Shown: positions 1-64,000 of the stretch, piece by piece
Layout of the letters: every line of letters begins with the position of its first letter
How positions within the stretch are numbered: position 1 is the stretch's first letter
Source of the DNA: Candidatus Eiseniibacteriota bacterium
Lineage (GTDB): Bacteria; Eisenbacteria; RBG-16-71-46
Reading direction: 5' to 3'
Length of the DNA: 64,000 nucleotides
Assembly: GCA_963707915.1 (NCBI GenBank)
Contig: OY970178.1
Span: 3,040,001-3,104,000 of the forward strand
The notes under the pieces: model-generated
Told to the model about the DNA's origin: nothing
Database searches by the model: none
What the model saw: only the letters and a program-made list of their open reading frames with translations
Position numbers and translations under genes: made by a program

Positions 1-1
1 C

Positions 2-763
2 GGCGAGCGGGCGCTCGGCGTCGTCCACCTGAAGGACATCGTCAAGGGCGGGATGCGGCACCGCTTCGAGCAGCTGCGTGCCATGGGCATCCGGACCGTG
101 ATGATCACCGGCGACAACCCGCTCACGGCCGCGGCCATCGCGGCCGAGGCGGGGGTGGACGACTTCCTGGCACAGGCGACGCCAGAGGCCAAGATGTCCC
201 TGATCCGCAAGGAGCAACAGGGCGGGAACCTGGTCGCGATGACCGGCGACGGGACGAACGACGCGCCGGCCCTGGCCCTCGCGGACGTCGGCGTGGCGAT
301 GAACTCCGGGACCCAGGCCGCCAAGGAAGCGGGCAACATGGTGGATCTCGACAGCAACCCCACGAAGCTCATCGAGGTGGTCGAGATCGGCAAGCAACTG
401 CTCATGACCCGCGGATCGCTGACCACGTTCAGCGTCGCCAACGACATCTCGAAGTACTTCTGCATCATCCCGGCGATGTTCGCGGTGACCTACCCGATGC
501 TCGGTGCCGTCAACTTCCTGCGCTACGGGCCCTACGCCGCGATGACCAATCCGCAGTCGGCGGTGCTCGCGGCGGTGATCTTCAACGCGCTCATCATCGT
601 CGCGCTGATCCCGCTGGCGCTGCGGGGCGTGGGTTACAGGCCGAGCGGTGCGTCCGCCGTGCTGCGGCGCAACCTGCTGATCTACGGGGTGGGCGGCGTC
701 CTCGTGCCCTTCCCCGCGATCTGGATCATCGACCGGCTGCTGCTCGTGCTGCGGCTGGCGTGA
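2..763 (+). CDS. kdpB: K+-transporting P-type ATPase subunit B, 3' part (truncated by the window edge)
   Basis: Open from base 2 ([18 protein letters not shown]). P-type motifs [10 protein letters not shown] and [13 protein letters not shown]; KdpB-type [34 protein letters not shown]. Confidence 0.97.
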
Positions 764-832
764 CCGAACCTGGGATGGCCGCCGGAGGTCCCCGGACCGG
801 GACGTCGGCGGCCGCATGAAGGAGAACGAACG

Positions 833-1462
833 ATGCTGCGACAACTGAGGCCCGCCCTGGTGAGCGTGGTGACGCTGATGGTGCTGTGCGGGCTCGTCTT
901 CCCGCTCGCGGTCACCGGCATCGCGCAGTTGGTCTTCCATCACCAGGCGAACGGCAGCCTGATCGTGCGCGACGGCCGGATCGTCGGGTCGCGCCTCATC
1001 GGCCAGGGATTCGGCGGTCCGGGGTACTTCCATCCCCGGCCCTCGGCCGCCGGGGGCGGCTACGACGCCACCACGTCGGCGGGCACCAACCTCGGACCGA
1101 CCTCGGACAAGCTGATCAACGGCATCCACAAGAAGTTGCCGAACGGACAGGACGATCCCGGCAACTTCGACGGCATCCGCGACCTGGCGGCGGCCTACCG
1201 GCAGGAGAACGGGCTGGCCGCCGCCACGCCGCTGCCGGCGGACGCGGTGACCCGCTCGGGGAGCGGGCTCGATCCCGACATCAGCCCGGCGAACGCGGCG
1301 CTGCAGGTGGCGCGCGTGGCGCAGACGCGCGGGCTGCCGGTGGACGCGGTCCGGCGCCTGGTGCTGGCACACACGGAGGGGCGAACGCTCGGCCTGCTGG
1401 GCGAGCCGCGCGTGAACGTGCTCGAGCTGAACCTGGCGCTCGATGCCACGAGGACGCAATGA
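833..1462 (+). CDS. kdpC: K+-transporting ATPase subunit C
   Basis: N-terminal TM helix, QANGSL, YFHPRPSA, VTRSGSGLDPDISP, GEPRVNVLELNLALD; AGGAG RBS upstream. Confidence 0.96.
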   Translation: MLRQLRPALVSVVTLMVLCGLVFPLAVTGIAQLVFHHQANGSLIVRDGRIVGSRLIGQGFGGPGYFHPRPSAAGGGYDATTSAGTNLGPTSDKLINGIHKKLPNGQDDPGNFDGIRDLAAAYRQENGLAAATPLPADAVTRSGSGLDPDISPANAALQVARVAQTRGLPVDAVRRLVLAHTEGRTLGLLGEPRVNVLELNLALDATRTQ

Positions 1463-2247
1463 AGCCGGTGCGGCAGGCGGGAGCGCCGGCGCTCGTCATT
1501 GGAGCCGTGCTCGCGCTGGGACTCGGACTGCCGCGGGGAGTTCTCGGCACACCCTCGACCACGTTCTGGGCGCCCTCGACGCCCTCCGTCCAGCCCTACG
1601 GCCTGTTGCACCTGACCTATGACACCTACTTCCAGAGCGGAGCCGAGTACCCCGTCGATATCGGACTCGAGATCGGGGCGCTGCGCTCGAAGAAGCTGCA
1701 GCTCGAGACCGGCTTCGACCTGCTCTATCCGACGATCTCGAGTGACGGCCCGCTCGCCCTTCCGATTCTGCTCAATGCCAAGGTCGGCTCCCCGGAGGAT
1801 GCCTGGTTCAAGGGTTCCCCGGCATGGTCGGCGGGGATCTTCGGCGTCGGATTCCACCCGGATGTCACGAACTACGACGTCCTCCACCTGATGCTGGGCA
1901 AGACCGTCCCGCGGGCCGGGGAGCTGTCGCTGGGAGCCTACTACGGGCTCACGAAGGACCTCTTACGGTCCTCCGATGGCCGGGAGAGCCGCGGGGGTCT
2001 GATGGCCGGCTGGACCTCGCCATCGCTGCACGTCGCGGCCATCGACCACCTCCAACTGGCCTGGGACGTCCAGACCGGCAGGAACGTGCTGGGTGCGACC
2101 GGGGGTGGAGCCTATCTGTACCTCACCCCTGCCATCGACCTGCTCGTCGGACCGGTGTACTTCTTCGATGAGCGCCTGCAACCCGGCGCCTCGCGCTGGA
2201 TGTGGTCGGTCCAGTTCGATGCGGACGTGAACCTGCTCACCCGCTGA
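1459..2247 (+). CDS. Putative outer-membrane beta-barrel protein within the kdp operon
   Basis: ATG overlaps the kdpC stop (ATGA). Signal-peptide-like N-terminus and many amphipathic beta-strand segments rich in aromatics and Gly (WMWSVQFDADV near the end). This is the 3' part of ORF 886..2247. Confidence 0.6.
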   Translation: MKPVRQAGAPALVIGAVLALGLGLPRGVLGTPSTTFWAPSTPSVQPYGLLHLTYDTYFQSGAEYPVDIGLEIGALRSKKLQLETGFDLLYPTISSDGPLALPILLNAKVGSPEDAWFKGSPAWSAGIFGVGFHPDVTNYDVLHLMLGKTVPRAGELSLGAYYGLTKDLLRSSDGRESRGGLMAGWTSPSLHVAAIDHLQLAWDVQTGRNVLGATGGGAYLYLTPAIDLLVGPVYFFDERLQPGASRWMWSVQFDADVNLLTR

Positions 2248-2315
2248 CGCCAGGCGAGTGTGCTACGCTGCCGCCCGGTCGTGGGCGCGCCATGGCCCGA
2301 CCGTCGCGAGGGCCG

Positions 2316-5048
2316 ATGAACGACCAGCGTCCGGATCCCGATGAGCTCCTGCGCCGCATCCGCGAGCAGGAGGAGCGCGAGCACCGGGCCAAGCTGAAGA
2401 TCTTCTTCGGCGCCTCGGCCGGCGTCGGCAAGACCTACGCGATGCTGGTCGAGGCGCACGAGCGCCGCCGGTCCGGCGTGGACGTCGTGGCGGGCGTGGT
2501 CGAGACCCACGGTCGCTCCGAGACGGCTGCGCTGCTCGAGGGACTGGAGCCCCTGCCCCTGCGCCCGGTCGAGTACCGGGGCGCGACGCTGCGTGAGTTC
2601 GACCTCGATGCGGCGCTGGTGCGGCGCCCTGGCCTGCTGCTGCTGGACGAGTTGGCCCACACCAACGCTCCGGGCTCGCGGCACGCCAAGCGCTGGCTGG
2701 ACGTCGAGGAGTTGCTGGCCGAGGGCATCGACGTCTACACCACGCTCAACGTCCAGCACGTCGAGAGCATGTACGACGTGGTCGCGCAGATCACCGGCGT
2801 TGCGGTCCGCGAGAACGTGCCCGACTCGATCCTCGAGCGCGCCGACGAGATCGAACTCGTGGATCTGCCGCCGGACGACCTGCTCCAGCGACTGCGCGAG
2901 GGCAAGGTCTACATCCCCGAACAGGCCGCGCGCGCGGCCGAGCACTTCTTCAAGAAGGGGAACCTGATCGCGCTGCGCGAGCTGGCCTTGCGCGTGACCG
3001 CCCACCGCGTGGACCAGCAGATGGAGTCCTACCGTCGCGAGCACGCCATCCGGGACACCTGGGCCGTGGGTGGGCGCATCCTCGTGGGCCTGGGTGAGCC
3101 CAAGGCCGGCCTGCGCCTGATCCGCTCGGCGAGCCGGATGGCGGCCCGGTTGCAGGCCGAATGGCTGGTCGTGCACGTCGAGACCCCGGGGGAGTTCGCT
3201 CCCACGGGCGCTTCGCGCGACCACGTCGTGGACCTGATGGGCTATGCGGAGGAACTGGGTGCGGAGACCGCGATGCTCACCGGCACGCGCATCGCCGACC
3301 AGATGCTGGCCTACGCGCGGGAGCGGAACGTCTCGCGCATCATCGTGGGGCGGCCCACGCGCTTGCGCTGGCTCCGGTTGCTGCGCGGCTCGCTGGTGGA
3401 CGCGCTGCTCGCCAGCAGCGGCGAGATCGACGTCTTCGTGATGAGCGGCGAGAGCGAGGGGGACGAGCGGCCACCGGGTCCCGACCCCCCGCGCCGGCCT
3501 TCGCTGCGCGCTTCAAGCTACGCGCAGAGCCTGCTGACTGTCGCGCTGTGCACCGGGGTCGCGTGGGTCGTGCACCTGCGGCTCGACCCCACGAACCTCA
3601 CGATGATCTACCTGCTGGGCATCATGGCGGTGGCGATGCGCCTGGGTCGGGGGCCGGCGGTCATGGCCTCGGTCCTGAGCGTGGCCGCCTTCGACTTCTT
3701 CTTCGTGCCGCCCCGGATGGCGTTCCGGGTCTCGGACACGCAGTACCTGCTGACCTTCGTGGGGATGCTGCTGGTGGGGCTGGTCATCAGCACCATGGCC
3801 TCGCAGCTGCGCCAGCAGACCGCCGCCGCCCGGGAACGGGAGCACCGGACCGCGGCGCTCTACATGCTCAGCCGCGAGCTGTCGAGCCTGCGGGCGACGG
3901 ACGAACTCCTGCGGGCGGCGTTGCGGCGGGTGACCGACGTGCTCGGGGGCCGCGGGGTGATCCTGCTGCCCGACGCTGCGGGCGGGCTCTCGGTCGCCGC
4001 CGGTGAGGCCTCCGTGCTGGGCGAGGCGGGGCACGACCAGGGCGTGGCCCGGTGGGTCTTCGACCACGGGCAGCCCGCGGGGGCCGGCACGCCGACGCTG
4101 CCCGCGGCGGGCGCGTTGTTCCTGCCGCTGCTCGGGGCGAGCCAGGCGGTCGGTGTGCTCGGCATCGTGCCCGACGACCCGGGACGCGTGCCGACCCGCG
4201 ACCGCCTCCGGTTGGCCGAGACCTTCGCTTCGCAGGTGGCGCTCAGCCTCGAGCGGGCGCAGCTGGCCGAGCAGGCCGAGCGCACCCATGTGCTGGTCGA
4301 GTCCGAGCGCACGCGCAGCCTGCTGCTGAGCAGCGTCTCGCACGATCTGCGCACGCCGCTCTCGGTCATCACCGGCGCCACCAGCAGCCTGCTGGCCGAC
4401 GGCGCGCCGTTGCCCGCGCCGTTGCGCAAGGAGCTGGTGGAGACCATCGCCGATGAGGCGCAGCGGCTGAACCGGCTGGTCGGCAACCTGCTCGACATGA
4501 CGCGGCTCGAGTCGGGCGCGATGCCGGTGCGGCGGGAGTGGCACTCGTTCGAGGAGGTCGTGGGCGCCGCGCTGGCACGGCTCGAGTCGCGCCTGCAGGG
4601 CCGCGAGGTGACCGTGCGGCTGGCCCCCGGCCTGCCACTGGTCCTGATCGACGACGTGCTGATCGAGCAGGTGCTCTTCAACCTCGTCGACAACGCGCTC
4701 AAGTACACTCCGGCCGGCGGGCCGATCGGGATCGTCGCGGCGCTCAACGATGGCGTGCTGCGCATCGAGGTGGCCGACCGCGGTCCGGGCCTGCCGCCGG
4801 GGCGGGAGGAGAGCGTGTTCGAGAAGTTCTACCGTGGCCGCCGCGAAGGCGACCCGAGCGGCGTGGGCCTGGGCCTCAGCATCTGCCGGGGCATCGTCGA
4901 ATCGCACGGCGGCGCGATCGCGGGGGAGAACCGGGAGGGCGGCGGGGCGGTGTTCCGGGTGCTGCTGCCGCAGCGGGAGCGACCGCCGGCGGTGGCGCCC
5001 GAGGAGGAGCCGGGGGCGGGCGCCGCCACGGCGGGGGAGCCGTCGTGA
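2316..5048 (+). CDS. kdpD: Osmosensitive K+ sensor histidine kinase
   Basis: RPDPDELL...KLKIFFGASAGVGKTYAML, DELAHTNAPGSRH, Usp-like domain, 4 TM helices, GAF, SHDLRTPL H-box, intact N/G1/F/G2 boxes. Alternative ATG at 2292. Confidence 0.97.
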   Translation: MNDQRPDPDELLRRIREQEEREHRAKLKIFFGASAGVGKTYAMLVEAHERRRSGVDVVAGVVETHGRSETAALLEGLEPLPLRPVEYRGATLREFDLDAALVRRPGLLLLDELAHTNAPGSRHAKRWLDVEELLAEGIDVYTTLNVQHVESMYDVVAQITGVAVRENVPDSILERADEIELVDLPPDDLLQRLREGKVYIPEQAARAAEHFFKKGNLIALRELALRVTAHRVDQQMESYRREHAIRDTWAVGGRILVGLGEPKAGLRLIRSASRMAARLQAEWLVVHVETPGEFAPTGASRDHVVDLMGYAEELGAETAMLTGTRIADQMLAYARERNVSRIIVGRPTRLRWLRLLRGSLVDALLASSGEIDVFVMSGESEGDERPPGPDPPRRPSLRASSYAQSLLTVALCTGVAWVVHLRLDPTNLTMIYLLGIMAVAMRLGRGPAVMASVLSVAAFDFFFVPPRMAFRVSDTQYLLTFVGMLLVGLVISTMASQLRQQTAAAREREHRTAALYMLSRELSSLRATDELLRAALRRVTDVLGGRGVILLPDAAGGLSVAAGEASVLGEAGHDQGVARWVFDHGQPAGAGTPTLPAAGALFLPLLGASQAVGVLGIVPDDPGRVPTRDRLRLAETFASQVALSLERAQLAEQAERTHVLVESERTRSLLLSSVSHDLRTPLSVITGATSSLLADGAPLPAPLRKELVETIADEAQRLNRLVGNLLDMTRLESGAMPVRREWHSFEEVVGAALARLESRLQGREVTVRLAPGLPLVLIDDVLIEQVLFNLVDNALKYTPAGGPIGIVAALNDGVLRIEVADRGPGLPPGREESVFEKFYRGRREGDPSGVGLGLSICRGIVESHGGAIAGENREGGGAVFRVLLPQRERPPAVAPEEEPGAGAATAGEPS

Positions 5049-5761
5049 CCGATCCCGGACCGCAGGAGGGGCTGGCCCCGCTGGTCCTGGTCGTCGAGGA
5101 CGAGGTGTCGATGGTGCGTCTGCTCAAGGCGGCGCTTGGCAGCCAGGGCTTCCGCGTGGTCGAGGCGGCGAGCGGCCAGGAGGCGCTGCGCCAGGCGGCC
5201 ACGCGCTCCCCGGACCTGGTCGTGCTCGACCTCGGCCTGCCCGACCTGGACGGGCTCGAAGTCACGCGCCGGTTGCGCGAGTGGTCGCCGGTGCCCATCA
5301 TCGTGGTCTCCGCCCGGGGACAGGAGGGCGACAAGATCAAGGCGCTCGACGCCGGCGCGGACGACTACGTCACCAAGCCCTTCGCGGTCGGCGAGTTGCT
5401 GGCACGCATGAGGGTCGCGTTGCGCCACGCGGCGCAGACCGCCCAGGAATCCGGCGACTCGGTCGTGACGGTGGAGGGTCTGCGCGTGGATCGGTCGCGC
5501 CGGCAGGTCTTCGTGGACGAGACCGAGGTCCGCCTGACGCCGATCGAATACCGGCTGCTCTCCGCACTTGCCCAGTACCCGGGCCGCGTGCTGACCCATG
5601 AGCACCTGCTGCGCCAGGTCTGGGGGCCGGGCTATACGCACCAGCACCACTACCTGCGGGTGTACATGGCCCAGCTCCGGCACAAGCTCGAGCGGGACCC
5701 GTCGCGGCCCCGCTACCTGCTCACGGAGCCCGGGGTCGGCTACCGCCTGCGCGACTCCTGA
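5045..5761 (+). CDS. kdpE: OmpR-family response regulator
   Basis: GTG overlaps the kdpD stop. LVVEDE, VLDLGLPDLDG, GADDYVTKPF, YLRVYMAQLRHKLE, LLTEPGVGYR. Confidence 0.95.
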   Translation: MTDPGPQEGLAPLVLVVEDEVSMVRLLKAALGSQGFRVVEAASGQEALRQAATRSPDLVVLDLGLPDLDGLEVTRRLREWSPVPIIVVSARGQEGDKIKALDAGADDYVTKPFAVGELLARMRVALRHAAQTAQESGDSVVTVEGLRVDRSRRQVFVDETEVRLTPIEYRLLSALAQYPGRVLTHEHLLRQVWGPGYTHQHHYLRVYMAQLRHKLERDPSRPRYLLTEPGVGYRLRDS

Positions 5762-5940
5762 CCGGCCGCGGTCCTGAAGAGGGTGGCATCGCCGCCGTCC
5801 CGGGGTTAGGATGCCTTCGCCTTCCCGCGTCCCCGGCCTCGATGTCTTCGCGGGCGCGAACGGACCGAAACCAGCGCTGCCGTCGCCCCTCCGGCCCCGG
5901 TGCGCACGATGGATGAGCTTGCTTCACAGGGAGGAACCCG

Positions 5941-8040
5941 ATGAGCGATCTTTCCTACGGACGGGACCGGCTCGGTGACGCGGAAGCGGCCGCGCGCCTG
6001 GAGTGGCTGGTGACCAACGGCATCGGAGGCTTCGCCTCGGGGACCGTGAGCGGAGCGTTGACGCGGCGCTACCACGGCCTGCTCGTCGCCTCGCTCAAGC
6101 CGCCGGTGGGCCGCACCCTGCTGCTCGCCAAGCTGGCCGAGAGCCTCGATGTCGGCGGGGCGTGGGTGGACCTCGACGAGAACCGCTGGGCGAGCGGGAC
6201 GGCCTCGTCCTCCGGCCACCTGCACCTCGAGTCCTTCCGCCTCGACGAGACCGTGCCGGTGTGGACCTGGGCCATCGGCGACACGCGCCTCGAGAAGCGC
6301 GTGTGGATGGAGCACGGCGAGAACACCACCTTCATCGAGTACCGGCTGGCCGCGGCCAGCGCCCCGGCGCGGCTCTACCTGCGCGCGCTGGTCAACCACC
6401 GCGACGCCCACGAGACCACCACGAACGGCACCTGGACCGCGCGCGTCGAGCCCGCCGCCGACGGCGTCTGCGTCGAGGCCTGGGACGGCGCCACGCCGCT
6501 GTGGCTGTTCGCGCCCGGGGCCGAGGTCCGGCCGGTGAACGACTGGTACCGCGGCTTCCACCTCGCGCTCGAGGCCGAGCGCGGGCTCGACTGCGTGGAG
6601 GACCACCTCTGTGCCGCCGAGATCATCGCCACGCTGAAGCCGGGCGAGGCCGTCGTGGTCACGGCCAGCACGCGGCGCAGCGCCGGCCGCGACGCCGGCA
6701 CCCCGCTGGCGCGCGCCTTCTCGCTGCAGCGCCGGCGCGCCCGCGAGAAGAGCCTGCTCGATTCCTGGCGGAAGGCGCAGCCCAAGGCCTCGCGCAACGC
6801 GCCCGACTGGGTGCGGCGGCTGGTGCTGGCCGCCGACCAGTTCGTGGTCGAGCGCGCCATCCCGGGCGAGCCGCAGGGCCGCAGCATCATCGCCGGCTAC
6901 CCGTGGTTCAGCGACTGGGGGCGCGACACCATGATCGCGCTGCCCGGCCTGGCGCTGGCGACCGGGCGGCCGGAGCTGGCGCGCACCATCCTCGCGACCT
7001 TCGCGCGCTTCGTCGACCAGGGGATGCTGCCCAACTACTTCCCCGACCAGGGCGAGCCGCCCACCTACAACACGGTGGACGCGACGCTGTGGTTCTTCCA
7101 GGCCGTGCGCGCCTACGTCGAGACCACCAGCGACCTCAAGTTCCTGGCCGAGGTCTACCCGACGCTCGAGGACATCGGCGCCTGGTACGAGCGCGGCACG
7201 CGCTACGGCATCCGGATGGACCCGGCGGACAGCCTGGTCGCCGCGGGCGACGAGGGCGTGCAGCTCACCTGGATGGACGCCAAGGTCGACGACTGGGTCG
7301 TCACGCCGCGCCGCGGCAAGCCGGTCGAGATCAACGCGCTCTGGTACAACGCGCTCGCCGCGATGGTGACGTTCGCGAACCGGCTCAAGGTGCCGGCCGA
7401 GGCGCACGAGAAGCGCATGCGCGAGATCGAGATGTCGTTCCAGCGCTTCTGGAACCCCGCGACCGGCTGTCTCTTCGACGTGCTCGACGGGCCGGAGGGG
7501 AACGACCCGGCGATCCGCCCCAACCAGCTGCTCGCGGTCTCGCTGCCGGCCAGCCCGCTCACGCACGAGCAGCAGCGCGCGGTGCTCGAGACCTGCGGGT
7601 CCCAGCTGCTGACCTCGCACGGGCTGCGCAGCCTGTCGTCGGCCGATTCCCGCTACCGCGGCGTCTACTCCGGGGACCGGCGCCGGCGGGACGGGGCCTA
7701 CCACCAGGGCACGGTGTGGACCTGGCTGCTGCCCCACTTCGCGCTGGCGCACGCCCGCGTGAACGGGCGGCGGGAGGAGGCGCTCGCGTTCCTCGCGCCG
7801 CTGGGCGAGCTGATGGGCGCCTTCGGCGTGGGCTCGCTGCCCGAGATCGCCGACGGCGCCGCGCCCTTCACCCCGCGCGGCTGCATCGCGCAGGCCTGGT
7901 CGGTGGGGGAGACGCTGCGCGCCTGGCACACGCTCGCGACCGCCCGTCCCGTGACGGCGAAATCCTCGCGGACCCCGGCCCGCGCGAAGTCGCGCACCCG
8001 GACGGCGTCGCGTCCCAGGACGCTGGCGCGGGCGAGATAG
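5941..8040 (+). CDS. Glycogen debranching enzyme, archaeal type (amylo-alpha-1,6-glucosidase family)
   Basis: EWLVTNGIGGFASGT, RRYHGLL, IIAGYPWFSDWGRDTMI, QLTWMDAK, RPNQL, AYHQGTVW, QAWSVGE; GGAGG RBS. Confidence 0.92.
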   Translation: MSDLSYGRDRLGDAEAAARLEWLVTNGIGGFASGTVSGALTRRYHGLLVASLKPPVGRTLLLAKLAESLDVGGAWVDLDENRWASGTASSSGHLHLESFRLDETVPVWTWAIGDTRLEKRVWMEHGENTTFIEYRLAAASAPARLYLRALVNHRDAHETTTNGTWTARVEPAADGVCVEAWDGATPLWLFAPGAEVRPVNDWYRGFHLALEAERGLDCVEDHLCAAEIIATLKPGEAVVVTASTRRSAGRDAGTPLARAFSLQRRRAREKSLLDSWRKAQPKASRNAPDWVRRLVLAADQFVVERAIPGEPQGRSIIAGYPWFSDWGRDTMIALPGLALATGRPELARTILATFARFVDQGMLPNYFPDQGEPPTYNTVDATLWFFQAVRAYVETTSDLKFLAEVYPTLEDIGAWYERGTRYGIRMDPADSLVAAGDEGVQLTWMDAKVDDWVVTPRRGKPVEINALWYNALAAMVTFANRLKVPAEAHEKRMREIEMSFQRFWNPATGCLFDVLDGPEGNDPAIRPNQLLAVSLPASPLTHEQQRAVLETCGSQLLTSHGLRSLSSADSRYRGVYSGDRRRRDGAYHQGTVWTWLLPHFALAHARVNGRREEALAFLAPLGELMGAFGVGSLPEIADGAAPFTPRGCIAQAWSVGETLRAWHTLATARPVTAKSSRTPARAKSRTRTASRPRTLARAR

Positions 8041-8238
8041 CGGGATCGGAACGGACGGTCGGGCACGGCGGGCCGGTCGGGCACCGCGGCGGCGAAGCCG
8101 ACGAGGTCAGGGCCGGCCCGCATCGACCGCCGGCCGGCCGCACCGGGGTTGTCGGTTGCCGCGGTGCGTGATAGTGGTCCGTGACGTGTCTGGATCCGTT
8201 CGTCTCCGTCGCGCCGTGTCACCCATCCGGGTCTCGCG

Positions 8239-10227
8239 ATGCCGCTGATCCTCGCCGGGCTGGGGTTGCTGGCGCTGGGCGCCCTCGCCGCGCTGGCGGC
8301 TGCGCGTTCCCCGCGCTGGGCCACGCTGCTGGGCGTGGGCGGCACGGTCGCCGGGTGCGCCTGCGCCATGGTCCCGGTCGTGGGCGTGCTGCTCGGGGAC
8401 GCGCCCGCGACCCTGCGGATCCCCTGGAGCGTGCCGTTCGGTTCGCTCGCCCTCGGCCTGGACGGGCTCTCGGCCCTCTTCCTGCTGCCCATCCTCGCGC
8501 TCTCCGCCCTCGCCGCGCTCTACGGCGGCGAGTACCTCGGCGGCTTCCGCGGGCGCGCGGTCCCGGCGCGGGCCTGGCCGTTCTACGCGCTGCTGGTCGC
8601 CGGCATGACGCTGGTGGCGCTGGCGCGCAACGGCGTGCTGTTCCTGGCGGCGTGGGAGGTCATGTCGCTGTCGGCCTACTTCCTGGTGGTGCTCGAGGAC
8701 GAGACGCCGGCGGTGCGGTCCGCGGGCTGGACCTACCTGGTCGCCACGCACCTCGGCACCGCCTTCCTGATCGTGATGTTCGTGGTGCTGGGGCACCGGG
8801 CCGGTTCGCTCGACTTCGAGCGCTTCGCCGGCGCCCTGCCGCCCGCCGCGCCGCTGGCCGGGCTGGTCTTCGCGCTCGCCCTGGTCGGCTTCGGCACCAA
8901 GGCCGGCTTCATGCCCCTGCACGTCTGGCTGCCCGAGGCGCACCCGGCCGCGCCCAGCCACGTCTCCGCCGTGATGTCGGGGGTGATGATCAAGCTCGGC
9001 ATCTACGGCCTGCTGCGCACGCTGACCTTCCTGGGGCCGCCGCCGGCGTGGTGGGGCTGGACGCTGGTGGCCGTGGGCCTCACCTCGGGCGTGGTCGGAG
9101 TGCTCTTCGCCCTGGCCCAGAACGACTTCAAGCGGCTGCTGGCGTACTGCAGCGTCGAGAACGTCGGGATCATCGCGCTGGGGATCGGCGTGGGGCTGCT
9201 CGGCGTCCACTACGGCTCCGCGCCGCTGGCGGTGCTGGGCTTCGCCGGGGCGCTCCTGCACGTGGTGAACCACGCGCTGTTCAAGGGCCTGCTCTTCCTC
9301 GGAGCGGGCGCGGTGCTGCACGCCACCGGTACGCGCGAGATGGACCAGCTGGGCGGGGTGCTCAAGCGCATGCCCTGGACCGGGACGCTGTTCCTGGTGG
9401 GGGCGGCGGCGATCTGCGGCCTGCCGCCGCTCAACGGCTTCGCCAGCGAGTTCCTGGTCTTCCTCGGGGCCTACCAGGGCGTGCTGCACCCGGCCGCCGG
9501 CGTGGCCGGCCCGGCGCTGGCGGTGCTGGCCGGGCTCGCGCTCGTCGGCGGGCTGGCGGCGGCCGGCTTCGCCAAGCTCTTCGGCGTGGTGTTCCTGGGC
9601 GAGCCCCGCAGCGAGCGCGTCGCGCGGGCGCACGAGCCTGGCCTGGCCATGCGCCTGCCGATGGTCGCGCTGGCCGCGGGCTGCGCGCTGGCCGGCCTCG
9701 CGCCCGGCCTGCTGGTGGGGCGCATGGGAAGCGCGCTCGGGCCGCTGACCGGGCTGGCGGCAGGCAGCATCGAGTCGGCGCTGGCGCTGGCGGTCGTGCC
9801 GCTCACCCGGGTCTCGGCCGGGGCGGGCGTGCTGCTCCTGCTGGGCGGCGCGCTGGTGCTGTGGCGGACCCGGCGGACCGCCCGCGGGCCGGCGGTCGAG
9901 GCGCTCACCTGGGACTGCGGCTACGCCCGGCCGACGCCGCGCATGCAGTACACCGCCTCGTCCTTCGCGCGGCCGCTCACGCTGCTGTTCGGCGGGTTCC
10001 TGCGCACCCGCACCACGAGCGTGGCGCCGACCGGGCCCTTCCCGCGGGAGGCGGCGCTCGCCACCGCCACGCCCGACGTCTTCCGCGACGCGCTCTTCCG
10101 CCCGGTGTTCCGCCTGGCCTCGGGGACGCTCGCCAAGCTGCGCTGGCTGCAGCGCGGGCGCGTGCAGCTCTACGTGCTCTACATCCTGCTCACGCTCGTC
10201 GTGCTGCTGGTGTGGAAGCTGCGATGA
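8239..10227 (+). CDS. hyfB: Proton-conducting antiporter-like subunit (HyfB/EhrA-like)
   Basis: Very hydrophobic. WEVMSL, KAGFMPLHVWLPEAHPAAPSHVSAVMSGVMIK, NHALFKGLLFL, LPPLNGFASE, TWDCGY..PTPRMQYT. Confidence 0.88.
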   Translation: MPLILAGLGLLALGALAALAAARSPRWATLLGVGGTVAGCACAMVPVVGVLLGDAPATLRIPWSVPFGSLALGLDGLSALFLLPILALSALAALYGGEYLGGFRGRAVPARAWPFYALLVAGMTLVALARNGVLFLAAWEVMSLSAYFLVVLEDETPAVRSAGWTYLVATHLGTAFLIVMFVVLGHRAGSLDFERFAGALPPAAPLAGLVFALALVGFGTKAGFMPLHVWLPEAHPAAPSHVSAVMSGVMIKLGIYGLLRTLTFLGPPPAWWGWTLVAVGLTSGVVGVLFALAQNDFKRLLAYCSVENVGIIALGIGVGLLGVHYGSAPLAVLGFAGALLHVVNHALFKGLLFLGAGAVLHATGTREMDQLGGVLKRMPWTGTLFLVGAAAICGLPPLNGFASEFLVFLGAYQGVLHPAAGVAGPALAVLAGLALVGGLAAAGFAKLFGVVFLGEPRSERVARAHEPGLAMRLPMVALAAGCALAGLAPGLLVGRMGSALGPLTGLAAGSIESALALAVVPLTRVSAGAGVLLLLGGALVLWRTRRTARGPAVEALTWDCGYARPTPRMQYTASSFARPLTLLFGGFLRTRTTSVAPTGPFPREAALATATPDVFRDALFRPVFRLASGTLAKLRWLQRGRVQLYVLYILLTLVVLLVWKLR

Positions 10228-11138
10228 CCGCGCTCTCCGTGCTGCCGCCGCTCTGCGCGCTGCTGCTGGCGCCGCTGCTGCCGGGCGTCGTGGCCCGCAC
10301 GCGCTGCTGGCTCACCGGGCGCCGCGGGCCGCCGTTGCTGCAGGCCTACGCCGACGTCCGCAAGCTGCTGGCGAAGGACGCGGTCTACAGCCGCACCACG
10401 ACCGGCGTGTTCCGCGCGGGGCCGCTGGTGGGCCTCGCGGCGGTGGCGACCGCCGCGGCGATCGTGCCCTTTGGCGCCGCGCCCGCGCCCCTGGCATTCC
10501 CGGGCGACCTCGTCCTGTTCTGCGGCCTGCTGGCGCTGATGCGCTTCGTCACCGTGCTCGCCGCGCTCGACACCGGCTCGGCCTTCGAGGGCATGGGCGC
10601 CAGCCGCGAGGTGCAGTTCGCCGCGCTCGCCGAGCCGGCGCTGGTGCTGGCGCTGGCGGTGGTGGTGCGCAGCACCGGGAGCCTGTCGCTCGGCGGCGCG
10701 TTCGCCGCGCTCACGCCGGCCGCCTGGGCGCACCAGGGGGCGGCGTTGGTGCTGGTGCTCGGCACGCTGTTCGTCGTGTACCTGACGGAGAACGCCCGCG
10801 TGCCGGTGGACGACCCGGGCACGCACCTCGAGCTGACGATGATCCACGAGGTGATGGTGCTCGACCACGGCGGGCCCGACCTCGGGCTCATCCAGTACGC
10901 CGCGGCGCTCAAGCTGTGGGTGCTGGGCGCGCTGCTGGTCGGCCTCGCGCTGCCGGTGCAGGGGCTGGTGCCCTGGGCGGGGCCGCCGGTCGCGCTCGCC
11001 GGGATGCTCGCGCTGGCGGTGCTGGTCGGCGTGGTCGAGACGGTGATGGCGCGGCTCAAGCTCGTGGCGGTGCCGCAACTGCTGGTCGGCGCGACCGCGC
11101 TCGCGCTGCTGGCGACGGTGCTGGTGATGCGGGGGTAG
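10224..11138 (+). CDS. hyfC: NuoH/HycD-like membrane subunit (HyfC/EhrB-like)
   Basis: ATGA overlap with hyfB. GRRGPPLLQAY, ALDTGSAFEGMGASRE, ENARVPVDDPGTHLELTMIHEVMVLDHGG. Confidence 0.88.
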   Translation: MTALSVLPPLCALLLAPLLPGVVARTRCWLTGRRGPPLLQAYADVRKLLAKDAVYSRTTTGVFRAGPLVGLAAVATAAAIVPFGAAPAPLAFPGDLVLFCGLLALMRFVTVLAALDTGSAFEGMGASREVQFAALAEPALVLALAVVVRSTGSLSLGGAFAALTPAAWAHQGAALVLVLGTLFVVYLTENARVPVDDPGTHLELTMIHEVMVLDHGGPDLGLIQYAAALKLWVLGALLVGLALPVQGLVPWAGPPVALAGMLALAVLVGVVETVMARLKLVAVPQLLVGATALALLATVLVMRG

Positions 11139-11161
11139 GGGGGAAGGAGGCACGCAGGCCG

Positions 11162-11665
11162 ATGGATTCGCCGGCCGTTGATCGCAAGCCCTGGTGGAAA
11201 GGGGCCCGGGGAGAGTGGTTCGTCGTCGTGCAGGTGGTCCTGATGGCGCTGGTGTTCCTCGGTCCGCGCACGCCGGCGGGCCGGCCCGCGTGGCCGTTCC
11301 CGTTCCCCCGCGCGTGCCTGGTCGCGGGCGTCGCCCTGATGGTCGCGGGCGCGGGCCTGCTCGGCGCGGGTCTCCTCCGCCTGGGGCGCGGGTTGACGCC
11401 GCTGCCGTACCCGAAGGACCGGGCCGTGCTCGTCCGGACGGGCCCCTACGCGCTGGTCCGCCATCCGATGTACGGCGGCGGCCTCGCCCTGGCCCTCGGC
11501 TGGGCGTTGTACGTCCAGGCCTGGCTCACGCTGGGATACGCGCTCGTCCTGTTCGCGTTCTTGGACGTGAAGTCGCGGCGCGAGGAACGCTGGCTGGTCG
11601 AGAGGTTCCCGGAGTACGAGGCCTACCGACGGCGCGTGCGCAAGCTCATCCCCTTCGTGTACTGA
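11162..11665 (+). CDS. Isoprenylcysteine carboxyl methyltransferase (ICMT/PEMT)-family membrane protein
   Basis: LVRTGPYALVRHPMY and REERWL..F..YEAYRRRV..LIPF motifs; AGGAGG upstream. Confidence 0.85.
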   Translation: MDSPAVDRKPWWKGARGEWFVVVQVVLMALVFLGPRTPAGRPAWPFPFPRACLVAGVALMVAGAGLLGAGLLRLGRGLTPLPYPKDRAVLVRTGPYALVRHPMYGGGLALALGWALYVQAWLTLGYALVLFAFLDVKSRREERWLVERFPEYEAYRRRVRKLIPFVY

Positions 11666-11706
11666 CTCCGCGCCCGCGCGGGACCCATCCAACGGAGGCG
11701 ATCGTC

Positions 11707-12105
11707 ATGGTTCCCGGATCCGCGGGAGTGGCAGCGTACGTGATCGGGCTCGAGGAGGCCGCCCTGCGGCGCTGGTGCGACGGGGATCCCTCCGGCTTCC
11801 TCGAGATCTGCGCCGAGGACGTGGTCTACTTCGACCCCTTTCTCGAGCGCCGGCTCGACGGCCTGCCCGCGCTGGCGGAGTACTACGAGTCACTCCGCGG
11901 CCAGGTGCGCGCCGAGCGGTTCGAGCTCCTCGGTCCCCGCGTCCAGGTCGTGGGCGACGCCGCGGTGCTGACCTTCAACTTCGCGTCCTACGGCAGCGGC
12001 GGGGGCGCGTCCCGCTGGAATTGCACCGAAGTCTTCCGCCGCGCGGGCGAGGTTTGGCGGCTCATCCAGACCCACTGGTCGTTCACCAACGCCGGACGGC
12101 CGTGA
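11707..12105 (+). CDS. NTF2/SnoaL-like (DUF4440-type) small protein
   Basis: DVVYFDPF, RWNCTEVFRR..WRLIQTHWS pattern; GGAGG RBS. Confidence 0.75.
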   Translation: MVPGSAGVAAYVIGLEEAALRRWCDGDPSGFLEICAEDVVYFDPFLERRLDGLPALAEYYESLRGQVRAERFELLGPRVQVVGDAAVLTFNFASYGSGGGASRWNCTEVFRRAGEVWRLIQTHWSFTNAGRP

Positions 12106-12141
12106 GCGCCGCGGTCCGGTCCGTGGCAGGAGGGTAGGGGG

Positions 12142-13227
12142 ATGTCCGACGGTCCCGTGCTGCGTGCGCTCGGCTGGTCCCCGCGCTGGCAGGCGCTGTT
12201 CGAGCCCCACCGGGCGGCGGGCCTGACGCCCGGCCGCGTGATCCGCGGCGACCGCGGCAGCGTGCTGGTCGCCATGCCCGCCGGCGTCGCGCGCGCCCGG
12301 CCCTCGGCGCGCCTGCGGAAGGCCGCCGGGGGTCCGGCGGACCTGCCGGTGGTGGGCGACTGGGTGGTGGCGCTCGCTCCCGAGGACCTCGATGTCCCGC
12401 AGGTCGAGGCGGTGCTCGAGCGCGCCAGCGCGATCACGCGCGGCGATCCGGGCAGGACCTCCGACGTCCAGGTGCTGGCCGCGAACATCGACACGGTGAT
12501 CGTCGTCCACCCGGTCGCCGAACCGCCCAACCTGCGCCGCATCGAGCGGGAGCTCGCGCTGGCGTGGAGCTCGGGCGCGGTCCCGCTGGTGGTGCTCACC
12601 AAGGCGGACCTCTCCGCCGATCCGGACGCGGCGCGCGAGGCGGTCGAATCGGTCGCGCCCGGCGCGGCGGTGCTCGCGGTGAACGCGCTCGCCGGCGAGG
12701 GGATCGAGCCGATCCGCGGCCGCCTCGCGGGGGATCGCACCGCGGTGCTGGTCGGGCCCTCCGGCGCGGGGAAGTCCACGCTGGTCAACGCGCTCCTCGG
12801 GGAGCGGCGGCAGGCGACGTGCGAGGTGCGCGTGAGCGACGGGCGCGGGCGGCACACCACGGTGGTGCGGGAGCTGATCCAGGTCCCCGGCGGCGGCGTG
12901 CTCATCGACACGCCGGGGCTGCGCGCGATCGGGCTGACCGGCTCGGAGGACGGCATCGCGTCGGCCTTCCCGGACATCGAGCAGGTCGCCCGCTCGTGCC
13001 GCTTCCGCGACTGCGCGCACGGGGAGGAGCCGGGCTGCGCCGTCCGATCGGCCGCCGAGTCTGGTACGCTGCCGGCGGAGCGGCTGGCCAGCTACCACAA
13101 GCTCCGGCGCGAGGCGCAGGTCGCCGCCGCGAAGTCGGACGTCCGCCTTCGGGCCGAGGAGGAGAGGAAGTGGAAGATCATCCGCAAGGCGGCCCGCGCC
13201 CTCTACCGGCAGGGCGGCCGCGGTTGA
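12142..13227 (+). CDS. rsgA: Ribosome small subunit-dependent GTPase A (circularly permuted GTPase)
   Basis: PVVGDWV, LAANID, TKAD, GPSGAGKSTLVNAL, GRGRHTT, DTPGLR, Zn site CRFRDCAHGEEPGC. Confidence 0.92.
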   Translation: MSDGPVLRALGWSPRWQALFEPHRAAGLTPGRVIRGDRGSVLVAMPAGVARARPSARLRKAAGGPADLPVVGDWVVALAPEDLDVPQVEAVLERASAITRGDPGRTSDVQVLAANIDTVIVVHPVAEPPNLRRIERELALAWSSGAVPLVVLTKADLSADPDAAREAVESVAPGAAVLAVNALAGEGIEPIRGRLAGDRTAVLVGPSGAGKSTLVNALLGERRQATCEVRVSDGRGRHTTVVRELIQVPGGGVLIDTPGLRAIGLTGSEDGIASAFPDIEQVARSCRFRDCAHGEEPGCAVRSAAESGTLPAERLASYHKLRREAQVAAAKSDVRLRAEEERKWKIIRKAARALYRQGGRG

Positions 13228-13282
13228 GGGGCACGGAGGTCGGAGTGAGAGTGGTTCCCACGGTCGGCGCGGGCGAGCACGG

Positions 13283-13960
13283 ATGCAGCTGACCCTGCGC
13301 GAGGCGACCACCTACCTCGGGGTCAACGAGGACACGGTGCGGCGCTGGATCAAGAGCCGCGGACTGCCGGCGCACCGCGTGAACGAGCGCCTCATGCTCA
13401 ACGCGATCGAGTTGTGGGAGTGGGCGACCGAGAACGGCATCGCGGTGTCACGCGACCTGCTCGAGCGGGAGCGGGGCTCGCCCGAGTCGGTGCCGGCGCT
13501 CGGCGACATGCTCGCGGCGGGCGGCATCCACCACGACGTCGCCGGCGAGGACCGCTCCGCGGTGCTGCGCGAGGTGGTGGCGCGGCTGCCGTTGCCCGCG
13601 GGGACGGACCGCGAGTTCATCGAGGCGGTGCTCGAGGCCCGCGAGGCGATGGGCTCGACCGGGATCGGCGCCGGCATCGCCATCCCGCACGTGCGCAACC
13701 CGCTGCTGCTGGGCGCGGGCGAGCCGCGGGTGATGCTCTGCCTGCTGCGCCACCCGATCGACTTCGACGCGGTCGACGGGCAACCGGTCTACGCGCTCTT
13801 CACGGTGGTCAGCTCCACCGTGCCGGCGCACCTCAAGATCCTCGCCCGGCTCGGCTTCGCGCTGCACGACCCGGAGCTGCGCGGGCTGCTGCGGGACCGC
13901 GCGCCGGCCGCGGAACTCCTGGCCCGCGTGCGCGCGCTCGACGCGCCGCGGGGCGCCTGA
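13283..13960 (+). CDS. Excisionase-type HTH fused to a PTS EIIA (fructose/Ntr-type) domain
   Basis: N-terminal LTLREATTYLGVNEDTVRRWI HTH. EIIA motif REAMGSTGIGAGIAIPHVR with the phospho-His, DFDAVDGQPV, HLKILARL. Confidence 0.88.
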   Translation: MQLTLREATTYLGVNEDTVRRWIKSRGLPAHRVNERLMLNAIELWEWATENGIAVSRDLLERERGSPESVPALGDMLAAGGIHHDVAGEDRSAVLREVVARLPLPAGTDREFIEAVLEAREAMGSTGIGAGIAIPHVRNPLLLGAGEPRVMLCLLRHPIDFDAVDGQPVYALFTVVSSTVPAHLKILARLGFALHDPELRGLLRDRAPAAELLARVRALDAPRGA

Positions 13961-13962
13961 CC

Positions 13963-14604
13963 GTGGAACGGCTCGGCGACGCGCTCCTGCTGCTGGTGCT
14001 GCTCACCGACCTGGCGCTGCTGGTCACCGACCGGCTGAGCGCCTCGATCCGGCTGGTCGCGATCCAGGGCGTGCTGCTCGGGCTCGTGCCGCTCGCGCTG
14101 GCGCACGTGTTCTCGATCCACCTGGCCGCCATCGTGGCCGGGACGATCGGCATCAAGGCGGTGCTGCTGCCGCGCATCCTGCTGTGGGCGATCCGCGAGG
14201 CGGAGGTGCGGCGCGAGCGCCAGCCCTCGATCGGGCACCTGCCCTCGCTGCTGCTGGGGCTGGCGGTCACCGGCGTCGCCTTCGCCGTGGCCGGCCGGCT
14301 GCCGGCGGTGCCGGGCCGCTCGCTGCCGCTGCTGATCCCGGTCGCGCTCTCCACGCTGATGATCGGCTTCCTGCTGCTCACCAGCCGGCGCAAGGCGCTC
14401 TCGCAGGTGGTGGGCTACCTGGTGCTCGAGAACGGGATCTACCTGTTCGGACTCACGCTGGCGGACCGCCTGCCGCTGCTGGTCGAGATGGGCGTGCTGC
14501 TGGACGTGTTCGTGGGCGCGCTGATCATGGGCCTCGTGGTCTTCCAGATCCAGCGCGAGCTCGAGACGCTCGACTCGCGCGAGCTGTCGCAGCTCACCGA
14601 CTGA
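13963..14604 (+). CDS. hyfE: HyfE/EhrC-like membrane subunit
   Basis: GTG start 2 nt after the preceding stop. Hydrophobic; QVVGYLVLENGIYLFG, VEMGVLLDV. Confidence 0.82.
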   Translation: MERLGDALLLLVLLTDLALLVTDRLSASIRLVAIQGVLLGLVPLALAHVFSIHLAAIVAGTIGIKAVLLPRILLWAIREAEVRRERQPSIGHLPSLLLGLAVTGVAFAVAGRLPAVPGRSLPLLIPVALSTLMIGFLLLTSRRKALSQVVGYLVLENGIYLFGLTLADRLPLLVEMGVLLDVFVGALIMGLVVFQIQRELETLDSRELSQLTD

Positions 14605-16046
14605 TGCTCCTGCCCGCGCTGGTCCTGGTCCCGCTGCTCGGCGCGATCGCGGCCTACCTCGACCGCGCCGCCGCGCGGCGCTCGCTCTGGGTGGTCGCCG
14701 GGGCGCTCGCCCACCTCGGGCTGGTGACTCTGGCCTGGTGCCGGCGGCCGGCCCCGGCGGGCCCCGGCTGGCTGGCCTTCGACCCGCTCGGCGGGCTGGT
14801 GCTCACGCTCACCAGCGTCGTGTTCCTGGCGGTCGCGCTCTACTCGGTGGGCTACCAGCGGCACGAGCCGCTGCGCGGCGGGCGGGCCTACGCCAGCTGC
14901 CTGCTGGGCTTCCTGGCCGCGGCGTCGGTGGTCACGCTGACCCGGCACTTCGGGCTGCTCTGGGTCGCGATGGAGGCCACCACGCTCGCGACCGCCCCGC
15001 TGATCTACGACCCGGCCGACCGCCGCTCGCTCGAGGCGGTCTGGAAGTACCTGGTGGTCTGCTCGGTGGGCATCGCGGTCGCGCTGCTCGGCATCTTCTT
15101 CCTCGCCACCGCGCAGCTCGCGGGCGGCGGCGCCCCGGGGCGCCCGTTGATGCTGGAGGACCTGCTGGCGGCGGGGCCGCTCCTGCACCCGGCGTGGCTG
15201 CGGGGCTCGTTCGTCTTCGTGCTCATCGGCTTCGGCACCAAGATGGGCCTGGCCCCGATGCACACCTGGCTGCCCGACGCGCACGGCGAGGCGCCCTCGC
15301 CGATCTCGGCCTTGCTCTCGGGGGCGCTGCTCAATCTCGCGTTCCTGGCCATCCTGCGGGAGCTGGCGGTGCTGCGCGCGGCGGGGCAGGGCGGCTTCGC
15401 CGGCCCGCTGCTGGTCGGCTTCGGCCTGTTCTCGGTCGCGGTGGCGGCGGCGTTCCTGTTCGGGCAGGGCAACTACAAGCGCATGCTGGCCTATTCCAGC
15501 GTCGAGCACATGGGGATCCTCGCGGTCGGCGCGGGCCTCGCCGGGGTCGCGGCCTACGGCGCGCTGCTGCACGTGCTGAGCGCCTCGCTCGCCAAGGCGC
15601 TGCTCTTCCTGGTCGCGGGCAACGTGTGGCAGGCCACCGGCACGAAGCGCATGCGCGAGGTCACCGGCCTGGCGCGCCGCCTGCCGGTGAGCGCCGCGCT
15701 GCTGGTCGCGGGGTTCCTGGCCATCAGCGGCTCGCCGCCGTTCGGGCCGTTCCTGAGCGAATTCACGCTGCTCACCGGCGCGGTGCGCGCGGGCGCGACC
15801 GGGACCGTGGTCGGGCTGCTGTCGCTGCAGGCGCTGATCTTCATCTCGATGGGCTCGGCGGTGCTCGGCATGGTGCTGGGGCGCCCGGCCGCCACGGCCG
15901 CGCCGGCGGCGCGCGAGAGTCGGTGGCTGACGTTGCCGCCCGCCGCCCTGCTGGTGCTGGTGCTGATGCTCGGCGTGTGGATCCCGGCCGGGCTGCGCGA
16001 GGCGCTGGCCGCGGCCGCCGCCGGCATCGGGGGGACCGCGCCGTGA
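14604..16046 (+). CDS. hyfF: Proton-conducting antiporter-like subunit (HyfF/EhrD-like)
   Basis: TGATG overlap. LWVAMEATTL, EAVWKY, GFGTKMGLAPMHTWLPDAHGEAPSPISALLSG, KRMLAYSSVEHMG. Confidence 0.88.
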   Translation: MLLPALVLVPLLGAIAAYLDRAAARRSLWVVAGALAHLGLVTLAWCRRPAPAGPGWLAFDPLGGLVLTLTSVVFLAVALYSVGYQRHEPLRGGRAYASCLLGFLAAASVVTLTRHFGLLWVAMEATTLATAPLIYDPADRRSLEAVWKYLVVCSVGIAVALLGIFFLATAQLAGGGAPGRPLMLEDLLAAGPLLHPAWLRGSFVFVLIGFGTKMGLAPMHTWLPDAHGEAPSPISALLSGALLNLAFLAILRELAVLRAAGQGGFAGPLLVGFGLFSVAVAAAFLFGQGNYKRMLAYSSVEHMGILAVGAGLAGVAAYGALLHVLSASLAKALLFLVAGNVWQATGTKRMREVTGLARRLPVSAALLVAGFLAISGSPPFGPFLSEFTLLTGAVRAGATGTVVGLLSLQALIFISMGSAVLGMVLGRPAATAAPAARESRWLTLPPAALLVLVLMLGVWIPAGLREALAAAAAGIGGTAP

Positions 16047-17557
16047 GGCTTCCCGGGCCCGAGGGGTTCCGCAACCGCCGCAGCGTCCCGTGGGCGGAGG
16101 TGCCGTGCCGCGAGGTGGCGGAGTTCCGCGCGGAGGTCGTGGGCGCGATCGCCGGGGGCGCGCGGCTGGTGTCGTTCTTCGGCCTGCCCGAGGACGACAC
16201 CCGCACGCGCCTGCTCGCCGTGCTCGCCGACGACGGGCGCGCGGCGCTCGGGGCGAGCAGCGCGGTGGTGGGCACCGGCTATCCCGCCCTGACGCCCGAT
16301 TGTCCGCAGGCGCACCTGTTCGAGCGCGAGATCGCCGAGCAGTGCGGCGTCACGCCCGAGGGGCACCCGTGGCTCAAGCCGGTGCGCCGCCACCCGCCCG
16401 ATCACCTGCCGGCCGGGCGCGCCGTGGCCGCGACCGACCGCGAGGACTACCCGTTCTTCCAGGTGGCGGGGGAGGAGGTGCACGAGGTCGCGGTGGGCCC
16501 GGTGCACGCCGGCATCATCGAGCCCGGGCACTTCCGCTTCCAGGCCCACGGCGAGGACGTGCTGTTCCTCGAGATCGTGCTCGGCTACCAGCACCGCGGG
16601 GTCGAGCGCCTGCTCGAGACGCTGCCGCCCGGACGCGCCATGCTGGTGGCGGAGTCCATCGCGGGCGACACGGTGATCGGCCACGCCGAGGCGTTCTGCG
16701 GCGCGTTCGAGGCGCTGTCGCGCTGCCGCAAGACGCCGCGGGCCCAGGCGGTGCGCGGCTGCGCGCTGGAGCTCGAACGGCTGGCGAACCACATCGGCGA
16801 CCTCGGCGCGCTGGCCGGGGACGTGGCCTTCGCCCCCACCGCCGCGATCTGCGGGCGCGTGCGCGGCGACGTGCTCAACCTGCTGCTGGCGCTCTCGGGC
16901 AACCGCTTCGGGCGCGGCCTGGTGCGCCCGGGCGGCGTCGGTTTCGACCTGCCGGCCGGGATGGCCGGCGAGTTCCGCGAGCGGCTCGCCGCGATCGCCG
17001 CGGAGTTCGAGCAGGCGGCCGGGCTGTTCTTCGGGAGCGAATCGGTGCAGGCGCGGGTCGAGGGCACGGGCGTGGTGCCGGCCGCGAGCGGCGCCGAGCT
17101 GGGTTTCGTCGGCCCCACCGCCCGCGCGTCGGACCTGGCGCGCGACGTGCGCCAGGACCACCCCTGGGGGATCTACCGCTTCGCGCACATCCCCACCACG
17201 GTCGAGAGCTCGGGCGACGTCATGGCGCGCGCGATGGTGCGCACGGTCGAGGCGCGCCGCTCCTGCGAGTTCCTGCAGGAGCAACTGGCCGCCCTGCCGC
17301 GGGGCGGGGTGCTGCGGGTCGAGCCCGGCGAACTGGCGGCCGGCGAGCTGGTGGTGGCCCTGGCCGAGGGCTGGCGCGGCGAGATCGCGCACGTCGCCGT
17401 GACCGACGCGCTGGGGCGCGTGCGGCGCTGGAAGGTCACCGACCCGTCGTTCCACGACTGGACCGCGCTGGCCGTGGCGATGGCCGGCACGCCGATCTCG
17501 GACTTCCCGCTCTGCAACAAGAGCTTCAACCTGTCGTACGCCGGCCATGACCTCTAG
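16043..17557 (+). CDS. Hydrogenase-4-like large subunit lacking NiFe-binding cysteines (EhrL; NuoC+NuoD-like)
   Basis: GTGA overlap. FEREIAEQ, VGPVHAGIIEPGHFRF, GYQHRGVE, LELERLANH, EGWRGE, DFPLCNKSFNLSYAGHDL; no CxxC L1/L2 motifs. Confidence 0.88.
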   Translation: MRLPGPEGFRNRRSVPWAEVPCREVAEFRAEVVGAIAGGARLVSFFGLPEDDTRTRLLAVLADDGRAALGASSAVVGTGYPALTPDCPQAHLFEREIAEQCGVTPEGHPWLKPVRRHPPDHLPAGRAVAATDREDYPFFQVAGEEVHEVAVGPVHAGIIEPGHFRFQAHGEDVLFLEIVLGYQHRGVERLLETLPPGRAMLVAESIAGDTVIGHAEAFCGAFEALSRCRKTPRAQAVRGCALELERLANHIGDLGALAGDVAFAPTAAICGRVRGDVLNLLLALSGNRFGRGLVRPGGVGFDLPAGMAGEFRERLAAIAAEFEQAAGLFFGSESVQARVEGTGVVPAASGAELGFVGPTARASDLARDVRQDHPWGIYRFAHIPTTVESSGDVMARAMVRTVEARRSCEFLQEQLAALPRGGVLRVEPGELAAGELVVALAEGWRGEIAHVAVTDALGRVRRWKVTDPSFHDWTALAVAMAGTPISDFPLCNKSFNLSYAGHDL

Positions 17558-17578
17558 CGCGCGCCCCGGGAGGCGGGA

Positions 17579-18352
17579 ATGCTGAGATACCTGCTCGGCC
17601 GGCTGCGGCGCGGCAGCCACACGCTGCCCGACCTGGCCGCGGTCCCGCCGCTGCCCGAGCGCTACCGCGGCCGGCCCGTGCTCGATCGTGCGCTCTGCCC
17701 GGACGGCTGCCGGGCCTGCGCGGGCGCCGCGCCCACCGGGTTCCTGGAGCCGGATGGCGCCGGCGGGCCCGTGCTGGACCTGGGCGCCTGCCGCTTCAGC
17801 CCCGAGGAGGCCGCGGCGTGCCCGGCCGGTGCGCTCCGGTTCACCGGCGAGCACCGCATGGCCACCTCCACGCGGGCGGCGCTGGTCACGCCCACCGGCG
17901 AGGTCGAGCTGGCGCACGCGCTGGAGGCCTCGGCCCGGCGCCTGTTCGGCCGCTCGCTCCGGCTGCGCTCGGTCGTGGCGGGCAGCTGCGGCGGATGCGA
18001 GCCCGACCTCGCGGTGCTGGGCAACGTGGTGTTCGACCTCGGGCGGTTCGGCATCCAGTTCGTGGCCTCGCCGCGCCACGCCGACGCCATCGTCGTCACC
18101 GGCGCGGTCAACCCGGGCATGCGCCTCGCGCTCGAGAAGACCTGGCAGGCCGTGCCCGCGCCCCGCCTGGTGATCGCCGTCGGCGCCTGCGCCCTCTCCG
18201 GGGGGCCGTTCGCGGCGAGCCCGCAGGGCGGCACCGGCGTGCCGCCCGAGATCCCCGTGGACCTCTGCGTCCCCGGCTGCCCGCCGCACCCGCTCACCCT
18301 GCTGGACGGCCTGCTGCGCCTGCTGGGCAGGCTCGAGCGCGGAGAGCGCTAG
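17579..18352 (+). CDS. Small subunit (NuoB/HyfI-like, EhrS) with an N-terminal ferredoxin-like domain
   Basis: GSCGGCE, FVASPRHAD, AVGACALSGG, VPGCPPHP; N-terminal CPDGCRAC...ACP. Confidence 0.87.
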   Translation: MLRYLLGRLRRGSHTLPDLAAVPPLPERYRGRPVLDRALCPDGCRACAGAAPTGFLEPDGAGGPVLDLGACRFSPEEAAACPAGALRFTGEHRMATSTRAALVTPTGEVELAHALEASARRLFGRSLRLRSVVAGSCGGCEPDLAVLGNVVFDLGRFGIQFVASPRHADAIVVTGAVNPGMRLALEKTWQAVPAPRLVIAVGACALSGGPFAASPQGGTGVPPEIPVDLCVPGCPPHPLTLLDGLLRLLGRLERGER

Positions 18353-18496
18353 CGCGGGGGCCGGGAGCGAGCGGGGGCGAGCGCATGGTGCCTCTGCTCC
18401 AAGGTGGAGAACGCCAGCGCGGGGGCCGGGAGCGAGCGGGGGCGAGCGCATGGTGCCTCTGCTCGCCCCCGCTCGCTCCCGGCCCCCGCTCCACCT
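18351..18496. repeat. 49-bp perfect direct repeat (18351-18399, 18416-18464) plus a 29-bp perfect inverted repeat (18419-18447 / 18461-18489); REP/BIME-like
   Basis: Read directly: agcgcgggggccgggagcgagcgggggcgagcgcatggtgcctctgctc occurs twice, and gctcgcccccgctcgctcccggcccccgc is the reverse complement of its 5' part. Lies between convergent genes. Confidence 0.9.
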
Positions 18497-18562
18497 CATT
18501 CGCGCAATCGGGGTGCGGTCAACACGCGCTTGGAGTGCGCTCGGCGCGCGGTCGGCAGACGC

Positions 18563-19210
18563 TCAGCGCGCGGTCGCCACCTCGACGCCGCGCTCGCGCA
18601 GCAGCTCGCGGATCTTGGTCTTCACCAGGTCGATGGCCACCTTGTTGTGGCCGCCCTCGGGGATGATGACGTCGGCCCAGCGCTTCGACGGCTCCACGAA
18701 CTGCATGTGCATCGGCCGCACGCTCTCCTCGTACTGGCGGATGATGCTGTCCACCGAGCGCCCGCGCTCCACCAGGTCGCGCCGCAGGCGGCGGATGAAG
18801 CGCACGTCGGCGTCCGCGTCGATGAACAGCTTGATGTCCATCGCCGCGCGCAGTTCGGCGTCCGTGAAGATGAGGATGCCCTCGAGCACGATGATGAGGT
18901 GCTCGCCGATGTGACGCGTCTCGGCCAGGCGGCGGTGGTCGGCGTAGTCGTAGATCGGCTGTTCGACCGGCTCGCCCGCCAGCAGCTTGCGGACGTGGCT
19001 CGTGAGCATCCCGTTGTCGAAGGCGTCGGGGTGGTCGAAGTTGCGGGCCTCGCGGTCGAGGAAGGGGATGCTCTCGAGGTTCTTGTAGTAGGAGTCCTGG
19101 TCGATGATGACGACCCGGTCGGACCCCAGGTCGCGCACGATGTTCCGTGCGACCAGCGTCTTGCCGGAACCCGACCCGCCGGCGATCCCGATGAGGATTC
19201 GTCCCACCAT
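18563..19210 (-). CDS. udk: Uridine kinase
   Basis: IGIAGGSGSGKT, QDSYY, NFDHPDAFD, LEGIL, RRLRRD..ERGR, VRPMH..FVEPSKRWADVIIPEGGHN. Confidence 0.95.
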   Translation of the reverse strand: MVGRILIGIAGGSGSGKTLVARNIVRDLGSDRVVIIDQDSYYKNLESIPFLDREARNFDHPDAFDNGMLTSHVRKLLAGEPVEQPIYDYADHRRLAETRHIGEHLIIVLEGILIFTDAELRAAMDIKLFIDADADVRFIRRLRRDLVERGRSVDSIIRQYEESVRPMHMQFVEPSKRWADVIIPEGGHNKVAIDLVKTKIRELLRERGVEVATAR

Positions 19211-19219
19211 CGGGACCGC

Positions 19220-19249
19220 AAGGTAGCAGCCGGCGCGTGCGAGGGTCAA
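19220..19249 (-). promoter_or_regulatory. Sigma70-type promoter of udk (TTGACC-N18-TACCTT, extended TG)
   Basis: Minus-strand sequence ttgacc ctcgcacgcgccggctgc tacctt, then 9 nt to the ATG. Confidence 0.6.
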
Positions 19250-19286
19250 CGAGGCGCCCGCGGGCGCCCCGTCCGGCCGCCGCGGA

Positions 19287-20645
19287 TCAGGGCTTCGGCA
19301 TGAGCAGCAGGACCACCTGGCGCCACGGCTCGCGCAGCCGGTTGGTCCAGAAGCCGAACTTCGGCGACACGTCGGCGTCGAACCGGCGGCGGTACTCGGT
19401 CCAGAACACCTCGTTCCCCCACAGCGCCTGCGAGGCGAGCGAGGTGCACAGCACGTTGAGCGCCGCCGGGTCGCGCTGCACGCCCTCGAGCAGCGCGGCG
19501 GGCATCGGACCGCCCATCATCCAGAGCAGGTTGTGGCGGAGGCCCGCGTAGCTCTCGGCCGGGATGGGCCGGTCGAGCAGCTCGCCGATGGTCCACGACA
19601 GCATCTCCGGGATGCTTCGCGGATCGAGGGCCTGGGCCGCGGCGGCCGGCGGGTAGAAGCGCACGAAGTCCGGGTCGTCCAGCAGCGAGTACTGGAAGCG
19701 CGTGGTGAGCGGCGGCTCGGGCGGGCCCCACGACTGCTTGGCCTGTCCGCCGAGCAGCAGGATGGCCATCTGGAACGACGGGTGGAGCGTGTCGGAGAGC
19801 GCGGGGGCCACCAGGCCCAGCACGGCCGCCGGCCGGCCCACCCCGGGCTGCGCCAGGACGACCGTGACCGAGTCGAGGCGCGCGGCCGGGGGGGCGGGCA
19901 GGCGTTCGCCCGCGGGCAGGGAGCCGAACTCGCTGTCGACGATGGACCGCAGGTCCAGGCCCGAGAGGTTGCCGACCAGCGCGAGCACGCCGTTCGCCGG
20001 GACGTAGGCCCGGGCCATCGCCTGGCGCACGCTGGCGGGCGTCTCGCGGTCCAGGTTCCTGGCCGCGGCCAGCGCGGCGATGGCGTCCCGGTCCAGGCCG
20101 CGCGCATACTCGCGCACCTGCCAGTAGAGCACCTGGTCCGCGGTGCCGGCGTAGCGCTCGGCGAGCATGCGGTGCACCGTGACGAGCGCGGCGCGCAGGT
20201 CGGCGTCCGACACCGTCACGCCGCGCATCCGGTCGGCGACCTGGCGCAGCACGCCGGGGAGCTGGGCGGTCGTGGCGGTCTCGTTGAACAGCGTCTGGCG
20301 GCGGCTCACGCGCAGGCTCCAGCCCTGCGGGCGGAGGCTCGCCATCTCGTCGCGCGTGCGCTCGGGCCCGCCGCCCGCCGGTGCGGTGAAGGCCACCTCG
20401 GCCATCAGCGAGGCCAGCCCCGGGCGGTCGGCCGGATCGTAGTCCTGCCCGATGTGGTAGCCCCAGGTGATGGCGACCGCGCGGGCGCCGGGCACGTCGC
20501 GCGTCACGACCTCGAGGCCGTTGGGCAGCGTCCAGCGGTCCATGGTGGTGCCGTCGTCGAGCTTGACGGGCTCGGCCAGGGCGGCCCGCGCCGCGAACAG
20601 CGCGCACAGCACCGGCAGCAGGATACGGATCGTGGGTCGGCTCAC
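19287..20645 (-). CDS. Exported M16 (insulinase)-family protein without the HxxEH motif
   Basis: GTG start with AGGAG RBS, signal peptide, TLPNGLEV, DPADRPGLASLMAEVAF (HxxEH position degenerate), YVPANGVLALVGNL. Confidence 0.72.
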   Translation of the reverse strand: MSRPTIRILLPVLCALFAARAALAEPVKLDDGTTMDRWTLPNGLEVVTRDVPGARAVAITWGYHIGQDYDPADRPGLASLMAEVAFTAPAGGGPERTRDEMASLRPQGWSLRVSRRQTLFNETATTAQLPGVLRQVADRMRGVTVSDADLRAALVTVHRMLAERYAGTADQVLYWQVREYARGLDRDAIAALAAARNLDRETPASVRQAMARAYVPANGVLALVGNLSGLDLRSIVDSEFGSLPAGERLPAPPAARLDSVTVVLAQPGVGRPAAVLGLVAPALSDTLHPSFQMAILLLGGQAKQSWGPPEPPLTTRFQYSLLDDPDFVRFYPPAAAAQALDPRSIPEMLSWTIGELLDRPIPAESYAGLRHNLLWMMGGPMPAALLEGVQRDPAALNVLCTSLASQALWGNEVFWTEYRRRFDADVSPKFGFWTNRLREPWRQVVLLLMPKP

Positions 20646-20811
20646 TTGGGCTCCTCGTCTGGGACGGTGTCCGCCGCCGGGGTGGGCGCGCGCGGGCCTC
20701 CATTCTAGAGGCTTCGGGCACGCCGCGCATCCCGGCGGGACGCGGCTCCGGCGCGGACGCCCGCGCCTGCCGGTCACGCCTCGCGGCGCGGCGCGGCGCC
20801 GGCGCGAGCGC

Positions 20812-20840
20812 TTGACCCCTCCGGTCGCGCTCCCTAGACT
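20812..20840 (+). promoter_or_regulatory. Sigma70-type promoter of rpiB-add (TTGACC-N17-TAGACT)
   Basis: Near-consensus hexamers with 17-nt spacing; the ATG follows 9 nt after the -10. Confidence 0.65.
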
Positions 20841-20849
20841 CGCGCTCCC

Positions 20850-21410
20850 ATGCACGAACACGACGAATCCGAGGTCCGCCGCCTGGTTCGGGAGGCCGTG
20901 GACCGCTCGCTGGGCCCGGAGCCGGCCGCCACCCCGCGGCCCGCGGGCGCGGTGGGCCGCCGGGTCGCCCTCGGCTCGGACCACGGCGGGTTCGAGCTCA
21001 AGGAGGTGCTCCGCCAGTACATCGCGGAGGAGCTGGGCTGGGACGTCCACGACTGCGGCACGCACTCGACCGACGCGGTGGACTACCCCGACTACGCCGC
21101 CGCGGTGGCGCGCGAGGTCGCGGCCGGCCGCTGCCGCCTCGGCATCGTGGTGGACGCGGCGGGCATCGGCTCGGCGATGGCGGCGAACAAGATCGCCGGC
21201 GTGCGCTGCGCGGTCGGCCACGACGACCGCACCGTGGTCAACAGCCGCGAGCACAACGACGCCAACGTGCTCTCGCTCGGCGCGCGCATCGTGAACCGGG
21301 GGCTCGCGCAGCGGCTCGCGCGCCTGTTCCTCAAGACTCCCTTCGCCGGCGGCCGCCACGAGCGCCGGGTGCAGAAGATCATGGCGCTCGAGCGCGGCTC
21401 CGGCCGGTAG
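20850..21410 (+). CDS. rpiB: RpiB/LacAB-family sugar-phosphate isomerase with an N-terminal extension
   Basis: LGSDHGGFELK, VDYPDYA, GIGSAMAANK, REHNDANVLSLG, FAGGRHERRV. Confidence 0.92.
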   Translation: MHEHDESEVRRLVREAVDRSLGPEPAATPRPAGAVGRRVALGSDHGGFELKEVLRQYIAEELGWDVHDCGTHSTDAVDYPDYAAAVAREVAAGRCRLGIVVDAAGIGSAMAANKIAGVRCAVGHDDRTVVNSREHNDANVLSLGARIVNRGLAQRLARLFLKTPFAGGRHERRVQKIMALERGSGR

Positions 21411-21448
21411 CGACGCCCCGGACCCCACACCCCGACCCCACGAGGCCC

Positions 21449-22525
21449 ATGCGAATCACCGAGCGAGTCATCCGGCGGTTGCCCAAGACCGACCTGCACT
21501 GCCACCTCGACGGCTGCCTGCGCCCGAGCACCGTGCTCGAGTTGGCCCGGGCGCAGGACGTGAAGCTGCCGACGTACAGCCTGGCGCAGCTCACCAAAGT
21601 GCTGAAGGCGGGCAAGCGCACGCGCAACCTCGGTGAGTACCTCAAGATCTTCGATCTCACGCTGGCGGTGATGCAGGAGAAGGAGGCGCTCTACCGGGTC
21701 GCCTACGAGCTGGCCGAGGACGCCGCCGCGGAGAACGTCTGCCACCTCGAGGTGCGCTACTCGCCGATCCTGCACCGCAAGCGGAAGCTCCGCTTCGAGG
21801 ACATCGTGGACACGGTCATCGCCGGACTGCACGACGCGGGCAGCAAGTTCGGCATGACCACCGGCGTGATCATCTGCGGCATCCGCTCGATGGACCCGAA
21901 GTTCTCGCTGGCGCTGGCCGAGCTGGCCGTGGCCTACAAGGGCAAGGGCGTGCTCGCCTTCGACCTGGCGGGGCAGGAGAAGGACTACCCGGCCAAGGCG
22001 CACCGCGCGGCGTTCGAGCTGATCCTCAAGAACAACATCAACTCGACCGTGCACGCCGGCGAGGCGTTCGGCCCGGCCTCGATCTCCCAGGCGCTGCACT
22101 ACTGCGGGGCGCACCGCATCGGGCACGGCACCCTGCTGCTCCAGGACCGGGACCTGATGCAGTACGTCAACGACCACCGCATCCCGCTCGAGATGTGCCT
22201 GACCTCGAACCTGCAGACCGGCGCGGTGCAGAACATGAAGGAGCACCCGCTCGGCATGTACTTCCGGCAGGGCCTGCGCGTCACCGTGAACACCGACAAC
22301 CGGCTGATGTCCGACACCACCGTGACGGACGAGATCAAGCTCGCGGCGCGCGCGTTCCGCCTCAGCCCCTACGAGGTCAAGCGGCTCATCATCAACGGGT
22401 TCAAGAGCTCCTTCCTGCCCTACGCGGCCAAGGCCCGGCGCCTGCGCGAGGTCAACCTCGAGACGGACCGGATCTTCATGGAGGAGTTCCCCGACGAGTA
22501 CGACCGGCGCCTGACGAGCTTCTGA
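21449..22525 (+). CDS. add: Adenosine deaminase
   Basis: PKTDLHCHLDG, EVRYSP, FDLAGQE, TVHAGEA, RIGHG, EMCLTSN, VNTDN. Confidence 0.94.
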   Translation: MRITERVIRRLPKTDLHCHLDGCLRPSTVLELARAQDVKLPTYSLAQLTKVLKAGKRTRNLGEYLKIFDLTLAVMQEKEALYRVAYELAEDAAAENVCHLEVRYSPILHRKRKLRFEDIVDTVIAGLHDAGSKFGMTTGVIICGIRSMDPKFSLALAELAVAYKGKGVLAFDLAGQEKDYPAKAHRAAFELILKNNINSTVHAGEAFGPASISQALHYCGAHRIGHGTLLLQDRDLMQYVNDHRIPLEMCLTSNLQTGAVQNMKEHPLGMYFRQGLRVTVNTDNRLMSDTTVTDEIKLAARAFRLSPYEVKRLIINGFKSSFLPYAAKARRLREVNLETDRIFMEEFPDEYDRRLTSF

Positions 22526-22564
22526 GCGGCGTCGGCAGTCGTCACCCGCGGTGCCCGCCTGGGG

Positions 22565-22645
22565 GCTGCCGCGACGTCCGGGCACGTCCCGGCCGATCCG
22601 AGGCACCGTGCGCTCGGCCAGAACGCGCCCGGACGTCGCGGCAGC
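22565..22645. repeat. 19-bp perfect inverted repeat forming a long hairpin between convergent genes
   Basis: gctgccgcgacgtccgggc (22565-22583) and gcccggacgtcgcggcagc (22627-22645), with imperfect inner extension. Confidence 0.75.
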
Positions 22646-22699
22646 TGCGCGGGGGCGGTCCTGCTCGCACCCCGGGCCGTCACTTCCCCTGGCGGTGGC

Positions 22700-23239
22700 T
22701 CAGCGCCCGATCAGGAGGAACCCGTTGGCGAAGTACCACAGCCCGATCGAGCCGGACAGGAGCCCGAGCAGCCAGAGCGGCTTCTTCCTCAGCAGGGCCG
22801 CGACCGAGGAGAGCAGGATCGCCACCTGCAGGTAGATGACCGCCATCCCGAAGGTCTGGGAGTGCACGGTCGCGTCGTCGCGCACCGCCTCGAAGCGCTT
22901 CGCCTCGGCCTGGATCTCCGTCTTCTCCTGCTCGTAGCGCGCGAGCTTCTCGCGATAGGCCGCCAGGCGCTTCTCGACCTGCGCCCGCACCGCCGGCGAC
23001 TGGCGGGCGCCGTCCGCCTGCTGCCCCAGCTCGAGCTCCTCCTTCTGGATCTCGTAGAGGTAGCCCTTGATGCTCTTGGACTGGTAGTAGGCCCACTGGT
23101 TGGCGGCCTTCGTCTGGCTGAGCACCGAGCGCGTCGAGTACGAGCCGCCCTTGAAGGTCGAGAGCGTCGCGCAGACCGCCAGGATCACGGTGGTGAGCGC
23201 CAGCCAGTTGAGCCAGGGTTCCTTCTTCTCGTCGGCCAT
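22700..23239 (-). CDS. DUF4337-like membrane protein
   Basis: N-terminal TM helix, ANQWAYYQSKSIK motif, coiled-coil, two C-terminal TM helices. Confidence 0.75.
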   Translation of the reverse strand: MADEKKEPWLNWLALTTVILAVCATLSTFKGGSYSTRSVLSQTKAANQWAYYQSKSIKGYLYEIQKEELELGQQADGARQSPAVRAQVEKRLAAYREKLARYEQEKTEIQAEAKRFEAVRDDATVHSQTFGMAVIYLQVAILLSSVAALLRKKPLWLLGLLSGSIGLWYFANGFLLIGR

Positions 23240-23259
23240 GGATCCTCTCGAAGGGTCCG

Positions 23260-25500
23260 CTAGGGCCGCGCGACGGCGGCCGCCCAGCGGTTGAGGAGCC
23301 GCAACGCCCGGTCGGCGGTGCGGAACGTCGGCACGCCGCCCTGCTCGAGCCGGGCGGCCATCGGGTCGTATAGGCTCCCGGCGTCCACCACCGCGACCCA
23401 GGGCTTCTCGGTCGCGTGGTAGAGCCGCACCAGCCGGTTGGCGATCGAGTCCTCGCGGGCCAGGTCCTCGCCGTGGCCCTCGCCCCGGGCGAGCGTGTTG
23501 AGCGCCATGGTCATGGGCACGCAGCCGACCAGGCCCAGGTCCACGCCCGCGTCGGCCAGCACCTGCCGCGCGATCTCCTCGTAGTCGGCGTCGCCGACGA
23601 TGGGCGTGAGGTCCATCGGGTCGTGCACGCTGACGATCTCGGCGATGCGCGCGCGCTTCAGCACGTCGCCCAGCGCGGCGACCGTGGCGGGGGAGAAGTC
23701 GGCGAGCGTGAACGCGCCGAGGTTGTCGGCGATCGCCACGCACTCGAAGCCGGCGTTGGAGAGCGCGCCGAGCCGCCGTCCGGCGGGGCGGCGCCCGCCG
23801 AGCGCGACGAACAGGCGCACCAGGTCCTCGAAGTCCTCGAGCGTGTCGGCCAGCACGACGCCCGCGGCCTCGGCCAGCCGCCGGGTCACCGCGTAGTCGC
23901 CCGCCACCGAGGCGGTGTGGCTCGCGGCCGCGGCGGCGCCGGCGCTGGTGCGGCCGGCGCGGTAGAGGATGACCGTGCGCCCGCCGGCCACGATCCGGCG
24001 CGCGGTCTCGAGGAAGCGCAGCCCGTCGAGCGGGCGGAAGCCCTCGAGGTAGACGGCGAAGATCCCGACCGCCGGGTCGGCCTCGAGGAAGTCGAGGTAG
24101 TCCGCGGCGGTCAGGTCCATCTGGTTGCCGATGGTCAGGATGACGCGCGGGTTCACCGTCCCGAGCTTGTTCGCCTTCGACACCGCGAAGGCCCCGCTCC
24201 CGGCGATGAACGCCACCGGGCTCTCGGCGCCGCGCGGGAGCGGCAGCTTGTGGTCGGGGATGAACAGCGTGTTGTAGCGCCCCGGCACCGAGCGCACGCC
24301 CAGGCAGTTGCCGCCATTGATGACGGGCCCGCCCCAGGGCGTGGCGCGCGAGTCGGCGATGGCCTGGCGCATGCGCGCGACCAGCGGCTCGCTGCCGGGC
24401 TTCTCCTCGAGCCCGCCCGGGATGAGGATGACGCTCTCGGCGTGCCGGCCCTCGGCGACCGCGGCGATGGCCTCGGGGGCCTGCGCGGCGGAGATGCTGA
24501 GGATGAGCAGGTCCTGCCGCGCGGGCAGGGCCTCGAGCGACGGTACGCACTTCACCCCGTCGATCTGCTCGCTGCCCGGCTTGACGACGGTGATGTCCGC
24601 GGCCGGGAAGCCGTCGGCCAGCAGGTTGCGCAGGATCTGCCGCCCCGGGTTCATGCCCTTCTCCGACACGCCCATCACCGCGGCGGTGCGCGGCTGCAGC
24701 AGCCGCCCGATCTTCGCCACCGGGCGCGGCGCGGGCAGCGGGGACAGCGGTCCGCCGAGCTTGAGCAGGGCGTCGAGCGCGACGAAGCGCCCGTCGGCGA
24801 GCACCAGCGGGTTGATCTCGAACTCGGCGATCGGGTCGGGCACGAAGGCTCCGGCCAGCTCGAGGAAGCGGCCCACGATCTCCGCCAGCCGCGCGAGCGG
24901 CACGAGCGCCGGGCGGCCGCGCCGCGGCTCGGTCAGCAGCCGCACGACCGCGACCCCGGCGAGCGCGCGCTCGATCTCCGCGGGGCCGGCGAGGCCGGGG
25001 GAGAGCAGCGCGAGCGAGCGGTCCTCGCGGATGCTCTGCGCCAGGAACTCGGTGTGGATGCCGCCCGCGCCGAGCGTGACGACCGGTCCGAAGTCGGCGG
25101 TCCAGCGCGTCCCGAGCAGGAGCTCGTGGCCGGGCTCGGCCTGGTGGGGGACGAATTCCACCAGCAGGAAGCCGTCCACGTCCTGCCCGGCGAAGCGCCG
25201 CTCCATCCCGGCGAGGCCGGCGCGCAGCGCGGCGGGCGTGTTCTCGAGGACCTCGACGCCGCGCGCCTCGGTCTTGTGGAGGATCGCCGGCGAGACCACC
25301 TTGAGCACCGCGCGCGTCCCGGGGAACGGCGGCGGGTCGAGCCGCGCCGCGTCCGCGGCTCCGGCGAGCAGGATGCGCCGCGGGACCGGGATGCCGGCGG
25401 CCTCGAGCAGGTCCATGCCCTCCGGCTCGGTCAGCACGCCCGCCGCGCGGTGGCGGGCGTTCGCCAGCAGGTTCGCGATGCGCGTCCGGTCGAGGCTCAT
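23260..25500 (-). CDS. ADP-forming acyl-CoA synthetase (acetate-CoA ligase family), ATP-grasp domain first, CoA-binding domain second
   Basis: LKVVSPAILHKTEARGV, FGPVVTLGAGG, EINPL, then GVSEKG, GGNCLG, ASHTASVAG phospho-His, SNAGFEC, PMDLT. Confidence 0.88.
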   Translation of the reverse strand: MSLDRTRIANLLANARHRAAGVLTEPEGMDLLEAAGIPVPRRILLAGAADAARLDPPPFPGTRAVLKVVSPAILHKTEARGVEVLENTPAALRAGLAGMERRFAGQDVDGFLLVEFVPHQAEPGHELLLGTRWTADFGPVVTLGAGGIHTEFLAQSIREDRSLALLSPGLAGPAEIERALAGVAVVRLLTEPRRGRPALVPLARLAEIVGRFLELAGAFVPDPIAEFEINPLVLADGRFVALDALLKLGGPLSPLPAPRPVAKIGRLLQPRTAAVMGVSEKGMNPGRQILRNLLADGFPAADITVVKPGSEQIDGVKCVPSLEALPARQDLLILSISAAQAPEAIAAVAEGRHAESVILIPGGLEEKPGSEPLVARMRQAIADSRATPWGGPVINGGNCLGVRSVPGRYNTLFIPDHKLPLPRGAESPVAFIAGSGAFAVSKANKLGTVNPRVILTIGNQMDLTAADYLDFLEADPAVGIFAVYLEGFRPLDGLRFLETARRIVAGGRTVILYRAGRTSAGAAAAASHTASVAGDYAVTRRLAEAAGVVLADTLEDFEDLVRLFVALGGRRPAGRRLGALSNAGFECVAIADNLGAFTLADFSPATVAALGDVLKRARIAEIVSVHDPMDLTPIVGDADYEEIARQVLADAGVDLGLVGCVPMTMALNTLARGEGHGEDLAREDSIANRLVRLYHATEKPWVAVVDAGSLYDPMAARLEQGGVPTFRTADRALRLLNRWAAAVARP

Positions 25501-26069
25501 GCCGACACCCTCCAGCCCGCCTCGAAGGCGGCGAAGTTCACCTCCAGCGCCCGCTCGCCCTTGGCCCCGAAGGTCTGCCGGATGGCGCCCTCGAACGATT
25601 CGCGGCGCAGCGGCAGCAGGTGGGCCGCGGCGCCGACCATGACGGTGTTCCTGGCCAGCACGTCGCCGGCCTCGCGCGCCAGCCGCTCGGCCTCGACCAG
25701 CACGGTGCGCGGCAGGCGCCGCAGCCGGGCGAGGACCTCGTCCAGCGGCGGGTAGTCCGGGATGTTGACGTGCGGGTCCACCGACGTGACCACCGTGGCC
25801 GCGGGCGAGAGGTACGCCACGTAGCGCAGGCTCTCGAGCGGCTCCATCGAGAGGATCAGGTCGGCGGTGCCGAGCGGGATGAGGTCGCTCGCGACGGTCC
25901 GGTCGGAGAGCCGCAGGTGGGAGAGCACCGCGCCGCCGCGCTGCGCCATCCCGTGCACCTCGGACTGCTTGACGTGGAGCTGCTCGGCCACGGCGGCGCG
26001 CCCGATCAGCGCGGCCAGGGAGAGCACGCCCTGCCCGCCCACGCCCGCCAGCATGATGTCGCACTTCAT
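25497..26069 (-). CDS. iorB: Indolepyruvate:ferredoxin oxidoreductase beta subunit
   Basis: AGVGGQG, SEVHGMAQRGGAV, EPLESLRY, NTVMVGAA. Confidence 0.93.
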   Translation of the reverse strand: MKCDIMLAGVGGQGVLSLAALIGRAAVAEQLHVKQSEVHGMAQRGGAVLSHLRLSDRTVASDLIPLGTADLILSMEPLESLRYVAYLSPAATVVTSVDPHVNIPDYPPLDEVLARLRRLPRTVLVEAERLAREAGDVLARNTVMVGAAAHLLPLRRESFEGAIRQTFGAKGERALEVNFAAFEAGWRVSA

Positions 26070-27679
26070 GACGGCTTCACCTCCACGAGCCGGCGCCTGC
26101 GGCGCGCGGTCTCCAGGCACTCGCGCACGGCGATGACCACCGACAGGCCCGGGTGCGCGATCTCGGCGCGCAGCAGCTCGGCGATCTGCGGCACCCGGCG
26201 CGGCAGGACCTCCACCACGTGCAGGCGCTCGGGCTTCACGCCCAGGCCCAGCACGATGTCCTTCAGCCGCGCGGACGGCGCGATGGACTCCTGCCCGCCG
26301 GTCATGGCCGTGGTCTGGTTGTCGAGGATGATCAGGGTCATGTCGGTGTCCTCGTGCACCGCGTCGAGCAGCGGGGTGATCCCCGAGTGGAGGAAGGTGC
26401 TGTCCCCGATGACCGCGACGGCGGGCCGGAAGCCGGCCTCGGAGGCGCCCTTCGCCATGCTCACCGAGGCGCCCATGCAGAGGCACGACTCGACGGCGTC
26501 GTAGGGCGGCAGGGCGCCGAGCGTGTAGCAGCCGATGTCGGCGGTCACGGTGCTCCGGGCCTGGCCCTCGAGCGCCTGCTTGAGCGCGCGGTACATCTGG
26601 CCGTGCGAGCAGCCCTGGCAGAGCTGCGGCGGCCGCGTCGGGAGCGCCAGGTCGCCCAGGCGGGTCAGCGGCCGGGCCGGGAGCCCGAGCGCCGGACGCA
26701 CGTTGTCGGGCGTCAGCTCGCCTTCCAGCGGCACCTCGCCGGTGAGCTTCCCGAGCACGGGCAGCGGCGTGTCGAGCAGCCCGCGCAGCAGCCGCTCGAC
26801 CAGCGGGTAGCCCTCCTCCAGCACCAGCAGCCGCTTCACGTGCCCCGCCAGCCGGCGGACCAGCGCGCGCGGGAGCGGGTAGGCGCCGATGTGCAGGTGC
26901 GACGGCCGGCCGGCGAGCTCCCCGGCGTTCTCCTCGAAGTAGTTGCGCGCCAGCCCGGTGGTGATGACGCCCAACTCGCGGTCGTCGGTGAGGGTGAGCC
27001 GGTTCCAGCGGGAGTCCTCGCTCCACGCGACCATCTCCTGCTGGCGGCCGAGCAGGTCGTGCCACTGGCGCCGGGCGTTGCCCGGCAGCAGGATCCACGA
27101 CTGCGGCCGCGGGGCCTTGCGCACCGGGTTCTCGGGCCGCGGCGTGGCGGTCACCTCGATCGCGGTGCGGCTGTGCGCGAGCCGGGTCACCAGCCGCAGC
27201 ATCACCGGCACCGCGAAGCGCTCGGACAGGTCGTAGGCCTCGACCGTCATGTCGTAGGCCTCCTGCTGCGTGGCGGGCTCCAGGCACAGGACCCGCGCGA
27301 AGTCGGCGTAGAAGCGGCTGTCCTGCTCGTTCTGCGAGGAGTGCATGCCGGGGTCGTCGGCGACCGCGACCACCAGCCCGCCGTGCGTCCCGACCAGCGC
27401 CGCGTTCACGAACGGGTCGGCCGCGACGTTGAGCCCGACGTGCTTCATCGAGACCAACGCGCGCCGGCCGACGAAGCAGGCGCCGAGCGCCTCCTCCATC
27501 GCGGTCTTCTCGTTGGCGCACCAGGCCGCGAACGGGCGGCCGTGCCTGCGGCGGAACTCGAGCAGGTACTCGAGGATCTCGGTGGCGGGCGTGCCCGGGT
27601 AGGCGTACGCCGAGCTCATCCCGGCGTGCACCGCGCCGAGCGCGACGCATTCGTCTCCTAGCAGGATCCTGCTGGGCAT
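26066..27679 (-). CDS. iorA: Indolepyruvate:ferredoxin oxidoreductase alpha subunit (no C-terminal ferredoxin domain)
   Basis: YPGTPATEI, NEKTA, MKHVGLNVAAD, DDPGMHSSQNEQDSR, RPPQLCQGCSH, DIGCYTLG, IGDSTFLHSG TPP motif. Confidence 0.93.
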   Translation of the reverse strand: MPSRILLGDECVALGAVHAGMSSAYAYPGTPATEILEYLLEFRRRHGRPFAAWCANEKTAMEEALGACFVGRRALVSMKHVGLNVAADPFVNAALVGTHGGLVVAVADDPGMHSSQNEQDSRFYADFARVLCLEPATQQEAYDMTVEAYDLSERFAVPVMLRLVTRLAHSRTAIEVTATPRPENPVRKAPRPQSWILLPGNARRQWHDLLGRQQEMVAWSEDSRWNRLTLTDDRELGVITTGLARNYFEENAGELAGRPSHLHIGAYPLPRALVRRLAGHVKRLLVLEEGYPLVERLLRGLLDTPLPVLGKLTGEVPLEGELTPDNVRPALGLPARPLTRLGDLALPTRPPQLCQGCSHGQMYRALKQALEGQARSTVTADIGCYTLGALPPYDAVESCLCMGASVSMAKGASEAGFRPAVAVIGDSTFLHSGITPLLDAVHEDTDMTLIILDNQTTAMTGGQESIAPSARLKDIVLGLGVKPERLHVVEVLPRRVPQIAELLRAEIAHPGLSVVIAVRECLETARRRRRLVEVKPS

Positions 27680-27980
27680 GGGACCTCCGGCCGGCGGAAC
27701 GCGGGGTCCGCGGCGGGCGCCGGCGCCCCGCGCGCCGCGGGACGCCGCAGCGCGGGGGGGACGATGCCGCCCGTGGACCCCCGGTGAGTCGACCGCCTCA
27801 TCCTACCGGACGGAGTACACGAGCAGAAGGCGACGGCCGGGCCGGGGCGCGATCGACGCGCGCCGGCCCGGCCGGAGGGCCGGGGACGCGTGGCCGGGGC
27901 CCGCCGGCGCGTGGTACCCTCATGAGTGGCCTGAAATCAGCCGTCCACTGCGCGTCCGCATCCCGATCGGGGAGCCAGCC

Positions 27981-30014
27981 ATGCACCAGTCGATCCGTTC
28001 CGCGGGGACCGGTCCCACGCCGCCGCGCTCGTTCCGCCCGTCGCTCCCTCCGCGGGCGGCCGCCCGCGCGGCGGTCGCGCTCTCCGCGCTGGCGTGGTCG
28101 GCGCTCGCCGCGACGCCGGCGCTCGCCGTCAAGCTGGCGACCTGGAACCTCACCCAGTACCCCTCCGTGCAGCTCGCCGCCCGGCAGCCCTACTTCCGCC
28201 AGGCGATCGCGGCGTTGGACCCGGACGTCATCGCGGTGCAGGAGCTGGGCTCCGCGGCCGGTCGCGACTCGTTCCTCACCAACGTCCTCAACGTGGCCCA
28301 GCCGGGGCAATGGTCGGGCACGGCCTACTTCAGCACCTGCGAGAGCGCCGTGTTCTACAAGCCGGCGAAGATCACGCTCACGTTCGCCGGGACCGCGATC
28401 AGCACCGGCGGACCCCGGTCCGTGCTCGGCGTGCGCCTGCGGCTGGCGGGCTACACCACGAAGCCGGCGGAGATCCGGCTCTACGTGGTCCACTTCAAGG
28501 CCGGGGCCGCCCCCGCCGACGCCACCACTCGCGAGCTCGAATGCACGAACCTGCGCGCCAACCTGGACGCGGCGACCACGGCGGTGACGCCCAACTTCCT
28601 GGTCTGCGGGGACACGAACTTCTACGGGGCCGACGAGGGCGGCTACCTCCGGCTCACCGAGAGCACGGCCGACAACGACGGCCGGGGCCGGGACCCGCTG
28701 TCCATGCCCGGGACCTGGCACGACGTGGCCGGCTACGCCTCCAAGCACACGCAGTCGCCCTGCTCCTCGGCGCTCTACGGCTCCTTCGCGGGCGGCGGCC
28801 TGGACGATCGCTTCGACCTGTTCCTGACCTCGTACGCGCTGGCGGACGGCGCGGGGATGGACCTGGTCCCCGGCGGCTACGTCGCGTTCGGCAACGACGG
28901 CGCGCACTTCAACCAGAGCGTGATCGAGGGTGGGGTCAACTACGCCGTGGGCATCGACGTCGCCAGCGCGCTGTACTACGCCTCCGACCACCTGCCGGTG
29001 ATGATCACGCTGCAGGCGCCGTCGAGGATCCTGGCCGCCTCGCGCCTCGATTTCGGTGCGGTGATCGTCGGCGCCTCCGCCGAGCAGCCGTTCACCGTGA
29101 CGAACGGGGCGGCGGTGCCGGCGGACGTGCTCCGCTACTCGCTGGCGGCCCCCGCGGGGTTCGCGGCCCCCGCCGACACGTTCACCGCGGCCGCGGGCGC
29201 GGCCGGCAACGACCACGCCATCGCCATGGACGCCACCGCGCCCGGCGCGAAGAGCGGCGTGCTGACCGTCGCCAGCAACGCTCCGGACTCCCTGACGAAG
29301 TCGACGCAGCTCACCGGCACGGTGCTGGCCCACGCCGTGGCGTCGCTCGATTCGGCGAGCGTCACCACCGCGACCGTCCTCGACTTCGGCACGCAGGCCC
29401 ACGGCGCCTTCGCCGACCTGCCGGTGCGGGTGCACAACGCCGGGTGGAACGCGTTGCAGGCGAAGCTCGAGGCGACCGGCGGGGTCATCACCGGCGGGGC
29501 CGGCCGGTTCTCGATCGTGGGCGGGTTCGAGGCGGCCGAGATCGCGGGCGTCGGGCACACCTGGGACGTGCGCTTCGACGACGCCGACGCGGCGCCGGAT
29601 TCGCTCTACGAGGCCACGCTGGTCGTCTCCGGCGCCGACGAGCCGCTGCCCGGTGCGGCGGCCGCGTCGGACCTGGTCGTGACGCTGCGCGCGCGGGTGC
29701 TGTCGGGCGGCGCGGAAGTGCTCCCCCGGCTGCCGGAGCGGATCGCCTTCCTGCCCCCCAGCCCGAACCCGTTCCGCGGCACCACGCTGCTGCGCTTCGA
29801 CCTGCCGCAGGAGGCCCACGTCTCGCTCGAGTTGTTCGACCTCTCGGGACGGCGCGTGACCACCATCCTGCAGGGGGTCCAGCCGGCGGGCCGGAACTCG
29901 GTGCAGTTGGGCCCGCTGGCCGGCGGTGCCGGGGCGCTCCGGGCCGGGCTCTACTTCGTGAGCTTCCGCACCGGCGGCTTCAGCCAGACCCGGCGGCTCG
30001 TGCGGGTGCCGTGA
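27981..30014 (+). CDS. Secreted endonuclease/exonuclease/phosphatase (EEP) protein with Ig-like domains and a T9SS/FlgD-type C-terminal sorting domain
   Basis: Signal peptide ending ALA. EEP catalytic motifs ATWNL, QEL, VHFKAG, GDTN, DRFD, ASDHLPV; two LDFG-type Ig repeats; CTD PNPFR...FDLSGRRV...GLYFV. Confidence 0.85.
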   Translation: MHQSIRSAGTGPTPPRSFRPSLPPRAAARAAVALSALAWSALAATPALAVKLATWNLTQYPSVQLAARQPYFRQAIAALDPDVIAVQELGSAAGRDSFLTNVLNVAQPGQWSGTAYFSTCESAVFYKPAKITLTFAGTAISTGGPRSVLGVRLRLAGYTTKPAEIRLYVVHFKAGAAPADATTRELECTNLRANLDAATTAVTPNFLVCGDTNFYGADEGGYLRLTESTADNDGRGRDPLSMPGTWHDVAGYASKHTQSPCSSALYGSFAGGGLDDRFDLFLTSYALADGAGMDLVPGGYVAFGNDGAHFNQSVIEGGVNYAVGIDVASALYYASDHLPVMITLQAPSRILAASRLDFGAVIVGASAEQPFTVTNGAAVPADVLRYSLAAPAGFAAPADTFTAAAGAAGNDHAIAMDATAPGAKSGVLTVASNAPDSLTKSTQLTGTVLAHAVASLDSASVTTATVLDFGTQAHGAFADLPVRVHNAGWNALQAKLEATGGVITGGAGRFSIVGGFEAAEIAGVGHTWDVRFDDADAAPDSLYEATLVVSGADEPLPGAAAASDLVVTLRARVLSGGAEVLPRLPERIAFLPPSPNPFRGTTLLRFDLPQEAHVSLELFDLSGRRVTTILQGVQPAGRNSVQLGPLAGGAGALRAGLYFVSFRTGGFSQTRRLVRVP

Positions 30015-30081
30015 CGCCGATGGAACCGCGCGCGGCCGCACGCGATGGGACGGCCGCGCGCCGGAAGCGCGGGAGCTCACG

Positions 30082-30111
30082 TTGACAACTTCCTGCCGCT
30101 CGCGCTAGGGT
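30082..30111 (+). promoter_or_regulatory. Sigma70-type promoter of the TBDR-PorV operon (TTGACA-N18-TAGGGT)
   Basis: Consensus -35; the TTG start lies 9 nt after the -10. Confidence 0.6.
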
Positions 30112-30120
30112 GCCCGGACT

Positions 30121-32964
30121 TTGACTAGACGAACTCACCATCGGCCCGCGTTCGTTCCCGCCCTCCTGTCCCTGTTCCTCGCGCTGTTCGCGTCTTCCGC
30201 GCACGCGCAGGGGAAGGGCAGCATCTCCGGCCGCGTCGTCGACCAGAAGACGAACCACGCCATCCCGTTCGCCAACGTGGCCCTGGTCGGGGCCCAGCGC
30301 GGCGGGCTCACCGACTCCGAAGGACAGTTCCTGATCACCGGCGTGCCGCCCGGGACGTACGAGGTGGCGGTGCGCTTCCTCGGCTACCGCCCCGCGAGCC
30401 GGACCGGCGTGGCCGTCACGGCCGGCAAGTCCGTGGTCCTCAACTTCGAGCTCTCGGAGATCGTGGTGCAGGAGGTGAAGACGGTCGAGGTGACCGCCGA
30501 GCGCCGCCTGGTCGAGGTCAAGCAGGGCACCACGGTCCGCACCACCACCGCCAGCGAGATCCGCAACCTGCCGGTCCAGACCATCGGGGACGTGCTGCAG
30601 CGGCAGGCCGGCATCACCACCAACGGCGACCAGATCCACATCCGCGGCGGGCGCGCCGACGAGACCGTGTTCGTCATCAACGGCGTCACCAACCGCGACC
30701 TCGTGACCGGCCAGTCCACCGCCGGCCAGATCAACGCGCGCTCGGTGGCCGAAGTGAACGTCGCCACCGGCGCCTACGACGTGAAGTACGGGAACGCGCT
30801 CTCCGGCGTGGTCGAGGTCAAGCTCAAGGAAGGCGGGGACGTGATCACCGGCGGCATCACCACCACCGGCGGCAGCTACGGCGGCCGCGCGGTCCAGCTG
30901 GTGGTCGGCGGACCCGATCCGCTCTGGAGCCCGGTGCTGCGCGGCCTCGGCGTGCCGGGCAAGGTGACGTCGATCCTCGACGTCTCGTGCAGCCTCTACG
31001 ACACGCGCTACCGCTACCTGAGCCCGGTGAAGAACGACTTCTACTCGAACACCATCAAGCCGGTCTTCGAGCCCACCGCGCCCTACCGGCTCAAGTCGAG
31101 CTACGAGGACAGCTTCTTCGGCCATCGGTTCGGCTACGGGGACATGTTCTCGCCCTCCGCGGACAACCGCTGGGCGCTGCGCTACGGCCTGACCTGGAAG
31201 CCGAACAACCGGGACAAGTGGTCGATGGACTTCTCGAAGCGCATCGCGCTCGACCAGGGCTTCAGCCGCACGTTCATCACCGCCACCGGCGACCAGGGCG
31301 ATCCGACCTACCCGTGGCAGTGGGCGCACCGGATCGACCACGCGCCGACGATCTTCGAGGACAACGTCCAGAGCTCGGTGTCCTGGCGGCGGTCGCTGGC
31401 CGCGACCGGCTTCACGGAGTTCCAGTTCTCCCGCTACTTCTCGGCCCAGCGCCAGGACGTGATGGGCAAGATGTGGTGGGACTTCGAGGCCGACACCTGC
31501 CTGTACACGCAGCCGGACGACCTCTCCTACTTCGACTCCACCGACGTGCGCCGCAGCGACTACTTCATCGACACCGGCGACGCCAATGTCTGGGCGGACC
31601 GCCGCACGACGACCTACCAGCTCCAGGGCAACTACCTGCAGCGCTTCAAGCGCCACGAGCTGGAGCTGGGCTTCGACCACCAGGCCCAGTCGGTCCAGTA
31701 CGCGACCATCAGCGACCCCTGGATCGAGGACCAGAACCGCCTGGGCCAGTCCCACGACGTGTGGGCGGTGCATCCCTGGGTGGGGAACCTCTACCTGCGC
31801 GACCGCCTCGACTACGAGGGGTTCACCGGCAACGTCGGCATCCGCGCCGACTACTGGTTCCTGGGCCGCGAGGCCGAATCCGCGATCGCCGATCCGACGA
31901 ACCCGAACCTGACGCCCGAGACCCGGGAGAAGTTCTACGACCAGACCCGCTCGTTCTTCGGCCGGCGCTACAAGCTGAAGCTGTCGCCCCGCGTGATCGT
32001 GGCCCACCCGATCACCCAGAACAGCAGCTTCTTCTTCAACTACGGGCAGTTCACGCAGAACCCCTCATACCGCTACGTCTACTCCCGGCTCACCTCGATC
32101 TCGAGCGAGTCGTTCCCGCTGCTGGGCAACCCCAATCTCAACCCGCAGGTCTCGGTCAACTACGAACTCGGCGCCAAGCACATGTTCCTGCCCACCGCCG
32201 CCGCCAACCTGACCTTCTTCGTGAAGGACACCTACGACTACCCGACCGCGACGCTGTTCACCGGCGGCGAGGCCGCCGCGGGGCAGTCCCCGACGCCGGT
32301 CTTCGTCTACCTGAACGGCCACTTCGCCCGCTCGCGCGGGTTCGAGCTCGAGATCGAGAAGCGGCGCAGCCACTACTGGTCGGGCAAGATCATCTACACC
32401 TACCAGCAGACCAAGGGGAAGAGCAGCGACGCCAACGAGCAGAAGGTCGTCCAGGAGAACGGCGGGAACGCCTCCGACACCCGCCTCTCCGAGACCTTCG
32501 TTTCCTGGAACCGGCCCCACAAGCTCGCGGTGGTGTTCGACGCGCGCTTCGACAAGACGGCCCCGCTGGCCTGGATCAAGGAGAGCGGGATCAACATCTA
32601 CGTCCAGGGCGCCTCCGGGCGGGCCTACACGCCGCAGAACCCGCTCACCAGCCAGGCGGGCGAGCCCAACTCGAAGAACGGGCCCTTCCAGGTCACCACC
32701 GACCTGCGCCTGAACCGGTCAGTGCGCGTGCTCTCGAAGCGGCTCGACTTCAGCGTGGTCGGGATCAACATCTTCAGCACCCACATCATCAACCGCATCG
32801 ACCCCGTGACCGGCAAGGGCCGGGTCTGGGGCGTGGGCTCGTACGACCCGCTCCTCTACCCGATGACGAGGGGCAACTACTACCTCAAGACTTCCGCCGT
32901 CGACGATCCGTCCAACTACGGCGACGGCGTCCAGTGGAGATTCTCGCTCGACTATGACTTCTGA
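30121..32964 (+). CDS. TonB-dependent receptor with an N-terminal carboxypeptidase-regulatory-like domain
   Basis: Signal peptide, GSISGRVVD..TDSEGQF..VPPGTY, plug IHIRGGR..ETVFVING, YGNALSGVV, LGNPNLNPQ..NYELG, C-terminal F (LDYDF). Confidence 0.93.
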   Translation: MTRRTHHRPAFVPALLSLFLALFASSAHAQGKGSISGRVVDQKTNHAIPFANVALVGAQRGGLTDSEGQFLITGVPPGTYEVAVRFLGYRPASRTGVAVTAGKSVVLNFELSEIVVQEVKTVEVTAERRLVEVKQGTTVRTTTASEIRNLPVQTIGDVLQRQAGITTNGDQIHIRGGRADETVFVINGVTNRDLVTGQSTAGQINARSVAEVNVATGAYDVKYGNALSGVVEVKLKEGGDVITGGITTTGGSYGGRAVQLVVGGPDPLWSPVLRGLGVPGKVTSILDVSCSLYDTRYRYLSPVKNDFYSNTIKPVFEPTAPYRLKSSYEDSFFGHRFGYGDMFSPSADNRWALRYGLTWKPNNRDKWSMDFSKRIALDQGFSRTFITATGDQGDPTYPWQWAHRIDHAPTIFEDNVQSSVSWRRSLAATGFTEFQFSRYFSAQRQDVMGKMWWDFEADTCLYTQPDDLSYFDSTDVRRSDYFIDTGDANVWADRRTTTYQLQGNYLQRFKRHELELGFDHQAQSVQYATISDPWIEDQNRLGQSHDVWAVHPWVGNLYLRDRLDYEGFTGNVGIRADYWFLGREAESAIADPTNPNLTPETREKFYDQTRSFFGRRYKLKLSPRVIVAHPITQNSSFFFNYGQFTQNPSYRYVYSRLTSISSESFPLLGNPNLNPQVSVNYELGAKHMFLPTAAANLTFFVKDTYDYPTATLFTGGEAAAGQSPTPVFVYLNGHFARSRGFELEIEKRRSHYWSGKIIYTYQQTKGKSSDANEQKVVQENGGNASDTRLSETFVSWNRPHKLAVVFDARFDKTAPLAWIKESGINIYVQGASGRAYTPQNPLTSQAGEPNSKNGPFQVTTDLRLNRSVRVLSKRLDFSVVGINIFSTHIINRIDPVTGKGRVWGVGSYDPLLYPMTRGNYYLKTSAVDDPSNYGDGVQWRFSLDYDF

Positions 32965-33961
32965 CCTGAGAAGAGCCGCCTCGGCGATGGCACTGGCGGG
33001 CCTCCTGCTCAGCGCAGGGGTCGCCCACGCGCAGTTCGACCTGGGCAGCCAGCGTGCCGGCACGTCGTCGGGAGCGTTCCTGAAGATCGGCGTCGGGGCG
33101 CGTGCCGTCGGCATGGGCGAGGCGTTCGTCGCGGTGGCGAACGACCCGTCGACCATCGCCTGGAACCCGGCCGGGCTCGCGTCGATCCTCCGCAAGGAGG
33201 TGCAGTTCTCGCACGTGGCGTGGCCGGCCGACATCAACTACGACATGCTCATCTGCGTGCTGCCGTCGCGCCGCCTCGGCGGCTCGGTCGCCTTCCAGGT
33301 GGGCATGCTCGGGACCCGGATCGACGAGACCGACGAGTACCACCCGTTCGGCACCGGGACCACCTTCTCGTACAGCGACTTCGTGGTGGGAGCGGCCTAC
33401 GGGCGGCGCTGGACCGACAAGCTCCTCATCGGCGCGGGCATCAAGTACGTGCGCGAGGACCTCGGCTCGCAGGTCGGCGGCCCGGTCACGACCTCCACCC
33501 TGGTGGACCTCGGCTCGATCTACTACCTCGGCTACGGCAGCGTGCGGATCGCGACCTCGCTCAGCAACTTCGGGGCGGAGATGACCCCGTCGGGCTCGTA
33601 CACCTCGCCCTACTCGCAGGAGAAGCGCAACTACGACGGCTTCGACCCGCCCATCCAGTTCCGCTACGGGCTCGCGTTCGAGGCGCTTGAGACGCCGCAG
33701 CAGCGGCTCACGGTCTCGACCGAGATCCTGCAGCCCGCCGACAACTCCCAGCGCATCAAGACCGGGCTCGAGTGGGTCTGGCAGCGGCGCTACGCGCTCC
33801 GCACCGGATACAACTTCAACGCCGACGTCATGAAGTTCTCCGCCGGGCTCGGGCTCTCGCTGCCGTTGATGGGCGTGTCGCAGGGCGCGTTCGACTACAC
33901 CTTCACCGACGGCGGCCCGCTGGGCAGCGTGCACCGCATGTCGCTGGGACTGAGGTTCTGA
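32954..33961 (+). CDS. PorV/PorQ-family (FadL-like) outer-membrane beta-barrel
   Basis: FLKIGVGARAVGMGEAFVAVANDPSTIAWNPAGLA signature; ends HRMSLGLRF. Confidence 0.9.
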   Translation: MTSDLRRAASAMALAGLLLSAGVAHAQFDLGSQRAGTSSGAFLKIGVGARAVGMGEAFVAVANDPSTIAWNPAGLASILRKEVQFSHVAWPADINYDMLICVLPSRRLGGSVAFQVGMLGTRIDETDEYHPFGTGTTFSYSDFVVGAAYGRRWTDKLLIGAGIKYVREDLGSQVGGPVTTSTLVDLGSIYYLGYGSVRIATSLSNFGAEMTPSGSYTSPYSQEKRNYDGFDPPIQFRYGLAFEALETPQQRLTVSTEILQPADNSQRIKTGLEWVWQRRYALRTGYNFNADVMKFSAGLGLSLPLMGVSQGAFDYTFTDGGPLGSVHRMSLGLRF

Positions 33962-35175
33962 TGGGCGCCCGCGCACGCATCCGGCCGGTCCTCGTCCTGC
34001 TCGCGGCGGCCGCCCTCGCGGTCCTCGCCGGCGGCTGCGGCACGTCGTACCGGCTGCCCACCGAGGTCCGCGGGACCGCCAACACCGCGGGGCAGGGCAC
34101 CTACCAGCGCATCGCCACCTGGCGGAACATGGTGGACGTCCAGGACGTGCTGCTCACCCCGGGCGGCGAGTTGTTCATGGTGTTCCAGAACGCCTCGACC
34201 GGGCGCGGCGAGGTGCGCCAGTATCCGCAATCGAGTCCGACGCCGCTCTCGGCGAATTTCCCCGGGTTGCTCAATCCCACCGCCATCTGTTCCGGCGGCA
34301 ACCGGATCTTCGTGCTCGACCAGGGGGACAGCAGCGCTGCGCGCACGCTGTTCACCGGCGGCGACAGCACCCAGTACATCTCCGAGTACGACGCGGACGT
34401 GAACCGGCTCCTCATGCCCCTGAACGGGTTCCGGCGCCCGATCGCGAACCTCGCGTCCTACTGGCACGTGCGCGAGTACCTGCTCGACGGGACCCCGGTC
34501 AGCAGCTTCAGCGACACGAATTTCGCGTGGGTCAGCGGGATCGCCGCCGACGACCAGGGACGCGTGTACGTCTCGGGCATCATCCACTACGGTCGCATCG
34601 ACCCGTACAGCAGCATCGTCCGCACGCTCGAATACCGCTACCGCATCCGGCGCTACGAGCGGGGGACCGGTGACCGCTTCGTCGTCACGGACCTGGGCGC
34701 GATCCCGGGGAACGACCTGACGTCATGGCGACGCGACGCGACCTACGTGCTGCTCGACGGCAGCGGATTCGGCTCGTCGAAGGACCCGCGCGGGATGCAG
34801 TGGGCCGCGCCGCAGGGGCCGGCGCTCTACTTCGCCGACCTGGGGAACAACCAGGTGCAGCGTTTCGGCGATCCGATCGGCGGCCCCTCATCGTTCAAAC
34901 TCGATATCGGCGGCGCGGGCCCCGACAGCATGCTGCTCTCGGCCCCGACCGACGTGGCCGTGGACTCCGCGGGCTACGTCTACGTGGCCGATGCCGGGAA
35001 CCTGCGGGTGTTGCGTTACGACTCCGACGGCCGGTTCGTGCAGCGCGTGGACTGGAACGTGGGAGAGGTCCGGGACCCGCTGAGCCGCCCGGTGGCGGTC
35101 GCGGCGGACAACCGGCAGGTGTACATCGCCGATCGTGGTGCCGGCCAGGTGCTGCGTTTCCGGAGGCGGGATTGA
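33961..35175 (+). CDS. Lipoprotein with NHL/beta-propeller repeats
   Basis: TGATG overlap. Lipobox LAGGC; NHL repeats PTDVAVDSAGYVYVADAGNLRV and PVAVAADNRQVYIADRG. Confidence 0.8.
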   Translation: MGARARIRPVLVLLAAAALAVLAGGCGTSYRLPTEVRGTANTAGQGTYQRIATWRNMVDVQDVLLTPGGELFMVFQNASTGRGEVRQYPQSSPTPLSANFPGLLNPTAICSGGNRIFVLDQGDSSAARTLFTGGDSTQYISEYDADVNRLLMPLNGFRRPIANLASYWHVREYLLDGTPVSSFSDTNFAWVSGIAADDQGRVYVSGIIHYGRIDPYSSIVRTLEYRYRIRRYERGTGDRFVVTDLGAIPGNDLTSWRRDATYVLLDGSGFGSSKDPRGMQWAAPQGPALYFADLGNNQVQRFGDPIGGPSSFKLDIGGAGPDSMLLSAPTDVAVDSAGYVYVADAGNLRVLRYDSDGRFVQRVDWNVGEVRDPLSRPVAVAADNRQVYIADRGAGQVLRFRRRD

Positions 35176-37199
35176 GAAGGTACCTGAGTCTGGTGGCGGT
35201 CCTGTTACTCTGGGCTGGTGTGGCAGCGGCGGCCTCCCCGATCGATCATGAGGCCGTGCCGACCGGCATCGCCGCGCCCGCGCGCGACATCCCCGACACC
35301 GCCCGGTTCGACCAGGAGATCCAGGCCGGCAACGCGATCGCGATGACCCTGACCAACTACGGGTTCTACGGCAACAACTTCTTCCGCCGTGACGCGTCCT
35401 TGGAGTACCCGGCCAACCGCGGCTACGAGCACCTGGTGCGCGGCGGTCTCTGGGTCGGCGGGCAGGCCACCGACCAGTTCGGCGAATTCGTCGGCGTGAC
35501 CTGCGGCGCCCAGGACGCGGCCCAGGGGCCCAACAGCACCAACGCGAGCGAGTTCACGCCGGCCGGGCTGGACATCCTCAAGCGTTCCACCCTGCGCACC
35601 AGCCAGTACTACGATCCGCTGCGGGCGGTGAGCGAGTTGGATTTCGTCGCCAAGTTCAACGACTTCGCGCCCGTCCAGGTGGCCGACGCGGAGCGCCACC
35701 GCCCCATGAGCATCGAAGTCGTCCAGGAAACCTACCAGTGGAACTTCGCGGAGTTCGCGAACATCCTCTTCGTGCACCTCAAGGTGACCAACCGCGGACC
35801 GCTGCTCAAGAACCTGTGGGTCGGCATCTACACGGAGTTGGCGAGCGGTTGCAAGAAGTGCTACGTGAACTGGCCGCCGGGCGCGAGCGATGCGAGCGGC
35901 CTGGGCTCCTGGTACGACAAGAAGTGGATCGCCTTCGACGACTCGCTGTCGCTCCTGCGCGAGCATTACTGCCAGATGTTCTCCCAGCCGCCCACCCCGC
36001 CGACCGACGGCTGCCGTCTCGACATCGCGCCCTACTGGATCGGCGTCAAGTACCTGGGCACCCGCGGCCTGGTCGAGGACACCACCACCCGCCGGATCTC
36101 GTTCTCGGCGTGGAGTTGGACCGTTGGCAGCCCGTTCCGCGACGAGGACACCGAGCGCTACGCGCTCATGAGCACCGGGCTCATCCAGCCGACCAACGGG
36201 GACACCCTGCTGCCCGTCAGCGGTGACCCCGTCGAGATCTTCTCGACCGGGCCGTTCCCGCTGGTCTACCGTGACAGCACGGTCGAAGCGGACTTCGCCT
36301 TCGTCGGCGGGCCGGACCCGGTGACCAACCTCCAGCTCAACGCGAAGTTCGCCCAGTTCGCTTACGACAACCACTACGTCCTGCCGGTCCCGCCGCCCTC
36401 GCCGCGCTTCCGGGTCGTCGCGCGCGACACCGCGCTCGACTTCTACTGGGACAACGAGTCGGAGAACGCGTACGACGTGACCAGCCAGCCGCCCAACGAC
36501 TTCGAGGGGTACAGGCTGTACGTCGGCGAGGACCCGGACACCATGGCGATGGTCGCCCAGTTCGACGTCAAGGGCGACACCGCGAGTTTCAACACCGGGT
36601 TCGACGCGGTGAAGCTGACGACCCCGGTGCAGATCGACTCGGTGACCGCCCGGTACAAGTTCACCGTCAGCGGGCTGCGGAACGGGTTCAAGTATTACGC
36701 CGCCGTGACCGCCTTCGACCTCGGGAACGCCACGATCCGCTCGCTCGAGAGCGGCAAGTCCCAGAACCAGCGCATCGCCGTGCCGGGACCGCAGGCCGGC
36801 GAGCGCGCCGACGACGTGCCGACGGTGTTCCCGAATCCCTACCGGGTCGAGGCCCGCTGGGACCAGGGGCGGAACGTGCGCGACCACTACCTGTGGTTCG
36901 CGAACCTGCCCGAGAAGTGCACGATCCGGATCTACACGCTCGCCGGCGACCTGCTCATCGAGAAGGAGTTCGACGGCACCACCTACCACGGCGAGGGGAC
37001 CCGCGGCGTCTACGACCCCGCCACCTCGCTCGGCAAGCCGACGCTCTCGGGCGCGACGTTCGGCTGGGACCTGATCACGCGGCAGGGGCAGGCCATCGCG
37101 ACCGGGCTCTACATGTACTCGGTGGAGGACCACGGGCCCGGCAAGAAGCGCCACGTCGGCAAGTTCCTGGTGATCAAGTCCGACCGGGAGGGGCAGTAG
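35172..37199 (+). CDS. Secreted protein with an FN3-like domain and a T9SS-like C-terminal domain
   Basis: TTG overlaps the preceding stop. Signal peptide; TNYG...HL..GGLWVG; DFEGYRLY, NGFKYYAAVTAFD; CTD VFPNPY...IYTLAGD...WDL...ATGLY...GKFLVIK. Confidence 0.78.
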   Translation: MRRYLSLVAVLLLWAGVAAAASPIDHEAVPTGIAAPARDIPDTARFDQEIQAGNAIAMTLTNYGFYGNNFFRRDASLEYPANRGYEHLVRGGLWVGGQATDQFGEFVGVTCGAQDAAQGPNSTNASEFTPAGLDILKRSTLRTSQYYDPLRAVSELDFVAKFNDFAPVQVADAERHRPMSIEVVQETYQWNFAEFANILFVHLKVTNRGPLLKNLWVGIYTELASGCKKCYVNWPPGASDASGLGSWYDKKWIAFDDSLSLLREHYCQMFSQPPTPPTDGCRLDIAPYWIGVKYLGTRGLVEDTTTRRISFSAWSWTVGSPFRDEDTERYALMSTGLIQPTNGDTLLPVSGDPVEIFSTGPFPLVYRDSTVEADFAFVGGPDPVTNLQLNAKFAQFAYDNHYVLPVPPPSPRFRVVARDTALDFYWDNESENAYDVTSQPPNDFEGYRLYVGEDPDTMAMVAQFDVKGDTASFNTGFDAVKLTTPVQIDSVTARYKFTVSGLRNGFKYYAAVTAFDLGNATIRSLESGKSQNQRIAVPGPQAGERADDVPTVFPNPYRVEARWDQGRNVRDHYLWFANLPEKCTIRIYTLAGDLLIEKEFDGTTYHGEGTRGVYDPATSLGKPTLSGATFGWDLITRQGQAIATGLYMYSVEDHGPGKKRHVGKFLVIKSDREGQ

Positions 37200-37201
37200 C
37201 C

Positions 37202-38716
37202 ATGCGCGCGCGCGGGATCCTGGCTGCGATGATCGTGGTCGCCGCGGCCGTCGGCCTGCTGGCCGGCTGCTCGAAGAAGCTGCGCCCGATCCAGAACATC
37301 CCCCCCGAGACCTACGTCTTCATCCAGGGGCCGGTCGACACCGTGAACCACCGGGTGCACCTGTACTGGTACGGCACCGACGCCGACGGCAACGTCGCCT
37401 CCTACGAGTTCCGCTGGGTCTACCCGCTGCCGGCCTCGCAGGACCCCGCGTGGGTCGAGATCAAGCCCGATGGCGGCGCGCTGCGCACCGACTCGATGTT
37501 CACGATGGTCACCGGCGGCGGCCCGGGGGACAGCGTGGTCGTGGTGATGCCGCGCTTCGAGATCCGGGCGGTCGACAACGAGGGCGCGCGCGACCCGGAC
37601 CCCGCGGTGGAGACGTTCGGCCTCAGGAACCGGCCCCCGGTGGTGCGGATCCTCAACCCGCTGGGCACCCGGGACTCGACCTACGCCTCCGCCACCGTGA
37701 GCTGGGAGACCACCGACCTGGACGGCGGCGGGCCGGGCCTCCACTACCGGGTCTGGCTGGACGGCAACGAGGCGTCGTACGACTCGACGACCGACCAGAC
37801 CTACACCGTGCCGAGTTCCTTGTTCATCCAGGACGGCTCGTACCGGTCCGGCATTCGCACGCTCTACGTGCAGGCCGTGGACGACGGAGGCTTCCGCGGC
37901 GCGCCGGCGGTGATGACCTGGTACGTGCGTTCTCCGGGGGCGAATCCCGAGAACAACCAGGGCCGGCTGCTCGTCATCGACGACGTGCCGAGCAACGGGG
38001 CGAACAACTCGGCGCTCGACTCGCTCTACCGGAACGTCGCCAGCCTGCTCCCGGCCGGCACCTACGACGTGCTGCGGCCGCAGTTCAATCCCAACATCTT
38101 CCGCAGCGGACGCGACGTCGCCCAGACCTTCCGCCAGTTCAAGGCGGTGCTCTGGTACCGCGGCCTCGAGATCTCGGTCGCGCCGCTGATCCGGACCTAC
38201 CAGGACAGCATCGGCGGCTACCTGGACGCGGGGGGGAACCTCTACCTGGACGGCCTCTACCTGGTCCAGGGCCTGCTCACTCCGGGCGCCCTGCGCGAGG
38301 ACTTCCTCAGCCGCCACATGGGCGACACCCGGTTCCTCAATTGTTACGCCCAGATCGGCGCCGGGGCCTTCGACTCGACGGCGGGTTGGGGCACGCGCGC
38401 CGGGTACTTCCGGTCCTCGCGCTACGCCGAGGTGTTCCGCTCGATCTCGACCTCCGCCAAGATGTCGGACTCGACCGGAGGCGTCCGGGGGTTCGTCGTC
38501 AGCGACACCAGCAACGTGGCGCTCTGGGGGATGGAGAACACGATGGCCCCCCCCAACCGCGGCTTCGAAGTGGCTGTCGGGGTTGCTTTTGACCAGCCCG
38601 GTGGCGGCCGCCTGGCCATGCTGACCGTGCCGGTCCGGATGGCCCCCGTGCCGCAGGCCTCGAACATCCTGCGTCGCATTCTGCACGAGTTCGGGATCGG
38701 CGTCCCGCTGCCCTGA
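37202..38716 (+). CDS. Lipoprotein of unknown function with Ig-like repeats
   Basis: Lipobox LLAGC; NIPPET..HLYWYGTDADG, FEIRAVDNEGARD, YVQAVDDGG. Confidence 0.78.
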   Translation: MRARGILAAMIVVAAAVGLLAGCSKKLRPIQNIPPETYVFIQGPVDTVNHRVHLYWYGTDADGNVASYEFRWVYPLPASQDPAWVEIKPDGGALRTDSMFTMVTGGGPGDSVVVVMPRFEIRAVDNEGARDPDPAVETFGLRNRPPVVRILNPLGTRDSTYASATVSWETTDLDGGGPGLHYRVWLDGNEASYDSTTDQTYTVPSSLFIQDGSYRSGIRTLYVQAVDDGGFRGAPAVMTWYVRSPGANPENNQGRLLVIDDVPSNGANNSALDSLYRNVASLLPAGTYDVLRPQFNPNIFRSGRDVAQTFRQFKAVLWYRGLEISVAPLIRTYQDSIGGYLDAGGNLYLDGLYLVQGLLTPGALREDFLSRHMGDTRFLNCYAQIGAGAFDSTAGWGTRAGYFRSSRYAEVFRSISTSAKMSDSTGGVRGFVVSDTSNVALWGMENTMAPPNRGFEVAVGVAFDQPGGGRLAMLTVPVRMAPVPQASNILRRILHEFGIGVPLP

Positions 38717-38761
38717 GCCGCCGGGCATGGGCCTTGCGCGGCTCCGGCGACCCCTTTTCGG

Positions 38762-38789
38762 TTGAGTCCTGCCGCCCCGGTGGTATAGT
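38762..38789 (+). promoter_or_regulatory. Promoter (TTGAGT-N16-TATAGT, extended TG) upstream of the OB-fold gene pair
   Basis: ttgagt at 38762-38767, tggtatagt at 38781-38789; about 180 nt of leader to the ATG, which has a GAGGAG RBS. Confidence 0.55.
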
Positions 38790-38975
38790 TATCCTATTCC
38801 TTGCGGCCGGTCCGGGAGGCGCCACCGAGCGTAGCTGCGTGCGGGGGCTTCCGGAGCAGCCGGAGTGAGGACTCGCACCCTCGGGCTGACACCTGCTGGA
38901 GGAGGTACACCGACCGCGAAGTAGTCCCTGCCTCCCAACACCTCGACCCATGCACCAGGAAAGAGAGGAGTCACA

Positions 38976-41042
38976 ATGAGTCGGCTTGTTAGCACGTTGT
39001 TCGCCGTAGCGCTCCTGGCTTCCGTCGCCTCCACCGCCTTCGCCGCGGACAAGTATCCCCCGGGGCCCGCCTACCGCTCCTGCCCCGACAGCGTGACCCT
39101 GTTCCAGGTCCAGCAGGCGGACACCACGCTGAACCCCTGCTACCCCGCCATCGGCGACACGGTCCAGGGTCTCCGCGGCATCATCACCGGCTTCCGGCTC
39201 CGCTCCACCGGCCGCATCTACTTCGAGAAGGCCGACGCCTCCGACTACAACGCGCTGCAGGTCTACACCGTCGGTCACACCGAGAGCCAGGGCTTCGCGC
39301 TCGGTGACGAGATCTCGGTCACCGGTCTCTCGCAGGCCTACCAGGGCGAGAGCCAGCTCCAGGGCGCGCTCGGCACCTCGCTGACCGTGCGCAAGATCAG
39401 CAGCGGCAATCCGCTCCCGGCCGCCCGCATTGGCACCACGACCACCTTCAAGTGGGCTCCGGCCGTGGGCGCGGGCAGCGCGTTCGCGACCTGCAACCCG
39501 GCGGAAGGCATGTTCGTCCGGGTCAACGGCCCGCTCACGGTCGCTCGCACGCAGGCCGGCGCCGGCCTCTTCAACCTCACCAACTGGCTGCTGGTCAACG
39601 CCAACGGCAGCGCCCCCGGCGACAGCCTCCTGATCGACGGCTACACGCTGCCGATCCTCAACATCAACGCCCCGCCGCTGGGCGCGCAGGTCGACTGGGT
39701 GCAGGGCATCCTGCGCCGCGCCACCAACAACGGCGTCGACTGCTGGATCCTCTCGCTGCGCGACGTGAACGACCAGCAGGTCGCGGCTCCGCCGAGCCTG
39801 TCGGAGGCCTACCCGGTCGCCGAGAACGTCATCCGCCTGCTGTTCGACAAGAACCTCGACCTGGCGACCGCCCAGGACCCGCTCAACTACACGCTGGGCT
39901 CGGCGCTGAGCGGCTCTGAAGTGACGAGCGCCGTGCTGGTCGGCGGGGCGGGAAGCGCCGTTGACCTGACCATCACGGAAGTCCTGCCGCGTCTCACGTA
40001 CGAGACCATCCAGTCCAGCGGCATCGGCTCGGCGACCTGCCCGACCTGCGTCTCTGCGCAGCAGTCGCTGGGCTTCACGCTGGGCATCGTCTCCTGCGCC
40101 GAGGTCCAGGCGCCGCTGGCGGACTCGCTCGCCGGCGTGCCGTGCCTCGACAAGTCGCGCTTCGCGGCCGGCGGCTCGAGCTGGGGCGCGCGGCTCACCG
40201 TGCGCGGCGTGTTCGTGAAGCAGTACGGCACGCTCTACTTCATGGAGGATGCGGCGGGCGGACAGCGCAGTGGCGTCGCCGCCTACAACGTGCCCTTCGG
40301 CATGACGGTCGGCCACCAGTACCTGCTGGCCTGCCGCGTGCAGGAGTTCTACGGGATGACCGAGCTGTCCAACCCCGCCGGCCTGATCGACGAGGGCGTG
40401 GTCGCGGTCCCGGCGCCGCAGCTTCAGACCGTGGGCGTGCTCAACAGCGCGGCCTGCGATCCGACGCAGACCATCACCAACGCCGAGGACTACGAGGGCG
40501 TGCTGGTGCGGGTCGAGAACGTCAAGGTCGTGCCGTTCAACACCGACCCGGTGCTGCCGTCGCAGGGTGGCTCGTTCCGCGTCGTCGCTCTGCCGGCCCT
40601 GGCCGACACGATCCTGGTGTCGAGCCTTGGCAACACCTACCCTGACTTCACGCCGGTCGTGAACCAGCTGCTGAACATCAACGGCGTGCTGAACATCGAC
40701 ACCGACGTGCCCCGCATCCTGCCGCGCAGCAGTGCGGACATCACCGTCCTGGGCATGCTGGGCGTGCCGGGGACCTCGGCCCCGACCAAGGTCACGTTCT
40801 CGGTCGGTCCGAACCCGGCTCGCGTCGCCAACATCCGCTTCGCGCTGCCGAAGCAGGCTGAAGTCGACCTGTCGGTCTTCGACCTGTCGGGCCGCAAGAT
40901 CGTCACGCTGGCGAAGGGCTCGATGGCCGCGAAGTCGTACGAGTACAAGTGGGACGGCTCCGGCGCCGGCGCCGGTGTCTACTTCGTCCGCCTGCGGGTC
41001 GGTTCGGAGACGTACAACCTCCGCACCGTCACGCTGAAGTAA
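38976..41042 (+). CDS. Secreted OB-fold-repeat protein with a C-terminal sorting domain (copy A)
   Basis: Signal peptide. Two YhcR/ExeM-like OB modules (GDEISVTG..AYQGESQL, EGMFVRV; VQEFYGMTEL, EDYEGVLVRVENV, ILPRSSADI), an Ig-like spacer, CTD PNPAR...FDLSGRKI...GVYFVRL. Confidence 0.75.
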   Translation: MSRLVSTLFAVALLASVASTAFAADKYPPGPAYRSCPDSVTLFQVQQADTTLNPCYPAIGDTVQGLRGIITGFRLRSTGRIYFEKADASDYNALQVYTVGHTESQGFALGDEISVTGLSQAYQGESQLQGALGTSLTVRKISSGNPLPAARIGTTTTFKWAPAVGAGSAFATCNPAEGMFVRVNGPLTVARTQAGAGLFNLTNWLLVNANGSAPGDSLLIDGYTLPILNINAPPLGAQVDWVQGILRRATNNGVDCWILSLRDVNDQQVAAPPSLSEAYPVAENVIRLLFDKNLDLATAQDPLNYTLGSALSGSEVTSAVLVGGAGSAVDLTITEVLPRLTYETIQSSGIGSATCPTCVSAQQSLGFTLGIVSCAEVQAPLADSLAGVPCLDKSRFAAGGSSWGARLTVRGVFVKQYGTLYFMEDAAGGQRSGVAAYNVPFGMTVGHQYLLACRVQEFYGMTELSNPAGLIDEGVVAVPAPQLQTVGVLNSAACDPTQTITNAEDYEGVLVRVENVKVVPFNTDPVLPSQGGSFRVVALPALADTILVSSLGNTYPDFTPVVNQLLNINGVLNIDTDVPRILPRSSADITVLGMLGVPGTSAPTKVTFSVGPNPARVANIRFALPKQAEVDLSVFDLSGRKIVTLAKGSMAAKSYEYKWDGSGAGAGVYFVRLRVGSETYNLRTVTLK

Positions 41043-41063
41043 CCGCAGTCCGAGTCACCCGCG

Positions 41064-41100
41064 CGGCCGGGCCTCTTCGGAGGCCCGGCCGTCGGTTCTT
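41064..41100 (+). terminator. Intrinsic terminator-like hairpin (12-bp stem, UUCG loop)
   Basis: cggccgggcctc-ttcg-gaggcccggccg followed by a weak U-tract tcggttctt. Confidence 0.7.
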
Positions 41101-41114
41101 GGGGGAGGAGCACG

Positions 41115-43190
41115 ATGGGCCGCTTCGTCACCACGTCGTTCGCCGTAGCGCTCCTGGCTTCCGTCGCCTCCACCGCGTCTGCCATTGACAAGTATCCTCC
41201 GGGGCCCGCCTACCGCTCCTGCCCCGACAGCGTGACCCTCTTCCAGGTCCAGCAGGCGGACACCACGCTGAACCCCTGCCACCCCGCCATCGGCGACACG
41301 GTCCAGGGCCTCCGCGGCATCATCACCGGCTTCCGGCTCCGCTCCACCGGCCGGACCTACTTCGAGAAGGCTGACGCGTCCGACTACAACGCGCTGCAGG
41401 TCTTCACCGTCGGGCACCTGGAGAGTCAGGGTTTCGCCCTCGGCGACGAGATCTCGGTCACCGGACTCTCGCAGGCGTACCAGGGCGAGAGCCAGCTCCA
41501 GGGCACCCTCGGCACCTCCCTCACGGTCCGCAGGATTAGCAGCGGCAATCCGCTCCCGCCCGCCCGCGTCGGCACCACCTCCGACTACAAGTGGACCCCG
41601 GCCGTGGGCGCGGGCAGCGCGTTCGCGACCTGCAACCCGGCGGAAGGCATGTTGGTCCGGGTCAACGGCCCGCTCAAGGTCGCCCGCACGCAGGCCGGCG
41701 CCGGCCTCTACGCCCAAACCAACTGGCTGCTGGTCAACTCCGACGGCAGCGCCCCCGGCGACAGCATCCTCATCGATGGGTACACGCTTCCGATTCTCAA
41801 CATCACCGCGCCGCCGCTCAACACGGTGGTCGACGGGGTCCGGGGCATCCTGCGCCGGGGCACCAACAACGGCGTGGACTGCTGGATGATCTCCCTGCTC
41901 GACGCGAACGACCAACCGCTTCCGCTCCCCCCCAATCTGTCGGAGGCCTACCCCATCGCCGAGAACCGGATCCGGCTCCTCTTCGACAAGAACGTGGACG
42001 TGGCGACCGCGGAGAACGAGGGGAACTACGCGCTGGGTTCGGCCATCGGCGGCTCTTCCGTGGATCTCGCCACGGTGGTTGGCGGGTCCGGGAACGTCGT
42101 GGACCTGACCGTCACGGAGACCCAGGCGCGGCTCTCGCTCGAATCGATCCAGACCGAGAACCTCGGCTCGGCGACGTGCCCGGACTGCCGCTCGCCGCAG
42201 CAGTCGCTGAGCTTCGTTCTCGGCGTGCTCTCCTGCGCGGAGGTCCAGGCGCCGCTGGCGGACTCGCTCGGCGGCTCGTCGTGCCTCGACAAGTCGCGCT
42301 TCGCGGGCGACGGCTCCTCCTGGGGCGCGCGGCTCACCGTGCGCGGGGTGTTCGTGAAGCAGTACGGCACGCTCTACTTCATGGAGGATGCGGCGGGCGG
42401 ACAGCGCAGTGGCGTCGCCGCCTACAACGTGCCCTTCGGCATGACGGTCGGCCACCAGTACCTGCTGGCCTGCCGCGTCCAGGAGTATTACGGCATGACC
42501 GAGCTGGCCAACCCCGCGGGCCTGATCGACGAGGGCGAGGTCGCGGTCCCGGCGCCGCAGCTCCAGACCGTGGGGGTGCTCAACAACGTGGCCTGCGATC
42601 CGACGCAGACCATCACCAACGCCGAGGACTACGAGGGCGTGCTGGTGCGGGTCGAGAACGTCAAGGTCGTGCCGTTCAACACCGACCCGGTGCTGCCGTT
42701 GCAGGGCGGCTCGTTCCGCGTCGTCGCTCTGCCGGCCCTGGCCGACACGATCCTGGTGTCGAGCCTCGGCAACACCTACCCCGACTTCACGCCGTTCGTG
42801 GACCAGCTGCTGAACATCAACGGCGTGCTGAACATCGACACCGACGTGCCGCGCATCCTGCCGCGCAGCAGCGCGGACATCTCCATGTGCTATCTGCTGG
42901 GTTGCCTGGACGTCCCGCCGACCGGGCCTTCGTCCGGGGTGACCTTCTCGGTCGGTCCGAACCCGGCTCGCGTCGCCAACATCCGCTTCGCGCTGCCGAA
43001 GCAGGCTGAAGTCGACCTGTCGGTCTTCGACCTGTCGGGCCGCAAGATCGTCACGCTGGCGAAGGGCTCGATGGCCGCGAAGTCGTACGAGTACAAGTGG
43101 GACGGCTCCGGCGCCGGCGCCGGCGTCTACTTCGTCCGCCTGCGGGTCGGTTCGGAGACGTACAACCTCCGCACCGTCACGCTGAAGTAA
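41115..43190 (+). CDS. Secreted OB-fold-repeat protein with a C-terminal sorting domain (copy B, tandem paralog)
   Basis: Collinear with copy A, with long identical stretches; own GGAGGAG RBS. Confidence 0.78.
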   Translation: MGRFVTTSFAVALLASVASTASAIDKYPPGPAYRSCPDSVTLFQVQQADTTLNPCHPAIGDTVQGLRGIITGFRLRSTGRTYFEKADASDYNALQVFTVGHLESQGFALGDEISVTGLSQAYQGESQLQGTLGTSLTVRRISSGNPLPPARVGTTSDYKWTPAVGAGSAFATCNPAEGMLVRVNGPLKVARTQAGAGLYAQTNWLLVNSDGSAPGDSILIDGYTLPILNITAPPLNTVVDGVRGILRRGTNNGVDCWMISLLDANDQPLPLPPNLSEAYPIAENRIRLLFDKNVDVATAENEGNYALGSAIGGSSVDLATVVGGSGNVVDLTVTETQARLSLESIQTENLGSATCPDCRSPQQSLSFVLGVLSCAEVQAPLADSLGGSSCLDKSRFAGDGSSWGARLTVRGVFVKQYGTLYFMEDAAGGQRSGVAAYNVPFGMTVGHQYLLACRVQEYYGMTELANPAGLIDEGEVAVPAPQLQTVGVLNNVACDPTQTITNAEDYEGVLVRVENVKVVPFNTDPVLPLQGGSFRVVALPALADTILVSSLGNTYPDFTPFVDQLLNINGVLNIDTDVPRILPRSSADISMCYLLGCLDVPPTGPSSGVTFSVGPNPARVANIRFALPKQAEVDLSVFDLSGRKIVTLAKGSMAAKSYEYKWDGSGAGAGVYFVRLRVGSETYNLRTVTLK

Positions 43191-43211
43191 CCGCAGTCCG
43201 AGTCACCCGCG

Positions 43212-43250
43212 CGGCCGGGCCTCTTCGGAGGCCCGGCCGTCGCGTTTGTA
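43212..43250 (+). terminator. Intrinsic terminator-like hairpin (duplicate of 41064-41091)
   Basis: Same 12-bp stem and TTCG loop, followed by tcgcgtttgta. Confidence 0.7.
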
Positions 43251-43426
43251 TGCGACGCGTAAACATTGGATGTCGCGGCCGACAACTTGACACGCTCCGA
43301 CGCGGTCTGATTATGTGAAACGAACGCGGCCATCTGCCGAAAGGAGATCCCCCGATGGGCCGCGACCGGAGAAGCTCATTGGGCCCCGAACCTAGCAGCA
43401 TGATGCGCAACGAAAGGAGAACTACG

Positions 43427-45256
43427 ATGCGCCGTGTAGTCGCCCCATTCGTGCTCGCGTCGGTCGCCGCCATCCTGCTCTTGAGTCCTTCCGCCGCTAC
43501 CTCCGATCCTGCCGACGCTCACTGGTCCGCTCTAGCATCCGAGACGGACGGCGCCATCCATGCCCTGGTGGAGGATGGCGCAGGAAACCTGTACGCCGGT
43601 GGTGCGTTCTGGAACGCCGGTGGAGAGTATGCCGGATACGTCGCCAAGTGGGATGGGACTGGCTGGTCCCCGCTGGGCTGGGGGATGAACGGCCCGGTGT
43701 ACGCACTGGCAGTGGACAGCGGCGGAAACCTCTACGCTGGAGGCGCCTTCTCCTACGCCGGGGAAGTGGATGCCAACCGCGTAGCCAAGTGGAATGGGAC
43801 TGCATGGTCGGCCCTGGGCTCGGGGGTCAGCGGGATCATGGGGTCCACGGTGAGGGCTCTTGAACTGGACAGCGGCGGCAACCTGTTCGTCGGCGGGTTC
43901 TTCGAGCAGGCGGGTGGGGTGTGGACCAATTGTCTGGCCAAGTGGAACGTGCAGTCGCAGACTTGGTCGGCGGTCTCCGGGCTGAACTCCGACGTGTTGG
44001 CTCTGGAGGCGGACGGCATTGGGAACCTGTATGTAGGCGGTGGCTTCACCAACGTGGGGGGGGAGGGTGGCAACTACGTCGCCAAGTGGAATGGGACAAG
44101 CTGGTCGACCCTGGGCTCGGGCATGAACTATGTGGTCCGGACCCTGAAGTTGGGCAATGACGGAAGCATTTACGCCGGCGGGGACTTCTGGTGGGCGGGG
44201 GGCGTGAACGCCAACTCCGTGGCCAAGTGGAATGGGGCGAATTGGTCGGCGTTGGGTGAGGGCATGGACGACCACGGCTACCACCGTCCGTTCGTGTATT
44301 CCCTGGCAATGGACGATGGTGGGACGCTGTACGCGGGTGGTGAGTTCGCAGCCGCCGGGGCCTCGGCTGCCCCGTTCATCGCGAAGTGGGATGGGACGAG
44401 TTGGTCTCCCATGGGCTCGGGGATGAACCACATCGTTCATGCGGTGGTGGTCGCCGGCAGCGGGAATCTGTACGCTGGCGGCCAATTCACCACCGCGGGG
44501 GGCAAGTCCGCGAACTACCTGGCAGTCTGGGATGCTGTGCCTCCGGCTGCGGTGACCAATCTTGGCGCCTCGTCCGGCAGGTACACAGCAACGGTGGGAT
44601 GGGTCGCGCCCGGCGATGACGGGAACAACGGGACCGCCACGGGCTACGATCTGCGCCGCTCGACGAACCCGATCAACGCCGGCAACTTCGCCAACGCGAC
44701 CGTCATCACGACCCCCGCCCCCGGGCCTGCGGGTACGACCGAATGCGTGGAGTTGTCGGGGCTGTCCGGCTGCACGACTTACTACTTCGCGCTCAAGACC
44801 GTGGACGAGGCCGGCAACTGGTCGGCGCTCAGCAATCTCCCGAGTACGACGACGCGCTGTTCCGGCAGCCTGGCGGTGGTCTGCAATACCGGCGACATGA
44901 TGGCTGGGCCAGGAGACGCTGAGGCGGCGCTGGGTGCCACGGCCGAGGTGGGAGAGAAGGCCGACGTGATCGAGTTCTCGCTTGGCGCGCCGCGTCCGAA
45001 CCCTGGACGGGACCTTGTCCGTTTGACCTTCGCTGTCCCCGGGCGCGCCGAGGGGCTGCCCTATGATCTCGGCGTATTCGATGTCGCTGGACGTCGCGTG
45101 GCCAGCTTGGACGCTGGAATCGCCAAGACGGGCAGATTTACCGCGGAGTGGGATCTGCGGGGGGCTGCGGCAGGATCCGTTGGTGGAGGCATCTACTTCA
45201 TCCGGCTGCGTCTGGGCGAGGAACAGCAGGTGCGTGCGGTGACAGTGGCCCGCTGA
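43427..45256 (+). CDS. Secreted 7-bladed beta-propeller protein with FN3 and a C-terminal sorting domain
   Basis: GAAAGGAG RBS, signal peptide. Seven ALxxDxxGNLYAGGxF..AGG..AKWxG..WSxLG repeats; FN3 (WVAPGDDG..YDLR, YYFALKTVDEAGNWS); CTD PRPNPG..FDVAGRRV..GIYFIRL. Confidence 0.85.
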   Translation: MRRVVAPFVLASVAAILLLSPSAATSDPADAHWSALASETDGAIHALVEDGAGNLYAGGAFWNAGGEYAGYVAKWDGTGWSPLGWGMNGPVYALAVDSGGNLYAGGAFSYAGEVDANRVAKWNGTAWSALGSGVSGIMGSTVRALELDSGGNLFVGGFFEQAGGVWTNCLAKWNVQSQTWSAVSGLNSDVLALEADGIGNLYVGGGFTNVGGEGGNYVAKWNGTSWSTLGSGMNYVVRTLKLGNDGSIYAGGDFWWAGGVNANSVAKWNGANWSALGEGMDDHGYHRPFVYSLAMDDGGTLYAGGEFAAAGASAAPFIAKWDGTSWSPMGSGMNHIVHAVVVAGSGNLYAGGQFTTAGGKSANYLAVWDAVPPAAVTNLGASSGRYTATVGWVAPGDDGNNGTATGYDLRRSTNPINAGNFANATVITTPAPGPAGTTECVELSGLSGCTTYYFALKTVDEAGNWSALSNLPSTTTRCSGSLAVVCNTGDMMAGPGDAEAALGATAEVGEKADVIEFSLGAPRPNPGRDLVRLTFAVPGRAEGLPYDLGVFDVAGRRVASLDAGIAKTGRFTAEWDLRGAAAGSVGGGIYFIRLRLGEEQQVRAVTVAR

Positions 45257-45389
45257 TAGTCGACGATCCGAATCGACTCTAGGGGGCGCATCTCCGGCGG
45301 CCACTCCACGGGGTGGCCGCCAGCCTCTCGGGGCCGGCCTCTGCGCGGTGAGCTCCGGTCGCGGGCCTTGGCAGCGCCCGGCCGCCCGA

Positions 45390-45419
45390 TTGCGCCACCC
45401 TTCGGGACGCTCCTATAAT
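45390..45419 (+). promoter_or_regulatory. Promoter of the E2-lip cluster (TTGCGC-N18-TATAAT)
   Basis: Perfect -10 at 45414-45419 in a GC-rich background. Confidence 0.6.
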
Positions 45420-45535
45420 CCGGCGCTCGCACGGGAGCCTGCGGAGCCCGCTCCGTCGCCGCCCGTCCGTTCGTCTGCCTCCGTCGTCCCAGGACTCCGG
45501 CCCCGGCCGGAGCGGCCGCGCTCCCCGGAGAACCG

Positions 45536-46894
45536 ATGCCCATCTCGATCGTGGTGCCCCAGCTGGGCGAGAGCGTCACGGAAGGGACCGTCTCGAAGTG
45601 GCTGAAGCAGGCCGGCGAGCGGGTGCGCAAGGACGAGCCGCTGGTCGAGATCCAGACCGACAAGATCAACGTCGAGCTGCCCTCGCCGGCCGAGGGGGTG
45701 CTCGAAGCCATCCTGGTGCCCGAGGGCACGACCGTGCTGGTGGGCACCGAGATCGGCGTGCTGGGGACCCCGGCGGCCGGTGACGCGGTGCCGGCGCCCG
45801 CTGCGGTCCCTGCTGCCGTGCCGCCGCCCCCCGCTGCGGCGCCCGCGGGCGGGGGGCCGGTTCCCGCGCCCTCCGCTCCGGCCGCACTCCCGCCAGCCGC
45901 CCCCACGGTGGCCCGGCCCGGCCCGGATGCCGGCGGGGACTCGGCGCGCGAAGGGAACTTCTCGCCGGCGGTGCGCAGGCTCATGCGCGAGCACAACGTC
46001 TCGCTGTCGGAGGTCGCCGCGATCCGCGGGAAGGGCCTCGCCGGCCGGGTGTCCCGCGACGACCTGCTGGAGTACCTGAAGGGCCGGGCCACGCCGCCTG
46101 CGGCCGCTTCCGCCGGGCCGCCGCCGGCGGCCCCGGTCGCGCCCGCCCTGGCGCTGCCCGGGACCGCCCCGGCCATGGCGCCGGCGCCGTCCGGCCTGCG
46201 CGAGGAGCTGGTCCCGTTCTCGAAGGTGCGCAAGCTCATCGCCGAGAACATGGTTCGCGCCAAGCACACCGCCGCCCACACCCACTGCTTCGACGAGACC
46301 GACATGAGCGCCATCGTCGCGCTGCGCCGGGAGTGGGCGCCGAAGCTCGAGCCGCAGGGCGTGCATCTCACCTACATGCCGTTCTTCATCAAGGCCGCCG
46401 TGCTGGCCCTGAAGGAGTTCCCGTGGGTGAACGGCGAGGTGCGGGGCGAGGCCATGCTGGTGAAGCGCTACTACAACATCGGGATCGCCGTGGGGCGCGA
46501 GGAGAAGGGGCTCATCGTTCCGAACCTCAAGGACTGCGACCGCAAGAACCTGGTGCAGCTCGCCGGCGAGGTGAACGACCTGGCGGCGCGCGCCCGCGCC
46601 GACCGGCTCCGGCCCGACGAGATCGCGGGCGGCACCTTCAGCATCACCAACGCCGGCGTCTACGGCGCGCTGAACTCCGCGCCGGTGATCAACGTCCCCG
46701 AGGTGGCGATCCTCGGCGTGCACAAGATCGCCGAGCGCCCGGTCGCGCGCGGCGGGCAGGTGGTGGTGCGCCCGATGATGAACGTGGCGATCGGCTTCGA
46801 CCACCGCGTGGTGGACGGGGAGCTGGCGGTGAAGTTCCTGCGCCGCGTCTGCGAGCTGCTGGAGCGGCCGGAACTGCTCTGGTTCCACGCGTGA
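45536..46894 (+). CDS. 2-oxo-acid dehydrogenase E2, dihydrolipoamide acyltransferase
   Basis: One lipoyl domain (EIQTDKINVE), Pro/Ala linkers, E3-binding domain (SPAVRRL..GRVSRDD), catalytic DHRVVDG. Confidence 0.94.
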   Translation: MPISIVVPQLGESVTEGTVSKWLKQAGERVRKDEPLVEIQTDKINVELPSPAEGVLEAILVPEGTTVLVGTEIGVLGTPAAGDAVPAPAAVPAAVPPPPAAAPAGGGPVPAPSAPAALPPAAPTVARPGPDAGGDSAREGNFSPAVRRLMREHNVSLSEVAAIRGKGLAGRVSRDDLLEYLKGRATPPAAASAGPPPAAPVAPALALPGTAPAMAPAPSGLREELVPFSKVRKLIAENMVRAKHTAAHTHCFDETDMSAIVALRREWAPKLEPQGVHLTYMPFFIKAAVLALKEFPWVNGEVRGEAMLVKRYYNIGIAVGREEKGLIVPNLKDCDRKNLVQLAGEVNDLAARARADRLRPDEIAGGTFSITNAGVYGALNSAPVINVPEVAILGVHKIAERPVARGGQVVVRPMMNVAIGFDHRVVDGELAVKFLRRVCELLERPELLWFHA

Positions 46895-47643
46895 GCGGGA
46901 CCCTCTCGGTCTGCCACCTCGGCCCCACGCCCTACCGCGAGGGGCTCGCGCTCCAGGAGGCGCTGGTGCGGCGGCGCGTGGCGGACCGCGACGGCGGGCC
47001 CGGCGCGACCGACTGGCTGCTCTATCCCGACCACCCGCCGGTCCTGACCGTGGGCCGGGGCGGGAGCGAGCGGAGCCTGCGCGTGAGCCGGGAGTCGCTC
47101 GCCGGGCGCGGCGTCGAGTGGTTCGAGGCCGACCGCGGCGGCGACCTGACCTGGCACGGCCCGGGCCAGCTCGTGGGCTACCCGATCGTGGACCTGGAGG
47201 CGCGCGGCCGCGACCTGCACCGTTACCTGAGGGACCTCGAGGAGGTCCTGGTCCAGGCGCTCGAGGGCTGGGGGGTGCCCGCCCGGCGGGTGCCCGGCCG
47301 CACCGGGGTCTGGGTCGGGGAGGAGAAGATCGCCTCCATCGGCATCGGCGTGCGCCACTGGGTCGGCTTCCACGGGTTCGCGCTCAACGTGGCGCCGGAC
47401 ATGGGGTTCTTCGACCTCATCCATCCCTGCGGGCTGCGCGGCGTCCGGATGACCTCGGTTGCCGGGCGGCTCGGGGCCTCCGCGCCGACGCTGGACCGGG
47501 CCCGCCGCGAGGTGGCCGGGTTGCTGGCGCGCCGTCTGGGCCACGACGGGACCCGCTGGGTCCCGGCCGGGGAGGTCCGGAACCTGTTTGGCCGCATCGA
47601 AACCGTCACGGCCGTACACACCACCGCACACCACGCCGCCTGA
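46891..47643 (+). CDS. lipB: Octanoyltransferase
   Basis: GTGA overlap. HPPVLTVGR, DRGGDLTWHGPGQLVGYP, KIASIG, HGFALNV, IHPCGL. Confidence 0.94.
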   Translation: MSGTLSVCHLGPTPYREGLALQEALVRRRVADRDGGPGATDWLLYPDHPPVLTVGRGGSERSLRVSRESLAGRGVEWFEADRGGDLTWHGPGQLVGYPIVDLEARGRDLHRYLRDLEEVLVQALEGWGVPARRVPGRTGVWVGEEKIASIGIGVRHWVGFHGFALNVAPDMGFFDLIHPCGLRGVRMTSVAGRLGASAPTLDRARREVAGLLARRLGHDGTRWVPAGEVRNLFGRIETVTAVHTTAHHAA

Positions 47644-47692
47644 AGCGGCCATGACCGCCGGGGCCAGAGGTCCCGCCGGAAGGGAGAAGCGC

Positions 47693-48040
47693 ATGGTCAC
47701 CATCACCGAAGCCGCCAGCCAGAAGCTCGCCGAGGTCATCCGCCAGCAGGGCGAGCACGGCGGCGAGATCTACGGGCTCCGCCTGAGCGCCGCCCCCGGC
47801 TGCTGCTCGGGAGCGCAGTACGGGATGTCGCTCGCCAAGCAGCTCGAAGCCGGTGACTGGGAGGGCGAGTTCGGCGGGCTGAAGGTGCTGGTGGACCCGG
47901 AGAGCGCACCGTTCCTCCAGGGCGTGGCGATCGACTACGTCGAGACGCCCGACGGCTCGGGTTTCACCATCAAGAACCCCAATGCCGTCGAGAGCCCCGA
48001 GGGCGGCTGCGGCTCCGGCGGCTGCTCCTCCTGCGGCTGA
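47693..48040 (+). CDS. A-type Fe-S carrier (IscA/HesB family)
   Basis: ITEAA, GCCSGAQY, VDPESAPFLQGVAIDY, GFTIKNPN, Cys-rich tail. Alternative ATG at 47651. Confidence 0.88.
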   Translation: MVTITEAASQKLAEVIRQQGEHGGEIYGLRLSAAPGCCSGAQYGMSLAKQLEAGDWEGEFGGLKVLVDPESAPFLQGVAIDYVETPDGSGFTIKNPNAVESPEGGCGSGGCSSCG

Positions 48041-48050
48041 GGACGGGGCC

Positions 48051-49196
48051 GTGAGCGACGAGCCGGACGAGGGACCGCAGGCGCTGCCGTTCGCGGACTT
48101 CGCCCTGCTGCCGGAGGACGAGGTCCGCGAGCGCATCCGGGTCGCGAAGCGCGTGCTCGGATCGCGGCTCGTCATCCTCGGCCACCACTACCAGCGCGAG
48201 AGCGTGATCGAGTTCGCTGACTTCCGCGGCGACTCGCTGAAGCTCTCGCAACTGGCCGCGCTCCAGCGGGAGGCGGAGTTCATCGTCTTCTGCGGCGTGC
48301 ACTTCATGGCGGAGTCGGCCGACATCCTGTGCCGGCCCCGCCAGTCCGTGCTGCTGCCCGACCTCAGGGCCGGCTGCTCGATGGCGGACATGGCCGCCGG
48401 CGCGGACGTCGAGGAGGCCTGGGAGCGGCTGGTCGCGGCGCATGGCGACACCCTGCTGCCGGTCACCTACATGAACTCGACGGCCGAGCTGAAGGCCTTC
48501 TGCGGGGCGCGCGGGGGCGTGGTGTGCACCTCCTCGAACGCCCGCGCCGTGCTCGAGTGGGCCTGGGCGCGCAGGGCGCGCGTGTTCTTCTTCCCCGACC
48601 AGCACCTCGGCCGCAACACCGCCTTCGCGATGGGCGTGCCGCTCGAGCGCATCGCGGAGTGGGACTGGCAGGGCGAGGACCTGGACCGGGTGAACGCCTC
48701 GTGCTACGAGGCGGACCGGCGCCTCATCCTGTGGCGCGGCTTCTGCTCCGTGCACACGCGGTTCACGAAGCAGGAAGTGGACGAGGCGCGCGCGCAGGAC
48801 CCCGCGGTGAAGGTGCTGGTCCATCCCGAGTGCCCGTTCGACGTGGCGCGCGGCGCGGACCTGGTCGGCTCGACGGAGTTCATCATCGAGCAGGTGCGCA
48901 AGGCGCCGGCCGGGACGCACTGGGCCGTCGGCACCGAGATCAACCTGGTCCGCCGTCTCGCGCTCGAGCACCCGGAGCAGCGGGTCGATTCGCTCCAGAG
49001 GACGGTCTGCCCCTGCGCCACGATGAACCGCATCGATCCCCCGCACCTGCTGTGGGTGCTGGAGAACCTGGTCGAGGGCCACCGGGTCAACGTCGTCGAG
49101 GTCCCGGAGACCGTGAAGCACTACGCCCGGCTGGCGCTGGACCGGATGCTGGGCCTCGGGGTCCCCGGCGGGACGGCCCCGATGGCGAGGGACTGA
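48051..49196 (+). CDS. nadA: Quinolinate synthase
   Basis: ILGHHYQR, GDSLKLS, FCGVHFMAE, AGCSMADM, YMNS, CTSSNA, PDQHLG, CSVH, HPEC, CATM. Confidence 0.96.
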   Translation: MSDEPDEGPQALPFADFALLPEDEVRERIRVAKRVLGSRLVILGHHYQRESVIEFADFRGDSLKLSQLAALQREAEFIVFCGVHFMAESADILCRPRQSVLLPDLRAGCSMADMAAGADVEEAWERLVAAHGDTLLPVTYMNSTAELKAFCGARGGVVCTSSNARAVLEWAWARRARVFFFPDQHLGRNTAFAMGVPLERIAEWDWQGEDLDRVNASCYEADRRLILWRGFCSVHTRFTKQEVDEARAQDPAVKVLVHPECPFDVARGADLVGSTEFIIEQVRKAPAGTHWAVGTEINLVRRLALEHPEQRVDSLQRTVCPCATMNRIDPPHLLWVLENLVEGHRVNVVEVPETVKHYARLALDRMLGLGVPGGTAPMARD

Positions 49197-49198
49197 GC

Positions 49199-50116
49199 GT
49201 GGCGGGCGATCCGGCGCGGCCGGAGGCGACCCCCGCGGCGGCCCCGGAGCCCGGCATCCGCCGGCTCCCGCCGTGGCTCAAGAGCACCCTCCCGGGCCGG
49301 GGCGAGTACGCGGAGACCCGCGCCCTGCTGCGCGTGCAGCGCCTGGCCACGGTGTGCGAGGACGCGCGCTGCCCCAACCTCGGTCACTGCTGGGAGCGCG
49401 GGACCGCCACCATCATGATCCTGGGCGAGCGCTGCACGCGGCGCTGCGGCTTCTGCGCCGTGGGCCCGGGGAAGCCCGACGGGGTGGTGGACTGGGACGA
49501 GCCGCGCCGCGTCGGCGAGGCCGTGGCCGCGATGGGCCTGCGGCACGCGGTCGTCACCTCGGTGACGCGCGACGACCTGGCGGACGGCGGGAGCACGGTG
49601 TTCGCGATGGTGATCGACGAGATCCGCCGGCGCTCGCGGACGGTGGTCGAGGTGCTGGTCCCCGACTTCCGCGGCCGGGCGGAGGACCTGCAGCGGGTGA
49701 TCGAAGCGCGGCCCGACGTCATCAACCACAACGTCGAGACGGTCGAGCGCCTGCACCCGACGGTGCGCCCGAGCGCGCGCTACACCCGCTCGCTGGAGCT
49801 GCTGCAGCGGGTTCAGCGGAGCGGGGCGGGGATCCGGACGAAGTCGGGGATCATGCTGGGCCTGGGCGAGACCGACGCGGAGGTCGAGCGGACGCTCGTC
49901 GACCTGCGCGCGCACGGCTGCGAGCTGCTCACCATCGGGCAGTACCTGCGGCCGACCCCGGCGCACCTGCCGGTGGTCGAGTACGTGCACCCCGACAAGT
50001 TCGCCGCCTGGAAGTCGCGCGCCGAGGCGCTGGGCTTCGAGCGCACGGCGAGCGGGCCGCTGGTGCGCTCCTCGTTCCACGCGGACGAGCTGGCCGGGAC
50101 GGTCGGCGCGGAGTAG
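49199..50116 (+). CDS. lipA: Lipoyl synthase
   Basis: Auxiliary CEDARCPNLGHC, radical SAM CTRRCGFC, HNVETV, TIGQYLRP, PLVRSSF. Confidence 0.96.
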   Translation: MAGDPARPEATPAAAPEPGIRRLPPWLKSTLPGRGEYAETRALLRVQRLATVCEDARCPNLGHCWERGTATIMILGERCTRRCGFCAVGPGKPDGVVDWDEPRRVGEAVAAMGLRHAVVTSVTRDDLADGGSTVFAMVIDEIRRRSRTVVEVLVPDFRGRAEDLQRVIEARPDVINHNVETVERLHPTVRPSARYTRSLELLQRVQRSGAGIRTKSGIMLGLGETDAEVERTLVDLRAHGCELLTIGQYLRPTPAHLPVVEYVHPDKFAAWKSRAEALGFERTASGPLVRSSFHADELAGTVGAE

Positions 50117-50136
50117 CCGGGCGCGGCCGGGGCGCC

Positions 50137-50631
50137 CTAGCCCGCGGGTGGCGGCTCGAAGTCCCCGGGCTCCAGCACGCGCGTGATCCGCCCGCTCCCC
50201 TGGCCGGCGTCCCACGGGCAGTGGACCCGCACCAGCATCCCGGGCGAGAGGCCCCGCTCGGAACCGGTCAGGCGGCCGACCAGCAGGCCCAGGAGCGGCT
50301 GGTGCCCGACCAGGAGGACGTGGCCCGCGCGGGCCCCGAGGGTGCCGAGCGCGTCCAGCACGTCGGCGGCGTCGTGCTCGGGCTCCAGGTCGCGCAGCAG
50401 CTCGACCTCGACCGGCGGGACGGACGCTGCCGCGACGATCCCGGCACTCTGCCGCGCGCGCTGGTAGGGGCTCGAGAAGACGCGGTCGGGGCGCCAGCCC
50501 TCGCCCGCCAGTCGCTCGCGGAGCGCCTCGAGCCCGCGGACCCCGGCGGGCGAGAGCACGCGGTGACGGTCGCCGGCCGCTCCCGCGGGGAGCGCCAGGC
50601 CGTGTCGGAGGAGGTCGAGGGTGAGGGCCAA
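50137..50631 (-). CDS. sixA: Phosphohistidine phosphatase SixA-like
   Basis: LLRHG, D..RVLSPAG, SSPYQRARQSA, LLVGHQP. TTG start inferred. Confidence 0.82.
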   Translation of the reverse strand: MALTLDLLRHGLALPAGAAGDRHRVLSPAGVRGLEALRERLAGEGWRPDRVFSSPYQRARQSAGIVAAASVPPVEVELLRDLEPEHDAADVLDALGTLGARAGHVLLVGHQPLLGLLVGRLTGSERGLSPGMLVRVHCPWDAGQGSGRITRVLEPGDFEPPPAG

Positions 50632-50637
50632 GCGGGG

Positions 50638-50709
50638 AGGGTCGCGGCGCGGGGCGGCGTTGTCAAGGACCGGCGCCCGGTTGCGGCACCCCGGAGCCTC
50701 CGATAGGGT
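50638..50709. promoter_or_regulatory. Divergent promoters: sixA (minus, TTGACA-N17-GACCCT) and metH (plus, TTGCGG-N17-TAGGGT)
   Basis: Minus-strand -35 at 50661-50666 and -10 at 50638-50643; plus-strand -35 at 50681-50686 and -10 at 50704-50709. Confidence 0.5.
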
Positions 50710-50753
50710 CACCCGAGGACCGCGTCCACGACCGCCGAACCCGGGAGCGCCAC

Positions 50754-54254
<3,501 letters not shown>

Positions 54255-54265
54255 GGCGCCCCGAC

Positions 54266-57007
54266 CTACGCCTCGCGCGGCTCCGGCGCTTCCGGGTCGA
54301 GGCCGTAGTCGCGGATGGCGGCCGCCACGGCCTCGGGCGCGACCTGCCCCTCGCGCGCCAGGGCGGCGAGCGTGGCCACGACGATGTGCTCGGCGTCCAC
54401 CTCGAAGTGCCGGCGCAGGGCCTCGCGCGTGTCGCTGCGGCCGAAGCCGTCGGTGCCGAGCGGGGTGAAGGAGCGCGGCACCCAGCGGGCCACCATGTCG
54501 GGCACCGACTTCATGAAGTCGCTCGCCGCGATCACCGGCCCCGGCGCGTCGCCGAGCGCGGCGGTCACGTAGGGCACGCGCGGCGTCTCGAGCGGGTGCA
54601 GGCGGTTCCAGCGCTCGACCGCGAGCGCCTCGTTGCGCAGTTGCTGGTAGCAGGTCACGCTCCAGACGTCGGCCGCGACGTCGTGGCGCTCCGCGAGCAG
54701 CGCCTGCGCCCGCAGGGCCTCGCGCAGGATGACGCCGCTGCCGAAGAGTTGCGCGCGCTTCGTGCCGGCGCCGCCGCGGCGGAACCGGTACAGGCCGCGC
54801 AGGATGCCCTCCTCCACGCCCTCGGGCATCGGGGCCATGGGGTAGTCCTCGTTGTAGAGCGTGAGGTAGTAGAAGACGTCCTCGCCCCGGGTGTACATGC
54901 GCTCGAGCCCGTCGCGGACGATGACCGTCACCTCGTACGCCCAGGCCGGGTCGTAGGCGAGCAGGTTCGGGATGACCGAGGCGAGCACCAGGCTGTGGCC
55001 GTCCTCGTGCTGCAGGCCCTCGCCGTTGAGCGTGGTGCGGCCCGCGGTGGCGCCGAGCAGGAATCCGCGTCCGCGCATGTCCGCGAAGGCCCAGGCGAAG
55101 TCGCCGGTCCGCTGGAAGCCGAACATCGAGTAGAAGATGTAGAAGGGGATCATCGGCTCGCCGTGCGTGGCGTACGACGTGCCCGCCGCGGTGAAGGCGG
55201 CCATCGAGCCGGCCTCGTCGATGCCCTCCTCGAGCACCTGCCCGTCGGCCTTCTCGACGTAGGAGAGGTAGACCCTCGAGTCCACCGGCTCGTAGCGCTG
55301 TCCGCCCGCGGCGTAGATGCCGACCTCCTTGAACAGCACCTCGAGGCCGAAGGTGCGCGCCTCGTCGGGGATGATGGGCACCACCCGCCGGCCCCAGGCG
55401 GGGTCGTGGATCAGGTTGCGCAGCAGCTTCGCGAAGGCCATGGTGGTCGAGACCGCCTGGTCCCCGCGCGTGCCGGTGAAGAACTCGGCGAACACCGCGT
55501 CCTGCGGCGCCGGCAGCGGCCGGGCGCGCACGATGCGGCGGGGCAGGCAGCCGCCGAGCGCGCGGCAGCGCTCGACCATGTACCGCACCTCGGGGCTGTC
55601 CGGCCCGGGATGGTAGTAGGGCGCGTCCTTGAGCCGGTCGTCGGGGATCGGCAGCTGGAGCCGGTCGCGGAACTTGCGCAGCTCCTCCTCGTTCATCTTC
55701 TTCTGCTGGTGCGCGACGTTGCGCGCCTCGGTGGTGCCGCCCAGCGTCCAGCCCTTGACGGTCTTGGCGAGGATGACCGTGGGCTTGCCCTTGAAGCTCA
55801 CCGCCGCGGTGTAGGCCGCGTAGAGCTTGTGGTAGTCGTGTCCGCCACGGCGCAGCTTCGTCAGCTCGTCGTCGCCCAGGTGCTCCACCATCTTGAGCAG
55901 CCGCGGGTCGCGCCCGAAGAACTTCTCGCGGATGTAGGCGCCGTTCTCGACGGAATAGCGCTGCCACTCGCCGTCCACGGTGTCGTTCATCGCCTCGACC
56001 AGGACGCCGTCGTAGTCCTGCGCCAGCAGCGGGTCCCACTCGCGGCCCCAGATGACCTTGATGACGTTCCAGCCGGCCCCGGTGTAGAGCGCCTCGAGCT
56101 CCTGGATGATCTTGCCGTTGCCCCGCACCGGGCCGTCGAGCCGCTGCAGGTTGCAGTTCACGACGAAGGTCAGGTTGTCGAGGCCCTCGCGGCCCGCCAG
56201 CGCCAGCCCGCCGGAGGCCTCCGGCTCGTCCGTCTCGCCGTCGCCGAGGAAGGCCCAGACCCGCTGTTGCGACGTGTCGGCGAAGCCGCGGGCCTGCAGG
56301 TACCGGTTGAAGTGCGCCTGGTAGACCGCGTTGAGCGGGCCCAGTCCCATCGAGACCGTGGGGAACTCCCAGCAGCCGGGCATGAGCCGCGGGTGCGGGT
56401 ACGAGGACAGCCCGAGCCCGCCGACCTCCTGGCGGAAGTGGTCGAGCTGCTGCTCGCTGATGCGGCCCTGCAGGAAGCCGCGGGCGTAGATGCCGGGCGC
56501 GGCGTGGCCCTGGAAGAAGACCTGGTCGCCGGGCCCGTCGTCCTTGCCGCGGAAGAAGTGGTTGAAGCCCATCTCGTAGAGCGAGGCGCTCGAGGCGTAG
56601 GTCGCGAGGTGCCCGCCCAGGCCGGGGAACAGGTGGTTGGCGCGCAGCACCATGACCACGGCGTTCCAGCGGATGATGCGGCGGATGCGGTGCTCCATCT
56701 CCTCGTCGCCCTGGAAGACGGGCTCCTGCTCGGGGGAGATGGTGTTGATGTAGCGCGACTGCACCAGCCCCGGCAGGCCGATGTGCAGCATGCGCGCCCG
56801 CTTGAGCAGCTTGCGCATCAGGAAGTCGGCGCGCTCGGGTCCGTGCGCCTGGACGACCCCGTCCAGCGCCGCCGTCCACTCGCGGGTCTCCACCGGGTCG
56901 GGATCCGGCAGCTGCCGCTTGAAGCCGTCCAGCTGGCCGAGCCGGTAGCTTTCGCCCGGCTGGAGCTCGTCGTGCTCGGTCAGCGACCCGTCGTCGGTGA
57001 TGCCCAT
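54266..57007 (-). CDS. aceE: Pyruvate dehydrogenase E1, homodimeric type
   Basis: DPDPVETREW, YINTI, GGHLATYAS, SSYPHP, FPTVSMGLG, GDGETDEPE, NCNLQRLDGPVRGNGKIIQELE, GEGLQHEDG. Confidence 0.96.
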   Translation of the reverse strand: MGITDDGSLTEHDELQPGESYRLGQLDGFKRQLPDPDPVETREWTAALDGVVQAHGPERADFLMRKLLKRARMLHIGLPGLVQSRYINTISPEQEPVFQGDEEMEHRIRRIIRWNAVVMVLRANHLFPGLGGHLATYASSASLYEMGFNHFFRGKDDGPGDQVFFQGHAAPGIYARGFLQGRISEQQLDHFRQEVGGLGLSSYPHPRLMPGCWEFPTVSMGLGPLNAVYQAHFNRYLQARGFADTSQQRVWAFLGDGETDEPEASGGLALAGREGLDNLTFVVNCNLQRLDGPVRGNGKIIQELEALYTGAGWNVIKVIWGREWDPLLAQDYDGVLVEAMNDTVDGEWQRYSVENGAYIREKFFGRDPRLLKMVEHLGDDELTKLRRGGHDYHKLYAAYTAAVSFKGKPTVILAKTVKGWTLGGTTEARNVAHQQKKMNEEELRKFRDRLQLPIPDDRLKDAPYYHPGPDSPEVRYMVERCRALGGCLPRRIVRARPLPAPQDAVFAEFFTGTRGDQAVSTTMAFAKLLRNLIHDPAWGRRVVPIIPDEARTFGLEVLFKEVGIYAAGGQRYEPVDSRVYLSYVEKADGQVLEEGIDEAGSMAAFTAAGTSYATHGEPMIPFYIFYSMFGFQRTGDFAWAFADMRGRGFLLGATAGRTTLNGEGLQHEDGHSLVLASVIPNLLAYDPAWAYEVTVIVRDGLERMYTRGEDVFYYLTLYNEDYPMAPMPEGVEEGILRGLYRFRRGGAGTKRAQLFGSGVILREALRAQALLAERHDVAADVWSVTCYQQLRNEALAVERWNRLHPLETPRVPYVTAALGDAPGPVIAASDFMKSVPDMVARWVPRSFTPLGTDGFGRSDTREALRRHFEVDAEHIVVATLAALAREGQVAPEAVAAAIRDYGLDPEAPEPREA

Positions 57008-57221
57008 GGAGCTTCGTCCCCTTCGAGTGTGTGCCGCAGTCCCGTCCCCGATTCGATGCGGCCCGCGCCGTCCCGACTCACGCTCCGGCCGCGCCAGCAG
57101 GATAGCGCAGCCGCCCTCGCCAGGTGAACGGCAGAGCCGCACGGAGGGCCGGTGCTCGAAAGGTGTGGCGCGGGGGCGTCTGCCGGCGCCCCCGCGCATC
57201 CCGCGGCCCCGCCACGCCGGC

Positions 57222-59585
57222 CTAGGACGTCAGCGGCTGGTGCCGGTCGAGGGCCTCGCGCAGCTTCTGTGCGATCTGCTGGATCCGGTAGGGCTTGGCC
57301 ACGAAGCTCATCGCGCCCGCCTCCATCCACGAGGACTGGCTCTCGACCGTGGCGTAGCCGCTCGCGATGACCACCGGCAGGGCCGGCCGCAGCCTCCGCA
57401 CCTCGTGCAGGACCCGTTCCCCCGAGATGCCCGGCAGCGTCAGGTCGAGCAGCATCACGTCCACGTGCGGCTCGCCCAGGCGCAGGATCTCCAGCGCCTG
57501 CTCCCCGGTCTCCACCGCCACCACGTCGAACCCGCGCTGCTGCAGGCCCGTGCGCGCCAGCGCCCGCAGGCTCGGCTCGTCGTCCACCACCAGCACGGTC
57601 TCGTGGCCGCGCGCGGTCGCCGCCGCCGGCACCAGCAGCGGCGCCTCGTCGGCCGTGTCCACCGGGAAGACCGCCCGGAACGCGGTCTCGTCCGGGCCCG
57701 CCGCGGTCACCAGCCAGCCCCCGTGGGCCCGCATGATGTCCTCGACGATGGTGAGCGTGAGCCCGGCCCGGTCGGGCGCCGGCTCCACCGCGCGACGCGT
57801 CCGGCGGCCGGGCGTCGTGTTCAGCTCGAGCGTGACGGCGTGGCGCGGCTCGCCCGCGCCGAGCGCCTCCTCCGGGGGGCGCGCCTGCTCGACCAGGCGC
57901 GTCGCCAGCGTGAGCGTGCCGCCCGCGCCGATCCGGTCGCGCACCTCCTGCACGAGGTTCACCAGCACCTGCTGGAGCAGCAGCGAATCGCCCAGCAGCA
58001 GCGGCAGCTCCGGCGCCAGCCGCAGCGTCAGCGAGGCGGACGGGTCGAGGGCGCTGCGCAACACCTCGTAGGCGTCCTCGATCACCCGGTTCAGGTGGAG
58101 CGGCAGCCGCTCGAAGCGCGCACTGCGGCTGAACTCCAGCAGCGCCCGGGTGAGGCGCGATGCCCGCTCGGTGGCGCCGACGATCTGCGCCGCCGCCTCG
58201 TGCCGCGGATCGGGCTCGGGGCTCTGCTCGAGCAGCAGCGTGCCGAAGCCGAGGATGGTGCCGAGCAGGTTGTTGAAGTCGTGCGCGACCCCGCCCGCCA
58301 GCCGGCCCATGCTCTCCATCTTCTGCGCCTGCGTGAGCCGGCGTTGCATCACCCAGCCCGCCGTGATGTCCTCCGCCGTGAGGACGCGTCCCACCACGGC
58401 CCCGCTCGCGTCGTGCAGCGGCCCGGTGTAGGTGCGCAGCACGCGCAGGGGCTCGTGCAGCTCGGCGACGTACTCCTCGGCCTGGTCGCTGGTGAGCCGG
58501 GGGACGGACTCGCCGGCCCCGCCGCCCTGCAGGAGCCGCAGCAGGTCGGGCGTGGTCCGCGCCAGCGGGGTGCCCGGCCGGACCGGCTCGTCGAGCCGCA
58601 GCATCTCGGCCAGGCGCCGGTTGCACAGGGCCACCTCCGCCCGGCCGCGCCGCAGGCGCGCCACCAGCACGCCGGTGGGGATCGCGTCGAGGATGTGGCG
58701 CAGGTGCGCGCGCGACTCGGCCAGCTCCTGCTGGAGCGCGTGGCGGGCGCTCAGGTCCTCGATGAATCCCTGCGCCCGGTCGGCCCACGTCTGCTCGCCG
58801 CGCACCGGGACCACGTGGTTCACCAGGTGGGGCAGGTCGCGGCGGTCGCGGTGCACCCCGGTGAAGTGGATGTCGAAGGGCAGGCCGGCGGCGACCCCGG
58901 CGCGGAACTCCGCACGCACCCGCTCGCGGTCCCCGGGGTGGGCCAGCTCGTCCCACGCCCCGTGGCGCCGCAGCAGCTCCGCGGGCTGGTGCCCGAAGAG
59001 GCGCTCGACCGCGGGGCTCACCTCGATCAGCCGCTCCTCGGGCAGCGCCATGGTCCAGGCCACGCCCGGCAGCGCCTCGGCGGCCGCGCGCTGCAGGCCG
59101 TCGGCCGCGCGGACGGTGGCGCGCGCGCGCAGCGCGGCGGTGGTGTCGTGCAGGTGCAGGAGCATGCTCCCGTCCGGCAGGCGCAGCGCCTCGACCTGGC
59201 ACTGGAGCGGCTGGCCCTCGAGGTCCGTCAGCGTGACCTCGTCGCGCAGCGGGCCCGCGCCGTCGGCCAGCCGCCGGGGAACGTCCGCGTCGCCGAGCAC
59301 CCGGGCCAGCAGCGCGGACTCGAGCACCGAGCGGCCGCGCAGGCGGCCTTCGGGCAGGCGGAGCAGGCGGTCCGCGGCGGCGTTCACCATCCGGACGATG
59401 AAGTCGGGCCCGAACAGGATCATCGGGTCCGCCGTGGCCTCGAAGAACGGCGCGAGCGCGGGGTCGGCGGCGGGGGGGCCGCCGCCGCTCTCGCCGGGGG
59501 ACGGATGGCGCGCGGGCGGGAGCCCGACGATCAGCGGATGCGCGGCGAGGAAGTGCCAGGCGGACCGCACTCCGGTGGATCTCAT
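57222..59585 (-). CDS. Multi-PAS hybrid sensor kinase/receiver with a degenerate HATPase domain
   Basis: Three PAS-like segments, QAQKMESMGRLAGGVAHDFNNLL H-box, receiver LVVDDE..LLDLTLPG..KPY; ATP-binding boxes are altered. Confidence 0.85.
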   Translation of the reverse strand: MRSTGVRSAWHFLAAHPLIVGLPPARHPSPGESGGGPPAADPALAPFFEATADPMILFGPDFIVRMVNAAADRLLRLPEGRLRGRSVLESALLARVLGDADVPRRLADGAGPLRDEVTLTDLEGQPLQCQVEALRLPDGSMLLHLHDTTAALRARATVRAADGLQRAAAEALPGVAWTMALPEERLIEVSPAVERLFGHQPAELLRRHGAWDELAHPGDRERVRAEFRAGVAAGLPFDIHFTGVHRDRRDLPHLVNHVVPVRGEQTWADRAQGFIEDLSARHALQQELAESRAHLRHILDAIPTGVLVARLRRGRAEVALCNRRLAEMLRLDEPVRPGTPLARTTPDLLRLLQGGGAGESVPRLTSDQAEEYVAELHEPLRVLRTYTGPLHDASGAVVGRVLTAEDITAGWVMQRRLTQAQKMESMGRLAGGVAHDFNNLLGTILGFGTLLLEQSPEPDPRHEAAAQIVGATERASRLTRALLEFSRSARFERLPLHLNRVIEDAYEVLRSALDPSASLTLRLAPELPLLLGDSLLLQQVLVNLVQEVRDRIGAGGTLTLATRLVEQARPPEEALGAGEPRHAVTLELNTTPGRRTRRAVEPAPDRAGLTLTIVEDIMRAHGGWLVTAAGPDETAFRAVFPVDTADEAPLLVPAAATARGHETVLVVDDEPSLRALARTGLQQRGFDVVAVETGEQALEILRLGEPHVDVMLLDLTLPGISGERVLHEVRRLRPALPVVIASGYATVESQSSWMEAGAMSFVAKPYRIQQIAQKLREALDRHQPLTS

Positions 59586-59865
59586 GACGAGCCTCGCGAG
59601 TGTCGCGACCGGCGCGTGCGAGCCGGTGCGAGTCGTTGGATGCTTTCACCGACGGAGAGCGCGGTCAAGAGGTCCCCGTGGGCCCGTCGGGCGGGCGCGC
59701 GATGCGCCCGCCCGCGGCGGTCGTCCGGCCCGCACCCGCGGGCCTGCGGGTTCCCACTCGCACCGTCTCCGTATGACTGCGTATGCCACTCTCCTCAGTG
59801 ATACGGAACCAGCGTATCGGATGCACGAATTCTCCCATCGTAGCGCGTTTCGAGCGCGGATTTCC

Positions 59866-59894
59866 TTGACGCGGCTCGGGCCGCTGCATAGTGT
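59866..59894 (+). promoter_or_regulatory. Promoter upstream of the second TBDR (TTGACG-N17-TAGTGT)
   Basis: Hexamers with 17-nt spacing, about 270 nt before the ATG. Confidence 0.5.
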
Positions 59895-60162
59895 CCGCCA
59901 TCCGCGGACGGCGTTCATCCTCACGAGGCTCGTGGAGACGCGCGTCGGTCGCGGCCAGCGCGCGCGCCGGACCTGGATGCCGAAGGCCGCCCGGTCCGTC
60001 ACCCTTGCGCGCGGGTGCGTGCATCCCTCGTTCACATCCGCTGGCACTCCGGGGACGGCGTCCGGGTCCGGCTGTCGGGCCGCATCGCCGCAACGCCAGC
60101 CGCACCGGCCGCGCTCGGACGAGCGCGGCGCCGCGGCTCATCTCGGGAGGAGGCAGGAACCG

Positions 60163-62391
60163 ATGCATCGTCACGATCCCCGCGGGGGCCGCGTGCCCCA
60201 TCCCGCGGCCATGGCGGCAATCCTGGCAGCGGGTCTGGCGCTCGCGGCCGTGGCCCCGGTGCTGGCGGCCGAGGCCGGGCCCCGCGCCGCGTTCTCCGAC
60301 ACGACCCGGCCGGTGGTGTTCCTCAAGGAGACCCTGGTGACCGGCGCGCGCTACCCGCGCGCCTACTTCGAGTCGCCGCAGTCGCTCTCCTTCGTCAACG
60401 CGCAGCAGTTGCGCGAATCGGCGCCGCTGGTCCTCGGTGACGTCCTCTCGACCATCCCCGGCGTCGAGAGCAACAAGGACAGCCCCTGGGAGCAGCGCCC
60501 GTCGATCCGCGGCCTCACCGGCCAGCGCGTGCTGGTGCTGGTGGACGGCACGCCGATGAACAGCGTGCGTGGCAACGGGCCGCACCCTTCGCTCGTCGAT
60601 CCTTCCCAGGTGGAGCGGATCGAGGTCGTGCGGGGCCCGTCGTCCGTGGCGTACGGCTCCGACGCCATCGGCGGCGTGATCAACATCATCACGCGCGAGC
60701 CGCGCTTCACCGGGCCGGACCAGGTCCTGCGCGGTTCGGCGAACATCGGCGGGGGCTTCAGCGGTCTGCCCGAACGGAACGGCTCGCTCGAACTCTCGGC
60801 CCGGATGCAGAAGCTCTCGGGAATCATCGCAGGCAGCGGCCGCAGGAGCGACGACTTCAGGAACGCCGACGGCACGGTCCCGCATTCGAGTTTCAGCGAC
60901 TGGAACGCGCTCGCGAACCTGCGCTACGACCTCACCGACCGTCTCGCGCTCAAGGGCGGCTACCAGTTGTACCGCGCCAGCAAGGTCGGCATCCCCGGGC
61001 TGGACGTCACCGTGCCGGGTTACTCGCAGATCTTCCAGTTCAAGAACTATGACCGCGACTTCGCCCACCTGGCGCTCGACCATCAGTATGCCGAGTCCTC
61101 CTGGCTGTCGACCACGCACATCAAGACCTACTGGCAGCGGGAGAACCGCGACTTCTACTCGGACATCGGCATCGCCATCCCGATGGGCCCGGGGATGAAC
61201 GGGCACCTGGCGCTCGCCAAGGACCGCATCCTCGACCTCAACACCTACGGCCTGCAGGTGCAGATGACGTCGCGGAAGACCGCGCTCTACCGGTTCAGCG
61301 CCGGGGTGGACGCGTCCCGGGACATCACCGGCGGGATCAACTCCGAGCTGCAGACGATGACGACGCCGTTCGGCGACCCGCCCCCGTCGATCGATACGTC
61401 CGGCTCGGTGCCCGTCGGTCGTTTCGACAACTACGCGGGGTTCGCACAGGGCGAGTTCTTCCTCGGGCGGCAGTGGACGCTGAACGCGGGCGGGCGCTAC
61501 ACGCACTACCGCTATCGCACGGACCGCACGTTCATGGAGCACGCGGCGGTCGCGGGGGAGCCGGACTTCTACTTCGAGCCGCAGAGTCGTGACGACGACG
61601 CCCTGTCGGGCTCGCTGGGGCTGGTCTACACGCCGGTCGCGGACCTTCACCTCACGGCGAACGTGGCGAACGGCTATCGCGAGCCGAACGCCCAGGACCT
61701 GTTCTTCAGCGGGCCGGGTTCGGTGGGGTTCGTGGTCGGCAACCCGGACCTCAAGCCCGAGCGGAGCGTCTCGTACGACCTGGGCCTGCGCTGGGGGCCG
61801 CGCACGCTGGCCATCTCGGGCAACGTCTTCTACTCGACCTTCAAGGACCTGATCAACGCCCTGCCAACGGCGCCGCCGCCGGAGGCGAAGGGTGAAAACA
61901 CCTACCGCTACACGAACATCACTACGGCCACGATGTGGGGCGGCGAGGCCGAGGCCGAGTGGCGCTTCCACCCGCAATGGACGGCGCGCACCGGGATGTC
62001 CGGCACGGTGGGTGACATCACCAACCGCGCGGCGATCCTCGAGATCTACGGCGTCAGCGCCGACCGCGTGCCGCTGGAGCTGGTGCCGCCCTTCCGCGGG
62101 CTGGCCTCGCTGCGCTGGACGGAGCCCGCGCGCCGCTTCTGGGCCGAGGTGGGGGCCCGCTATTCCTGGCGCACGAACCGCCTGCCGCCGGTCACTCCCG
62201 GGGCGGAGCAGCTCACCGAGTACAAGAAGGAGTGGATCGTCGGGGACGTGGCTGCCGGGGCCCGCTTCGACACCGGGCAACGCGTCGTGCTGGGCGTGCG
62301 GAACTTCACCGACCTCCGCTACCGGCAGGCGCTGGGCTCGGTCGTGGAGCCGGGCACGACCTTCTACTGCTCGCTGAGCAGCGACTTCTAG
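60163..62391 (+). CDS. TonB-dependent receptor (metal/cofactor uptake class, substrate unknown)
   Basis: GGAGG RBS, signal peptide, TonB box ETLVTG, PSIRGL..RVLVLVDG, IEVVRGPSSVAYGSDAIGGVINIIT, YREP..NPDLKPE, terminal F. Confidence 0.92.
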   Translation: MHRHDPRGGRVPHPAAMAAILAAGLALAAVAPVLAAEAGPRAAFSDTTRPVVFLKETLVTGARYPRAYFESPQSLSFVNAQQLRESAPLVLGDVLSTIPGVESNKDSPWEQRPSIRGLTGQRVLVLVDGTPMNSVRGNGPHPSLVDPSQVERIEVVRGPSSVAYGSDAIGGVINIITREPRFTGPDQVLRGSANIGGGFSGLPERNGSLELSARMQKLSGIIAGSGRRSDDFRNADGTVPHSSFSDWNALANLRYDLTDRLALKGGYQLYRASKVGIPGLDVTVPGYSQIFQFKNYDRDFAHLALDHQYAESSWLSTTHIKTYWQRENRDFYSDIGIAIPMGPGMNGHLALAKDRILDLNTYGLQVQMTSRKTALYRFSAGVDASRDITGGINSELQTMTTPFGDPPPSIDTSGSVPVGRFDNYAGFAQGEFFLGRQWTLNAGGRYTHYRYRTDRTFMEHAAVAGEPDFYFEPQSRDDDALSGSLGLVYTPVADLHLTANVANGYREPNAQDLFFSGPGSVGFVVGNPDLKPERSVSYDLGLRWGPRTLAISGNVFYSTFKDLINALPTAPPPEAKGENTYRYTNITTATMWGGEAEAEWRFHPQWTARTGMSGTVGDITNRAAILEIYGVSADRVPLELVPPFRGLASLRWTEPARRFWAEVGARYSWRTNRLPPVTPGAEQLTEYKKEWIVGDVAAGARFDTGQRVVLGVRNFTDLRYRQALGSVVEPGTTFYCSLSSDF

Positions 62392-62404
62392 CTCCGCGCG
62401 TCAC

Positions 62405-62453
62405 CGAAAACGGAGGGGGCGCCTCGCAGGAGGCGCCCCCGCTCGTTGTTTTG
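62405..62453. terminator. Probable bidirectional intrinsic terminator
   Basis: gggggcgcctc-gcag-gaggcgccccc (62415-62440), with gaaaa upstream and ttgtttt downstream, between convergent genes. Confidence 0.75.
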
Positions 62454-62490
62454 TCGGAGCCGTCGCGCCACGCGTCGGCGCGACGCCCTG

Positions 62491-63579
62491 CTACCGCTTG
62501 AGCTTCGGATTGCTCATCGCCCGCTGCGCGTGGGCGGCCGTGAGCCCCTCGGTCTTCGAGTCGGCGCCGCTGATGAAGTTGATCGAGGACTGCAGCAGCC
62601 CCACGATGTACTTCGGATTGTGCACGCCGTGGCTGCGGTCGTCCTGGACCAGGATCAGGTTGTACACCGCGCCGGCCGAGTCGGCCGACGTCTTCACGGC
62701 CGCCGGCGTCGCGGGGCCGCTCGCATTCGCCGTGACCAGGTTCGCGGCGACCAGGCGCGTCTGCAGATCCAGGATCAGGGCGTCCACCTCGTCCTGCGAG
62801 CGCCCGCTCCCGGCGCCGACCTCCGCGAAGTCGCCGATCTCGCCGTGGCACTTCAGGCAGGCCTCGGTGTTGAGGACCTCCCCGCCGTTCAGCTCGTAGG
62901 CCATGTTGAACGAGTGTCCGCCCACGACGTTCTGGAGCGTCGTCCGCATGTGGCAGTCGAGGCAGCCGTCGGTGGTCGCGGAGCGGTGGTTCGTCCGCTC
63001 GTAGGTGTAGCCGGCGTACTCGTAGCCGTTCGAGCCGATCAGCATGTCACCCTGTGGGCCGTGGTGCGGGCCGAAGCGGTTGCTCAGCGTGGTCCGCGCC
63101 GGAGCGGCGGCGATGTAGGTGCGGATGTCGCGCCGCGAACGGTGGCAGGCCAGGCAGAGGTTGCCGCCCTTCAGGTCGTAGGTCGCGCCGTTCATCAGCG
63201 TCGCGACGGTCGTCCAGCGCACGCGGAAGTCGCCGTTGGTGTGGGGCGCGTGGCAGGTGAAGCAGTGGATCGACGTCGGGTTCTCGACCACGTCGGCGAT
63301 CGGGGCGCCGGTCGCGCGGGCCACGAAGCCCTCGCTGGTGTGGCAGCCCTTGCAGTCGCCGTCCTTCTCGTTGAGGGTCTCGCCGCTCGCGTGCTTGGAG
63401 TGCTCCCACTGCTGCACCGCGGCCACCAGGAACGTGCTGGTGTCGGAGTGGCACTCGAAGCAGCTCTGCGGTCCCGCCACCACCTGCTGGACGCGCGTGA
63501 TGTTGCGCGAACACGCGGCGAGCGCGAGCCCGAGCACCGCGATCGCCGCCAACGCCATGAGTCTCTTGAACGCCACCAT
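62491..63579 (-). CDS. Hexaheme c-type cytochrome lipoprotein
   Basis: Lipobox LAAC; six CxxCH (CFECH, CKGCH, CFTCH, CLACH, CLDCH, CLKCH); GPHHGPQ and SHGVHNP; GGAGGAGG RBS. Confidence 0.92.
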   Translation of the reverse strand: MVAFKRLMALAAIAVLGLALAACSRNITRVQQVVAGPQSCFECHSDTSTFLVAAVQQWEHSKHASGETLNEKDGDCKGCHTSEGFVARATGAPIADVVENPTSIHCFTCHAPHTNGDFRVRWTTVATLMNGATYDLKGGNLCLACHRSRRDIRTYIAAAPARTTLSNRFGPHHGPQGDMLIGSNGYEYAGYTYERTNHRSATTDGCLDCHMRTTLQNVVGGHSFNMAYELNGGEVLNTEACLKCHGEIGDFAEVGAGSGRSQDEVDALILDLQTRLVAANLVTANASGPATPAAVKTSADSAGAVYNLILVQDDRSHGVHNPKYIVGLLQSSINFISGADSKTEGLTAAHAQRAMSNPKLKR

Positions 63580-63623
63580 CTCCGTGTCCTCCTCCGTGGT
63601 TGGCAACTGTCGCCTGGTCCGGT

Positions 63624-64000
63624 CTACTTCAGGTGTAGGTTGTATCCGACGTTGATGCGCAGCACGTTCGCCGTGTAGTAGCGGTCCAGCAGGATGTAGT
63701 CGTCGTAGTTGTAGGCGTTGTACTTGAGCTCGAGGATGTACTCGTCCAGCAGCGTGTAGGCGCCCTCCAGGAACACGATCGACTTCTCGATGTCGAGGTC
63801 CCCGCCGATGTCCATGTAGGTCGCGCCGCCGGCGAGCCGCAGGCCCTTGACCCGCGCGAACTCGACCCGCCCCGTCACGAACTGGCTCTCGGTGTGGAAG
63901 CCGGCGGCGAGGTCCTTGTAGTCGTCGTCCGAGTAGCTGTAGTCGGCCGAGAGCGCTCCCCAGGCCGTGATCTCGTAACGGCCGAAGGCGTTCACGGCGT
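63624..64000 (-). CDS. Outer-membrane beta-barrel, C-terminal part (porin candidate; truncated by the window edge)
   Basis: Alternating beta-strand pattern, Tyr/Asp rich, ends LRINVGYNLHLK; directly upstream of the multiheme cytochrome. Confidence 0.65.
   Translation of the reverse strand, partial: AVNAFGRYEITAWGALSADYSYSDDDYKDLAAGFHTESQFVTGRVEFARVKGLRLAGGATYMDIGGDLDIEKSIVFLEGAYTLLDEYILELKYNAYNYDDYILLDRYYTANVLRINVGYNLHLK

Follow-up and report, generated by a model that had tools for sequence, protein, structure and literature searches.

The systems closest to the locus described here were reported from other members of the FCB bacteria. The ddbABCDEF loci of gut Bacteroidales serve DNA utilisation (Sharan et al. 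2025, PNAS; PMC12478041), and the pair RA0C_RS04915/RA0C_RS04920 of Riemerella anatipestifer is essential for natural transformation (Huang et al. 2021; PMC8459023); in the parts of these papers considered here, the role proposed for both DdbD (Bacteroides) and RA0C_RS04920 (Riemerella) is to hold nucleic acid. The Rus PULs (Glowacki et al., bioRxiv 10.1101/574913) likewise link a TonB-receptor locus of an FCB bacterium to the catabolism of ribose and nucleosides, and the extracellular nucleases ExeM, Xds and NucH act on extracellular DNA with a YhcR-type OB region and an EEP domain (PMC6085458, PMC6746945); ExeM loses its nuclease activity when the YhcR-like OB region is deleted (PMC6085458). 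As for sorting, barrels of the FadL-like PorV family bind the CTD of a secreted protein and retain it at the surface, with barrel and cargo genes adjoining, and PorP-like barrels are described as anchors of type B CTD proteins (excerpts of PMC9143113).

Here, we used domain, profile and structure comparisons to follow up a locus within a 64,000-nucleotide stretch of an Eisenbacteria genome (the window). We propose that its six-gene core, g2 to g7, together with a variable gene, g1, is probably an outer-membrane cassette that captures, cuts and imports extracellular DNA or RNA for catabolism and salvage. The ddb loci, as far as their description was drawn on, share its PUL-like logic for DNA, its secreted nucleases, its TonB-dependent transporter, a DUF5689-type partner predicted to bind DNA, and the lack of SusD. 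If the proposal is true, environmental DNA and RNA are food for Eisenbacteria and many related phyla, by way of a cassette whose design differs from that of the gut Bacteroides system of 2025—to our knowledge, the only such system tested so far.

Layout of the locus

Nine consecutive plus-strand genes (27981-45256; gene calls with GC3 support) make up the locus, and all nine proteins start with a signal peptide, as a sequence-only reading of the window had claimed:

27981..30014, plus strand: g1, predicted nuclease (secreted enzyme of the EEP fold) that also carries choice-of-anchor D domains and a T9SS type A CTD
30121..32964, plus strand: g2, TonB-dependent receptor with N-terminal CarboxypepD_reg (PF13620, 71.8 bits), Plug (39.3 bits) and barrel
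32954..33961, plus strand: g3, PorV/PorQ-family outer-membrane barrel, a cassette-dedicated paralogue (NF033709, PorV_fam, 165 bits, cut-off 90)
33961..35175, plus strand: g4, NHL-repeat beta-propeller lipoprotein (lipobox LAGGC; NHL 52 bits)
35172..37199, plus strand: g5, exported beta-supersandwich/FN3/CTD protein, TTG start (AF2 model)
37202..38716, plus strand: g6, lipoprotein outside known families (lipobox LLAGC)
38976..41042, plus strand: g7, OB-fold/T9SS type A CTD surface protein, non-catalytic, predicted nucleic-acid binder
41115..43190, plus strand: g8, tandem duplicate of g7 (85% identity)
43427..45256, plus strand: g9, beta-propeller, FN3 and CTD-like tail, T9SS cargo (alternative starts 43355 and 43400)

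The domain models uphold the receptor and the PorV-family barrel of that reading, the lipoboxes bear out its two lipoproteins, and its propeller protein is g9, a propeller joined to FN3. Its five sorting domains also stand, three of them (g1, g7 and g8) above the threshold of the T9SS type A model and two (g5 and g9) as weak matches with the same motif pattern; a complete T9SS, with SprA and with PorU adjoined by PorV, is encoded elsewhere in the genome. Neighbouring reading frames abut or overlap from g2 to g6. Of three proposed promoters, a scan returned those at 38762 and 43287 (two promoter-like sites against 0.7 expected) but not the one at 30082. A Pfam-type domain search of the window found no SusD or glycoside hydrolase family, in line with the original assignment.

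Conservation and gene neighbourhood

Among 40 Eisenbacteria loci from 39 genomes, all six families (receptor, PorV-like, NHL, g5, g6 and OB) stand in the same order at 28, and a four-family core (TBDR, PorV-like, g5 and g6) is present at 37; like all locus counts given here, these come from related genomes and are not independent samples. Of 151 sampled genomes, about 100 encode a full-length g5 orthologue (E ≤ 1e-90). Beyond Eisenbacteria, 46 of 78 loci carry the four-family core and 34 all six families, which recur in permuted order in Bacteroidota, Rhodothermota, Calditrichota, KSB1, Ignavibacteriota, Marinisomatota and WOR-3. This order, [EEP]-g5-OB-g6-TBDR-PorV-NHL, was found at 18 loci (from Bacteroidota, Rhodothermota, Calditrichia, KSB1, Kryptoniota, Neomarinimicrobiota and Ignavibacteriales), and the cultured Rubrivirga sp. 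IMCC43871 (Rhodothermota) is among its carriers; one locus, L155, is a tight operon of the same seven families as g1 to g7. In both orders, g4 follows the PorV-like gene, and g2 and g6 are retained across the compared loci, g2 in conserved order.

The nine genes had been read as one locus, of which the six genes g2 to g7 hold up as conserved, whereas g8 and g9 are local additions. The g8 duplicate was found in this genome only among those examined, and in L040-L049 g6 is followed by one OB gene only; the family of g9, which has its own promoter-like site upstream (43287), occurs at only 3 of 118 loci (L058, L126 and L171).

Outside the cassette, the window holds three genes with a nucleoside theme:

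18566..19249, minus strand: uridine kinase (Udk; PF00485, 136 bits), outside the cassette
20964..21380, plus strand: ribose-5-phosphate isomerase B (RpiB; PF02502, 170 bits), ancestral upstream neighbour
21449..22525, plus strand: adenosine deaminase (ADA; PF00962, 328 bits), ancestral upstream neighbour

RpiB and adenosine deaminase (window 20964-22525), which the sequence-only reading had left aside, are part of the ancestral neighbourhood; the deaminase is the sole copy in the genome and RpiB a second one, the other lying at genome position 582303. Udk lies near the cassette again in L043, L082, L088, L107, L111, L114 and L126, and a PnrA-type binding protein is encoded 6 kb before the window. 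Of 37 core-bearing Eisenbacteria loci, 32 have one or more genes of nucleoside, nucleotide or nuclease type within stretches of up to 20 kb; the genome itself has about 14 loci of these families in 3.62 Mb, which gives an expectation of about 0.08 per 20 kb. Across the 40 Eisenbacteria loci, the neighbours are RpiB (21), DeoC (11), ADA (10), PLD-type enzymes (5) and Cdd (4), and more rarely Udk (3), EEP, 5'-nucleotidase, Tdk and dNK (2 each) and PnrA (1). The enzymes at the same position differ between families of the phylum while the theme is constant. In the fetched stretches, the tested nucleoside and nuclease genes were absent from 5 of 37 Eisenbacteria core loci and from 22 of 46 core loci beyond Eisenbacteria.

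Dus and an E2 acyltransferase, housekeeping genes without a link to nucleic acids, are conserved neighbours too, and part of the synteny is therefore inherited and not functional. This would suit a different account, in which the polymer imported is not nucleic acid but, for instance, a glycan, a polymer of ribose or ribitol phosphate, or debris from cell walls, bound by the supersandwich of g5, and the nucleoside genes are inherited neighbours. We regard this as unlikely, given that neither SusD nor any glycoside hydrolase or lyase family was found within the cassette or next to it (window and L155), that the recurring non-core genes are of nuclease, nucleotidase and nucleoside types that vary by lineage, and that the OB protein is DUF5689-like.

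The OB proteins and the predicted nuclease

The AF2 model of g7 (pLDDT 78.4) shows, in order, a DUF5689-like OB unit, an SbsC-like Ig domain of S-layer type (residues 268-369, Z 15.1), a second OB unit and the T9SS type A CTD (residues 603-688). The two OB-fold repeat proteins of the earlier reading are thus g7 and g8, with two OB folds each (in g7, residues 38-151 and 480-595; VIA Z 9.5-10.9), and the best structural matches of both g7 folds are nucleic-acid-binding OB domains (AsnRS/AspRS, MCM, RPA and Teb1). OB folds may also bind oligosaccharides or proteins. The Pfam DUF5689 model matches neither g7 nor g8 nor any other protein of this genome; by profile comparison, the first g7 unit is a homologue of DUF5689, the domain of DdbD (hhalign against a DUF5689-bearing protein, probability 96.6%, E 5.7e-10). 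The second unit matches the N-terminus of an EEP-domain protein (PDB 9sf8/9sf9, profile E 1.5e-5), and the NCBIfam ExeM/NucH model is matched by g7 only over some 90 positions at the N-terminus of the model (27 bits, cut-off 300); the OB counterpart in L155 also matches the ExeM/NucH N-terminus (E 9e-13). Unlike in ExeM, Xds and NucH as described in the parts consulted, OB and EEP domains are here on separate proteins, and g7 and g8 have no catalytic domain. Together with the flanking genes of nucleoside and nucleotide catabolism, the DUF5689-like unit supports the SusD-less, PUL-like DNA/RNA locus that had been predicted from the sequence.

The ddb partner has a HIN/OB-like fold in the published account, and a Foldseek search likewise matched g7 to the p204 HIN-dsDNA complex. 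That partner is described as an SPII lipoprotein encoded beside the transporter, however, whereas the OB protein here, 690 residues long, is T9SS cargo and combines two OB units with an Ig domain of S-layer type. Moreover, the nuclease of the present cassette is EEP- or PLD-type depending on lineage, and the ddb description, in the part used here, mentions no PorV/PorQ-family barrel, supersandwich/FN3/CTD protein, NHL lipoprotein or g6. The Rus PULs, in their available account, have SusC/SusD, ribokinases and a nucleoside hydrolase but lack OB proteins, T9SS cargo and PorV-like barrels.

The EEP assignment of g1 lies close to the cut-off of the Exo_endo_phos model (24.5 bits; the full-length protein scores 23.1 and its domain by itself 25.1), which is matched by all nine aligned orthologues. 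The alignment confirms the catalytic motifs as intact, with N13, E45, H128, D168, N170, D232/D233, D293 and H294 invariant. Against PDB sequences, g1 gave no significant match (E 0.2-0.6), and EEP enzymes include phosphatases and sphingomyelinases as well. EEP and OB genes had both been expected to be linked to this receptor clade. This is true of OB (28 of 40 Eisenbacteria loci, and other FCB phyla) but not of EEP in most Eisenbacteria, where the gene is distant from the cassette; within this genus, it adjoins the cassette only in G059, G109 and G106 and is separated from it by 587 kb in G083 and by 415 kb in G120. In seven Bacteroidota loci, by contrast, the same cassette begins with a homologue of this EEP gene (28-32% identity, E 1e-19 to 1e-31). 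g1 is a lineage-variable accessory of the cassette.

A carboxypeptidase-regulatory-like outer-membrane barrel paired with a DUF5689 surface protein for extracellular DNA is also what Riemerella has, there as a two-gene pair for natural transformation with no PorV-like barrel, g5, g6 or NHL protein in the account consulted. The same machinery might thus take up DNA for transformation, with receptor and OB protein passing long DNA to the periplasm for ComEC-type uptake, all the more as this nearest tested receptor/DUF5689 pair is essential for that process (PMC8459023, in part) and the ddb loci are, according to the relevant passage of Sharan et al. (PMC12478041), evolutionarily related to it. 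We nevertheless consider this improbable: secreted partners of nuclease type (EEP, PLD) would destroy transforming DNA, and the cassette is accompanied by catabolic and salvage genes (DeoC, RpiB, deaminases, 5'-nucleotidase and kinases).

For nutrient import of nucleic acid, which we favour, the T9SS would export the CTD-bearing proteins g1, g5 and g7/g8, the DUF5689-like OB units of g7/g8 would hold the polymer, and g1, or a PLD-type enzyme in other lineages, would cut it. Oligonucleotides would then enter through g2, powered by TonB, with the lipoproteins g4 and g6 possibly assisting; fragments would be dephosphorylated in the periplasm, and nucleosides would be taken up (PnrA-type binding protein) and processed by Udk, Tdk, adenosine deaminase and RpiB.

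Receptor, barrel, g5 and g6

The PorV-like barrel and g5, to which the sequence-only reading gave no role, are the most conserved and most unusual parts of the cassette. Cassette-linked PorV-like copies from about 10 phylum-level lineages form a clade with g3 (support 95/92) that leaves out the genome's seven other PorV-like paralogues. The best conserved member is g5 (mean column identity of 53% in alignment A2), which matched no Pfam family; its model (pLDDT 76.6) consists of a galactose-mutarotase-like beta-supersandwich (residues ~40-405), the FN3 domain that had been named earlier and is visible only in the structure model, and a CTD of a distinct subclass ending in GKFLVIK.

In a complex model of g3 with g5 residues 400-675, ipSAE was 0.93 in three of three runs (best of three controls, 0.00). 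Among solved complexes, 116 of 157 attain that mark, and among mismatched pairs, 2 of 215. The three runs had at least 97% of contacts in common, with partner pLDDT of at least 81, and the interface on the g5 CTD comprises VFPNP, GLYMY and GKFLV. The CTD of g5 is therefore predicted to dock on g3; PorV-CTD complexes have already been solved, and the pass may thus reflect likeness to those structures. PorV as cargo shuttle and PorQ-PorZ are other T9SS barrel-CTD pairs. Compared with such pairs, as far as the literature drawn on describes them, g3 and g5 differ in lying inside a TonB-receptor operon, in the separate clade of g3 and in the CTD subclass. In our proposal, the dedicated barrel would keep the CTD of g5, and perhaps that of g7, beside the receptor, and would take the place of the lipid anchor that SusD- or DdbD-type partners have.

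Predicted CTD-barrel docking would also suit a T9SS-related module for surface assembly or attachment, in which the barrel pair anchors or sorts surface proteins such as an S-layer-like g7, and the receptor-like barrel imports no nutrient. The PorV/PorQ family membership of g3, the SbsC-like Ig domain of g7 and a weak likeness of the g5 C-terminus to that of PorZ (17 bits) point the same way. We judge it very improbable, however: g2 has a regular Plug and, after its N-terminal domain, a TonB-box-like stretch (VEVTAERR), a separate PorU-PorV pair and SprA are encoded at other sites of the genome, and the neighbouring genes are metabolic and not of envelope biogenesis.

The fold of the large g5 domain, typical of carbohydrate-active enzymes, is a counterpoint to nucleic acid as the substrate. 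The supersandwich aligns with the N-terminal domain of 9ju0 (VIA Z 19.6, 250 residues, rmsd 3.1) and also matches N-terminal domains of GH15, GH94 and GH116 enzymes, which speaks for the import of another polymer discussed above, as does a paralogous receptor/g5-like/PorV-like triad in the same genome that adjoins two PF10091 glucanase-type genes and a LacI regulator.

The lipoprotein g6 matched no known family in domain model searches. It consists of the lipobox, a PNxPPET motif, two W.G.D.DG repeat domains and a C-terminal domain, and its Atlas look-alikes (0.98) in Ignavibacteriota, Bacteroidota and Rhodothermota are all nameless proteins.

The nine-gene locus and its conserved cassette

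The sequence-only reading had described nine consecutive plus-strand genes, all with export signals, and our analysis confirms this observation. Since the host genome, a single contig of 3.62 Mb, has a GC content of ~0.72, genes were called by third-position GC; all nine were present at the coordinates assigned to them, each of the nine products (g1 to g9) carries a signal peptide, with lipoboxes in g4 and g6.

Genes of the locus (window 27981-45256, plus strand, in order)
g1: EEP domain, choice-of-anchor D domain and T9SS type A tail
g2: TonB-dependent receptor with CarboxypepD_reg, Plug and barrel
g3: PorV/PorQ-family barrel
g4: NHL lipoprotein
g5: supersandwich, FN3 and C-terminal sorting domain (CTD)
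g6: lipoprotein without a match to any known family
g7: OB-fold protein with CTD
g8: duplicate of g7 (85% identity)
g9: propeller, FN3 and CTD-like tail

The genes g2 through g6 abut or overlap, which is compatible with one transcription unit, and the promoter-like sites proposed at 38762 and 43287 were recovered, preceding g7 and g9 (2 found in our scan compared to 0.7 expected). As a unit, the locus holds for g2-g7, hereafter the cassette: g1 recurs as an accessory gene, g8 is a copy of g7 found locally rather than a separate member, and g9 is a local addition that is not conserved at the loci of relatives.

Full-length g5 orthologues (E <= 1e-90) occur in about 100 of the 151 sampled genomes of the phylum, and the 42 genomes of families f4, f5, f7 and f11 gave weak g5 matches only. 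In 40 stretches of at most 20 kb surrounding g5 matches, taken from 39 genomes and chosen for long contigs and family spread, the four-family core (receptor, PorV-like barrel, g5 and g6) was present at 37 loci, and at 28 loci all six families were found, arranged as g2-g3-g4-g5-g6-g7. Of the three loci lacking the core, L051 is a lone paralogue, L052 gave no receptor match and L081 is a contig end. Beyond Eisenbacteria, a search with the g5 alignment gave 528 confirmed stretches, from which 78 loci were kept, 46 with the four-family core and 34 with all six families. The Eisenbacteria gene order is retained in WOR-3 and Stahlbacteria records, and 18 loci of this set have the permuted order [EEP]-g5-OB-g6-receptor-PorV-NHL; by the titles of their records, these belong to Bacteroidota (Salibacteraceae, Schleiferiaceae, Flavobacteriia, Cytophagales, Sphingobacteriales, Chitinophagales and others), Rubrivirga sp. 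IMCC43871, Rubricoccaceae, Calditrichia, KSB1, Kryptoniota, Neomarinimicrobiota and Ignavibacteriales. In one related locus, L155, seven tightly packed genes form an operon, and their products match all seven families of g1-g7. For the lipoprotein g6, look-alike clusters, all without names, were found in Ignavibacteriota, Bacteroidota and Rhodothermota (score 0.98), and a protein homologue search returned close relatives only, its named entries all from Eisenbacteria, without reaching other phyla. Some records from the g5-alignment search are labelled Polyangiaceae, Methylomirabilota, Verrucomicrobiia, Saccharimonadales, Terriglobia or Gemmatimonadetes; their type I cassettes show 34-51% identity to Eisenbacteria g5, and we regarded the labels as doubtful binning and did not add them to the phyla.

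Several features of the surroundings were observed in passing. The GC content of the cassette is 0.67-0.69 (window 30001-46000) compared to 0.73-0.76 in its flanks. A second g5 paralogue, 43-47% identical, lies between the adenosine deaminase gene and the receptor in many Eisenbacteria from the family of the window's genome (L041, L042, L045-L047, L102-L104, L109, L110, L113, L117, L122 and L124); the window's genome has lost this paralogue or never gained it. In other genera, a second g5 paralogue occupies the site held in the window by the following block, which lies between RpiB-ADA and the EEP gene with the cassette and points to a genus-level rearrangement.

Block between the nucleoside genes and the locus
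Window 22703-27679, minus strand: DUF4337, a 746-aa ADP-forming acyl-CoA synthetase-like protein and 2-oxoacid:ferredoxin oxidoreductase subunits

In Rubrivirga sp. IMCC43871, where the cassette is located at NZ_CP177355.1, ~1.738-1.760 Mb, it is immediately preceded by a second CarboxypepD_reg/Plug/OMP_b-brl_4 barrel (L149, 6496-9672), and no EEP gene was seen next to this barrel and cassette.

Proposed links to nucleic acids

The proposal that the locus would act on nucleic acids is supported by our comparison of gene neighbourhoods and domains. Three genes of nucleoside metabolism stand upstream of the cassette, and a PnrA-type nucleoside-binding protein and a thymidine kinase are encoded ~6 kb before the window.

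Nucleoside-related genes upstream of the cassette
Window 18566-19249: uridine kinase
Window 20964-21380: RpiB
Window 21449-22525: adenosine deaminase

In relatives, the receptor is immediately preceded, on its own strand, by (i) RpiB and adenosine deaminase, often with a second g5 paralogue between; (ii) RpiB and DeoC; (iii) DeoC and cytidine deaminase; or (iv) a 5'-nucleotidase, with or without a HAD hydrolase. One family has an upstream block of PnrA, Tdk, Udk, dNK, a phosphoribosyltransferase and an amidohydrolase. In family f2, as in an Ignavibacteriales record, the cassette is followed by a T9SS protein of PLD type. At least one nucleoside, nucleotide or nuclease gene was found at 32 of the 37 core-bearing Eisenbacteria loci, compared to ~0.08 expected per 20 kb (from ~14 such loci in the host genome), a comparison between related genomes that are not independent. 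Dus and an E2 acyltransferase, unrelated housekeeping genes, are likewise syntenic with the cassette; the weight of the neighbourhood lies in different enzymes of one theme occupying the same place in different families.

The OB-fold proteins would provide a second link. The AF2 model of g7 (pLDDT 78.4) was divided by VIA alignments into four parts; Foldseek with the whole multi-domain model returned generic beta-domain matches only, and we relied on the VIA alignments.

Domains of g7 (VIA on the AF2 model)
Residues 38-151: OB fold 1, Z 9.5-9.8 to AspRS/AsnRS/RPA
Residues 268-369: SbsC-type Ig domain, Z 15.1, rmsd 1.7
Residues 480-595: OB fold 2, Z up to 10.9 to MCM, AsnRS and Teb1
Residues 603-688: CTD

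The first unit of g7 aligns with residues 61-328 of an 854-residue protein of a relative (hhalign probability 96.6%, E 5.7e-10), in which Pfam DUF5689 (98-290) is followed by FN3, PLDc_2 and a CTD; the DUF5689 model itself matched neither g7 nor g8, nor anything in the host genome even at E <= 1. The second unit matches the N-terminus of the EEP-domain structure 9sf8/9sf9 (E 1.5e-5), and the OB counterpart in L155 matches the N-terminus of ExeM/NucH (E 9e-13). Only positions 16-118 of the ExeM/NucH model NF033681 are covered by g7 and g8, with 27 bits compared to a cut-off of 300, and both proteins lack a catalytic domain. In ExeM, activity depends on the OB region (PMC6085458). As described by Sharan et al. 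(PMC12478041), DUF5689 is carried by DdbD, the predicted DNA binder and partner of the TonB transporter DdbC, and the ddbABCDEF locus is required for DNA depletion by Bacteroides thetaiotaomicron. In Riemerella, the DUF5689 protein RA0C_RS04920 and the CarboxypepD_reg barrel RA0C_RS04915 are essential for transformation (PMC8459023).

The EEP enzyme is a less regular companion. Its domain alone matches PF03372 (25.1 bits compared to a cut-off of 24.5), as do nine of nine orthologues, and the catalytic motifs noted earlier are intact: N13, E45, H128, D168, N170, D232/233, D293 and H294 are invariant in the nine orthologues (alignment A4), residues that we take to be catalytic or metal binding in the EEP superfamily. 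It is assigned here at the level of this superfamily, which comprises phosphatases and sphingomyelinases besides nucleases of the DNase I, ExoIII and MnuA-like kinds: the g1 profile matched CdtB, TDP2 and ExoIII in the PDB at E 0.2-0.6 only, a PDB search with g1 as a single sequence gave no match, its neighbours in the protein atlas are generic EEP clusters, and the homologue in L155 scores 25 bits with the MnuA nuclease model, far under the cut-off of 185. Orthologues are present in 80 of the 151 genomes of the phylum, mostly hundreds of kb distant or on other contigs, and adjoin the cassette only in G059, G109 and G106, all of the window's genus; in two further genomes of this genus, G120 and G123, the EEP gene is also remote. 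In seven Bacteroidota loci, a g1-EEP homologue (28-32% identity over residues ~25-348, E 1e-19 to 1e-31) directly precedes g5. The expected co-occurrence with the receptor holds for the OB gene, which keeps its order in 28 of the 40 Eisenbacteria loci, and fails for the EEP gene in most Eisenbacteria while holding in the seven Bacteroidota loci. Because it is patchy in Eisenbacteria yet heads Bacteroidota cassettes, we regard the EEP enzyme as a recurrent but not constant member.

The barrel g3 and its predicted partner g5

The absence of SusD, noted before, was borne out by a domain search, in which SusD families were absent among the nine proteins, and TIGR04056 scores 30.4 bits compared to a cut-off of 368, which places the locus outside SusC/SusD PULs. 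Its receptor is accompanied by g3, a member of the PorV/PorQ family NF033709 (165 bits, cut-off 90) that remains far below the equivalog cut-offs of PorV (NF033710, 56.1 bits compared to 250) and PorQ (NF033711, 64.3 bits compared to 220). In a maximum-likelihood tree of 30 cassette-linked copies, picked for at least 85% coverage, and the eight paralogues of the host genome, the cassette-linked copies form one clade (ultrafast bootstrap 95, SH-aLRT 92) with the seven other host paralogues outside, although the root is uncertain owing to long branches among the outgroup paralogues; subgroups within this clade follow phyla. The host genome has a regular T9SS, and the PorV paralogue adjacent to PorU is a gene other than g3.

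Regular T9SS components in the host genome
3,488,116-3,492,663: SprA
472,003-475,452: PorU, followed by a PorV-family gene

We had considered that the receptor and PorV-like barrel form an alternative secretion pore, and dropped this explanation because SprA and PorU-PorV are found elsewhere in the genome.

The AF2 model of g5 (pLDDT 76.6) shows a galactose-mutarotase-like beta-supersandwich (~40-405), then FN3 and a CTD-like sandwich. In VIA alignments, the supersandwich resembles the N-terminal domain of dextran dextrinase 9ju0 (Z 19.6 over 250 residues, rmsd 3.1) and matches further those of glucodextranase, GH94, GH116 and GH15; g5 matched no Pfam or NCBIfam family, a PDB search with its profile was also empty, and Foldseek with the whole model gave high-rmsd matches only, so that we relied on the VIA alignments here too. 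Five sorting domains had been proposed, and TIGR04183 (cut-off 23) recognizes those of g1 (35.3 bits), g7 and g8 (34.6 bits each) and not those of g5 and g9. The g5-type CTD forms a subclass with VPNPYR, an extra segment ending in NLP, TIRIYT.sGDLV, WDL, GiY.y.VE and GKFxVIK, a pattern from which the CTDs of g1, g7, g9 and two other cargo proteins depart.

A complex of g3 (residues 27-335) and g5 (residues 400-675) was modelled with alignments for both, in three runs and with three controls. All three runs reached an ipSAE of 0.93, compared to 0.00 for the best control; of 157 solved complexes, 116 attained this mark, as did 2 of 215 mismatched pairs. The runs share at least 97% of contacts, with partner pLDDT of at least 81, and place the interface on the CTD motifs. 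The model supports, as a prediction, binding of the g5 CTD by g3. PorV-CTD complexes have already been solved, and the score may therefore mirror likeness to these structures; the predicted complex would fit a stable tether and a transient shuttle alike.

Relation to known systems and wider architecture

The closest known system is the ddb DNA-utilization locus. The cassette is similar to it in outline, but by the features tested it would not be a member: DdbD is a DUF5689 SPII lipoprotein encoded beside the transporter, whereas the predicted binder g7 combines an SPI signal with a T9SS CTD and lies four genes after the receptor, and the cassette adds four further conserved proteins. The CarboxypepD_reg/Plug/barrel layout of g2 is that reported for the Riemerella homologue (PMC8459023). 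Literature searches on Eisenbacteria T9SS, PorV-family barrels and TonB receptors, extracellular DNA or nucleoside uptake, and DUF5689 gave no description of the cassette. The present work adds counts across the phylum, the neighbourhoods of nucleoside genes, a single clade uniting the dedicated barrels, the predicted docking of the barrel to the CTD and a set of paralogous triads with a common CTD subclass.

Soils and sediments contain large stocks of carbon, nitrogen and phosphorus in the form of extracellular DNA and RNA. To our knowledge, little is known of nucleic-acid uptake by uncultured FCB bacteria, and ddb, reported from gut Bacteroidales in 2025, is the only TonB-receptor system tested for DNA. 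The cassette would carry the ddb principle to at least 10 phylum-level lineages with a different parts list, would couple nutrient import with type IX secretion, and offers concrete gene targets for DNA-amendment and isotope-probing studies, with Rubrivirga as a cultured carrier for genetics.

Four of the eight PorV/PorQ-family genes of the host genome, g3 included, adjoin a CarboxypepD_reg receptor and a large protein. These large proteins match g5 in the FN3 and CTD parts only; across the four triads, the N-terminal domains vary and FN3 and CTD are common to all.

Triads in the host genome
Window: g3 as PorV/PorQ-family gene
15119-22131 (in L076, 5119-13754 = 15119-23757): receptor, g5-like protein with GKFxVIK CTD, PorV-family barrel (21103-22131)
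1033965-1040854 (L075): receptor, large CTD protein, PorV-family gene (1033965-1034918)
131301-138743 (L077): receptor, large CTD protein, PorV-family gene (137628-138743)

The large proteins of the L075 and L077 triads (1005 and 1096 aa) matched no Pfam family. After the triad at 15119-22131 come two PF10091 glucoamylase/glucanase-type proteins, of which one bears a T9SS tail, and a regulator that is LacI-like in its N-terminal sequence; the region 15119-23757 looks like a SusD-less glucan utilization locus. Given these glucanase-type genes, the triad would be a generic import architecture, of which the window holds a putative nucleic-acid version. We tentatively extend this to the idea, which we think somewhat improbable, that the PorV/PorQ-family barrel and the GKFxVIK-CTD protein form a general T9SS-dependent substitute for SusD, a second receptor-coupling architecture across FCB with the DNA cassette as its oldest and most widespread form. 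Should a binding protein indeed be tethered to the receptor by the PorV-like barrel, the recognition of SusD-less "PULs" in genomes would change.

Two other regions of the host genome hold relatives of cassette genes. At 2940201-2955873 (L078), two lipoproteins, one g6-like at its N-terminus, and a 365-aa protein with a g5-type CTD lie with an S8 peptidase bearing a T9SS tail and two M16 peptidases, and this cluster, from which receptor and PorV-like genes are absent, may be a counterpart of the cassette for protein degradation. The PorV-family paralogue at 881092-882213 (L008) has "PorV2" as its best NCBIfam model, with 143 bits compared to a cut-off of 325, which suggests that the genome has a second variant of the sorting system.
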